The notes under the pieces are model-generated. The model worked only from the letters and a program-made list of their open reading frames with translations, ran no database searches and was not told where the DNA came from. DNA of 64,000 nucleotides from Paraspadella gotoi (lineage: Eukaryota > Animalia > Chaetognatha): assembly GCA_051294375.1 (NCBI GenBank), contig CM119269.1:19205422-19269421 (forward strand). Direction: 5' to 3'. The position numbers and the translations under genes were made by a program. This document shows, one piece after another, positions 1 through 64,000 of the stretch (positions within the stretch are counted from its first letter, which is position 1; each line of letters opens with the position of its first letter).

Positions 1-3000
1 AAGGACGTGTGCTTCACCTGTTGGGCGGGTCACTACTGCGATTCGGAAAAAACTTCGTTGCAATCCATGATGGACGACAAAAAATGTCCGGCTGGAACTT
101 TCTGTCCTCAGGGACAAGATTCTCTTCCGGATCTCACGACCAACGCCTGCAAGCTGGGCCACTATTGTCTCAAAGGGGTAAATAGGAAGGACCTCGAGAG
201 TCGAGAGATGTTTCCTACTTTATGGTCAAGCTATCAAATTATAATAGTGTTCGTGCGGAATTAGGTGGTTTTCTTAAGTGATAATTTCTCGTAGTTAAGT
301 AGATCGGATCGTACGAGATAAATGAAGAGCACATAGTAAGAGGGCATGGGAAGAAAACATTGATGGCAAAAAAAAGTGTTTTTTTAATTTCTTAGTTGAA
401 AAGCGATGAAACAGATTTTTAGAGAAAATTTCGGTTCTAATTTGGGATATGGGTTAAGGAAATTGAAGAGATAGAGAGACAGAGAGAGAGAGACAGAGAG
501 AGAACTCACTTGATTATCTCCTATTCATATAGTTATATCTTGTTCACATACCAGACCAAGACAGAACAACCTTGTCCAAGTGGAAAGTACGGCCCACGAA
601 CTGGACTCAGAAATGTCACGGAGTGTCTTCAATGCCCACCTGGGTATTTTTGCTACCCAGAGGGGATCAGTGAAATTGTAAGTCTCTTTCCAATAAGTAT
701 TTTTTTAATCAGTTCAATCAAGTGTTAATTTTCCATTTAAATATTTTCGTTTTCTTTTCTTTTTCTGTAGACCGAGAGTCAAGCGTGTCCAGACGGCTAC
801 TTTTGCCCAGAAGGAACGGGCCATCACTTGTCTAATCCTTGCCCAATTGGATATTACAGAAAACGTAAGATCTAAACTAAAATTAAACTTTATCCAGAAT
901 GGTATTATACTTAATAAAATCGTGAAAAAATTAGTTCATTTTGAGACTCCACTACATCAATTTTTGCATTCTTCATGATGATTAACTGAGAAATGTGCAT
1001 TGCACATTATTCTATGTATGAATGACCAATTTATCTTGTCTTTCCTTCCAGGATCGTCAGCAATTTCCGTTAGCGACTGTACCCTCTGTATTTCGGGATT
1101 TTACTGCGACGAGCAAGGGCTGGCCACTCCAAAGATATGCCCTCGAGGCCAATTCTGCCCAACAGGCAGCTTTAACTCCACTCCTTGTGAACCGGGTTAC
1201 TACTCCAACGCCACGGGGCTTTCCGGCTCGCACCAATGCAACCCTTGCCCTGGGGGAAGGTACTGCGCCGGATATGGGAATACTAAATCATCGGGGCCGT
1301 GCGAGGAAGGCTTCTACTGCAGAACTAAGGCAGTCTCTGAGGTAGGTCTTTCCTCAGGAGTAACTTATTTTTTTCTTTTTAGTTGATAATTAATTTCATT
1401 ACTACGTAATAATTCTCACAAAAAAATTGACAAAAATATTTTTCTACTGGTTATTTAAACATCATTGTTTAAGTAAAAATCTAACTTTTATATAAATTAT
1501 ATAAGTAAATATTTAAAAAAGTTTATTACCTGAACCAGATTTTCTTCCAATTAGGCGCCAGTTGACGGTGCGACTGGTGGGCTCTGTCTTAAGGGTGGTT
1601 ACTGCCCAGAAGGGTCAGCTTGGCCAGAAGCGTGCAAGCCTGGGTACTACACAAACAAGATAGGAGCCAAAACTTTCAACGATTGCCTCTCATGCGATCC
1701 CGGGTATGGAAAGGGTGAGGGATGCAATGAGGTTAACTTATTGTACGCAGTTTGATCTTTAATGGAGATAACATGTAAAAATCTGATCGATACAAAAACT
1801 AAGTTACGTATGTGTGATCTCATGTCATCTTGGCAATGTAGTGATGCGTGCAAAATTACTCATAATTTAAGAAAATATAGAAAAAATTGTTTTAATTATT
1901 TACCTTACTATTTGCCTCGCCTCAACAGAAAGTATTGTCCGGGTGGTGCTGGCGAAGACGCCAGTCTCAAATGTCACGCGGGTTATTACTGCCCTGGAGG
2001 CTCTAAAGTCCCCAACGATAAGAAGGCAAAAGCGGGGCACTACAGCAAAGAAGGTAAGGTCTCAAAGTGTCCTTGCTACCTTTTTACTCTCTACCTTTTG
2101 GCCCCTCAAAAAATTAAAATATGTATTATCATTATCCTTATTATCATAATCTTCACAAATCTCCTGTAGGCGCTTACATTGACACACCATGCAATCCTGG
2201 CTACTATCAGCCCTCCAGTGGGCAGTCTGAATGTCGCCTGTGCATCCAGGGCAGCTTTTGTAACGAGACAGGCACGGCTGATGCAACGCTCTGCCCGAAG
2301 GGCTTCTACTGCCCTCTCGGAAGCGTCAATCCCATTGCGTGCCACGTTGTAAGACAATCGTTTTTGGAAGCATCAACTTCCCAGTCAGGCTTTTTCTTTC
2401 TTTCTTTCTTTCTTTTTTTTGTTTTTTTGTTTTAAATCTTTTCCCCCTTTCAGTCTCTCACTGACAGTTAAAATTTCCCTAAACCTTTCACCCTCGTAGG
2501 GAACTTACCTCGATGTGGAAGGTAAGGACTCGGAATATGCCTGCGAGCTCTGTCCCTTGGGGTACTACTGCAACGAAACGGGTCTGGCGAAACCGAAGGG
2601 AAAATGTGCGGCTGGTCACTATTGTAACAGGAGGAATTCTACTTCGCCGTTTCCAGTAAGAGAATACTTCTTACTAAAAAAACAGAGAGATAAGAGAGAG
2701 ATATCGTTTTTAAAGTAATTTCGTCTGTTCCAATTATATCATGAATGGTACTAGCTTTAATGGTAGCTTCGTGACATAGGTTAAACACCATTACCAAAGC
2801 AAAATGAAAAAAAAAAGTCACCCATAGTCTATATTGCCCGGTCTTGAATATAATTTTTCGTCGACTTACCATTCATAACTCCCCCATTGAAGGACAAATC
2901 GGCTGGCGACGATTTTGGTGACATTTGCCCCCGTGGATTTTTCTGCATCGAGGGCACAATCACGCCAAAACAGTGCGGCAACGGAACTTACAGCAACTCC

Positions 3001-6000
3001 ACTGGCCTTAAGGCCGAAGAGGATTGCGAGCCCTGCGACGCCGGGCGGGTCTGTACGGGGCTCGGCCTGACTGAGCCCAACGGAGTCTGCGCTAAAGGTG
3101 CAGAGTGAAAGAGAAAATTTTTCTATTTTTATGCAGTTACCTTTATTTAACTCTGTTTGAATTTTCGCCTTTTCTTCCTCCTTTCCTTTTCGTCCTTTCC
3201 TTCCTTCCTTCCCTCCTTTTCGCCTTTCCTTTTTTCCCTTCTCCATAACTTTGTCAGGGTTTTACTGCTTGCGCGGCGCCAAAACTCCAACTCCCGAGGA
3301 CAAGGTTACCGGGGGAATGTGCCCGGCGGGTTACTATTGCCCTCAAGGCAGCACTCATCCCCTGCGATGCCCTCCTGGGCTTTATCAAGAGAGCGAGGGC
3401 AAGGAGGCCTGCGACCCTTGTCCGGCCGGTTTCTACTGCAGGGGTGAATATATAGACGTTTTTTAGCACCTGATGGAGGGACATTATTAGTAAAGTGACA
3501 ATATTCCTATTATAGTTTAGAGGAACTTTTAAATCACTTTTTAAAGCACTATTTAAAGAAAATGTTACAGCGTTTAAATTTTTTTTTTTTAAATCTTTAA
3601 TTTTTTTAGACAAAAAAATTTAAAGCGTTAAAGCATTAAATATTGCTTTTGTTAATTGTTTTTGTGATCTCGTTGGCAGGAAACGAATGGAGCGAGTCCA
3701 AGAACCCCTGCCTTGGGGGTCATTACTGTCCCGATGGCTCCGAGTCAGGTGTGCCCTGCCCAAGAGGCACATTCAACAATGAGACGGAAAGGAAGAGTGT
3801 TAGTGCGTGCTCGCCATGTGTAAAGGGTAAGTAAAAAAAAAATAGAAGAGCTAACAGCAACGGGAAACCGAAAATGAAATTAAAGAAAGACAATAAAGTT
3901 TTTGATTCCACTAGGCCGATACTGTTTCGCCCTCGGTCTCGAAGATTCTTCCCAAATTCCCGGCACCGGAGAATGCGCGGCCGGATTCTATTGCGAATCC
4001 GGCGTGACTACCGCCACCCCCGGAGCCCCCGAACCAACATTTGGTGCCAACCTCACGACCACAGACGCATCGCCAACATCCTCGCCCTGCAACGTCTCGA
4101 CCGTGCCGGAACGTGGCGGACTCTGCCCCCGGGGTCACTTTTGTCTCAAGGGCGGACTCGGGGGCCCCAGCGGTCGGTATCCATCTCCTTGCCCCGTGGG
4201 AACTTTTTTGGGTAAGTTAAAGATGGACCGGGTTGCGATGTTCTCGAAGTTACGTGTCGTCCAATAAAAATTTGATCAAAATTTAACTAGAATAACGTTA
4301 ATTCATAAAGAAAATTAAGACCACTCGCAAAGTAAGAAACGGAAGCTAGCGGAGTATAACTACTTGATCTTTTTTCATCGGTCTTATTTTTATTTTAATT
4401 TTTTTTCAGGTATTTAAATTAAAAAAATTATAAACTATGCCAAATATAGAAGAAAATTAATTTATAATGGACTTACCTACCTTAATATAGGCTTTCAAAT
4501 ACATATATAGTAAGCTTATTATGATTTATGTTTTGATATAGAAATACTAAATAATTTAAATAATTAATATATGAAAAAATTGATACTTTGATTTTTGTTT
4601 AGCATGAATAAACATAATTTTTCAATTATTTGTTCATGATGCTTTTAATAGATTACTGGTTCAGTGATCCTTTTCAAATTATAATAATTGATAAGCTTCT
4701 TTATTTTAGTAATTACTGACTGCTATATTTATCTTACTTTGTGACAAAATCCAAAAATTACTGATATTAAAAATTATTGTATGTAAACAGACGAAAACTT
4801 TTTTTAATTCAGATTGCTATTAATTTTTTGGAGGATATGTATATTGATCCTTGGACTAAAATTTAAAAAGTTTCAACAATCTCAACTCGACATTTTAAGC
4901 CAAAAAGTTAGGTTGTTTAAAAAAATGCAAGATGCAAAAAGTAATAAAAAGTTATTGTCTTGAATATCTTTTGAAAAAAAGAGGAGCAAGGTGGGTGTGG
5001 TATCCAAATTAAAGCCCCTAATCTGGGACACATTTTCTAGAACAGTTTATTAAAATTTTATCCATTAAATCTTTACACAGTTTTATTTAATACGATTTAA
5101 AAGATATAACAGTGTTTTTGCATTACAATTTCAATGAAGGCATTATGAACATTTTTGTTTTTCTTTTGACATTGAAAGAGAAAGTCTGAATTACATTCTG
5201 TAATTATATTAAATTTTCTCAACTTTCATAAATTGCTTGTATTTTTAGTTTAAATAAAAAACAAGCAAAAATTTGTAGTAGCTTGATACAAATGTTTTTT
5301 TTTAAATTGAAAATGATTAAATATAAAATTTTTTCAGTCTTGATAAAAACAGTCTGGAGTCTACCTTCTTGTTCTGTGAAAAAAACATAATCATTTTTTC
5401 ATTATCTTCAACTGCAAAGCAAAAGCTGAATACTGCCTGTTTATCGTAATAAATTTTAAAAAACATTACTTAACTGCTGACATATTTGACAAAGCAAGAC
5501 TCATTGTGTGTGAATTGTATTGCTAATATTTTTCTTTTAAATATAAAACCTTTATAAGGAATTTAATTCTATTATTTATCATCCATTTTAACTAAGAAAA
5601 AAATTCGCAAAAGGGATTCATTGAACTTGACTTAATGATTTGATTTTTAAGGTTTCTTTACTGCCGCCACATTACGCAAGACTAAAAAGGTCTATTATAA
5701 TATCATGTCATATTGTACAGATTTTCTCTACCCTTATATGCACCTTGCATTCTGATTTCTTTTTTTTCCTTTCAATGATATTAATTTAAAAAAATTAATT
5801 GATAGAGAACGTAACAGCATGGAGATACTGTGGAGCCTTAGTTACCCCACTCCCAATCAAATTTTTAAACAAGGGTTTTTTTTTTCATCTATTCTTAGAC
5901 ATTAACTCTAATATTGGTCACTATTTCTTTAAATTTTTTACATTCTCTTTTAGCGTAAGTCAAAGAAAACGTTTTGCGTGTTCATAAAAATTATTTCAGA

Positions 6001-8631
6001 AAAAAAGTTCAAATGTTTTCAAAATTTAAAAAAATCTATGAGGATCTACTATACTTAACACAATATCTGACGTTAATATGTATTTAGAACTTTGATGCCC
6101 ACTCCAAATAAAAAAAAAGTTAAATATACTGCTTTTCTGTCATATTTACAAGAGGCTCTTGAATTAAGGTTGTAAACCTACAAAGCAGTTCGAAATATAA
6201 TTATTTATACATTTTGACAACCTTGTAAAAATGTCTAGTTGGGGATGATTTTAAATTTTTTGATTTTGTCAAAGGATAATTATTATATGCAGTTCGAAAC
6301 AATTAAAATAGATTGATTTAAAAAAAGTTTGTGGTGTGTATACATAATTTTTAATAGTCGGAAGTAATTTTTGGATTTTGTCAAAAGTAGTAATATAGCA
6401 GTCAGTATTATTAAAATAAAAAGAAGTTATAAATTATTATAATTGGAATTGATACAGGACTGAGCCAGTAGCTATTAAAAGGCGGGATCGTGAACATTAA
6501 TTAAATAATGTGATGGTTTAGTGTATGCTAAAAAAAAATGTCAAGTTAAAATTTGTTTTCATATATTAATTTTATGTAAATGTATTTAGTTTTCTATGTA
6601 AAGAGCATCATAAGATAACGTGTACGTATATATGTATTTGAAGGGCCTATTATTAGGGTAGGTAAGTCCCTTATAATATAAATTTTTCTTCAATCATTTG
6701 GCATAGTTATAATTTTTTTTAATTTATTATTTGAAAAAAAATTAAAATAATATTTTTAATTAAAGAAAAATTATTACAAATAAAACGTATTAAAGATAGC
6801 AATTAATGGTTATGGGACTCAAACGAAAGAAAATTGTTCAAGATATGTATGATGCATTGAAGATTTTCATTTTAAAAAAATTTAAACCATTTTTTAATTT
6901 TTTTTTATTCTACTTTATTGTTTTATATAGCATTAATTTTAATATTAATTATGAAAAAAAAACTGTCATGAGGAAAATTTGATTACCCTTTTTTTGTGTA
7001 GCCCAAAGTCCGGAAAACCGTATCCCGGGACATCTCATTCTTGTGCCTCCATGCCGATTTAAATCGATGTTAAAAAGGAACCGTTGCTTTCGTATCCAGT
7101 CTCGCGTCTCTCTNNNNNNNNNNNNNNNNNNNNNNNNNCGTCTTGCATTTCTAGTTTTCGCATTTTAGAACTTTTTCAAGATGGCGTCCTTACATTTTTA
7201 TTTGTGGATGATAAGCTCCAGAGCTGTCGTGATTTTATTTAGAAGCAATAAGTTCGAAATGCCAACACAGTTAGCGATTATGATTATTATACTAGAAGTA
7301 TATTGAGTTATAATTAACTCTTTTGCCTTATCCCTCTACTCCACTTCTTCCCAACTCAGACTCGGAGGGAGGCGCGTCGGCGTCGGATTGCCGACCCTGC
7401 TCGGGCGGCCGGTTCTGCTCCGGCGAGGGACTCGCCTCGCCTTCCGGTCTCTGTTCCGCCGGTTACTTCTGCCTCGGCGGGGCCGAGAAACCGGAGCCGG
7501 AGGATGACCCCAGTTCCGGCGGCGGCCCTTGTCCCGTCGGCCGATATTGTCCGGAAGGTGAGGGTTATTCTTTCGGAAGATTTTGGCGCCGAAAAGGTTT
7601 TCAACCGACGCTAAGTGGTGGTTGAAAATTTAATGTTTGTGAATGATTCTGCACCCATGGCAATTTATTCCGGGATCAGCCTTGTTTAGATAAATAATAT
7701 TAAATATTGTATAAACTATAAATACATTACATCATAAGCTTTACCTTTTTACTCTACTTCTTTAACACAAATAGTCACGATTAACTCTCTCTTTCATTGT
7801 TTATCACCTCGATTCACCCACTCCGCTCTTTGCCGTAAACCATCAGATTTCTCTTTTTTTCCCTCTAGGACACACGTTTTTTTTTTCTTTCTTGAAATCC
7901 GAAGGGAAACCTCGAAAATGTTGAGGGTTATTTATTTCTGCGAGGCGATCTCTAATTCTCTAATTCTCTAATCTCTATCTTACTCTCTCTCTCTCTCTCT
8001 CTTCTCAAATAAATATTATAATCTTTCCGATGTTATTCCTTCCTTTTTTCACTTCTCTGATGTATAAAAAAAACTTTTTTTCACTTTTTGAAATATGATT
8101 GTTGGTCATTTATAAAGTTTTTTCTCCCCACAAAAATCAACATCGATTAAGGTACGGAGCACCCGCTGCCATGCCCGTCTGGCCGCTACAACGATGAACC
8201 GGGCTGGTCGGAATGTCGGCCCTGCCCGCAGGGATTTTCCTGCCCGGCTGGGGTGACGAGATTCGACCAAGCACCGGCCTTTCCGTGCCCTGTCGGCCGC
8301 TACTGCCCGGAGGGCACGGTGGCCAACGCCGAGCCCCTGTGCCCGCGAGGAACATTCAGGTTTGCTGGCCGATCGGAAAAATAAAGTTTCGCCGGAGAAA
8401 TTAAAATAAATTAGCAAACAATAACAACCATTTCTCAGAAACGAATCGGGCGGCGCTGACGCTTCCGACTGCCGCCTCTGCGACGGCGGCCGCTACTGCG
8501 ATGTGGACGGGTTGTCGGCGCCGGCCGGAGAATGCAGCGCCGGGTTCTTTTGCATCGGCGGCGCTGTTTCAAAGACACCCAGTACCGGAAGTGGCGTTAT
8601 GGAATGCGTTGATGAAGGTAGGAGAGAGAGT

Positions 8632-8667
<36 letters not shown>

Positions 8668-11600
8668 AAAAAAACAAAAAAAGGGAGACTCATAAGTTTT
8701 GTTTTTTAAAGCTTCAATTTGTGCCGCTTTCGGAAACAAGACGAGTGGTCCGTGCCCTGTTGGCCATTACTGCCCCGTCGGGACCACCATTCCCCTCTCA
8801 TGCGACGAGGGACACTTTTGCGGAAAAGGAGGGCTATGGGAACCTCAAGTTAGTAGAGATTTTATCCAATCTTTTGTCACTTCTTCTTAAGTCACAACCG
8901 TAACCTCCAATTTTTAAAACATGCATCATTCGTATTGGGACTGATTCTGAAATAAACTGATTTTTCTTACAGGGTCCGTGTCACTCCGGCTTCTATTGCA
9001 AACCGGGATCATCAGTTCCGAATCCACAAAATTCCACTGAGGGTGACTTGTGTCCCGAAGGAAGATATTGCGGTGAGTCAAAAGTAGTCAGAAAGGGTAG
9101 ACATCTTTACTTAAACTTAAAATCAGTCATCACTTTCTAAAGCTTGGTATTATTCCATGTAACCCTCAATATTTTTAAAAAATTCAAATTTTAAAGATTG
9201 TATTTTCACAATGACGGGGAAATAAATTTAAACAAGCAGTAAGAAAATGCATTATCAGTATAAAATACACAAGAAACCTCGTTCTTCTATTATTATTGAC
9301 TTTTGCTTCGTGGTTAAGTACATCGATGTGTTTTAGCAGAAGAGAGAAAAAGTTGAACCTCATTTTTGATGAAAAAATAATACACTGAGGCGAAAAAAAA
9401 AGGAAACGACTTGTTAGCTTCAAATATCTTCGTTCCACCTTTAACAAAAAATATTAATTAAAACTATAGCTCTTTTAAAGATCGTTGCAAGAAAAATTTA
9501 AATTAGTTTAGGTAGTACTTTTTTTTGCGCCACAGTGTAAAAGGGAATGAGGATTGTTGTGTTAGATTTGGGATTTTTTAGATTTGTGATTTGTTGGAAT
9601 TTGGTCGGATTTGGTTGTGTAGTACAGCCGAGGGGAGAAAAACTGGCATTTGATGAAGGTAAATGAATGGGCTTAAGAAATACCAATAAAAATGTTGAAA
9701 TCATGTGGAGTTTTGTTTCACCGATTAAAAACCAAATCATTTACTTATTCTTTTTTGTACTTTATAAGTACAAAAATTGTATCATCATTACTACTAATTT
9801 TACAATGTACCAATTGATCAACCAACATGGTTGTCAAATATTTATGGTTTAAATCAAGAGCAGGACCAGCTGCGATAAAAATCTTAACTTCTGTTAATTC
9901 TCTGTCTCTCCATCTCTCTGAAAAAAATGTTTCGAAGTCCCACATGCCCGACAGTCCGGTCTCAGATTTCCGCTGCAGGATCGTCCTGATTGAAGCAGCA
10001 CCAACTGTAGGTCTTCACGTGAAGAGACTTGAGGGTGTCCCGGAAGGCGGCTCGAAGGGCCTTCATGCGGAGAGCGTAGACGAGCGGGTTGATGGCCGAG
10101 TTGGCGATGCCGGCGAAGAGAAAGGCGATGCGCGCAGTGAGGAAATCTTCGGTCACACGGGCTGCAAAAAATGTCAAAATTAAAGAAATATTATATATTA
10201 TATTACAAAAAATTAATTGTTTTTTCGCGAAAAACTTTCGTTTCTTCTGAAAAAATATGTTAAAATATTTAAAAAAAAAAAATTAAAGACGATTATATAA
10301 TGGGGAGTGATGGAAATTTTAATATATATATAATGTATAGAAAAATATTTGAAAATCGTGAAAGAAGAAAAGGATGAAAATATGCAATTGAATGTTAGTA
10401 TCAGCACTAAGCAAAGATTAAAGGATAGATCAAAGCGGAAAAAGAAAGAGAACAATAAGAAAAGATAAGGAAACAAAAACTAAATCAATCTCACTGGAGG
10501 AATTGTAGACGAGAAGAAAGTGAAAGGGCGTCCAACAGAGAACGAAGATCATGACGATGATCATCATCGACGTCGTCTTGTGCAAAGAACGCTTCAGCTT
10601 GCCCTTGGACCCGAAGGCCTGCTTGGTCAGCGGAGACGACTCCGAGTCCACCGAGTTGAGGGAACCGTTCAAGGCTCCGATCAAGACGCCCCCTTTGATC
10701 CGCTCGACCAGGTGAGGCTGGCGGAGCAGCGTGGAGACGGCTGACGGGGCGGCGCTGACGTCGGCCGTGGCGTCAGCGGCGGAAGGGTGGGTGGCGTCGA
10801 CGAGACTCTCCGAGGCGACGGAGGGTTCGACGCCAGAGTCGGCCGAATCGATGGATCGGTGGACGGTCATGCGACTGGAGGGTGGGGAATAAGGGGATAG
10901 AACGACGAATAGGTATTAGTGGTTAAGAAAAGAAAAATTTACGCGTCAAAGACTCTTTTGTCAAATTACTACCTCAATCCGTAGACGGAATTCCCCACGC
11001 TCATCAGACCTTGAGATATTTCCGTCGAGCACGCCTGAATTAGCGTAAAAAATGTTTTATTTAGATGGCGTTATAATTAAATTGGGCTATTCATTTCGCC
11101 ATCGCGCGGAGAAAAAAAATTTGCGACCGATTTTCCCGCACAGTTGATGGCAATGTCAAGAATGATTAGTTATTTTTTTATTTTTTTATTTTGGCTCAAT
11201 GAAATTTTCTTTTTTTATTTTTGGCTCAACGAAATTGATTATGGTAATTAGATAAATTTAAATTTAATCAAATCGATAAAAGTTAAAAACTGTTTAAGCG
11301 AAAACTGACCTCGGAGGAACTCTTATTTTCCAGCCGAGTCGCCGACAACATTTCCGACAAAATTTGTTGCTTGTGACACTGAAAACGAAACGATGACATT
11401 ATAAATATTTTTACGTATTTTTTGAACGTTGTACCAACACAAACGGATCTTTTATTTAATTTTTTTTTCATTAGTTATTTTCTAAATTATTTTCATGTTT
11501 GAAACAAAACAAAGCGTCCTCTTTCTCTCCCTCCTCACCTTAGCCGTTCTGAAGATGACGTAATAGAAGCCGAGCATTATTATTGTAAAGACGGAATACT

Positions 11601-11702
11601 GTGCCGAAAGGAAGATGAGATACCACTGTGGCAGAGCGCACTCCATTATGCAAACGGTGTAGTCCCTAGCGGAGATTAGAAGGTTCCGTCGTACAAATCT
11701 CG

Positions 11703-11748
<46 letters not shown>

Positions 11749-14700
11749 TTCTCTCTCTCTCTCACCTTCTTTCTACGTGAAATGGCGTTCTCTCGTTCCA
11801 CGAATGGAAACGAATCGGGAGACAACCGACGACCAAGGAGTAGACCTGAGGGATAGAGAGAGATTAGAGAGATATTATTAAGGGGCATCGGGGGGTGAAA
11901 GAGAAATAAATAAATAAAGAATGAAAGAAAGAAAGAAAGAAAGAAAGACAGAAATCAATCAATCAAGTTCATACTATTTTACTCACCCAAACTGCGGTAA
12001 TTATTTTGATTCCCCTTCGTTTCGTCATTATTGTGTGATAATGCAACGGGTAAGTTATATAAATGAAGCGATCCAGGGCTGAGGAAGACAGTAAATGTGT
12101 GTCTATAATTTATAATTATACAAGTATTATCATCTCCGAAGTTTTCCCTCTACGAACTTACCAACTGCGAGCAGAGTAGCTATGGAGCAAGTGTACGATA
12201 CGAAGACAATGATAAACATAAACAAACAAACAGTTTTGTTGTTGTAGAGATCGGGAAGCATGTAAAACAAGGACCATGTCGGCATCGTTATTCCAACTGA
12301 CATTAAAAAAATATATATATATATATGAAAGTTTAGTTCATTACGCTTTAGTCTCGGAGAGAAGCGGCCACAAAACCTTACCCATGCAGTCGGCGACGGC
12401 GAGATTCAGAATGAAAGAGTAGGTAAGGTTGTGAAGATTCCTGTGAGTCGCGATGGACGCGATCACCAAAGCGTTGCTGATAAAAAAAAAATAGTGTAAA
12501 AAAAAAACCATTTGGTTTTCTCCGGGAAAACGAGACCAATAATTAACGAAAAGTGCAGAGAAAAATATCGTGTCAAAAGTCGTGAGTCTCTCATTAAATT
12601 AAACCTGATCACTGTGATTGGCGTGAGAAGAAAGTAAGTGGTGATCCATGCCATCGAGATGAATTCGTTGCTGGTTGTTTTGTTCTCGAAACTCTGACAA
12701 GTTTGGAGCCGTTCCAGGGCGAGGGAGTTGCACTGCGGAGGAAGAAAGGGGGTGATCGGGGGGGGGGTGTTGTGGATTTAGCGGTGGTGGTCAAAATTAT
12801 AGGAAAAATCGAGAGAGGTGATATAAGATACTGTAGGCGTAGCGTAATGACGAGAAATAAATGACTCCCGATTAATGGATTAAGAAGGGAGAAAGAGAGA
12901 GAGAATGGGGCTGACAGTGAATGAATAATGATCGAACTAATTAGTATTTGAATTAATATATAAAAGGATGTGTGAAAAAAATATAACTCTAAAAAAGGGA
13001 TTATGCGCTGATGAAGGTTGGCAAAAACGAGAGCCGGAACATGTATTCTGTTTTCATTAAAATCTTCTTTTTTTTTTGTGAACAAAATTATACTTTGTTT
13101 TCTCTCTAAATAAGTATGAGAGGAAAAAAGATAAACTAAAACAAATAAGAAAGAACTTACGTCCTGCATTTCGCCGTCTAATAATTGCGACGATATCGCT
13201 GTCGTCTCTGTCGTCGTCGTCTCGTTCTGTATCGTCTCCGAAATTTGATTAACGACGATGACAACGAAATCTTCGAGAAGCGAGGAATTCGAAGGGCGAA
13301 TCTGCGACGAATTAGAAGGGCGAATCTGCGACGAATTCGAAGGATTTGGAGGCGAAATCCTATGACGATTTTGCGCCCAATTTTCCATCAGTAAAGAGGC
13401 TCCGATTGTTAATCAATAATTTGTTCAATCATCGTTTTGTATTGATTTAATTTCGGAGGGTAAATTGTTCTCTTGTTATTTTAAGTTTTTTTTTTCGATA
13501 GTTTCTCAATCAATGGTTTTTCGGTTTCGTTGTAACTTGGTTACAAACGCCGCTCATCTTAAGTTTTCACGTATTTTTTTTCCTGCTTTTTAGACAATTT
13601 TGTGAATCTGTTTTCGGTTTGTGTTTTTCATCATGTCACAAGAAGTGTTTTAGTTTTTGAGGGAAAAAGACGCCACTGGTTTTCGGTCGTTTAATAACCG
13701 GAAACGAAAACTGAGGGAGAAAATAATTAAACTGTCAAGTTAAAAGGTTAAAGGTTAAAGGATTAAAAGGCCAAGGCAAGGATTGACGAGACGAAACGAA
13801 GAATAGTTAAGGGCGTAGAACCTTATTTATACAATGATATTGATATTGATTGAGAGATGATATTGACATAAGAAATATTATTATTAAGCTATAAGCATAA
13901 TGAAATTGAAAATCTGTGAGAGATTTATTCTTTTCTCTGGCATTTTTAAAAAAAAAATGTAACAATAAATTATTTAAATATTCATTCATTCATTCATTCA
14001 TTCATTCATTCATTCATTCATTCTTTCATCTATACATTGATATCGATCTATTCTTACGTTCTTAGCGTCGACAAACGGAAATGGTTTTTGTGAAAAAAAA
14101 GAAGTTTTTTTCGCATTTTTCACGATTGACGATTCGTGAGAAAAAGTTTTCATCGAGAGGAGATAAAGCGAACGCGTTCGGTGAAGATGGAAAGAAAGAT
14201 CGTGAAAGAGAGAGAGAGAGAGAGTGTCGCGCGCGTGCTGCGTCGAAATGAAACGCCCAGGCGAAAACCGCTCACGCGAGTCCGTCACGCGTTCGCGGTT
14301 GCTTGCTACGCGTGACTCGAGCGCTTGCTTCACGCGACCCTAGTGCTTGGTTCACTGGGCACGTGCGCTTTGACTCTCGGCGCCACGTGAGCTCTGAAAA
14401 TTCCCCGCCTCGACGATCACGCGTCGTCGTCGCGATTACGACACAGATTTCGGGGGAAACAAAAAAAAATACGCCAACTCTAATTTGGCTTTGAGGTCGA
14501 AAATATGGTTGTTTTTTTTTTGCTTTTGTTATTATTTGATTTTTGGTTTTCCCTTTTTTTTTCCCCCGTTTTCCGGTTACGCAATCACGGTTTTCGTTCG
14601 TTTCGCTTCAAGTTAAAATGGGTTTGTGATTTACCGGGTTTTTCGTTCGACTACAATTGGTGAATGCGGTACAAAAAATAAGTGCATATCTTTTATTTTT

Positions 14701-16816
14701 TGTTTGATATTCTTAAAGAAAGATAATCCATGTTGTCTTCAGCTTAAAAAAAAACTTCATTCTCGAACATCTAAGTTTGGTTTTCAATTTCCGTGAAGTT
14801 CGAGAAATGATAAAAGCAATATTGCTCTCATGCGGATAAAAGGCACTCGAGGAATCAGCCAATTTTTGTTTTTTGGTTTTTTTAGTTATATTTATTTATA
14901 TATATTTTTAGAAATCAAGAGATAAAAAAAGAAAGTCTGTTGTTTGGTTAATTTCATAAAACGTGGGAAGACAAATAATTTTTCGATCGGTTAGTTCCTT
15001 ACGTTGTGCTTTGGCGGATTTTCAGTTCATTTTCAGTTATTTTTTTTTTCGCGGTCACGCCGAAGTGGACCTTCGTAATTAAAATTTTTTGCGAGCCTCT
15101 TCTTTCGTATTAAATATTTTAGCTTAGATTAAATTAAGTAAAAGATTTATCGTATAGTCAAAAAGGAAAAAAAAAATGTAAATCATCTCTTCCATTTCTT
15201 GTTGTCTCTTTGTAATAAAAAAGTAATAATATGTAGTAATAAAGAAATAAGGAAAGAAAATGGGATCATGTGTCGCCAATTGCCAATTGAGCCGGCGGGT
15301 GGGCCAGTTTTATCCGGTTTAATAACAAACCTGGGTCCAAGCCAAGTAATTTCCTTTCACTTTTAACTGATGGAGAAACTTCTATTTTAAAATGAAATGT
15401 AAAAGCTTTTTATTATGACTATGGATTAAATTGTAAATGTAACGATTAATAAGTTAAAAAAATACCATATTTTATTTCCTATCAAACAACAAACCATTAG
15501 ACGATAATATGGTAACATTAACAGTAAACTCATTCTCGGAGGATGAAAACCCTCTAATCAGAATCAATAAAGAAGTGACTTCCCACGGGCATCCGTCCAA
15601 TATAAAAGTGATTGAAACATTATTTATCTTCTTACCCCGTAGGTAATCTTTTTCGAGTTTCAACCAGTTTTGACTGGATGTTTAACAAACGAAAAGAATT
15701 TAATTAATGTATCGTGTTATAAATTTATTATTTATCTTGAAGCGAAATTTTTAACAGATCTAGTTCGATTAATGAAGACTTCAAGTTAGTTTACAATAAA
15801 ACAAAATTAGGTACTGATTCTAAAGACGATTTTTAAGATCAGTGAAACGGAAAAAAGGGTGAAAAAAAACCCGATGAATTATTTTTTTAAAGAAAAATTA
15901 CAGGAAAAAAATAGCATGTAACCTGAGTGATTGCCAAAAGCGCGACCGTTTCAGCCACTTATTAATTAACAGAAAATCGGGCCGTGACTCCCGATGTTAA
16001 TTTGCGAAGAAATCGTCGAAGAGACTGGGACGCGGGTCCTCGTTCACGCTGGGTTTTTCGATTTTTTTTAAAGTTTAGTTTAGCTTTAATTAAAAAAATT
16101 GCTAAATAAACATTTTATACTATGAGTTTTAAACTGACAATACAATTCCTCTACCTTCTTTAATTTTTTTTCATTTCCTCGACCCAGAACTCGGGACCGG
16201 TTCGAGCCCGCCCCCGTGCCCGGCCGGCACCTTCTCCGCCCGGCGCGGGTTGACGGCCGCGTCCGAGTGCTCCCCCTGCCGCAACGGGTCCTACTGCGGA
16301 TCGCCGGGACTCGTCGAGCCGTCCGGGCTGTGCAAAGAAGGTAAGGAGGCTTTGCGATAAAAAAGTAATGGACTCATGAAAAGTGGGGGAACAGGGGCAT
16401 TCTCAATGCGGAGAAATCGTAATGCTCAATATAAACAAATAATTGACGCAGTTGAATTTAAGATACAAATAATTTAAAACAGAAGAGGAGCGCCGAGATT
16501 TTCGTTAATATTTGGAAACAAATCCGAACAAATTAAACTTGAGGTCGGCGTCGTAAACTAATTCGAAACAGGTCGGCCATTCAGAGGGAAAAAAGGGAAG
16601 AATGATCTCGAATCTCGCGGATTTCTAAGAAAAGCTATCAAGCAAAAACAAAACCAGACAAAATCCAAACGATAACAAAAGAGAAGAAGACACATTTAAT
16701 ATCGGGAATTTTTTATTTGGCACAAAAATAAAAAAAAAGTTCTACCATAACTGTTCAGACGGTCTGATTGACGCTTTTGTTCGATTTGGAAAAAATCTCT
16801 GAATAACGTCTTGGTC

Positions 16817-16903
<87 letters not shown>

Positions 16904-19013
16904 CCCCCACCCATTTTCCTGCCTTTTCTCCTCCGTTTTTTCAAACAATATCTTTATTTCTTTCTCCTTTATATATTGTTATTCTCTACTTTAATTCCCA
17001 TATTTCTCTGTTTCTTCCTTCCACCTATTTCCCCTTTTTTCGCACAGAATCCTGTATTCTTCTCCTCCTTTTCGGTTGATTAATTTCAATCCGTTCGGTA
17101 CGAGAGCAACGAAGCTTTTTCCGCTGCTGCCGTCGCCGCCCGTGCTGTTGTCGCAGCTGTTTATGCTGCTGTGATAGTCGTCGTCTTCGGGAAAACCTTC
17201 CTCCCATTGAACGTCTCTGATCCGAAGAATTGTGGGCGGGTCGGACCACGGGGTAAACCACACCCACCCGCGTTGTGGTCCCGGATAGAAGCCCCACAAC
17301 CATATTTGGTCGGGGGTCTTCGCCCGCGCGCGGCTGCCGATCTCAGTCATTTCCTGGTGGTCGGGAGGAGGCAGGGGAAGAGTAAGCGAGAAGGAAGGGA
17401 GGAAAAAGGGTGAAGAGAGATTAAAAGATAAAAGAGTAAAGGATGGGGAACAAAAAGAAATTAAGCGTAAAAAATATTATGAGTAGAATACTAGGAGTCG
17501 CGGTCGATTCATTAGTTTAATGATAGCGACGAAAATTAATTAGTCCATTGTACAAATACCAGTAAATACTCCAAGATTTTAATTAATTTTTATTATAATT
17601 CGTTGAAGACTTGAATAAGAATATTGAAAAGAAGCCGATGAAGCAGATTTTCTCGCCTCCGGATCTTCCATCGCCGAGAGAAAAGATCCGGGGAAAAGAT
17701 CTCGGCATATTTCTGACGCTTCCTCCCACGTCGCGTCGAAAGAGGATAAGTAGTAGTCAGCGTTCTCCCAGTGGCCGAGATGGTGCCACTGAGAAGGGAC
17801 ACCATCTGGAGTTGATCAAAACAAGTGGTATAAACTGAAATTGCAGTAGTCAGACCGAACGGTCAAGACCCTAAATAACAACAAATCTATAAAACTATAT
17901 ACAATTCGTTGCCTTCACGAATGGGCGAATTTTTGTTCTCATCACGAATTGTGATTGTGTTTACCGTTTTCGAGTCTGGTTCCTGATGCCAAAAAAACGG
18001 AGAGCAGATTCCAAGGGATAAAAACAATTAAAAAATTGTAATGCATGTCAATTTAATAAATTCGAATACCTTCGGAATTAAAACCCAAAATTTATGTTGT
18101 TTTAAAATTTAACAAAAAAATCGAAATGAATTGATTTTCTTGAGGTTAGAAAACTAACCGCGAGACGCAACACAACGATCAAGACCTGAAATTAAAAGGA
18201 CCACAATGAACTCGTCAACGACTGACAGTGACAAGTTTTTTGTTGACGAATTTCGAGTTTCTTGTTTGGTTTCCGTCAGATTCAAAAAGATATGGTTTCT
18301 TGCTCGATTAAAACAAAGAAGATAAGCGGATAAAAGTGGAATCGGAAGCGTGTAGAATGAAATATAAACAGTTTGAAAGGACTGCAAAAAAAAAATTGAA
18401 TAAAAGAGAATAAAATATTTTTTGTTTAGTGAACGCATAAGAGAACGACTCTAAGAATGTACCGATTGCCGCCTCCGCTCATCAATTCCGGCAATCCGAT
18501 AGTTTTTGTAAATCACTTACTCCCTAAAATTATACAATATTTTTTTCCTTTTTTTTTCAATTTTTTTACACATTTATTTAATTTTTCCTTCCTACTTGGA
18601 GAATTTGTCTCTTACTTTTTTTTACTATGAGCACATAGAGCAGTTTCCCTTTACTTTCTATAGAATTTTGCTCTTCGGTCTGCACCCACTAGATCTTCAC
18701 TTTACAAACAAAAGAACATTTTTCAAAATAAAATATTGGGAAACGTTTTAATGTTTTTTATAACGACTTTATTAGTATCAGAACATATATGTTTTGGCTT
18801 ATGTACAAGCCTTCATTAGCGTTAACATTTGTTTTGTGAATTTGTGAAATTATTTTGCGCAAAAGAAGAAGAGAGAGAGAGAGAAAAAAAATAAAGAGAG
18901 AGGGCAAAGTTTCCAACACAGAGATGAGAAAAGAATAGTGGTCAGATGTGAGGACAGGTTCAGGTGAGGACAGATTGAGTTAAATTGTGAAAAAGAAATT
19001 AAATGGTGAAAGG

Positions 19014-19053
<40 letters not shown>

Positions 19054-21342
19054 AATATTAAAAAACAATACATTATGCAAAATATAACAAAGATAAATTC
19101 TTTAAACTAAAAGTAAAAATAAATATTTAACAGTTAACTACTATAAATTAGTGAATATGAAAATGAAAAATGAAAGGTGATACTAATAAAATCGTTGTAA
19201 AAAACATTAAAATGTCTCCCAATACTCAATGAAAAAAAAGGAAATTCATGATGTCCAAAAATAAAAAAGCAATAAAATTTATTTTAAGTATATCCAACCG
19301 GTTTTAATCTTTTTTCTGAAACAAAAGAACAGTCCTATTATATTTTATTTATGTTTTTACCCTATTCTACTAGAGAGCACTACAAAAAAAGATGTTATTT
19401 TTAAGACAAAGGAATATTAAAATAAACTTTAGCTGCTCCCACTAAATCTTTACTTGCACCCACTCTTCAACAAAATAGCAATTTTTTTTAAAAATTTTGA
19501 TTATCTTAAATATTTTCTTTTTTTTCTATTGTTCAACAAATATTTTTTTTTATTCTATTTTATTTTATTCTTTTTTTTCTATGTCTTGATCAAAGCTTTT
19601 GAATCAAATATCAAAACAAAAATAATATTGTTTTGCTTTATAAAATATTTTTGCAAGTACCAAAATGATATTAGTACCACAGTAACAGTTCAGTTTAAGC
19701 CCTTGAAAGTGATTTACATGTATTGGCGCAGCCACTAGTTTGCTTGTTCTTTGATCTAAATACTATCCGATATCAGGATATGTTCTCTATTCAATACAAC
19801 GACAACGACGCCAACAATAGACTATTGTGGGCGTCGTTGTCGTCGTTGTCGCCGTCTTCTTCGTATCCTTTCCAGTTTTCGTCAACGATTTCCGATATTT
19901 ATTTTTAATTATGCTAACGCTATGTTCATTTGTTCCTCGCGCACCTTGTTTGAATCTAACTTGAATGAATATTTGTTTCCTTTCGATGATGATTAATGAT
20001 GATAGTGATCTAGCAGTTAACGAGAAAGACGCCGAGGACGACTATTATGCAAAAAATGATATGTTGTGTTTTTTTGTTGCAATACTAATGATTAAATTAG
20101 CAAGGCGAATGCAACCATAACGATGACGATATTCAACAAAATTATAGTATAGTATAATACTATAAGCAATAGTATATGAAGAGCAACTCCGCAATTTTCC
20201 CAAAAACAAATAATAACAACAACACCAAGCAACACCATAATAAGAAAAAAGCCGATAATTTCTATCAAAAGGAAATAAAATGAGATGACAACGAGAATGA
20301 TGACGATGACGACGACGTCGTCGAATTGACGAAAGAATCCTCAAAAAATTCTCAGCGGAAGTTGATTTTATCGTATTTCAATACGGGCTTATTAACAAGA
20401 TGCCTAGTTAGTAAAGTGTCCTTTCTTTGCTTTTTAAAATATTTTTAGGAAAAGCGAGAAAAAATCTTGAATAAATTTTTCACGATGAGTCGAGTTAAAT
20501 ATGACGAATGAGATGAATCGATGTATTGAAACAAAAAAAAATTAATAGAATCGATTTGACTAATTTTACAATGCGGCATTTATTTTTAGAGGGATAGATT
20601 TGCAATTAAGACAATTCCAAAAATACTTTCAAATATTTTATAGGGTAAAGTTTTGCGATCGGCGTTGAAACAGAGCGAATGAATTAATAATTCCTAGTGA
20701 GAATTTGAATCTTCAAAGAATTTTCTTTCATAATAATAATAATATTTATCATGATCTCCACTTTACAGTTCATCCCATGGTTCCTTTTCCCATTTGACCC
20801 TCAAACCTTTCAGGCTACTACTGTCCAGGCGGCGCTGTGACCCCCGACGCTTTTCCGTGTCCGGCCGGCTACCACTGCCCTGAAGGGAGCCCCCTGTACG
20901 TTAAGTGCCCTTCGGGGTCGTATCAGGATCGAGCAGCTCAAGCAGCGTGCAAAGAATGTCTCGAGGGTGAGTTTTTTTACTGAATAATGATAATAACAAT
21001 AAAACTCATATGGACGAAAGTTATGACGGAAAACGACTTTCACTCAATTACGACTGTTTTGTATATTTACTTGTGATTCCGAGTTACACAACAGTCCATT
21101 GCGCAACGCTTTCCATCAGATGAGCCAGTTATTTGATTTCTAAGACGGTGCATGGGAGAACTTGCTAATTCGCTGCCTAAATCATTCATAGCTAAGAAGC
21201 TTATGACTCGAGTTTGGTAAACCGTAAACGAAAGAAAAAGTAGAAAAAGAGTCATTTTTTTTGTTTTTATATCTGTAATTTTTTTTTAGTCAACATAATA
21301 AACTGATCAACGAGAAATAAAAATAAGGAAAGCTCATTAGCT

Positions 21343-21395
<53 letters not shown>

Positions 21396-24300
21396 GTGAT
21401 TCTCCTCTTTGCAGCGCCATCTCTTCCCGCTGTTGAGTTTAGTCATCACCCGCGTTGACGGAAAATCTTGTTTCCTTTTTCACGAAGACGATCCTCTTAT
21501 TCTCTTCCTCTTCCTCTTCCTCGTTCGACTCCATGTCTCTACGCTCGATCTCACTCCCTTTATTCTGTCAGCTTTCTCTCTCTCTTTCTCTCTCTCCCTC
21601 TCTCTCTCTCCTCTTCCTCCTCCTACCGTTCCCTCTCACTCCACCACCAGTCCCTCCCCAAGCCTCTCCATCACCGGTCTCCCCAGCAACTCCTCGTACT
21701 CCTCCATCCCGACGCGAAACCTCAATCGCTTTGGCTTTGTCCGCGCCTCCAGCTTGATGAGGCACGCCTCCGCAACGTTGACGCTGAACTGGTTGGCGCT
21801 CAGATCGAGGAATCTGACGGAGGTGTTGGCGAGTAGGCCATCAGCGAGCGCCGTCGCCCCGGGGTTGTAGACGGCGTTGTCGGAGAGGTCGAGATGCTCG
21901 AGGGTGGAGATGTTGGGGAGGTGTTGGGCGAGGACGGAGACGGAGGTGTCGGCCAGGCGGTTGGAGGAGAGGTCGAGTAGCTTGAGGGGGGCCTGTGAAA
22001 CGGTATAGATGTAGATCGCAGATATCGCACTCTTCATCTCCTTCAACAAACCCACCTTGATTTCCTCCATGTAGTCGAAGAGATTCTCGGCGGCCTCGTC
22101 GTCCATATCGCAGTCAGTGATGACGACCGTGTGCAGAGCCTCGCCTCTCAACAGCAGGCGACCGATAGAGGAGGCGATCTCGTTGGTGATGGTGTTGCGT
22201 TGGCAGATTCTTGCGCGAGTCGCGATGCTCGCCATATCCGCGTTAGACTTTAAGAGAAAAGTTAAGGGAGCGTGGATGATCTTTTATCCCTTTATATATA
22301 TATAAATACCTAATTTATATATTTAAAAATAAAATAAATTATAATATTTAGATAACTTTTATACATAAAAATTCTCTTTTTTTAAAAGTTTTTTAATTTG
22401 ATTTTTTGATTTAGGAAATAATGAATTTATTAAGTTTATTACTTTCGACAAAATTTAATTATTTTACTTATGTCCAAAGATCATTCACACTCCCCTTAAG
22501 CGCATAGACCCTATACGCGACGACCCGTTCCAACTGGATAGCCAGGATGTTTGTGCACATCTCCAGAGTCTCGAAGAGGGGGATGGCGTTCTGCGCGGGA
22601 AGGAAACAGGACACGAGATGCAACTTCTCGAAGGTTCGGCTCATTTTGGAGATGTGCTCCTCCAGCATGGAGGCGGCGAGCGACTCCACGTTGCACAGCC
22701 GGAGTTTGATGCGTTTAAAGAGGGCCGGCCAGGCTTTGAGGATGTAGCTGGGGATAGGCATTAAAGAAAATATTTGAAAATGAGTCAGTGAGCTACTTTA
22801 CCTAAAATATTCTACCCGGAGTCGAATATAATATCTATCGAGGGTTCAAAAAGAACGTTGGACCAATATTGGATTGATTTAATTCCTGCAATACATCCCC
22901 CCCCCGTACAATTTCCCTGCCAACATCCCACCAAAATACTCACGCCAGCCTATGGGCGCTGCTGTAGGAGTCGAGGCAGACCGAATGCAGCGCCAGGGGT
23001 TTGAGAAAACAGGCGCGGATCATGCGGAACTGTCGCTTCTCCAGGTTGGGGGCGCGGTTCATCTGACCGACGAGGGTCACGTGATCGAGGGTCTGGTTCT
23101 TGTTGAAGGCGAGGAGGAGGAAGTCGAGGAAGAACTAGGGAAGCGTCGGAGGAAGGGGGGGGAGGAAATGGATGGATTAGTTATGCGAACTTAATTTTAA
23201 ATAATTAATTATAAAACGAATAGTTCATTATGTATGTCAGTTTGTTTGTATAGTGACGCCCAGTCTCAATCTATTATTCTGACGCTCTTTTTCCCCCTCA
23301 CGTATTTTCCTTGTTCTCGAATGAACCAGGAATAAAGCAAAATAAAAAAAAAACTATTGATCGAATCCTTCGACCGAAGGTGAAGCCGGGCTATTTTATT
23401 AACTTTTCCAATGCTGAAATTGACAGAAAGAAAAAAAAATAAAATAAAAGCCGAGGAAGAAAAAGAATGGAAACGTTCTTTATCTTTTCAATGGTTTCAA
23501 TCTCAGTCTAAAAATTCCCTTTTATTTTCACGTGTTGCAAAAGATGGATTTTTCTTCTCTCACGTGTTTCACCTTTTGCGGATTCCGTTGATTTTCTTTT
23601 GAAATCCAGTGCAAAGAGATTTTTTTCCCTCGCGGATATATTTTTTTTTAGTCCGCCAAGACTCAATTTATTAATGACTTGTTTCCGCATATTTTGTCAG
23701 TTTTCTTCCTTCTTTTCCCTTTGGGTGCTCGATTTTCATTTTAACTCCATTCTTTCAATGTTTTCTTTTAGTTTTATTTCTTCTCTTCCTTCCTTCCTTC
23801 CTTCCTTCCTTCCTTCCTCCCCCTCTTTCCCGACGCCCCTTCCCCTATCTCCATTTCCCCACCCTTCACTCCTCCCTTCATCCCCCAACCTGCACGTCCA
23901 AGAGAAAGTGGCTCACGAGGACCAGCCGCTGGACGGCGATGCTCTTCCCGATAAACTTGGCCAAAAGAAGAGCGTGGACGCGTTTGAGGTGCATCCCGTC
24001 CATTTGAATGACGAAGGTCTTCGACTTGAGGCGAGGGCGCGTCAGCAGGCGGACCAGCACCTGAGTGGAGAATGAATTAATGAATTAATTAATGAATGAA
24101 TCAATCAATCAATCATTCAATCACTTTTGCATCCCGCATTTCCCTCACCCCTACCTTGAGCGAGAGCGCCGTCGTCCTCAAGTGAGAGATGACGAGAACG
24201 TCGGGCATCGAGATGGCGAGAGGCGTCACCACGGAGAGGTTGTATCCCGCCTCGGAGAAGCACTCGAACGCCAACTGGACGTCCTTGAGAGTTCCCTGCA

Positions 24301-25066
24301 CGGGGCACACCGAGCACAGGGATATAAAACATTAGAAAGAAACCGTTAGAAAAGATAGAATGAGTTAAAAATTGATAAGACACAAAGACAGACCAACGTG
24401 GAAAGAGTCAATCAATAGATGTGCCATTACCTGCGTCAGTGGCGTCTCTAAAGCGTTGATCTTCCCCTGCGTCAAATCTCTGGCAAAGGCGGCTTCCGCT
24501 GGCGAGTACCTCTTGCTGCTCAGCTGCGCCAGACATTGGAAGATGCGCTTCTGCAGCACCTCGTCGTTTTCGCAAAGGCCGGAGATAAAGACGCAGGCGA
24601 GATTGACGAGGTCGTTCTCAGCCAGTTCCGGGAACGTCTGGAGGAAGATGTTTGTAAGGCATTGAGGAGACAGTGATTATTTATATGTGTTGATAAGAGA
24701 ACCGTTCACTATAAGCAGTCCCTGAGCTTCGAATCAGGCTGTAACACCGAGTTACAGGCGGGTTAAGCGCCCCGTCCCTCTTAACTGCTAGGCGGCCACC
24801 GGCCTGGAACCCCGGACCTTTGGGTTGGGAGGCGAATGACTTGCCTCCGGCACCAATGGCCGCTGATGAACGGTTGGTGGATTTTAATCCACCATAGCAT
24901 GCATATTAATTGGTTCATGGTATGGTATTATTCAAAAGCTTTAACAAAGTTTGGAAATATTTTCGTCAACGATTTTTATTCATTAATATACGGACATGTT
25001 TCGACTCTTCATTTCGAGTCTTCATCAGCGTTTAGTGATGCATTTACAAATTTGTGTAAAAGAAGG

Positions 25067-25126
<60 letters not shown>

Positions 25127-26571
25127 GGGAGAGACAAAATAATACATTATGTAATGTACAACAAGGAATAAGTTTAAACTAATGGTGAATTTAACAATTA
25201 TTCTAATAATAAACAGTAATGAAAGGAAAGAAAGTTTTTAAATGTGAAGTGATACATATTCAAAAGCTTTAAATATTTTTCAACTCACCCGAAACTGAAA
25301 CTCTCTGTCCTGATCGATGAAATGTTGAGCGGCCAGAAATTGTTGGAACATCTTATGAGAGAAGGAGAAAGTGGATTTGGCCCAGGGGTTGTTGCCCACG
25401 GGGTTGTTCTCGTTGAGGAAGCCGAGTTGCGTCACCAGAGGAACGTCGAGATTGTTTTGGCGAAGTTGGTTCTGGAGGAGAAAGGTGGGATTTTTTTAAA
25501 GGCAGTAACTTTTGGTTTATTCAAAATAAGAGGGTAGTTCGTCTATATCATTTACATATTGTAGTAGTTTGGATTTTTTCTCATATCTATTGATTCATTT
25601 ACTTATATGTATGTTTAATTTTATTGTTTAGCTTAAATTTTAATAGGGTTTAAACTTTAACAATGACTTAGCTTTTTAAAAATAGTTAAACATTTTGCGG
25701 TAAAATGGTTTGCTTAATAAATAAAACAATTTTTTTTATAGCTCAAATATCCTTATGATTATAAAATATTTCTTCAAACTTTTGAAAATAAATTAAAAAG
25801 CATTCAGTACAGTGATTTAGTTTTGACTCGTTCATCTTTTTCCTGTCTTTTACGCCGTCACCGTTCTTCCTTATGTTAATACTGTTATTGGTATTAATAA
25901 AAAAAAAATGCATTCTTCTCGCTAACACCGGAACTACAAGAAACAATAAGAAAAATGAAAAAAATACTGTACTGAAATCTGTGGCGAACAAATAGTAAGA
26001 AGAAAAACTTAAAAACAGTGACGACCCCCCCCGAGAACAACAACAACAACAGCAACGTACCAACTAGAAAAAAAACAACCAAGCAATCAACCAATCAACC
26101 AAGCAATCAACCTGCGTAAAGAAATACTCTTCCTCGAGGATCCCGTCGAAAGCGAGTTGACGAATCTTGGTCATCGCGAAGGCGACGTTGGCGTCGAAAC
26201 GCAAACTCTTCACCGCAGCTTCCGACTCCGCGTAGCGAGAGATCATCATGTTGACGATGAGTTGGAAGAGCTCCGTTTTGCTCTGGGTGAACTCCTGCGA
26301 GGTTGGAGAAGAGCGTGGGATGGTCAAGAGTCGCGTTTGGAAACTTGGATCATAAAATTCATTATGGGGTTCATCATGAAAGTAAACTTCCATCATCATA
26401 ATTAAGAAATATTAATAATTTTTTATCAATATCAACATTCAACAACGTCATCAGCTTCTTCCTCTTCAGCATCATCGGTATTGTCGAGACAACGGTCATC
26501 ATAATCATTTTTAAATTGTCATCATTATCAACGACATCCAACTGATCCATAACATCTTCCTCATCGTGAGT

Positions 26572-26629
<58 letters not shown>

Positions 26630-29600
26630 CCTGCAAATCCATCTCCTCAAAGACGAGACACACGAGATGCAGGTTGAGCGGATTTCCCACGAAGTCGACG
26701 AGGAGGAGGTCGTTCTCGATCCCGTCCACGACGATGTCCGCCTTGAAGGACTTCTTGGCGATGTTCTTGAAGTAGGACTTGGTCAGGGATCGGATCTCGT
26801 CGATGTGGTTCCCGATGAGGATGTAGAGATTGTTCATGTAGTACCAGAGCGGACGAGTCGCGCGGAGATGGCCTGGTTGGAAATGGAACAGGTTTGGGAG
26901 TGGTTCATGTATAATCTAGTTCAACTCGTTCTATCCTATTGCGGCCCACCGATTTCTGGTCTCATCTAACCCCATCCCATACGAATCTCAGATCCTTATC
27001 CTGACCCGTGATGATCCAATCGGCCTTAGATAGAAAGACCCCATCCCAGCCTTTCCACTCCACGCTCTTGACGAGGCTGTCCTTGAAGGGACTTCCCTCG
27101 GGCAGTTCGTGGAATCCGTCGATGACGAGGAGCACGCTCTCTTCGTTCTTCTCCAAACAGTCCTTCAGCTGATCTTTGGAGATGAAGCAGAGGTTCTCGC
27201 TGGTTTGAGAGGAGGAGGTGCTTCCTGAGCAAAATTCAGGAGAGGTTCGGTTAACATGCCAGTAAAAGAAGACGTTTAAATTACTGGGATTAAAGAAAAA
27301 ATTTAAGAAAAAATGCACCCATGTTTTGTGTGAATATGCAAGAAATATGTATTTTTACAATCAATGCAGGTGTGACCAAAATAAAATGTACAACGACTTA
27401 TGACGACGGTAGCTGCTCAAAAAATAAAAAGAAAAAGAAAAAGAAAAAAGAAAAAAAAAACCGCCCAAAATACTTACCAGTTTCCACCCAATCAACAACC
27501 TCATTTCCCACCTGAGCTGTAGATGTACCCGTCCGGGAAGTAAACCTCCCAAATGGCGTCCAATACTGAATCGAAGGAGAAGACGTATCGCGCTTCGAGG
27601 AGAAAGACGAAGTCGTACTCCCAGAGACGACTAGGGTCACGCTCGCTGCAACGCTTCCCTGTCATATTTTTGTTTATTAGAATGTAAACCTAATTTTTTT
27701 TTATTCAATTGTTGTTTGTCTGTCTGCCCGCCCGTCTGTAAGTCTCTCTGTCTGTCTGTCCCTCTCACCCAAACACTTTCTCCTCTCGAATCCATTCCTC
27801 TCCATGACGTCGGCGGTGTCCCGGGCCAGCGTCACGTCCGCCCACTCGTGCGCCACCTTCCGGCAAAAAGTGGACTTTCCGGCTCCAGGATCCGCCTCGA
27901 CGGCCACGTGGGTCCAGACGGTCTCGGGGTCGAAGAGCTTGTCGAGGCCGAGGGCGCGGGGTTTGGAGTCGACGATCGGGGTTGGCTTGGAGGTGTCGTC
28001 GTCGTCTTCGCACTCGAGCTCGCGTTTAAAGTTCTAAAGATGAGAGAGAAGAAGAAGCGAGGGGAAATGGAGATGGAGGATGTGATCGGGGAGAGATGTT
28101 GAGGATGAAAGGGAGAACAAAAAAGTGAGACTTGACGGGCGTGAGTCTGTGACTTCGACTTGACTGTTTTTTTTTTGTGGTTTTTTTCCATCTCTTTTGC
28201 TCATACTTCTGTCGCCACCCCTTACCTGCACGTTGTGCAACGTCCCCATGTAGAGCGACATCGGAACGGAGAAATTTAGCCATGGCACCGGACCTTCGAT
28301 GACGCTCAACTGGGAGATGTAGGTCGACTGCAGTTGATCCCTGACCAGTAGAGTCAGAATCTCCAGGTCGTTCTCCACATAGGGGCCGGCGTTGGAAGGA
28401 CTGGCGCCGCGACTGCCGGCCGAAGCGGCGCCGGCGTCACCGTCTTCGGTGTTTCGCCTCGATCGCTGCGTGCGCGAGCGCCGCTCATTCTCCATCGAGC
28501 GGAGATCCTCCAACGCTTCGTGGAGATCGGAAGGGTCGCTATAGATGCAGTCGATATCAGGGTCGTCGTCGTCTTCGTCGAGGTCGTCCGTTTCCTCGAC
28601 GTCGTCGGCGTCTTCGGCAACGGTTTCAGTTTGGCCCGTCGCGTCCGCGTCCGTAGATTCGCCTTCTTCGTCGTCGTTCGTGTCGTCGTCAACCTCGTCG
28701 TCGTCGTCGTCGGCGGCGTCATTTTCAAAACCAGTCGCCCAGGGGTTAATGGGTTCTTCGTAATAGTTGTCGTTTTCGCCATCGTCCGGGTTTTCGCCGT
28801 CGTCGTCATCGTCGTCTTTTTCGTTCCCTTTCGTACTGGAAAATCTCCCTGCTCCGCCGCTGCTTTTCTCTTCTTCCTCTTCCTCGTCAAAGTTAGTCCC
28901 CGTGTTCCATGAAAATTGCATTTCCCAAGATCCGCTTCTTCTTCCTCCTGCTCCTCCTTCTCCCTCTTCCCCTTCTCCTCCACCTTCTCCCTCTCTCGAT
29001 CCTCTGTGTATCCACTGATTGTACTCTTGAGTCGCGGCTTCTGCCTCCTCTCCCCCTCCCTCGCCCCCCCTTCCTCCCCCCCTTCTTCGCTCCGGTAAAG
29101 AGAATCGTCGTCGTCGTCGTCGTCGTTGTCGCCGGTGTTTGCTGCCGCAGCTTAAAGCCGCTTCAGCCGCCTCCGCCGCTTCAACCTCCACCAACATCTC
29201 TCCGCGGGCGATTCGGTCAAAGTTCCATTCACTGGCGCAAATGTCGTCGTCGTCGTGTTTGACGTCTTCTTTAGAAATATCGAGGATCTGTTGAAATGTA
29301 TGAATATAATTTAAAACATTAAGTTATGAAATTGTATATATTCGGAACATTTATTCTTCGCTCCAACCGACCCAAAACCCAATCTTAAATACATCAACGT
29401 TCCTCCATGCACCACCTGATCAATATCCTCGTCCGCCTCGGAACATTCGCGCCTGACGACCTCGAGGCCGGCGTCTTCCTCCTCGTCGTCGTCTTCCCGA
29501 AAAGAGACGAGCTGCCAAGTTTCCCCCTCCTCCCTCTCCCCCTCTTCCTCCTTAGCCTCTCTCACTTCCGCTACTTTGTTCCGGTTGAGCGTCACGACGT

Positions 29601-32600
29601 AACTGACGATGGTCTCCTCGTTGCTCGGTTCACCGTTCATAGTCCATGGTTTTCACGCCGTGAACGTTGGGGCAAAGGGTATCGCGCAACGTGACCACGC
29701 GTCCAAGTGGCCAAAAAATTGAAAAGGTGGAGATTTTAAGACTAAGCTTTTAGGATTTGGTTTGTTTTTTTTTTTTTTTTTTGGTTCGTGGTTGACGTCA
29801 GATTTTTTTAGAATTTTCTCGGCAGTTTTTGTTTTTTTAGATATTTATTTGTACGATATTTTTGGGTTTTTTTTTTGGGGGGGGGGAAAGAGAGTTTGAA
29901 TCACAGATAAATATCAAATTTATTCAAATAGCCGCGTTTTTTTGTACTAATCCAATTACACTATGACTTAAAGAAAAAAAAAAGCAGATCGCAATGAAAA
30001 CTATGGATTTATCTGCAAAAAAAAAAGAATGGAAACAAAATAAATTAGTATTCTAAAAAAATTGTAAACGTGGGGTTATTTAAAAACAGTTCCACAATGA
30101 AGCTGAAATTTTCAGATTTGTCATTATTTTTCAAAATCTTCGGCTCTTAAAAGGACCAAGACCAAGCCGAGCCCTTTATTTCCACTCACGACAAGATTGA
30201 GGCGGCCTCTTTGGTCCCAAAAACGAGGCGACATCCCGCGGGAATCTGCTCGTCCAGGTCTGCCTCGATAGAGGCCACGCTTGGGCCGATGTCCTTCAGA
30301 CGCGTGATCTTCTTCAATTCTTCCTTCAACGAAGGGTTGTTTTTAGCGACCTGGTCAAGGAAAGAGTTGTTGATGTTGTGGTTGTGCAGATTTTTAGCTG
30401 TTCACACAGTAATCATGTGCAATATGAGTACCTTACGCTTATATACGTAAAAGTCTTCAACTTTTTTGAAACCTCAGTTAAGAACAAAATTTCGAACGAA
30501 TCAATGAATGATCACTTTATTCACCTTATTCACCCTCGGTGAAAGTGATCCGCTTTGGCTTTGAGAACTTACCATTTCCGCCTGAGTCTGCATGTCTTCG
30601 ATCTTTTTCGCCATCGGAAGAAATTTCTTCATTTTCGTCATCCGAGTTAAGGTGTCAAGACTTAAAGGAAAATTAAGGTATGTACTCTACTAGTACTAGT
30701 ATCGTTATAAGCGTTAACAATAAATAAAGTATAGGTACGTATGTACAAATACAATGTATAAAGTGGGATTAAATTAAAACTGAAGAACTTAAAAAAGTCT
30801 TAGAAAAGTTTTTGTATCCCCCCCACCTGACTACAACTGCTTCGTGCGCCGACTTGACCCCCATGAAATAAGCCTTCACCATCGCCGCCAAATCTTTTTT
30901 CCCGCCCAAACAGTCGGCCAGAGTGAAGTAAATGGCCGCCAGGCCGAGGGGGTCGCAGGCGGTGAGAGAAGCTGCGTTCGTTTCGACCACCGTCAGGCAT
31001 TCCTCGATCGCCTGGGAACGGAAGGAAATAGAATTGTCTATCGTCGATCAGTGCAGCAAGCTCGACTATACTTGCCCAGCTAACATGTTCTTTGATCACC
31101 TTGTCGAACAGCGGCATGGCTTCTCCCTGATCCAACCCCACGGTGTCCATCTTGAATCCGTTGGCCCTGACGAAGGCGGACTGAGCTTCGGCGACCAGCT
31201 TCTCCTGCGTCGGCTCCAGCGGCCCGTCGAGGGACTGTAGGCTCATTTGCTGAAGGTGGCGTCGGCGGTCGGGGAGACCTTTGAACGGGTGGATGGAGGA
31301 CAAGATTTCGAGGGACAAAGTTGGGAGGCTTTCAGAGACAAGAGTTTAAGGAAATTAGAGGAAAAGAAAATAGAATGAAGGACAAAGATTTGTCGCGATT
31401 GAAGATAATGACGAGATCTTGATGTTAGAACAAGATATTAAAAGATAAAGAAAATATTTAATCAAGAAACGGGATTTTCAAAAAAATTAGCTAAAAACTG
31501 ATAAGGAATTTATTTCTTTTATTCAGTTAATTTCCCAACAATGACAACAACAAACTTTTTTTTATCTCCTTATACTGACAAAAAGAAAAGAGAATTTTCT
31601 CTCCTTGTCTTTCTCAGACTCGGTATCGCCATTGAAAACAAAAGGTCAGCGGCCGTTGAATGACAACGGACATGAACGAATTAAGTGAAAAAAATAAATT
31701 GACAAAGAAAATCTGAAAAAAATTTAAAAACAAAATCGCAAAAGTTATAACAATAGGAAGAAGAGAAAGAAAAAGATAATGAAATAAAATGAACAAAACG
31801 TGATTGTCACGTGAAACTCTTCAAGAAAAAGAGGCGGCTGCGGGACGTCACGATTGGCACGTGCGAAGAGCAATTGCGTTGTGTTCAAGAAAATTGTATT
31901 TTCATAAAGCAAAATTAAAGCACGAATAACGTAAAGATAGATTATGAACTTAAATATTTCCTAATTCTGAAGATTATAATATATTTTCCTCTCTCTCTCT
32001 TTAGTTCACGAAATCGCTGACGATATTATTTTATTCTTTTATTCTTCTTAATCACATAACACAAAGCCTGATTTTCTAGAAAGTCCTCCAGGTTAACGCC
32101 CTGTTACTTTCTTTGTTCGCTTATCTCGTGCATATTACCTATAAATTGTCTAACCTTTGACTTAATCTATTTTGTCTATTTTGTATTAAAATTATTTTTT
32201 ATACAAAGTATTTTATGTCGTTCTCGTTTTCTTCTTTCTGCCGAACGTGGCTCGTCTTCCCATTTCCGTTTTCCTCCTCTTGTTTCATTCCGTTTTTCTT
32301 TAGCGAGTTCAATTTATTCTCTTTACTTTTCTTTTCTTTACTTTTCTTTTCTTTTGTTATCTATTCCCTTCTCTTCCGTCGCTTATTCATTTTCTCGTCT
32401 TATATGGATTCCTTGTTTATAAACAAAGCTTGCTTTAAATTACCCAATGACAATGAGTGACTTTGATTGATTTATTGATTGATTGATTTATTTATTGATT
32501 GATTGATTTAATATATTTGATGTGTTGACTGTTTTTAACTCACACTGAATTCCTGCCATAGCGGTGACGAGGGGTAGCCCCGACGCCACGTCCCTGACGG

Positions 32601-35192
32601 CGGTGACGACTGCCACGCCACCGATCGTCCCCCAGGTGACATTGGGGCGGTCAGAGTGACGCAAGAGCGCGGGGACGGGCCAGAGACCGAGCTGTCCGAG
32701 AGAAGTTGAATCGCCGTCACCTGTGGATGGAAAAAAAAAGATAAGGAACAACAAATGAAAAAGATAAATAAAGATGATGGTATGGCAACAGCCGGGTTAA
32801 CTGTGATGCCCTTTGGGATGCGGCATCTCACTGTTGGCTATGGGGGCTTCCGATCCTCAGTGACGCCGCCAGTCGCTGGCGCGGTTACCCTAGGATGGTC
32901 TCGCTTTGCCAACGCAGAGGGAATCGTTAGGACTGTGGATGGAACACTACGCCTGGGATGGTGTGTTCCCCCTCTGAGCCAATGGATTTGGCTGAAGGAT
33001 GGTGGACTTGAGGCGTTGTGAATATACCGTCACAATGGGTTTTTTTCGCTTTTTGATGTTCCTATAATTTTAAATCAGTCGGGCTTCATATTTTGTAATT
33101 TTGTTTTGGGTTTTCATTTCTATTATTTTTTTTTATTACAATCATTTAAAAGCTTTCCTTAAAAAATGGAAAAATGAAAAGAAATTCTGTCGCTGTTTAT
33201 TACAAAGGAATTCTCACGAACCAATAGTCGGGCAAGATAGCTTATTTATTAAATGAATGGATAATTTTTATATTGCTTTTACCAATTTCATAATAAATTT
33301 GGAATTTAAAAAAAAAATTGGAGAAGAGGAAAATTTCTAAGGACTAAAAAAAAGCGCAATTAAAATGAGAGTATGGAGATTGAACAAGCAGTTGAAATTT
33401 CAACAATCTCATCAATCTTTGTGACCTTTACGTTTGAATTAAAAAAATGATCCGGATGTTTTTTTCCTACTTATATTTTTTTTAAAGTCTCTTTTAATTA
33501 CAGTGAACTTTTCCCTCCTTCGGCGTCGAAGCGAAATATAATGCGAAACATCCTCAGAAATATGTCATCTGTTTCTTTTGTTGTTTTTTTTTAAACACAT
33601 TTGTTAGGGATGTTTTAAAAGTTGCTAGGACTTAGTTTCTGTGTGTAGCTTATTCGATGATCATCAATATTCTTAAAAAAAAACAAAAAACCAAAAAACA
33701 AAAAAACAAATAGTCTCCAGTGCGAGCGAATCTAACGAACAGTATTGCGTCTATATATCGTTGGAGTTCGGTTTGAAGTTTCCGGCGAAAAAAAAATCGA
33801 TTCTACGAGGTTTTACAAAAGTGAAGAAAAAATTTCACGAACGATATTCGCACAAGAAAAGTTCTTTTCTTATTCCGACCGCCTTAAAAAAAAGAATGAA
33901 GAACTACGCCTGGTTTGTTGAGTCCGACGATAAACGCAAGGAGACGAGATCGTTTTTTTTTTTTCATTTAACCGCCTATTTTTTTAAATATTTTATCAAT
34001 TTTTTGATATAATTGATATAATAAAGTTATTACAATTATTTGTCATTCTAACAAATGTATGTTTGATTTTTCCTGTAACTTTTTTAAATTTATGCTATTA
34101 TTAAATATAAAAATACTACTACAAATAATATTTCACGGGGAAAGCGCTAGGTTGAAGATACGCAATTTAAGCGCTTGCTATATCCTTAACTCTTTTTTTT
34201 TCTCTCCCTTCATCTGGAGGTGAAAGTCTGAAGGATCAGCGGATTCGATCTCTCTCTCTCTCTCTCTCTCTCTCTTTGAAATTCGCAATCCTGATCGAAT
34301 CTTACAACCAGTGATGGTGGTGGCGTGGCGCGGGTGAAGGGGCGTTGTGGTCGACCGGACGACGGTCGACTGGGAGTTTGGTTACCGGAAAATGGTAGAA
34401 CGGATGGTGGTCGGCTGGGTGGTGCCCAAGATCCGATTTAACGACTCCATGAATTAATTGGGTTGTTTGTTTTCATTCGCCGACGAAATAAATTTTTTCC
34501 CCTTTTTTTTTTCTAAAATTATAATTTTCAGAATCAAATTCGAATTTTTGTTGCGTATGAATTTGGTGTTTTCTTTTTCGCGCAATAAATCATTTTCCCC
34601 CTAAATTCATTCATTTTTCATTAACAAATAGTTTTTCCTAAAATGTTAAGAATAGGCAATCTTCCGGACGGTTAAATAAAATTTTTTGTTCGTATCTATT
34701 CGATTTTTTTTACTGGCCCACAAATTATTTCTGGATACACAAATCAGGCCCCCACCCGCGAGAAAAATCTCTCGTTTCATTTAATAGTTGTCGTTGTGGT
34801 TGTTGTTGTTATCACTGATTAGAAATAAAGGGTTCGCGATAGGATAGCGATGCGATGCCTCCTGATGATGTGGACTTTTCTGTCTGATTTTGTAAGTTAA
34901 GTTCATAAGACTTTTTAAAACTCCTTCCCATTTGACCTATCCCCAAATTTGGTCCCTTTGTCGATAACAACGCTGCCCCCCCCTCTTTTTGACTCCATTA
35001 CTGACCCGTTTGCGTCATGGTCTTTTTGTATCGATCGTCAAACGTCGTCGCCAACGAAGTCGTTTGTCGCTGAAGACTCTTCAACGTCTCCGTCAAAATA
35101 GAGGCGAGGCGACGTCCTTGTTCTTCTCCATCCGGGGATCCTGAAAGTGGTGGAAGAGAAAATGAAGGGAAGACTCTCTCTCTCCTCTCTCC

Positions 35193-35232
<40 letters not shown>

Positions 35233-38200
35233 TCTCTCTCTCTCTCACACACACCTTCGAACGTTTTAATGGGCGTGTCCGTCACTCCAGTCTTCGCCTC
35301 TGCACGAATCTGCGTCACCGGAAGTTGATCGTAGAGAAAAGGGAGGAAAGAGGGAAGGCGACGAAATGCCTGGATGGAGGAAAAGAAAGCTATTGATTTC
35401 TCACTCTAGTATGTTAAAAGCATCTCCAAGAGCCATTCATTCATGAATAATGTTTTTTTGTTAAATTGTGGCGACTTACCATGATAAGCACTTTCCAATN
35501 NNNNNNNNNATATCTTTTCTTGTCATTTCAGCCCTCGCGGCTTTCAACATGGCGATCAAAACCGCATTGTATTCATCATTTCTTTCATCAGGATGAGTCT
35601 CTTCTTTCCCTTTTTTCCCCTCTTTTTCTCTCTATCCTCCTTTTCCTTTTTCACTTTCCCCCTTTCCTTCTTTCCCAATCCTCACCTGCCCGATCTTCGG
35701 CGTCTTCCCTTCCTCCACCAACTTCCCCTTCCTCCCCAGCAGCCGCAACGCCCTCTCCTCGAGAGGATCGTCCAAGACTCTGGCCAAGACTCTCTTGGGG
35801 AAGTCCACGTGAGCGTCGACGGCGGAGGCGGAGGAGGAAGAGGAGGAGGTGGCGGGGATGTAGTGGACGGAGCGTTGGACGCAGAGGATATCGCCTCGAG
35901 AGATGTCGGCTGAAGAAGATAAAATTTGGGTTGAGTCAGAGATGGCAGAACTAGGTTGTGGCGAACATCGGCCGTTTTCAGTGTCGACATATTCCATGTC
36001 TTTTCTTCCTGCCATAAGCAGCTGTTAGTCTACCTACCACGAAAAATCTGTCTGGCCTACTGACCAGAAACTCTATGCGCAATCAAACAATATCATAATC
36101 ACTACCATCCCCACCCTTTCATCACTCACCGTTGGCCACGAGCCCCAGCCCCGTGCCGTCCACATCTCCCAGCCCTAGCTTAGGGCTGAGCCACTCTACG
36201 CACTCCCATTCGGTCGTGGGATCCTTCAGCGCCGCACGCAGCGCCGCCGCCCAGTCGTGCCGACCCGAGGCTTCGCTCAGCGCCGAACGGAGGCGCCGCA
36301 CTTCCGGTTTCTTCATGCGGGACTCGAAGGCGGCAAGAACGGAGGCGGCGGATGAGGAGGAGGTGGAGTTTGAAGTGGAGAGATGGACGAGGGAGAGAGC
36401 GAGGCGGAAGGCCGCTTTGGTGCGGGAATCTGGGGATGTCGCCAGATGTTATTTTTTATTGCGACTGCTATTTTTGTGAATGGGTGTTAAAAACTTTCTG
36501 ATCATTTTTCCTCTTACAGAATCATTTTCGTTTATGCTCTTTCTTACGGCACTTCCATATCCTGACTTGCCATTTCTCTCGCCTCATCTTTTCTTATTCC
36601 ATTCGCTCCTCGGCCCCCCACCCAGCGCTTACCCTCGTCCTTCAAGAACAGCAGCGCCTGCGCCGCCGAATTCGCTGCGGCGTCGAAGCGTCTCGTCTTG
36701 ACGCAGCAGAGTGCGACGTTGTTCAAGACGTTGCCGACGAGTTTGAAGTCGTCTGGAAAGTCGGCCACGACGTCGACGACGAGATCCGGGAAGGGGACGA
36801 CCGAAGGGTCGTCTCCACCTTTTCTCGCGTCGACGATCTTCTTCAACAGCATCGCCGCCTCTTCGTCCGTCCCATCCTTTTCCAAATAATTGCGTAGCAG
36901 AATCTCCGCGGCGTCAGCGGCACCTATTTTCGACGCCGCCGTCGCATAGGTCGACGCCGCTTCGAAGTAGTTAGGTTTCAGTCTTAGGACGAAGGACGAG
37001 AGCGCCGCGGCTCGACTCGCGTCGCCGGTATCTAGAAACCACGCCGCTCGCGCCGCCAAGGCCGCGATGGCTTCGCGATCCATCGTTTCCAGTCCGGCGT
37101 CGTATGCTTTGACCGCAGCGGCGTACCGACCGGCGCCGAAAAGTTTTTTGGCCGCCTCATTGGCGTCGGCAAGGGAAGCGAGATCCGGCAGAGGTGGCGA
37201 AGGTGGTTCGGGGTTAGAAGTCATTTTCAAAAAAAATTGATTTTCTAGAATAAATTAGGAATTAGCATAGTTATAAAAAAAAATGAAAGAGCCAAACCAA
37301 ACCACAAATATTTGCCCTATTTTGATATAAAAATGTTGGAATGACCCCAAAGATGCTAGTGTCATTGCATATTATTTAGTATATAAGCCTTTTTCAACTT
37401 TCTTTTTCGACCAAAAGTATTTTTTCGGAATATCGAAATCTCTCCGCCAGATTTGAAACTCGGTTTTCTCGACATTTAATATAAGTTCTTGCTGGCATGG
37501 AAGCTTTAAAAACAAGACGAATAACACACAGAAGCTGTAATTTCAGCTTGTGATGGGATATGTATTTATTTGTCAAAAAAATGTGAATAATTTTTAACTG
37601 CAGCAAATTTGCCAACGTTTAAAACTGAGGGCGATTGAAGACGGCGAAGACAAAGATGACCACAACTGCCTTTACTACGATTGATGCTAACTCCTCGTTC
37701 TTAATCTACGTCAGTCGTCGTCGCATCAATGGCGTAAGTGTTTCTTCTCTCTCCTGCTGCTGCGCCACAGCTTCTTGCATTTCCCCATCTCCGCCAAGAG
37801 GGTCTTCTTCTCTCCATCGGTCGGCTCCAACTCCATCGCCTCTCCAGCACCGCGATGGCGTCCTCGGGCGCCGCTTCTCCCGCAGCGCCCAAGCCTTCCG
37901 GAAATAGGCCTTCATGTTTCCCACGTCCCAATGCAGGACCTGTCGTTTGAAGCGAAAATGAGAGAGAGGCTTATGATGAAATTTGCTGGTATTAAAGTGT
38001 ACTCCTGCCAAAAGAGAGTCGAGCTAACGAGTACTCACATTTAACCATGATTCTTTTCAACTAGATTTAATCGCATCAGTTTTTACAAGGAAACGAGGTC
38101 TCTGCCTAGTTGATTTATCTTTGTGTCCCTCAATCATCCGATTAAACCTAATTTCTCTTTACTCTCTAGATTAACCTCTCCAAAAACTAGGCTCAATTTC

Positions 38201-41200
38201 AATCTCAACACAGTTTGGTGCCAACCAAACCATCTCGTCCAAACGACCTGATCGCAATGCTTGATCGCCTCGTCGAATTCCCCCAACCGGAAGCAGGCCT
38301 GCGCCATGTTGCTGTTGACAGGCACGAGACACGCCCTCTTCAACTCGTGCTCTTCCTTCGCCGGTATGATTCGCCTTCGTTGACGTGTAGGCGCAGTAGC
38401 GAAGCGCCTTGGCGTTACTTGTTTCTTGCGCCGGAAAAGTCTCCGGCTCTGAAGGCATCGTTGCCGGCATCCCTTGATGGCGGCAATTGCCTCGATGGAA
38501 AAGCTCCTTGTCTTTGGTGGTTGAGTCCAGAGTCTTCGGGGAAATCGGCGTAAACGTCGCCAGCTGCGGCGGCGGCGGCGGCGGCATCTGTGGCTAATAT
38601 TACTTCCCGCCTGTTTTTTTAAGAAAAGAAACAGACAAAAAAAAAACCAAATGTACGGGCAGAATAAAATATCCTTAAAACTTCTTTCGTCTATTTTATC
38701 TTTTGTGGATAAAATCCTATATTTCTAATTTTCTATTCATAGCTCTAAAATAACCCAACAAAACTAAACCGGATTTGAGGCAAAGTTGGAAATAGGTTAA
38801 CAATTTTCGATTAAAAATTGGGTAAGCCTTTCTCAAGTACAACTTTATCTCCAAGTAAGAACAAAAAACTTGATATAAAGATTACTGGTTTTCAAATCTT
38901 GACGTGTTTCTCTTTTTCATCAAAACGCATATGCAAAATAAAAAATTTCTTATCTAAAATTTTCAATTTTGGAGAATAAATAAAGCGACCGTTGATAGCC
39001 TAATAAGTATGCAGCTGCTACGAAAAAAACTCAGCTGTTTCAAAAAACCATTCTTGAAACCTCATTAAATTTAAAAAAAAAACGTTTCAAGGTTGGCTAA
39101 TATAACCAAGATATTTTTTAGCTTAACTAAACTGTAGAACAAATAAGGTGGTATTCCAAATAATCTATATTTATGGGAAGAATACAAATTATAAAAAAAA
39201 ATCACTGCAAATATAAGGTATAGAATGAGATAGATCCAATAAACAAATAACAAATCAAAACAAAACAAAACAAATAATTTAAAGATACTATAGTGCTGAA
39301 CTAACAAGAAAAAAAACCCAATAAAAATCACAAACACACAAAACTCAACAAAAAAAAAAAAGACTTGACAAACTTTTTTTAAAATGTAAATGAAACAAAA
39401 ACTAAACAAAAAAAAACAAAAGGGAAAAATCATTCGTCCTCGTCGTCGTCGCTGTCGTAGAGACGCGGGGCGTTTTTCTTGCCGGACTTGTCATCGAGCA
39501 GAAAGGATTGGTAAGATCTTTGGAATTGGCGCATTTGCTCGCTGCCAGCTCCTCCTCCTCCTTCTCCCGCTCCATCCCCCTGGGGCGATCTCGACCTCGA
39601 CCTCCTCTGATTGGGCGGCGGGGGTGAATCTTCCTCGTCCCTCTTCCTCATTCCTCCTCCCGCCCCACCTCTTCCGAACCGGATGCCCCCGCGGAACCCA
39701 GAGAATCTTATGTTGCCCCTGACGGCCGTTTCGGCGCCGCCGCCTCCGCCCCCTCGCGGGCCCATCATTCTTCCTCGAGTCATGAAACCCCTACCTTCGA
39801 AGCCGCTGCCCCGCTGAGCCGCCCCGGGACCCCCTTCCCTTTCTCTCTCGTCCCGATCGCCCCCTTCCTCGGGTCTTCCTCTTCCCCCTCCCCTTGCCCC
39901 GGTCATAACCCGAGGGGGACCCCCCATTCCCAACATCCCTCCCGGTTTGAAGCTTTGCATCCCCAGACGGATAGGGCCTCCTCCTCCTCCTCCTCCTCCT
40001 CTTGCGGCGCCGAGGGGCGTCGACGCGCTGAGACCGGAAGTTGACTCTTCCTCCTTTTGAGAGAGAGACGCTGCAAATCTTGGCTCGCACAATAACGGGC
40101 GGATTTTACTCTCAAGGATCCGATGGATGGTTTGCTCATTGTCATTTGTAAATTATTATAAAACTCCCTTCTTAATTTTATCATTTTGGGAAAGTTCCTT
40201 GTATAATATAATCGTAAATAAGTTAAAAAAGTTTGGAATCTTTTATTTAACGTCTGTTTTTAATTTTTTTTTTTAAATCAAATTAAGCCCCTTCCGCCTT
40301 TACCTTGCGTGCGTTTTAATACGTACAGATATACATATAAAGCAATACAATACTATAACTTTATTACAACCATCTATACGATGCATAACTATATATCCCG
40401 AAGGTAATAATCCGCCGCGCCATTCAAACCCAATCATCAAGCCGAAGCCGTAGAGAAGAGAGGAGAAAAAGAGAGGAATCAACGATGGAACCTTACCGGA
40501 CTCTCCTCGTCTTCACTCACCCTTCTGTCGGCCGGGATCTCTACCGCAGTCGCGATGACGCAAAGGCCTACGCGGTCGGTCGCGATGTCGATCTGCGTCG
40601 CCTCCATCTCCTTGACAACGCCCATCCCCTTGACGACGCGGCCGAAGATCAACTCGTGGCTTCCCGTCGAGATTGAGCCCGTCTTCACCTCGTCGTGGAT
40701 GAAGAATCTGAGAGAATGTTGGGGAATGAAAGGAAGAAATGTGGATTTCAAGTTGAGCCTTTTGTCCTTTATTTTCCGAGAAGTAGGAGCTTTTACTTTA
40801 GGAATAATAAGATGATGAACAGAAAACGCATATGGATTCTGATAATTACAATGTTCTATCATTAAATTATGTTCATGATTAAAGACGCCGAATCAATGTG
40901 CAATTAATTTTAATTTAACATCTGGACCCGAAAACGGATTCAAAGAAATCGGTTATGAAAATTCCGATTCACAAAAAAAATATAATACGAATTCACAGAA
41001 AAACCTTTCCATAGCATTACTGAACTTCCATGTGTTCTTGGCCAGAGTTGGCCATCGACAGAAACCCGGTCGGTCGTGCTTCAGCTTGAAGTTCTCGTCG
41101 GCGAATTTTTCGCCGTAGATACTTTCGCCGCCGGTCCCGTTGTGCCTGGGGCGAATATGAGGATTGTCGCGTCGTAAATTTCATTGTTATGGTTTGGAAA

Positions 41201-44200
41201 TTGGAATGTCATTTTAACAAATGAAGGAACGCTTTTTAATACTCATCTCAACATTAAACGTAAAATTATACATAAAAAAGACCCCTTTCAAAGAGTCTTA
41301 TTAAATAAATCTAAATCTAAATAAATCTAACAGTAGAATACAAAAAATATGTTTTCTATTTTCACCTAGTAAAGTCTCCTCCCTGACACATGAAGTTTTT
41401 GATGATCCTGTGAAAGCCGCAGCCTTTGAAGTGGAGCGGTTGGCCGGTGGTGGCGACGCCGTGGTCGCCCACGCAGAGGGCGCGGAAGTTCTCCGCCGTT
41501 CTGAAGTGGGGTGGGAGAGAAAAGTAGGATTCGAGAATTCGCAAATAGGGGTAAAGGGCGAAGAGAAGATGGTGTAAGAAGGAGGGAAGGAAAATGAAAT
41601 TGAGTTCATCAATCTCATTCTTTTTTGAAAATAAGATTGAGTTAATCAATCTCATTTGCATATTGCCGTATTGACATTGACTCGTCCTAAATTCTATTCC
41701 TTCGTCATTTCATGTTATAATTTCACAAATTCACTGATAAGAAATATTCTGACCAATTGAGATTGATCTCAATCACAATCTGAATTCAAAAAGAGAAGAG
41801 AAGGAGCGATGGAAGTTGAGGGGGAGATTCACATTTTTTAACCTTTCACTCTTCAGCTTTACGCCTCCGCTTCATCTCCTCTTACTACTTTCTTTTCCTT
41901 TCTTTCGTGTCTCCCATTTCACCTAACCTTACCTTTCCTCACCCGACCTCACCCTTCCTCACCTCGGGACGACGTCACGAAAGAGTTCGAACTCGATCCG
42001 TCCCGTTTTTTCTCCTCCGATTTCGATGTCGAAGAAAACTTTCGGATTCGGCATCCTCGCTATTTTTTGTTTATAATCTGGTCGTCTGCTTGAGTTTTGT
42101 TTCTTTTATTTTAACGATTTAGTTTCCTTTTTTTGGGACTGTTTTTTTGATGTTGTTGTTGTTTTGGTTTTTTAATTCTCGGGGGTCGAAAAAAAAGAAA
42201 GGGGATAAAATATAAAAGACACGAGAAACAGAATATGAGAACGGAGACAAAACAGATAGAAAACTTGAATTGAAATTGTTTTATTATCGTCGTATTTAAA
42301 TTAGTATAGTGTACATTTGAGAACACATACATGTATCAACATTAAATGACTGACTAGACCATCGGCTTGGTTGCAGACTTTCCGGGAGTTTGAAAAAGAG
42401 GCGTCGCTGCCGAGAACATTTCAACGTCACGAAGTGAACTCTTTTATATTTGATTCTGATTTTGTATTTGTTTATTTCGATTTCACGTAAACTGCGCTTC
42501 TTTTAAAAATCCAAACGTTAAAATTAGTAACGATTTCCGCTCCAAGAGTCTCCTCCTTCATCTTCTTCCTTCTCTCCCTCTTCCTCCTCTTTCGCCTCTT
42601 CATCGTCGCCTTTGTTTTCATCGTCGTCGCCTTTGTTTTCCTCATCGTCGCCTTTGTTTTCGTCGTAGTTGTAGTCATCATAAGCATCGTAGTTAGAGGC
42701 GCCAAACGACCCTAGTCCATATTTGTCCTCGACCGGCTCTTCGTTGTCCTCGTCTTCCTCGCCTTTGTTTTCGTTCTCTTCGTCTTTGTTTTCCTCGTCG
42801 TTTTCGTCCTTGTTTTCTTCGGTGTCGTCGTCGTAGGGATCATAGTTAGAGGCGCCAAAAGATCCCAGTCCATATTTGTCTTGATTTTCGTCTTCGTCTT
42901 CGCCTTTGTTTTCGTCTTCGTCTTCGCCTTTGTTTTCGTCGTAATCGTCGTAATCGTCGTAGTTGGAGGCGCCGAAAGAGCCAAGTCCGTACTTGTCCAC
43001 TACCGCTTCGTCGTTGTCTTCTTCCCCCTAAAATATTAGTAGGGACGAAAGGCGAAGAAAGAATAAAGCAAGAAAGAACAGGGATAGAAAGGAGAAAAAG
43101 AATTGGAATTGTTGACAGACAGGAAAAAGAAAGTGAATCAGAAAAGTAAAAGAAAAGAGAAGGAAAGACAGGAAAAAGAAAGTGAATCATAAAAGTGAGG
43201 GTAAAGTAGGGCAAGGTTAAAGATAAAGAATAAAGATTAGAAATCGTCATAAATTTAAAAAAAATTCAAGTCCTGGGAAAATTTTCATAATTTTAAATTC
43301 AAGAGAGCCTAAAAGTCAGAATGAAATTAATTTTATGTTATTTCGGTTGATATATCTTCTGATATATATATTTCCTTTCCTTGTTTTCCATTGTAAAAAA
43401 AATTATATTACGCTTTATGCAATTTTGGTTTGAATAATCCCAGAACTTAAAATACTAAACGAATAAAAATGTATATTTCATATCTCTATAAGTTGTAGTC
43501 TGAACAATACTAAATATGAAATGATTGTGAAAAGCATGCGGAGGTTTCGGAGTTAACGTTTGGACTATGGGCAACGATTGAAAAAGCAGTGTGCTGCGCA
43601 GCACAAATGTTCAGTCAACTAAACAACGTAAAAGATAAAAATGGAACCGAAGTGTGATTAAATCGAAAGGTAAACGATTCATAGGAAGAGATATTTTAGT
43701 GTGACAAAAAATAAACGAGATCGCGCTTTAAAATACAACTTACTGTAGACGCCACAATGGAGTACAGCTGTCTAAGCCTTAAAACAAAGTCAGATTTAAC
43801 ATTTAACATTTAAATTCGTCAATAAAGCGAAATTGAAAATTATTACAATGAAGAAAAGATTTTTTTTATATTCCGAGTGCGTGAAAAATCTTTTCGATTC
43901 GTGGATTCGATTTCCAGCTTCAGCGTTTGACCGCCGAGGGATTTTTTTATTTGTCATTTCTAAATTTCAAATTTTTGAATTATAGAAAATCAGAATTTGA
44001 AATTTGAGAATTAAATTCGAGGATGCGATCGGTTCCATCTGCCGCTGATATCGATTTCCACTTTGGAGGTTAAAAACCTCGTAAAACGATCATCGTTTTG
44101 AAGCGACCATTTTTAATCCCTGTCGTTTCTAACAACCCTACTCTTTCGTAAGTCGTCGAAATGTTATTGTTCTTGTTCTTTTATTTAATTCCCGAGCCTC

Positions 44201-45084
44201 ATCCGCCATTCGGTCCGTCGGGTCAGTAATTGGCCTGTCGTTAATCGTTCAAATCGGACCGCGTCACTCAGTTAATTTACCTCCTCCGTCGCCGCCTCCT
44301 CGGCCGGTGCCTCCTCAGCTGGCGCCGGCGCCCCGGCTGGCGCGGCCTTCAAGGGGCACTCGTCCGGGGCTTCAGTCTTGAGGAATTCGAAGAGACTCTC
44401 GTTTTCGATGGCGAGTTGGAAACCGTCGAAGTCGCCGCAGAGTTGATCGTCGTTGAAGATCTGAGGGGTCACGACGACGCCCTGGAGGAAATTCCGGTGC
44501 CTTGGAGGTTAGCGTATGTTTAGTATGTTCAGGGAATTAAATGAAACCTTTAGAGGACTGTTGCTAAAGATCTTGTTGTAATAAGTATAACAAACTATAA
44601 AAACACTATTAACCTGTTTGTTTTGAAGTCCGTGTTCGTGCAAAAAAGTTCGTTCATCTTCCAATATGTTGTCGCCGACGTCAACGACCTGCGTGAACGT
44701 TCTTTTCATTGATAGAGTGATTGATTGATTCCTTGATTTGATTAAATGATTTATTTATTTTTTAGTGATTAATCAATTGAGATAAATAAGGCCGGGAAAG
44801 TCATTTTTAAGCGTTTTAAACTACTACGTATGAAAAAAAAATGTTCTTTCATATTTTTTTTTCTTTAGTCGCTTACTTCGTGATTGATTTTCAATCCGGA
44901 CAACAGCCACAAAACATGTTGCTGATTCTTTTTAGCCGCGGTGTAAATAGTCGCGTTCGAAATATATACTTTAACCACCATATTGACTGTTTGTTTGTAT
45001 CACGAAAAATCTAAATGAAAAATTTTCGTTCGAATATTAACAGAAAACTGGCTTGGGTTTTCTGCGCAATGAATAACCAGAAAG

Positions 45085-45154
<70 letters not shown>

Positions 45155-46416
45155 TTTTGCGGATGGACAATTCAAATTTCAGATATATCGAAACAAAAAG
45201 TTTTACTAAAAGAAAACAAAATTACGTTGAATTCAGTTTAAAAGAAGTATTTTTAACGCTGACGCCAACTATTTTGAAACAAAGTTTATTTTTCATTAAA
45301 GTAGTCAGTCGCAAACTATAAAATGATTCACCTTTTAATATAAAGTTTTATTTGTAAAATTATAGTTTAAAACGCGAGGCAGCGATCGACTATGAGCATT
45401 TTGAAGTCTTGGACTCCCCCTTCGCTCCTGAGAGCGACCGGGAGAGAGAAACGAACCTTCATTTCTCAGAATCTACGATTGAAACGGATTTAGCGTTATT
45501 ATTTGTTATGTCGAGCTAAAAAATAATGTTCTAACGAGTGATAATCGTCGACCGCGAATAGCGAAACGGGAAAAGTTTGGGTTTATGTCGGAGGGGGAAG
45601 TGAAAGAGAGAGAGAGAGTAGAGAGAGAAGAGAGAGAGAGAGAGAGAAGAGAGAGGTAGAGAAAGAGAGAGGAGAGAGGAGAGAGAGAGAGAGAGAGAGT
45701 TGAAATGCAACCGGGTGAAGATAAGCGAGTGTGTGATAGAAAGCGAGCGCACGCGATAGAGACGGAGAGAGAATAATCTCGACGTTTCCAGAAAATTAGA
45801 GCCTTTTAATTTTATCTAAATCGTTATTAAAAACCTTTTTTTTTTGCAGGCATTGATTGACTGAAAAAAAAAATAAATGTGTGAATATTAGTTAAATTAT
45901 TACCAATATCTTTTAAATTAAAGTTCTAATCATAATAAGAGATTATATTATTCAAATAACAGTAACTATAATTCATTCCCTTAGGATTTTTCTGTGACGT
46001 TTCCGACGCCCCGATTCTGGACGTGACCAAGTACGAGTGCCCATCGGGTCACTTCTGCCCAAACGGAACGAAAAAGGCGACGGTGAGAGTTACCGCGTTT
46101 TGCATAGTCCGTTACACTTACAATTCACAAAATCTTAAGTCAGGCAACAAATTTATTAGATATAGCTATTTTCGATTAGACCTTTAAGTAAGAATAAGAG
46201 ACAAAAACATTAACATTAATGGATTACTAATGTTCTACATGTTATTTGGTTCACAGGCGTTCCCTTGCCCACTCGGAACATTCTACAATTTAACTGGCGC
46301 GAGAAACGTCTTAGACTGCATCAAATGCGAACAAGGAAAATTTTGTGGCAAAGAAGGACTGGTTGAACCTGAAGGTAAAATTGATAAGAGATACATTGAG
46401 GAGAGAAAGGGAGAGG

Positions 46417-46511
<95 letters not shown>

Positions 46512-46865
46512 GAGAGAGAGAGAGAGACAGACACATAAACATAAAAAACTATTATCTTCCCCACAGGTTTCTGTGGGGCCGGATATTGTGTGCATCTTAG
46601 GCCTCATGGAGCGCACCGCCCGTGGAAGCCACCGTAAACGCGACGTTACCACCCCCTGGGGGCGTGCCCTGCCCCGCCGGACACTACTGCCTCGAAGGAA
46701 CGACCGCGCCCTCTCCGTGCCCAATCGGCTTCGCCTCTTCGTCGGAAGGATTGAAGCAGGAGGTCGATTGCCCGTCCTGCCCGGCCGGGCATTTTTGCAA
46801 TGAGACAGGGTCGACAGAGGCGACCGACCAATGCGATGAAGGGTGAGGTCATAGGAAAGAAAGAG

Positions 46866-46919
<54 letters not shown>

Positions 46920-49900
46920 TGAAAAAGAGATAAATAAATAAATGGGAAAAAAGAAAGAGAAAAGGAAATCAATTTCTGAATTTTTTATTTGAAATAATTT
47001 GAACAGAATTGAAAAAAAATTGTTAGAGATGCACTCGTTGCTTTATCCTATAAATTATTGGATTCTCCGTCTATATTTAAAAAAAAAAAAAAGATTCTCT
47101 ATTTCATTTTCTTTGATTTAGTATATTATTCTTTTTATTTTCCTCCTTTTTTCTCGCTTACTTTTTTCAAATTATAGGTTTTCATTACTTTATTAAATTT
47201 TTTTTAAAAAATTTTGTTCTTTTCTTTCTTTTCTTTTCTTTTTCTTTTTTTTCTTTTCTTTTTTTCTTTTCTTTTCTTTTCTTTTCTTTTCTTTTCCCTT
47301 TCTTTTCCTTTTTTTTTTCTTTGTACGTTTTAGAACTGTTAAAGATTTATTTTTTTCATTTTCCCTCAAAGATTCTTTTGCGACCGCGGCGCGACCGTCC
47401 CTCGTCCGCTCGGTACCGCCGGCGACATATGCCCTATCGGACACTTCTGTCCGCGCGGGACCGGACCAAACCCCCGTCCATGCCTTGATGGCACTTACTC
47501 GGAGGCCGAAGGCGCCGCTGAGTGTAATCTATGCACTGAAGGGTAAGGATTGATAATGATGATGATCATCATCATCATTAAGATTACGATTACGATAAAC
47601 GTAAAATATATGATTATGATGACGAAGATATTGATTCCGATTCTATTCCACCCCGATCTCAAGCTTCACCTGCCCCGGCAATGGGACAGTCACGCCCGTG
47701 ATCTGCCCGGCCGGATTCTACTGCCCCTCGGGCACAGGTCATTACCTTCCTCCCTGCCCGCCCGGCACGCTGGGACTTAATCCGAGCCTGACAGCCGAAG
47801 GAAACTGCAGCTCTTGTCCCGGAGGCTTCGCTTGCCAAGAACGCAACGCGACGAGCCCGTCGGGACAGTGCCTGGCTGGCTACTTCTGCCGAGAAGGGGC
47901 ACCGTCACCGACGCCCTCAAACGATACCGAAGGTGAGAGGGGCTGAGTGGAAGAGTCGCGGATGGGCTGTGAATACGAAGGGGGAAGGCAGGAAGGGGAT
48001 CGATAAAGATGGTTAGAACGAAAGAAAAGGAATATTAGGAGAAAAGAGATGGAAACAAGAATATTGTTGTTTGGACGGTGAAGAAACACGATAAAAGTGA
48101 CAAAGAAGTTAAAAAGTTACCTGCGATGTGAAAAAAATTGAAATGGAATTAAATTTGAATGATGCCAAAGACTGAACGAGGAGAAAAATGGAAGGAAAAA
48201 ACTGGAAAGGAAAAAAAAAGAAAAATGGGAAATTACTAAATTTTCTCATACCGACGTCATAAATTTTACCTCTTAAAATGACGATGACGTCAGATTTTAA
48301 GACTAAGAGTCTTAGTCTTAGTCTTAGTCTTAGTCTTAGTCTTAGTCTTAGTCTTAGTCTTAAAATCTGACGTCATCATCGTCGTTTTTCTCGTCGTCGT
48401 TGTCCTTAAGTTTGTTCGTTTTCGTCTTCATCGTCATCGTCGTCACCGTCCCCGTTTTCGGAATCGTCATTGTCGTCGTCGTCGTCGCCGCCAATCTTNN
48501 NNNNNNNNGTCACTTTCACCGAAAGAAGAAAAAATAAATAACTCCAAGTCAATCACAGCTTCGCGTCTCGAGACTTTTCCCTCTTGAACAATCACGCCTA
48601 AAAGCTTTCGACACGTGAGGATTTGGTCACGTTTTTCGCGTGATCCATCTCTCTCTCTCTCTCCCAATCCGAACGATGACCTTTAAACAATTAAATAATC
48701 TACATAACAAGATATTCATCTACGTATGAATATAGATTCATCCACATTTAGTTAGTTAGTTAGTTCATTCACTCCTTTGACTTTCCTGTGTCTCTCCTTC
48801 CCTTTTTTCTCTTTCCTTCCTTTCAGTCTCAACTTCTAAAAAGTTCATTTGTTTTCTCGAGCTCAATCGGATAATCGTCGACCTTGGCCTTTGGCCATCG
48901 TCAATCTGCGTCCTAAGTTTGTTTAATCGTGTTTTGCCTTCGGTCACGCCTTCTTTGGCCTCTTGTCCTTCGCATTAGTCGACGGCCTTGACAGTCCTTG
49001 AGTTAGAAAATGTAAGCATAATGAGATTGAAACGAGTCGAAGAAAGAAATTAAATAAAGAATGATGAAAATAAAAGAAAAGGCAAGAGGGAAAAAAGGAA
49101 ATAAAAAAGAAAAAGGCAAAAACTAAAACAAAGAAAGAAAAAAAAATAAAGAGAGAAATTTGCTTTGGCCTTGGGCGTCGGTCGAAGTCGCGTGACGAAA
49201 GAAAACAAATTGTTTACAATACGTAGGATCGTTTGTTTTTTTTACAATAATTTTCACTATCGCATCTCGTGCATATCCTCTGGAAAGATAAAAAAACTTA
49301 CAGGAATAAAAAGAGATCGAAGGAAATACATATAAATAAAATATTAAATATATAAATATATATACATATAATTAAGTACATTCCCTGATATTTCTGTTTC
49401 CTTTTCCTTTCTCCCCTCCGCAGGTCGTTTCGGTCCCTGCCCGCCGGGATATTTTTGCGGCGCCGGCACCGCGGAACCGACCCCGTGCCCGCGCGGCACC
49501 TTCAACGACGTCGAGTTCGGCAGCGTCGCCGACGACTGCCTGGCCTGCGTCGCCGGCAGATTTTGCGGCGCCGAGGGATTGTCGGCGCCGAGCGGAGAAT
49601 GCGACGCCGGATTCTACTGCCTCGGCGGCGCCAAAGTGGCGAACAATCCTGTCGAGGACGAGACGGGCGGACCCTGCCCGGTGGGGCATTATTGTCCCGA
49701 AGGTGGGGGCGTTAGGAGAGAGATGTGGTTACCTATATTCGTTGACATTAAATTTGTGTAATCATAGGAACGTCGCTTCCGTTGAATTGCTCTGCCGGAA
49801 GCTTCGCCGCCGTCGCCGGCTTGGCCGAGTGCGTTACGTGCCCCGCAGGATATTTCTGTCCGGAAGGATCGGAAAGTTATGAAGGTAAGGCCCTTACCCT

Positions 49901-50546
49901 TACTAAGGGACTTAATCTCCCCGTCCCATCGTTAATTGATTGATCGATTGATTGATTTTGTCCGGGATATTTGACCGATTAGTCATTTGCTCTGGTTGAT
50001 TTCTTTCATTGTTTCGACTTTTAGGCAACGAATGTCCAGTAGGCCACTACTGCCCAGACGGCACGGAAAGGGCCAACCAGTACCCCTGCCCCGAGGGGCG
50101 TTTCAACCCCGATCCGAAACGGAGCAACGGTTCCGATTGTCGCCTTTGTCCGCCAGGTCAGACATGAAACGTTATCGGATATGGTAGTTCCAATTCTTTT
50201 TTCTTTTTTTCCTTTCTTTTCTCTTCTTTTTTTTTTATTTACTTTTTCTTTCCTTTATTCTCTCTTATTTATTTTCTTTGCATCTTAATTTCGCATTCCC
50301 AGGTTTCTCTTGCGCCGGCGCCGGCCTCGCCTCGCCCTCCGGCGGCTGCGACGCCGGTTTTTTCTGCGTCTCCGGCGCCGAGTCATCGACGCCGATTCAT
50401 TACGGCGTCGTCAACGAAGAACTAGTCGCAGACGGCGTCGATTTTGCCGAAGGAAGTGTCGAGGAATCAGGTGAAAAAAGCTTCAAAACCTCCAGACAGA
50501 AACAAAATTAACTCTCTTCACTCTCTCTCCTCTCTCTCTCTTCTCT

Positions 50547-50584
<38 letters not shown>

Positions 50585-52528
50585 TTCTCAGTTCCCTATC
50601 GCCGTCGCCGCTGGCAACGCCCACGGTGCCGACTTCGGATTTCTGCGACGCCGGGCGCTGCGTTTGTCCGGTCTACATCACCGGCGGAATCTGTCAACCG
50701 GGAGAATTCTGTCCGACCAACTCGTCAAGGTATCTCGACCCCTTATTTACATGAATATGGTGAACTTACTTATTTTATTAAATTAATTAATTTTTAAATT
50801 AATATAAAAAGTTTGAAATATTTATTTAATTTTATTATTAGATTTTTTCTATACAGTAACAATATTTTGGAGAGAGGGATAGTCTGATCTTCTGGAAATA
50901 GAGAAAGCTTCTATACAACATAAGGTTAAAAATTACTTTTTGCCTTAGGTTTAAAGTATAAATCAATATGCACGTCTCACTGATGATATTTGTCTTCCTT
51001 GCCTTGCTTCCGTCCTATATTGCATTAACCCGCTTCCCCTCCTTCTTCCCATACCTCCCCCACCCAAGACCCTTACCCTGCAGCCCCGGACAGTACTGCA
51101 ACTCACCCGGCCTGCCCGAGCCCAACGGACCTTGTGCGGCGGGCTTTTTCTGCCGATCGGGCGCGTCGACCCCGTCCCCTCGAAACGACTCCACGGGCGA
51201 CGTTTGTCCTCCCGGTCATTACTGCCCGAGCGGAGCTGCAGAGCCAACGCCGTGCCCGCCGGGAACGTTCTCCGGTGCTGAACGCAATCAGAAAGAGGCA
51301 GATTGCGTCGCTTGTCCGGCCGGTGAGGGCAGGATAGACGAATGATAGACGGATGATGGTTAAACCGGCTGGTGCTTCTTGGAAATGAACTCTCACCTGC
51401 GTCTCGTTGTTTCCAGGTTCTTACTGCGACCTTCCGGGATCGACATCCCCGACTGATCTCTGCGCTCTCGGCTTTTATTGCCTCGAAGGACAAAACCGCA
51501 GCGACCCCGTTGACGGGCTGTGCCCACCCGGACACTTCTGTCCAAAGGGCGCCATTCTCCCCCGCCCTTGTCGTCGGGGTAAGTGGATCTATAATTCGGG
51601 TCATTTACTTAACATACATAATATTTTTGGCTGTCGATTAACCCGTGCCAGGAGAGTATCAAGATGAAGCCGGAATGCCGTCATGCTTAGAATGCCCGGC
51701 AGGGTTTTTCTGCGACGGAAACGAATCTAATGAAACTTGCGAATTCTGCGTCGTTCATCCAACGCCTTGTCCGAAAGGTAAGTTCGGATCCGTTTGAACA
51801 GCGAGTAAGTGGAATCAGGTGAGAGCAGCTGATAGGATATTCCCAAAGATTTGAACCGTTTCATATTATTATTAACCGCGTAATTTAATTTTAACAATTA
51901 ATTATATAAAAAAGTTTAAAAAATACTTTTCAGGTTTTTACTGCGAAAACGGAACGAGTTTCTCTTCCCAATTTCCCTGTCCTCCGGGAACGTTCGGTAA
52001 CGGAACAAAGTTGAAGAAGGAATCCGACTGCGTTCCTTGTCCTCCGGGAGAATTTTGCGCGGAGCCAGGAAACGTAGAGCCGCAGGGCCGATGCAACGCT
52101 GGGTAAGACTTAATGATTAGCGGCAGGCTCGGTTGCAATGTGAATACACCTTTGGGATAGGCCTTTGATTGAGCCTCGGTATTATCGTATAGGCATGAGA
52201 CAACATTAATTAAAGTTAGGCTTTTTTTTTTACAGTTTTTATCATTTCTTCCGGTTACATTCTCAGATTCGTGTGCGGCGGTGGCTCCGATTCATCCACG
52301 CCCAATGGAACCGTAGCGGGTAATGGGGTTTGCCCGACGGGCTCCTACTGTCCCGAAGGCTCCAGTGTTGAGCAACCCTGCGGACCTGGCACTTTCAACC
52401 CAATAGAGGGTAAATTAATGGCTACATAATCGAGCGAGAGAAAGAGAGAAGACAATATAGAGAAAAGGAGAGACTGAGAGAGAGAGACAACGAAAATGAG
52501 AAAGACTCAAAGAGAGAGATACGAATAG

Positions 52529-52593
<65 letters not shown>

Positions 52594-52799
52594 ATGTTTA
52601 TGTTGTAATTACATTACTTCGCTGTCATGAATTTTAACCCCATTTTCTCCAAATCAATTTTCAGGCGGTCAAAACTCCGCCTCCTGTCATCCTTGTCCCG
52701 CCGGCAGTTTCTGCGAGTCTTCTCGTTTGTCCCGACCGACGGGCAACTGTTCGCGACGATACTTTTGCGCAGAGGGCAGCACCAGTTCCACGCCCGCTG
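1..52799 (+). CDS. Giant cysteine-rich repeat protein (GCC2/GCC3 / ephrin-receptor-like Cys-rich repeats), partial; host gene of the nested genes
   Basis: Repeated CPxG(Y/F)(Y/F)C..G, GxCxxG(F/Y)(F/Y)C and GGxCPxGHYC units in exons with GT/AG ends and compatible phases: 1-177, 555-677, 771-864, 1052-1341, 1555-1703, 1929-2053, 2170-2348, 2500-2655, 2893-3097, 3258-3443, 3680-3826, 3915-4211, 7360-7557, 8152-8359, 8439-8617, 8712-8848, 8973-9072, 16188-16340, 20814-20966, 45985-46082, 46257-46374, 46567-46842, 47372-47542, 47664-47932, 49424-49702, 49768-49884, 50025-50156, 50303-50470, 50592-50729, 51069-51322, 51417-51578, 51652-51777, 51934-52102, 52267-52409, 52665-52799 (~6.0 kb coding). 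Many N-x-S/T sequons suggest an extracellular protein. No start or stop seen; apparent frameshift near 46590. Confidence 0.85.
4385..6770. repeat. Long imperfect inverted repeat (foldback-like) in host intron 4212-7359
   Basis: ~4385-4920 is the gapped reverse complement of ~6200-6770, e.g. 'aactatgccaaat...ggacttacctacc' vs 'ggtaggtaagtcc...atttggcatagtt'. AT-rich, no ORF, many small indels between the arms. Confidence 0.6.
9962..13388 (-). CDS. Class A (rhodopsin-family) G protein-coupled receptor, multi-exon, nested in host intron 9073-16187
   Basis: Spliced translation gives TM1 ..TVISNALV, TM2 NLAVAD, TM3 ..[19 protein letters not shown]4 W, TM5 ..GFYYVIF, TM6 [10 protein letters not shown]7 [10 protein letters not shown] and a C-tail ..YSWCCF..AEI*. 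Approximate exons: 13161-13388, 12605-12732, 12382-12476, 12162-12296, 11987-12078, 11766-11845, 11539-11665, 11309-11378, 10973-11035, 10494-10874, 9962-10161. Confidence 0.9.
13284..13352 (-). repeat. 24-bp coding tandem repeat (PSNSSQIR x ~3) in the GPCR N-terminus
   Basis: 'gaattcgaagggcgaatctgcgac' unit repeated; translation [21 protein letters not shown]. Confidence 0.85.
14200..14450 (-). promoter_or_regulatory. CpG-rich putative promoter/5' region of the GPCR gene
   Basis: Dense CGCG/CACGTG (E-box-like) motifs in AT-rich surroundings ~0.9 kb upstream of the GPCR ATG; no ORF. Confidence 0.35.
16188..16340 (+). CDS. Isolated internal exon of the Cys-rich host gene
   Basis: cccag|AACTC...GAAG|gtaag; reads (E)[50 protein letters not shown](G). 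Phase 1 at both ends, matching exon end 9072 and exon start 20814. Confidence 0.85.
16820..16898. repeat. (CT/GA)n microsatellite, representative of many
   Basis: Long pure dinucleotide run; similar runs at ~11706, 21348, 25072, 45088, 46431, 52533 and 63506. Confidence 0.95.
16991..18184 (-). CDS. C-type lectin-like domain protein, nested in host intron 16341-20813 (ends uncertain)
   Basis: Exon 17657-17805 reads [50 protein letters not shown]. The exon from 17353 down reads EMTEI...QIWLWG...GWVWF...QWEEGFPED...YRILCEK. This fits CTLD hallmarks (TWxEAxxxC, LxxxxxxEE, W-L-G, WxW, WxxGxP, xICEK). A small upstream exon lies at ~18158-18184. Confidence 0.7.
20814..20966 (+). CDS. Isolated internal exon of the Cys-rich host gene
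   Basis: ttcag|GCTAC...GAGG|gtgag; reads (G)[50 protein letters not shown](G). Joins in phase to ttag|GATTTTTC at 45985 ([12 protein letters not shown]). Confidence 0.85.
21439..29640 (-). CDS. NLR-type protein: acidic low-complexity N-terminus + NACHT + winged helix + RI-type LRRs, nested in host intron 20967-45984
   Basis: Spliced motifs: [19 protein letters not shown] (Walker A), [20 protein letters not shown] (Walker B), WIITGH (sensor-1 position), [31 protein letters not shown], and LRRs [11 protein letters not shown] / [11 protein letters not shown] / [11 protein letters not shown]. About 14 exons with GT-AG ends; ATG at 29640; the terminal exon (stop ~21439) is less certain. Confidence 0.88.
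24700..24875 (-). mobile_element. tRNA-derived SINE-like element (degenerate tRNA head 24792-24863 plus structured body) in an NLR intron
   Basis: Minus strand shows a 7-bp acceptor-like stem GCGGCCA...TGGCCGC 72 nt apart, a CTCCCAA anticodon-like loop with a poorly paired stem, and a B-box-like GGTTCCAGGCC. The following GC-rich body has three hairpins. Confidence 0.6.
24981..25040 (-). ncRNA. Minimal type I hammerhead ribozyme motif (Penelope-like-element type)
   Basis: Minus strand: ACG-CTGATGA-A-GACTC-gaaatgaa-GAGTC-GAAA-CATG-TC/CGT. It has the conserved core, a 5-bp stem II, palindromic ACATGT in place of stem III, a GUC cleavage triplet, stem I ACG/CGT, and AATAAA just downstream. Confidence 0.8.
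26573..26629. repeat. (ATC)n trinucleotide microsatellite in an NLR intron
   Basis: Uninterrupted CAT repeat run directly after the exon donor. Confidence 0.95.
30186..37224 (-). CDS. TPR-repeat + SET-domain protein (SMYD-like layout without MYND), SET catalytic motifs degenerate
   Basis: Exon 36633-37224 has TPR-like helices ([25 protein letters not shown]; [25 protein letters not shown]). SET-N motif GTGLGLVAN|[12 protein letters not shown]; SET-C motif [17 protein letters not shown]...[17 protein letters not shown] (32544-32720). Helical C-terminal exons end EAASILS* at 30186. Confidence 0.75.
32775..33046 (+). ncRNA. Candidate structured non-coding RNA (unknown family)
   Basis: GC-rich island closed by terminal stem TGATGGTAT/ATACCGTCA, with several internal hairpins whose G-U pairs favour the + strand, followed by a T7 run. 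Confidence 0.4.
37701..42054 (-). CDS. PPID: Cyclophilin-40 / peptidyl-prolyl isomerase D (cyclophilin + TPR); frameshifted as assembled
   Basis: [31 protein letters not shown]|[33 protein letters not shown]|[35 protein letters not shown]..|..[12 protein letters not shown]..|[49 protein letters not shown]|L..NMKAYFR. Exons ~41963-42054, 41366-41500, 41021-41145, 40497-40707, 38248-38587, 37701-37939. Multiple 1-2 nt indels from ~41030 down. Confidence 0.85.
39430..40140 (-). CDS. RGG/Gly-Arg-rich low-complexity ORF inside a PPID intron (nested gene or alternative terminal exon)
   Basis: 220-codon open GC-rich frame with RGG/GRG repeats, RRSRSRSP and an acidic end [10 protein letters not shown]. 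It lies between the PPID donor (40496) and acceptor (38588). Confidence 0.6.
   Translation of the reverse strand, partial: NEQTIHRILESKIRPLLCEPRFAASLSQKEEESTSGLSASTPLGAARGGGGGGGGPIRLGMQSFKPGGMLGMGGPPRVMTGARGGGRGRPEEGGDRDEREREGGPGAAQRGSGFEGRGFMTRGRMMGPRGGGGGGAETAVRGNIRFSGFRGGIRFGRGGAGGGMRKRDEEDSPPPPNQRRSRSRSPQGDGAGEGGGGAGSEQMRQFQRSYQSFLLDDKSGKKNAPRLYDSDDDEDE
42524..43027 (-). CDS. Terminal exon of a highly acidic repeat protein with 3x [14 protein letters not shown]
   Basis: Acceptor ttag|GGGGAAG at ~43027; open frame to ..[10 protein letters not shown]. Three [14 protein letters not shown] copies with synonymous differences, separated by ENKG(E/D)D-type acidic repeats. Upstream exon not identified. 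Confidence 0.7.
   Translation of the reverse strand, partial: GEEDNDEAVVDKYGLGSFGASNYDDYDDYDENKGEDEDENKGEDEDENQDKYGLGSFGASNYDPYDDDTEENKDENDEENKDEENENKGEEDEDNEEPVEDKYGLGSFGASNYDAYDDYNYDENKGDDEENKGDDDENKGDDEEAKEEEEGEKEEDEGGDSWSGNRY
44272..44981 (-). CDS. SH3BGRL: SH3 domain-binding glutamate-rich-like protein (SH3BGR family, glutaredoxin fold)
   Basis: Three exons (44877-44981, 44614-44688, 44272-44481): [35 protein letters not shown]|[25 protein letters not shown]|[38 protein letters not shown]. Matches the family KVY..KKxQQ and PQIFN..CGD(Y/F) signatures, with a Glu/Ala/Pro tail. Confidence 0.85.
48283..48377. repeat. 26-bp inverted repeat enclosing and overlapping (GTCTTA)9
   Basis: GATGACGTCAGATTTTAAGACTAAGA (48283-48308) and its exact reverse complement (48352-48377); hexamer array 48309-48362. 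Confidence 0.9.
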
Positions 52800-55059
52800 G
52801 TGAGTTAAGTTGATCAAAACAAAAGATCGGTTTGGAATATAGTTTTTCGCGGAAGAGAAAAAGATTCAAATCATGAATAAACGATATCAGATTTCGTATT
52901 TTTGATGACGGAAATAAGAAAGCCGTTCTCTCTCTAAAGTTCACGTCTTGAAACAAAAAAGAGAGCAACGCCATGAGCTGTGTCTTTTTGATGTAATGAA
53001 CATGACAATTTGTAAATTAAAAAAAACGTATAATTGAGCGCCATAATGTTAAATGTCTCGTTGATGAGCGATTTATTCACACCACCATTGTCATCTTTGA
53101 TCTCTGATCTCTGATAATTTTTATCATCATCTGGAAAATTATCTTCATTGCTTCATTTATATTCACCCCAGAACATATGGCAGGGAGAAAAATTGCTGAT
53201 GAGCAGGAGATAAGCGAGAGAGGAGAGAGATGACGAAGAGTAGAGGAGAGCGAGAGAGGAGGAGAGAGATGAGATGATGAGAGAGAGAGATGGAGAGGAG
53301 AGAGGAAGAAGAGAAAAAGAGATGAGCGTGAAATAAGAAGTGGAAACAGTTCTTTCTCCGGGCGACGTCCATCAATCTTTCATGGCCTTCTAGTTCCCAC
53401 TCCTACGCTTTTTTCTCTTTCTTTCTTTCGTTCTTTCTTTCTTTCTTTCTTTTTATTTATTTTCTTATCTCTTTTTGTTCTGATTTGACTTTGACATTGC
53501 TTTTATTGATCAATTAATTAATATTTAATTAATCTTATAATTTTGATTTAATTTTTTTATATATTTTGTTAAGTAGTTAATCCTTAACTCAAATAGCATT
53601 TACCATTCGAAAAAAGAGGCTAAAAAACCCTTGACACCCGTTTTAAAAAATCCGCGGTTCCGGTTAAAAGAACGTTGGAGTCTTTCTTCAACACGGAAAC
53701 AGTCGTTGTTTTTCTTTGAACTTCCTATGTGGAGCCTCTTTTCAAAAACCACCCCTTTCCACAGAGACAGTCTCTTGAGACGCCACCCTTCTTGCAGTCT
53801 CGCAAAGTCTTTGCTAGATAATTCAATTTTTAGGTTTTGTCTAATTATTATTTCCGCATGCTTGTAATTAATTTGTATGCCACATTGTCTTTATTATTTC
53901 AAAAATGTTTTATTAACGAATTAAACGTATATTTATTTGATTTTATTTAATAAATTAAATTGATCATTTTAACTCATTTAATATTCGAAAAAAAATTACA
54001 CAGATCTGTTGTTTAACCCGACAGACTTAAAAAGGGTGTCGCCCTCCTTTCTGCTTCTTTATCTCAATTTCCTGTCACAATGTTCTCCCTTCTTTTTTCT
54101 CTTCTCTTACTTCTTCTGCTCTTTCTTTTCTGTTTTATGCATATATAAAATTATTATATATGTGTAATTTTTTTCGAATATTAAATGAGTTAAAAGGATC
54201 AATTGAATTTATTAAATGAAATAAAAAATATACATATATATATATTTAATAAAAAAACTATACTTTTTAATTTCATAACTTTTTTCCTTTCACTTGATTA
54301 AATTAAATTAAATTAAATAACGTCATATCTCAAATGTTATGATATCCTAATATTCGCCTTTTTCCTTTTATCTTTTGTTTCATTTTTTTATACTATATAT
54401 TTTATATATACAATTTCCTTTTGATTCTTATCTTCATTTCGTTAAAATGCTTGTTGTTCTATTATTGCCTTCTTTTAAAAGACCATTTTTGTTTTCCGCA
54501 CTTTCCTTTCCACAATAACATTGATTTTTAGTTGCGCTCCGAGTTCTCGCGGAGCAATTCTCTAAGACACTTTGGCGTCGGTCGGTCGGTTGGTCTTTAT
54601 ATCTGTCTTTCGGTCTGTCCTCAAGTTTTAAATGGTCAAAATTTGGGTAATCTATTATATTTGGTAGGTAAATGCATTCATGAAGTCACAGGACCACCTT
54701 ATATTATAAAATATTATGTCACTTCATTGATAGGGAAGCCAGGTACCTTGGGAGTAAATAAACAAGACTGTGAGTTTTGATTGAAAGCTTGCAGGGACCT
54801 GCTATGTCATTTTCTTGTAAGAGTGATGGAGGCCTTAAACCACTAAAGCCTGTCCAAAGTCAGGGACAAGATATCTTATTTATTAAAAGAATGGATAATT
54901 TTTATATTGGTTGTACCAATTTCATAAAGCGATTATGAGCGGCTTAGATTTGGTTTGTTCTTTTTTTTATTTTTGCTGATACGAAAAGAACCTCGAATTT
55001 AAGCGACTGTTAGTGCTCCTTTTTGTTTTTTAAANNNNNNNNNNNNNNNNNNNNNNNNN

Positions 55060-56430
55060 AAAACAGAGAGAGATCTAATCTGAATTTAACTAATTCTCTT
55101 CATAAATACCATAATATGCGGAATAACTGCAAATAATACATTATACAAACAAATTATTAAAGCAAATGGATAGAGTCGGTTGGACCCAAATAACAGAGTG
55201 AAAAATAAAAAACGACGCGCGCGGAAGCAAAACAATAAGCGCATCAGCCGAATTTGGAGCCTCTTGAAATCGACGCTATCACCCGAGTCATTTCGTTTCG
55301 GCGAATCAAGCAAATAGACCTTGCACTCCTCCTCTTGCCTCTTTAATGAATGAGATGCTATCATTAACCGTTGCGAATTTTGCTTCGTCGGCAAAGAAGC
55401 TAGGATCTGCGAACGGGGAGAACTCCCTCGAACCCTTTTGATCAAACCTCCGAAAATCACCCCCCCTCAGTCTTCTATTAGGTTGGGCTGCCACAGATTT
55501 TGTGAAAGATGAAGGAAAAAAGAAGATTCACACTGCTTGATGAAAATAAACGAAGATCAACAAACAAAGAAAGTAAAATATCAGTTAAATTTACTTTCTA
55601 GTTTCTGAACTTTCGTTTTTTTTTCTCTCAAGTAGGTGCGTGAATGATACTTCTTTTTTAAGATACGTAAGCATGGTTTAAAATAAAAAAATAAAAAAAA
55701 AAAGAGAATAAGAAAGCAAGAGAGGGTGAGAAATCTTTTTTTTAATTTATACTCCCTCGTAATTTGGTCAAAATTTGAGATCATGACAAGATTTTTTTCC
55801 CATAAAAAATATTTGATCTCATGGTGTTTTTATGGCGCCTCATCATAAAGTGGACGTCATTGACCAAAGAAGGGGATTACTTATCCTTTAAAAAAGACAC
55901 CAGCCAATAATTGAGTTGGTAGGCTCTTCCGTCTTTGTAAACGAAGAGAAGGAGCGAGAAAGAAACAGAGATAGAACCAACGTATTACCGTCGAAGACGA
56001 AATCGTCACAAGTCGCCTGCAGATCTCCAAATTCGAAGATTTATTTGTGATCTAAAACTATTTCCTTTTCAACAAAACTCAGTTGGCGCGGCATTGTCGT
56101 TATCATCGTCTTCGTTTTGAGGAAAAAATATTGTCAGAATTCGAACCCAACCATGTAACCATGATTAAGTATCTTTAACGAGGTACATTACTCCAAAAAC
56201 TTTTTGGAGGGAAGTGTGAGTAGAAAAGTAAAAGTAAATTGGGAAAAATAAGGGGAAAAGTAATTATGCAAAAACAAACCAGAAAACGGTAATTTCAACG
56301 TGTTGTGGCAAGTAGTGCTTTTCTTTCACCGAGTACTTTCTGGGTGACGCATCTGAGTGTATCACGTTGACCAAGTAAATGCACAGCGTTTGACATGCAA
56401 CATTTGAAATTACTCGTCTTTTATTCTTTA
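55060..56430. repeat. Inverted copy of ~61140-62470
   Basis: For example 55581-55620 is the gapped reverse complement of ~61925-61970, and 55840-55930 of ~61620-61710. Starts immediately after an N-gap. Confidence 0.85.
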
Positions 56431-56544
56431 TACGAATTTTTTAAATAAAAAAAAGATTTCTCACCCTCTCTTTCTTTCTTATTCTCTTTTTTTTCCTTTT
56501 TTTTATTTAAACCATGCTACGTATCTTAAAAAAGAAGATCATCA

Positions 56545-59500
56545 CCCGACGCCGCGGCGTCTGCGTTGTTCGTCGGTCTACATCACCGCGGAATCTGTCA
56601 ACCGGGAGAATTCTGTCCGATCAACCGTCAGGTATCTCGACGCCTTATTTACATATTGAATATGGTGAACTTACTTATTTTATTAAATTAATTAATTTTT
56701 AAATTAATTAAAAAGTTTGAATATTTATTTAATTTTATTATTAGATTTTTTCTATAACAGTAACAATATTTTGGAGAGAGGATTTAGCCTGGTCTTCTGG
56801 AAATAGAGAAAGCTTCTATTACAACATAAGTTAACTTCTTTTTGCCTTAGGTTTAAAGTATAATCAATATGCACGTCTCACTGATGATATTTGTCTTCCT
56901 TGCCTTGCTTCCGTCCTATATTGCATTAAACCCGCTTCCCTCCTTCTCCCATTACCTACCCCACCCAGACCCTTACCCTGCAGCCCGGACAGAGTACTTG
57001 CAACTCCCCGGCCTGCCCGAGCCCAACGGACCTTGTGCGGCGGGCTTTTTTCTGCGATGTGGGCGCGTCGACCCGTTCCCTCGAAACGACTCCACGGGCG
57101 ACGTTTGTTGCCTCCCGGTCATTACTGCCCGAGCGGAGGCTGCAGAGCCAACTCCGTGCCCGTCGGAACGTTCTCCGGTGCTGAACGCAACAGAAAGAGG
57201 GAGATTGCGTCTGCTTTGTCCGGCCGGTGGAGGGCAGGATAGACGAGATGATAGACGTTGAGACTTGCTCTTGGAAATGAACTCTCACTGCGTCTCGTTG
57301 GTTTCCAGGGTTTCTTATCTGCGACGTTCGCGATCGACATCCCCGACTGATCTTCTGCGCTCTCGGCTTTTATTGCTCGAAGGACATAAACCGCAGCGAC
57401 GCCCGTTGACGGGCTGTGCCCACCGCCGGACACTTCTGTCCAAAGGGCGCCATTCTCCCCGGCCCTTGTTGTCGGGGGTAAGTGGATCTATAATTCGGGT
57501 CATTTACTTAAACATACATAATATTTTTGGCTGTCGATTAACCCGTGACAGGAGAGTATCAAGATGAAGCCGGAATGCCGTCATGCTTAGAATGCCCGGC
57601 AGGGGTTTTTCTGCGACGGAACGAATCTAATGAAACTTGCGAATTCTGCGTCGTTCATCCAAGCCTTGTTCCGAAAGGTAAGGTTCGGATCCGTTTGAAC
57701 AGCGAGTAAGTGGAATCAGGTTGAGAGCAGCTGATAGGATATTTCCCAAAGATTTGAACCGTTTCATATTATTATTAACCGCGTAATTTAATTTTAAACA
57801 ATTAATTATATTATAAAAAGTTTAAAATAATACTTTTCAGGTTTTTTACTGCGGAAAACGGGAACGAGGTTTCTCTTCCCAATTCCCTGTCCTCCGGGAA
57901 CGTTCGGTAACGGAACAAAGTTGAAGAAAGGAATCCGACTGCGCGTTCCTTGTCTCCGGGAGAATTTTGCGCGGAGCCAGGGAAACGTAGAGCGCAGGGC
58001 CGATGCAACGCTGGGGTAAGACTTAATTGATTACAGCGGCAGGCTCGGTTGCTAATGTGAATACACCTTTGGGATAGGCCTTTGATTGGGCCTCGGTATT
58101 ATCGTATAGGCATGAGACAACATTAATTAAAGTTAGGCTTTTTTTTTTTACAGTTTTTACATTCTTCTTCGGTTACATTCTCAGATTCGGTGTGCGGCGG
58201 TGGCTCGATTCATCCACGCCCAATGGAACCGTAGCGTGGTAATGGGTGTTTGCCCGACGGGCTCCTACTGTCCCGAAGGCTCCAGTGTTGAGCACCCTGC
58301 GGGACCTTGGCACTTTCTAACCAATAGAGGGTTAAATTAGATGGCTACATAATCGAGCGAAGAGAAAGAGAGAAGACAATATAGAGAAAAGAGAGACTGA
58401 GAGAGAGAGACAACGAAAATGAGAAAACTCCAAGAGAGAGATACGAATTAGAGGCAGAGAGGAGAGAGAGATGAGAGGATGAGAGAGAGACGAGAGAGAG
58501 AGAGAGAGAGAGGAGAGGAGAGAAGAGAGGAGAGGAGGAGGGGGAGAGAGGAGAGAGGAGACGAGAATATATATGTTTATGTTGTAATTACATTACTTCG
58601 CTGTCATTGAATTTTAACCCCATTTTCTCCAATATCAATTTTCAGGCGGTCAAAACTGCCGCCTCCTGTCATCCTGTTCCCGCCGGCAGTTTCTTGCGCA
58701 GGTCTTCTCGGTTTGTTCCCGACCGGAGCGGGCAACTGTTCGGCCGACGATACTTTTGCGCAGAGGGCAGCACCAGTTCCACGCCCGCTGGTGAGGTTAA
58801 GTGATCAAAACAAAAGATCGGTTTTGGAATATAGTTTTTCGCGGAGAGAAAAAGATTCAAATCATGAATAAACGATATCAGATTTTCGTATTTTTGATGA
58901 CGGAAATAAGAGAGCCGTTCTCTCTCTTAAAGGTTCACGTCTTGAAACAAAAAAAGAGAGCAACGCCATGAGCTGGTGTCTTTTTGATGTAATGAACATG
59001 ACAATTTGTAAATTAAAAAAAAACGTATAATTGAGCGGCCATAATGTTAAATGTCGTCTCGTGATGAGCGATTTATTCACACCACCTTAGTGTCATCTCT
59101 TGTCATCTCTGATCGTCTTGATAATTTTTTATCATTCATTGGAAAATTTCTTCATTGCTTCATTATATTTCACCCAGACATATGGCAGGGAGAGAAAATT
59201 GCTGTTCATGAGCAGGAGATAACGACGAGAGAGAGAGAGACGAGAGAGTAGAGGAGAGGAGAGAGGAGGAGAGAGATGAGAGAGAGAGAGAGAGAGGAGA
59301 GGAGAGAGGAAGAAGAGAAAGAGAAGCGTGAAATAAGAAGTGGAGACAGTTCTTTCTCCGGGCGACGTCCATCATCTTTCATGGCCTTCTAGTTCCCACG
59401 TCCTTACGCTTTTTTCTCTTTCTTTTCTTTCGTTCTTTTCTTTTCTTTCTTTCTTTTATTTTTTTTCTTATCTCTTTTTGTTCTGATTTGACTTTGACAT

Positions 59501-61130
59501 TGCTTTTATTGATCAATTAATTAATATTTAATTAATCTTATAATTTTGATTTAAAATTTTTTATATATTTTGTTTAAGTAGTTAATCCTTAACTCAAAAT
59601 AGCATTTACCATTCGAAAAAAGAGGCTAAAAAACCCTTGACACCCGTTAAAAAAATCCCGCCGGTTTCCGGTTTAAAAGAACGTTGGAGTCTTTCTTCAA
59701 CACGGAACAGTCGTTGTTTTTCTTTTGAACTTCCTATGTGGAGCCTCTTTTTCAAAAACCACCCCTTTCCACAGAGACAGTCTCTCTGAGACGGCCACCC
59801 CTCTTTGCAGTCTCGCAAGAAGTCTTTGCTAGATAATTCAATTTTTAGTTTTGTCTAATTATTATTTCCGGCATGCTTGTTGTAATTAATTTGTATGCCA
59901 ACTATTGTCCTTTTATTATCAAAAATGTTTTTATTAACGAGAATTAAACGATATTATTTATTTGATTTTATTTAATAACATTAAATTGATCAAATTTTAA
60001 CTCATTTTATATTCGAAAAAAAATTACACAGATCTGTTGTTTAACCGACAGACTTAAATAAGGGTGTCGCCTCTTCTGCTTCTTTTATCTCAATTTATCT
60101 GTCACAATGTTCTCCCTTTCTTTTTCTCTTCTCTTACTTCTTCTGCTCTTTCTTTTCTGTTTTTATTGCATATATATAAATTTTAGTATATGTGTAATTT
60201 TTTTCGAGAATATTAAATGAGTTAAAAGGATCAATTGAATTATTAAATGAAATAAAAATATCATATATATATATTTAATAAAAAAACTATACTTTTTAAC
60301 TTTCATAACTTTTTTCCTTCACTTGATTAAATTAAATTAATTAATAAGTTCATATCTCAAATGTTATGATATCCTAATATTCGCCTTTTTCCTTTTTTAT
60401 CTTTTGTTTTCATTTTTTTATTTATCTATATATTTTATATATACAATTTCCTTTTGATTCTTATCTTCATTTTCGTTAAATGCTGTTGTTCTATTATTGC
60501 CTTCTTCTTTAAAAGACCATTTTTGTTTTCCGCACTTTCCTTTCCACAATAACATTTGATTTTTAGTTGCGCTCCGAGTTCTCGCGGAGCAGATTCTCTA
60601 AGACACTTTGGCGTCGGTCGGTCGGTGGTCTTTATATCTGTCTTCGGTCTGTCCTCAAGTTTTTAAATGGTCAAAATTTGGGTAATCTATTATATTTGGT
60701 AGGTAAATTGCATATTCATGAAGTCACAGGACCACCTTATATTATAAAATATTATGTCACGTTCATTGATATAGGGAAGCCAGGTACCTTGTGGAGTAAT
60801 AAAGCAAGACTGTGAGTTTTGATTGAAAGCTTGCAGGGACCTGCTATGTCATTTTCTTGTAAGAGTGTATGGAGGCCTTTAAACCACTAAAGCTGCCTCC
60901 AAAGTCAAAGTCAAATAGTCAAAAGAAACAAGTGGTATTATGGACCTTTTACAGGATTATCTTAATTTAAAAGACATGCGAATAACTTTTTTATATTGTG
61001 TTTGTACCATTTCATAATAGCGATATTGACGCGCTTGATTTGGTTTGTTCTTTTTTTTATTTTTGCTGATACGAAAGAACCATCGAATTTAAGCGACTGT
61101 TAGTGCTCCTTTTTGTTTTTTTTTAAAAAA
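56545..61130 (+). other. Indel-rich direct duplicate of ~50645-55030 (host exons frameshifted); probable assembly/haplotype artefact
   Basis: Colinear copy of both exons and introns, differing mainly by scattered 1-nt insertions and deletions; lies between N-gaps. Confidence 0.85.
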
Positions 61131-62510
61131 TTCTATAAAGAATAAAAGACGGTATTTAAATGTATTGCATGTCAAACGCTGTGCATTACTTGGTCAGTGA
61201 ACACTCATGGTCACCCAGAAATACTCGGTGAAAGAAAAGCACTACTGCACAACACGTTGAAATTACCGTTTTCTGGTTTTTTTTGCATAATTACTTTTCC
61301 CCTATTTTTTTCCCAACTTTACTTTTACTTTCACTTCACACTTCCCTCCAAAAAGTTTTTGGAGTATGTACCTCGTAAGATACTTAATCATGGTTACATG
61401 GTTGGTTCTGAATTCTGACAATATTTTTTCCTCAAACGAAGACGATGATAACGACAATGCCGCGCCAACTAGTTTTGTTGAAAAGGAAATAGTTTAGATC
61501 ACAAATAAACTTCAGAATTTGGAGATCTGAGGCGACTTGTACCGTATTTCGTCTTCGACGGTAATACGTTGGTTCTATCTCTGTCTTCTTTTCTCGCTCC
61601 TTCTCTTGTTTATCAAAGACGGAAGAGCCTACCAACTCAATTATTGGCTGGTGTCTTTTTTAAAGGATAAGTAATCCCCTTCTTTGGTCAATTGACGTCC
61701 ACTTTGATGAGGCGCCATAAAAACACCATGAGATCCAAATATTTTCTTATGGGAAAAAAATCTTGTTCATGACTCAAATTTTGAACCAATTACGAGGGAG
61801 TATAAATTAAAAAAAAGATTTCTCACCCTCTCTTGCTTTCTTATTCTCTGTTTTTTTTCCTTTTTTTTTATTTTAAACCACTTGCTTACGTATCTTAAAA
61901 AAGAAGATCATACGCCCTGATTGAGAGAAAACGAAAAACGAAGTTCAGAAACTAGAACAGTAAATTTAACGATATTTACTTTCGTTTGTTTGTTGATCTC
62001 GTTTATATTTTCGATCAATTCGAGTGTGCCGATGGATCGNNNNNNNNNNNNNNNNNNNNNNNNNCGATGATCTTCTTTTTCCTTCATCTTTTCACAAAAT
62101 CGTGCACCCAACCTAATAAAGACTAGGGGGGGGTGTTTCGGAGGTTTAAAAAGGGTTCGAGGGAGTTCTCCCCTTTCGCAATCCTAGCTTCTTTGCCGAC
62201 GAAGCAAAATTCGCAACGTTAATGATAGCATCTCATTCATTAAAGAGCAAAGAGGAGGAGTGCAAAGGTCTATGCTGATTCGCCGAAACGAAATGACTCG
62301 TGATAGGTCGATTCAAGAGGTCCAATTCGCTGATGCCTTTTGGTTTCCTCGCGCGGTTTTTTTTATTTTTCACTCTTTATTGTCCAACCCGATCTATCCA
62401 TTTGCTTTAAAATTTGTTTGTTAATGTATTATGTTGCAGTTTCCGCAATTATGATTTTTTGAAGAATTATTATTGAAGTAATCCTTTCTTTTTCGTTGTT
62501 ACTATTAATT

Positions 62511-62684
62511 AGAGAATTGACAAAGTTTTTGTTTGCAACGAATTTTATTTATAGTTGAACAGACATGTTTCGACTTGTTTTACAAGTCTTCATCAGCGTT
62601 GATGAAGACTTGTAAAACAAGTCGAAACATGTCTGTTCAACTATAAATAAAATTCGTTGCAAACAAAAACTTTGTCAATTCTCT
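62511..62684. mobile_element. Perfect 174-bp palindrome made of two head-to-head hammerhead motifs (Penelope-type pLTR-like insertion)
   Basis: 85-bp arms (62511-62595 / 62600-62684) with a GCGT loop. Minus strand reads AACG-CTGATGA-A-GACTTGT-aaa-ACAAGTC-GAAA-CATG-TC/TGTT. Direct repeat TGAAGAATTATT at 62460-62471 and 62684-62695. Confidence 0.75.
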
Positions 62685-63503
62685 GAAGAATTATTTAAAA
62701 TTCCAGATTTTTAGTACTGTTAATCTTGAAATTTTCGTGAACAATTAACTCCCAAATCATGACGTCAAATAGTTGGGGGGGGGGAAATCGCTTTGACTCT
62801 GTGTTAAAAAAAGTGTCACCTTTTTTCGCTAATCAGTTTCGATCCGAGGTAATCAGTTATTATAAGTATAGTATAAGTATAGTATAATGCGATAACAACT
62901 ACGACAGTCATTGTAGCAGTTCCGTAAAAAATGTTAAAGCATAGTGATGTTATCTTTACAGCGTGAAACTATCATTGGTCGTTATCCTTTAACAAAGAAT
63001 CATTATAAGCTGAAGAAGANNNNNNNNNNNNNNNNNNNNNNNNNNNNNNNNNNNNNNNNNNNNNNNNNNNNNNNNNNNNNNNNNNNNNNNNNNNNNNNNN
63101 NNNNNNNNNNNNNNNNNNNNNNNNNNNNNNNNNNNNNNNNNNNNNNNNNNNNNNNNNNNNNNNNNNNNNNNNNNNNNNNNNNNNNNNNNNNNNNNNNNNN
63201 NNNNNNNNNCACCCACTCATTTCCATCTTCGTCACATGATAATTTTTTTCTCTCTTTTTTATCATGGCAATCACTTTTTTTTGTTCAAATATATGTGGCA
63301 ACAATTCTGCTTGACTTTTATCAGTAAAAAGTTAATCCATTGGTATTCTTGACATCAATTATTCACTACATCTTTTAGTAGAGTTTCTGTATGAGTTACG
63401 AAGGCAGTAAAAAGGAAAAAGGAAGATATATACCCTTTCGTGACTCATGATCTTTACAAGATTTAAAATTTAAAATTCCTCCATAAAAAAGTTTTTTATT
63501 CGT

Positions 63504-63607
<104 letters not shown>

Positions 63608-64000
63608 GGTCCCGCGCGGGGCTGCCAATGGCCCTGATTGGCTGACTTCGTGTCGAAGGCGGGACGTGAACTTTGAAATGTTATTCCTTGCGAGATAAAA
63701 TGACCAAATTATAAATGAAGACAAAATTGGAATCGGAGGCAAAGACGAAGAAAAAGAAATAAAAATAAATGAAGAAAATAAAATTTTAACCTGAAGGGAA
63801 AACAAAATGAAGAAATGCGGTTTACTCGTCGCAGATATTATCTGTTCTTCTCTCTCTACAATTTTTTTATTTAAGTTTTATTTAAATTTGTTGACGCGAA
63901 AGCGGTAAGTTTTTTTCGTTTGTTATGAACTATAAAATTGAATTAATTTGCGCTGTTACTTTACCCATTCGCCAGTTTCTTTATTAGAAAACAATCAAAA

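What the first reader, a model, noticed from the sequence alone, without database searches (positions are those of the whole stretch)
9073..45984. Russian-doll locus: a cluster of 7-8 antisense genes inside three consecutive introns of one giant Cys-rich gene
Seen: host exons ending at 9072, 16188-16340, 20814-20966 and starting at 45985 are all phase 1 and continue the Cys-repeat register without a break (..GRYC|ELG.., CKE|GYYC, ECLE|GFFC). That defines introns of ~7.1, ~4.5 and ~25.0 kb, whereas most host introns are 60-600 nt. These introns hold a GPCR; a C-type lectin; and NLR, TPR-SET, PPID, RGG ORF, acidic repeat protein and SH3BGRL, every one on the opposite strand. Known: nested antisense genes are common singly. 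Inference: six in one intron with perfect strand uniformity is unusual and implies transcriptional interference or mutually exclusive expression.
Basis: partly seen in the sequence, partly recalled or inferred. Interest (0 to 1): 0.8.

Follow-up and report, generated by a model that had tools for sequence, protein, structure and literature searches.

The report
Six genes nested inside one gene
Six intron-bearing genes lie on the opposite strand between consecutive exons of one giant cysteine-repeat animal gene, four of them packed head to tail in a predicted 25-kb intron; such nesting is known, and the one open twist is that part of this block is possibly transcribed as one operon.

Summary
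The nesting is real at DNA level, but the count is too high. Host exons 17-20 have strong GT-AG sites and match abutting positions in hemichordate and echinoderm homologues, so no exon is missing across the 7.1, 4.5 and 25.0 kb gaps. The only N gap inside is bridged by a gene. The three host junctions were not seen in RNA.

There are six guest genes, not 7-8: a GPCR, a C-type-lectin-like gene, and four in the big intron (SH3BGR, PPID, TPR/SET-like, NLR). An RNA contig shows the 'acidic repeat protein' is the last exon of SH3BGR. The RGG ORF sits inside a PPID intron and is unresolved.

Strand uniformity is expected: about 85% of multi-exon nested fly genes are antisense (6 of 6: p about 0.37), and up to 13 guests per host are published. 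It does not imply mutually exclusive expression.

The four-gene block fills 93% of its intron, and SH3BGR and PPID RNA contigs end 87 nt apart. That fits an operon inside an intron (about 30%; no spliced leader seen). The scan noted a similar locus elsewhere in this genome (unchecked).

The parts
1..52799 (+). Host gene, 35 modelled exons, about 2000 aa visible; Cys-rich repeats of the Ephrin_rec_like (PF07699, GCC2/GCC3) type; both ends lie outside what the window shows
   Evidence: frame breaks in exon 22 and at junction 28|29, likely assembly indels
8973..9072 (+). Host exon 17, phase-1 donor
   Evidence: donor score 8.3
9073..16187 (+). Host intron 17 (7115 nt), holds the GPCR
9960..13388 (-). 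Rhodopsin-family GPCR, 11 exons, 518 aa, all introns GT-AG, no internal stop
   Evidence: 7tm_1 hits on three exons, each below the curated cut-off
16188..16340 (+). Host exon 18
   Evidence: acceptor 11.3, donor 11.3
16341..20813 (+). Host intron 18 (4473 nt), holds the lectin-like gene
17025..17805 (-). C-type-lectin-like gene, at least two coding exons (17805-17657, 17353-17025) joined by a predicted GC-AG intron; 5' exons not defined
   Evidence: no Pfam lectin hit
20814..20966 (+). Host exon 19
   Evidence: acceptor 11.1, donor 11.4
20967..45984 (+). Host intron 19 (25018 nt); the four guest genes span 23388 nt of it (93%)
21634..29640 (-). NLR-type gene (acidic N-terminus, NACHT-like P-loop, LRRs), 15 exons, 1325 aa, 13 GT-AG and 1 GC-AG introns
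   Evidence: NACHT (weak) and LRR hits
30186..37224 (-). TPR plus degenerate SET-like gene, 10 exons, about 719 aa; one gene that bridges the N gap
   Evidence: aligns end to end to P0133 (705 aa); TPR_19 hit
35500..35509 (.). 10-N assembly gap, the only one in 9073-45984, inside intron 3 of the TPR/SET-like gene
   Evidence: P0133 residue 352 before it, 355 after it
37706..42054 (-). PPID (cyclophilin 40-type: cyclophilin plus TPR), 6 exons; exons 3-6 carry frame breaks, likely assembly indels
   Evidence: exon 1 covered by an RNA contig
39430..40152 (-). RGG/RS-rich ORF inside PPID intron 4, same strand as PPID; alternative last exon or a doubly nested gene, unresolved
   Evidence: no homologue; no good acceptor at its 5' end
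42201..45021 (-). SH3BGR-family gene as covered by RNA contigs: exons 45021-44877, 44688-44614, 44481-44281, 43777-43744 (34 nt, opens with Ala then stop), and a last exon from 43027
   Evidence: (four joints in one contig)
42524..43027 (-). Acidic repeat ORF = start of the last SH3BGR exon; no Met of its own; in frame with exon 3 only if the 34-nt exon is skipped (predicted long isoform)
   Evidence: 9 of 9 variable columns among three 14-codon repeats are third codon positions
42114..42200 (-). 87-nt stretch between the SH3BGR 3' contig and the PPID 5' contig; acceptor-like AG before 42177, 108 nt after an AATAAA at 42285
45985..46082 (+). Host exon 20; best partner of exon 19 among 18 phase-1 exons tested
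   Evidence: acceptor 6.9

Best explanation
Six intron-bearing genes lie on the minus strand between exons 17, 18, 19 and 20 of a giant Cys-repeat gene, which is likely still spliced as one transcript across these 7, 4.5 and 25 kb introns, the guests likely being tolerated because their splice and poly(A) signals are unreadable on the host's strand. Shown: the exon chain, its colinearity with homologues, the six gene models, and the splicing of SH3BGR. Inferred: the host's long introns are removed by recognition of strong flanking exons. Inferred: the guests came in as DNA segments (translocation or overlapping inversions), not as retrocopies, since all keep introns; the four head-to-tail genes most likely came as one block. 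Inferred: polymerase conflict is small because the host is transcribed in few cells or rarely while SH3BGR and PPID are broadly expressed. This is a passive arrangement filtered by selection against same-strand nesting, not an on/off switch.
For: Exons 17-20, aligned one at a time, take abutting positions in homologues: P0001 926-958, 961-1009, 1011-1058, 1062-1093; P0034 665-697, 700-746, 750-797, 801-829; exons 18-20 likewise in P0003 and P0015. The whole model aligns over about 1500-1650 aa at 40-44% identity across all three junctions (P0001, P0003, P0005). Exon 20 ranks first as partner of exon 19 in both tests: 16 of 122 homologues against 7 for the next exon, and fused score 179 against 170. 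Splice sites at the long introns score 8.3, 11.3, 11.4 (donors) and 11.3, 11.1, 6.9 (acceptors), against medians of 8.3 and 8.5. None of the six top-scoring plus-strand donors upstream of exon 20 has a Met plus signal-like frame. The N gap is bridged by one gene. Antisense bias is 71% overall in flies and about 85% for multi-exon guests. No terminal repeats other than microsatellites were listed around the block.
Against: No host junction was seen in RNA. The junction tests are not clean for the other two introns: exon 18 ties with exon 26 after exon 17 (9 of 122 each), and exon 10 outscores exon 19 after exon 18 in the fused test (185 against 166). In P0005 only exon 19 of the four takes its expected place when aligned alone. 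An AATAAA lies 32 nt into intron 19 on the host strand (5 of 35 donors have one within 80 nt), so early termination is possible. The assembly is locally error-rich and has a duplicated raw-read-like segment 10 kb downstream. The host model has two frame breaks. Restricted host expression is not measured. Mammalian nested genes show only a slight antisense bias.
Confidence: 0.72

Rival explanations
1. Operon in an intron (adds to, and does not exclude, the best reading). SH3BGR, PPID, the TPR/SET-like gene and perhaps the NLR are one polycistronic unit from a promoter near 45.1-45.5 kb, cut apart by spliced-leader trans-splicing, which alone would make them share a strand.
For: SH3BGR 3' and PPID 5' RNA contigs end 87 nt apart. 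AATAAA to acceptor-like AG is 108 nt, close to the ~100 bp of C. elegans operons and under the 250-bp cut-off used for chaetognath operons. Stop-to-start gaps are 469, 482 and 545 nt. Acceptor-like sites with no good donor lie before PPID, TPR/SET and NLR (8.0, 7.8, 10.4).
Against: No spliced-leader loose end among the 6 of 24 loose ends shown, and no contig bridges the two genes. Acceptor-like sites are common by chance: 11 of 38 intron tiles of 200 nt hold one scoring 7.5 or more. The lineage, and so whether it trans-splices, was not established by my calls. Published chaetognath operons are depleted of signalling genes, which fits an NLR poorly.
Confidence: 0.3
2. The host is split or decaying. 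The exons are ancestral neighbours, but rearrangement broke the gene at intron 19, leaving a 5' transcript that ends after exon 19 and a 3' part that is silent or fired from the divergent SH3BGR promoter.
For: AATAAA 32 nt after the exon 19 donor. SH3BGR starts about 1 kb from exon 20, back to back. In C. elegans a nested gene induces a short host transcript. Two frame breaks lie in the 3' half.
Against: The exon 19 donor is among the strongest in the gene. Exons 1-21 are stop-free. No start exon was found for the 3' half. Frame breaks also hit PPID, whose first exon is covered by RNA, so they look like assembly errors.
Confidence: 0.12
3. Assembly artefact: foreign contigs were scaffolded into short host introns.
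For: Gap-filled assembly with six N runs, indel-rich stretches and a 4.6-kb duplicate at 90% identity (363 gaps, 84 mismatches). No independent DNA data were available.
Against: It needs six false joins, each inside a host intron, none marked by N. The single N gap is inside a colinear gene. Introns 17 and 18 have no gap.
Confidence: 0.06
4. One reading: the arrangement is kept as a regulatory switch, with host and guests expressed in a mutually exclusive way through transcriptional interference.
For: Nested pairs diverge in expression in flies and are co-expressed less than neighbours in C. elegans.
Against: Strand uniformity needs no such cause. The guests are functionally unrelated. Co-expression of antisense nested pairs is not rare.
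Confidence: 0.1

Closest known systems
Complex nested genes of Drosophila (Assis 2016, PMC5174743; Lee and Chang 2013, PMC3814207; passages read)
   Same: Several genes inside one host (up to 13), mostly antisense, with a stronger bias for intron-bearing guests.
   Different: Fly guests tend to be small, intron-poor, fast-evolving and testis-biased, often retrocopies, inside broadly expressed hosts. Here the guests have up to 15 exons, include conserved genes (PPID, SH3BGR) and fill 93% of the intron.
Nested intronic genes of the ctenophore Hormiphora californensis (PMC8527503; passages read)
   Same: Compact invertebrate genome, 2357 nested genes in 1654 hosts, a figured host with four guests, 484 doubly nested genes, trans-spliced leaders present.
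   Different: Many of those guests are parallel to the host or flanked by transposons. Here all are antisense and no flanking element was found; double nesting is only a candidate (RGG ORF).
C. elegans opposite nested pairs, ceh-10 in polq-1 (PMC12274878; passages read)
   Same: Antisense guest whose promoter faces downstream host exons; here SH3BGR starts about 1 kb from exon 20.
   Different: Single guest with a shown induced short host RNA; nothing of the kind is shown here.
Spliced-leader-resolved operons of chaetognaths and nematodes (PMC12460157, PMC2481426, PMC1657053; passages read)
   Same: Head-to-tail genes with about 100 nt between poly(A) signal and next acceptor, as between SH3BGR and PPID.
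   Different: No leader or polycistronic RNA was seen here. The passages read do not describe operons lying inside an intron.
Ephrin_rec_like (PF07699, GCC2/GCC3) repeat proteins, including apicomplexan CRMPs (PMC9815656, PMC9670195; search listing and abstract starts only)
   Same: The host is built of the same Cys-rich repeat type; homologues occur in vertebrates, echinoderms, hemichordates, molluscs, annelids, cnidarians, an oomycete, a brown alga and apicomplexans.
   Different: The host's ends are not in the window, so the membrane part that I recall CRMPs having was not testable; database names such as MEGF6 or Notch-like are automatic labels; no solved structure matches P0001.

Membership tests
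Nested (intronic) gene locus | Flanking exons are consecutive parts of one ancestral coding sequence | tested here: met
   (clear for 19>20, less sharp for 17>18 and 18>19)
Nested (intronic) gene locus | Guests lie wholly between donor and acceptor, with their own intact exon chains | tested here: met
   the lectin-like gene's 5' end is undefined
Nested (intronic) gene locus | Host RNA is spliced across the guests | not tested
   no RNA was laid on a host exon
Nested (intronic) gene locus | DNA contiguity confirmed by independent reads | tested here: inconclusive
   N gap bridged by a gene; no DNA run or genome available
Russian-doll (double) nesting | A guest holds another independent gene in its own intron | tested here: inconclusive
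   RGG ORF in PPID intron 4; no homologue, no clear start or acceptor
SL-resolved operon | Same strand, under 250 nt between transcripts | tested here: met
   SH3BGR to PPID only: 87 nt between contigs; other gaps known only stop to start
SL-resolved operon | Spliced leader on downstream mRNAs | tested here: inconclusive
   none among 6 of 24 loose ends shown; the PPID contig starts 64 nt downstream of the candidate acceptor
SL-resolved operon | Polycistronic pre-mRNA from one promoter | not testable with these tools
   contigs only; none bridges the two genes
Ephrin_rec_like / GCC2-GCC3 repeat protein | PF07699-type Cys repeats | tested here: met
   4 of 4 host exons hit PF07699 below the cut-off; 4 of the 5 homologues scanned pass it
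CRMP (apicomplexan type) | Signal peptide and C-terminal multi-pass membrane region (recalled) | not testable with these tools
   gene ends lie outside the window
Active SET methyltransferase | Pfam SET match with intact NHSC and catalytic Tyr motifs (motifs recalled) | tested here: not met
   no Pfam SET hit on exons or on P0133; the motif is degenerate in the translation
C-type lectin domain | Lectin_C sequence profile | tested here: inconclusive

The most novel reading that the evidence does not exclude
A whole multi-gene operon (SH3BGR, PPID, TPR/SET-like, NLR), resolved by spliced-leader trans-splicing, sits antisense inside one intron of a rarely transcribed giant gene. If the similar beta-tubulin locus noted elsewhere in this genome is real, this lineage routinely packs housekeeping operons into introns of restricted genes, reversing the fly pattern of broad host and specialised guest.
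Probability: 0.3. Interest if true: 0.65.

Novelty: new member of a known kind. Interest (0 to 1): 0.4.

Why it matters
As it stands this is a large example of a known architecture and a warning for annotation: gene finders with a short maximum intron would split this host. If the block proves to be an operon, it would show that one promoter can carry several conserved genes into an intron at once. That would explain strand uniformity without selection on each gene and give a route to nesting other than retroposition. The locus would then allow a direct test of how a broadly active antisense unit and a 25-kb host intron share one template. A side result is a likely long SH3BGR isoform switched by a 34-nt stop-carrying exon.

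Tried and rejected
No whole genome was held, so synteny and the rest of the host could not be examined. Run search: no RNA holder on record, one run X1 with share 0.19; its contigs proved spliced where laid. No RNA was laid on host exons, so the host junctions stay open.

Phase continuity as proof of the junctions: rejected. Acidic ORF as a separate gene: rejected. Exons at 31.3-30.2 kb as a further gene: rejected, they are the 3' end of the TPR/SET-like gene. Unpaired acceptors as evidence of trans-splicing: not above chance. Depletion of AATAAA on the host strand in the long introns: none (11/11, 13/11, 38/40).

RGG ORF: no Atlas hit and no homologue among 128 candidates. Rfam: 0 matches in the window. 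PDB: no match for P0001. Cluster look-ups gave no names for the closest SH3BGR and TPR/SET relatives, so the lineage was not established. Flanking transposon ends around the block: none seen among the repeats listed (20 direct families, the 25 longest of 182 inverted pairs).

Literature: no paper on an operon nested in an intron turned up (open-licence library only; supplements not read); one search found nothing and one search listed one paper on fly glue genes (not read). A zebrafish gene id recalled as a possible host orthologue is listed as testis-upregulated in 10.1101/650218 (passages); the orthology was not tested, so it is a lead only.
Full report
Setting. The window is animal-type DNA with short introns, GA microsatellites and six N runs. 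No whole genome was held. My calls did not establish the lineage. An earlier unchecked note calls this an arrow-worm genome, and chaetognaths do have leader-resolved operons (PMC12460157, PMC2481426; passages).

The host. A 35-exon model on the plus strand runs from 1 to 52799 with GT-AG at every junction. Exons 1-21 give 1157 aa without a stop; phases disagree only inside exon 22 and at junction 28|29. The four exons scanned match PF07699 weakly. A search with exon 25 found 272 relatives among 319 candidates, from vertebrates to oomycetes. Of 34 introns, 29 are 65-594 nt; the three named ones are 7115, 4473 and 25018 nt.

Are the exons neighbours? Phase says little, since 21 of 34 introns are phase 1. 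Homology says more. The model aligns over about 1500-1650 aa at 40-44% identity to hemichordate, echinoderm and fish proteins across all three junctions, with at most a one-residue gap beside them. Aligned alone, exons 17-20 fall on abutting positions in P0001 and P0034, and exons 18-20 in P0003 and P0015; in P0005 only exon 19 does. Against 18 phase-compatible exons, exon 20 is the best partner of exon 19 in both tests (16 of 122 homologues against 7; fused score 179 against 170). Exon 19 after 18 wins one test (20 against 11) and loses the other (166 against 185). Exon 18 after 17 ties in one test and wins the other. The flanking splice sites are average to strong. No host junction was observed in RNA.

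Assembly. The only gap inside the finding (35500-35509) lies in an intron of a gene that aligns in order to one 705-aa protein on both sides. The assembly is still rough. PPID exons 3-6 carry frame breaks, and 50646-55031 recurs at 56547-61121 at 90% identity with mostly indels, the mark of a raw long read. An artefact would need six unmarked false joins, so I give it about 6%.

The guests. All are on the minus strand. GPCR: 11 exons, 518 aa. NLR: 15 exons, 1325 aa. TPR/SET-like: 10 exons, reaching down to 30186; the SET label is by motif only. PPID: 6 exons. The lectin-like gene is moderately supported. One X1 contig of 572 nt with no differences joins SH3BGR exons 1-3 to a 34-nt exon and on to the acidic exon. 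The 34-nt exon opens with Ala and stop, matching the ends of the seven homologues printed. The acidic ORF has no Met, yet its three repeats differ only at third codon positions (9 of 9 columns), so it is probably translated when the 34-nt exon is skipped; that isoform was not seen. The RGG ORF lies inside PPID intron 4 and has no homologue. The count is six genes, four in the big intron, plus one unresolved ORF.

Is the strand uniformity surprising? In Drosophila 71.3% of nested genes are antisense, and single-exon genes make up 72.5% of same-strand against 37.4% of opposite-strand guests (PMC3814207; passages). That gives about 85% antisense among multi-exon guests and p about 0.37 for six of six. 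Up to 13 guests per host occur in flies (PMC5174743; passages). A ctenophore has 484 doubly nested genes (PMC8527503; passages). Mammals show only a slight bias (PMC11694760; passages). In C. elegans, antisense pairs are often co-expressed and a guest can induce a short host RNA (PMC12274878; passages). Uniformity therefore does not imply mutual exclusion.

How it likely works. The host polymerase reads through the guests, whose splice and poly(A) signals are on the other strand, and strong exons 18 and 19 are picked out of long introns (inferred). The guests keep their introns, so they came as DNA; four lie 469-545 nt apart stop to start and fill 93% of the intron, which suggests one block (inferred). 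Conflict is probably limited by narrow host expression; this is unmeasured, and the only pointer is a recalled, untested zebrafish orthologue listed as testis-upregulated (10.1101/650218; passages).

The operon option. SH3BGR and PPID contigs end 87 nt apart. An AATAAA lies 108 nt before an acceptor-like site, like the ~100 bp of nematode operons (PMC1657053; passages). But no leader was among the 6 of 24 loose ends shown, no contig bridges the genes, and such acceptor-like sites occur in 11 of 38 control tiles. I put it at 30%. Searches found no paper describing an operon inside an intron; a preprint on Oikopleura annotation names nesting and operons only side by side (10.64898/2025.12.04.692336; passages). 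An unchecked scan note reports 14 antisense housekeeping genes in introns of a beta-tubulin gene elsewhere in this genome. I took from it the framing that this reverses the fly pattern; it is not independent support.

Verdict. Real nesting at DNA level, smaller than described and of a known kind. Interest 0.4; 0.65 if the operon reading holds.

Noticed in passing
window 56547-61121 and 61113-62465: Indel-rich copy (90%) of 50646-55031, followed by an inverted copy (87%) of 55097-56454; looks like a raw long read used as gap fill, and it duplicates host exons 30-35.
   Followed up: partly
window 4390-6750: AT-rich element with about 500-nt terminal inverted arms (76%) in host intron 12; likely a non-autonomous DNA transposon, which explains that 3148-nt intron. 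No ORF of 100 aa in it.
   Followed up: partly
window 43744-43777: 34-nt SH3BGR exon carrying the stop codon 28 nt before the last junction; skipping it would add a 167-aa acidic repeat tail.
   Followed up: partly
window 40521 and 39430-40152: The X1 contig on PPID exon 1 has 437 nt outside the laid stretch, about the length of exons 2-4 (447 nt in the assembly); it may end where the transcript forks towards the RGG ORF or the TPR exons. Letters not shown, weak hint.
   Followed up: no
window 27051 and 17657: Two predicted GC-AG introns, in the NLR and in the lectin-like gene.
   Followed up: partly
window 20998-21003: AATAAA on the host strand 32 nt after the exon 19 donor; possible early poly(A) site.
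   Followed up: no
window 43066-44125: Low-depth X1 contigs (1.3-3.8) cover SH3BGR introns; pre-mRNA, DNA or host intron RNA cannot be told apart.
   Followed up: no
window 42877: 12-nt insertion in an X1 contig relative to the window inside the acidic repeats; the length keeps the frame.
   Followed up: no
window 28226-29640: The NLR has a ~430-aa acidic low-complexity N-terminus with no Pfam match in its large exon, in place of a death-fold domain.
   Followed up: no
window 62511-62684 and 48280-48380: Near-perfect 174-nt palindrome and a shorter imperfect one; the first lies among gap-fill artefacts.
   Followed up: no
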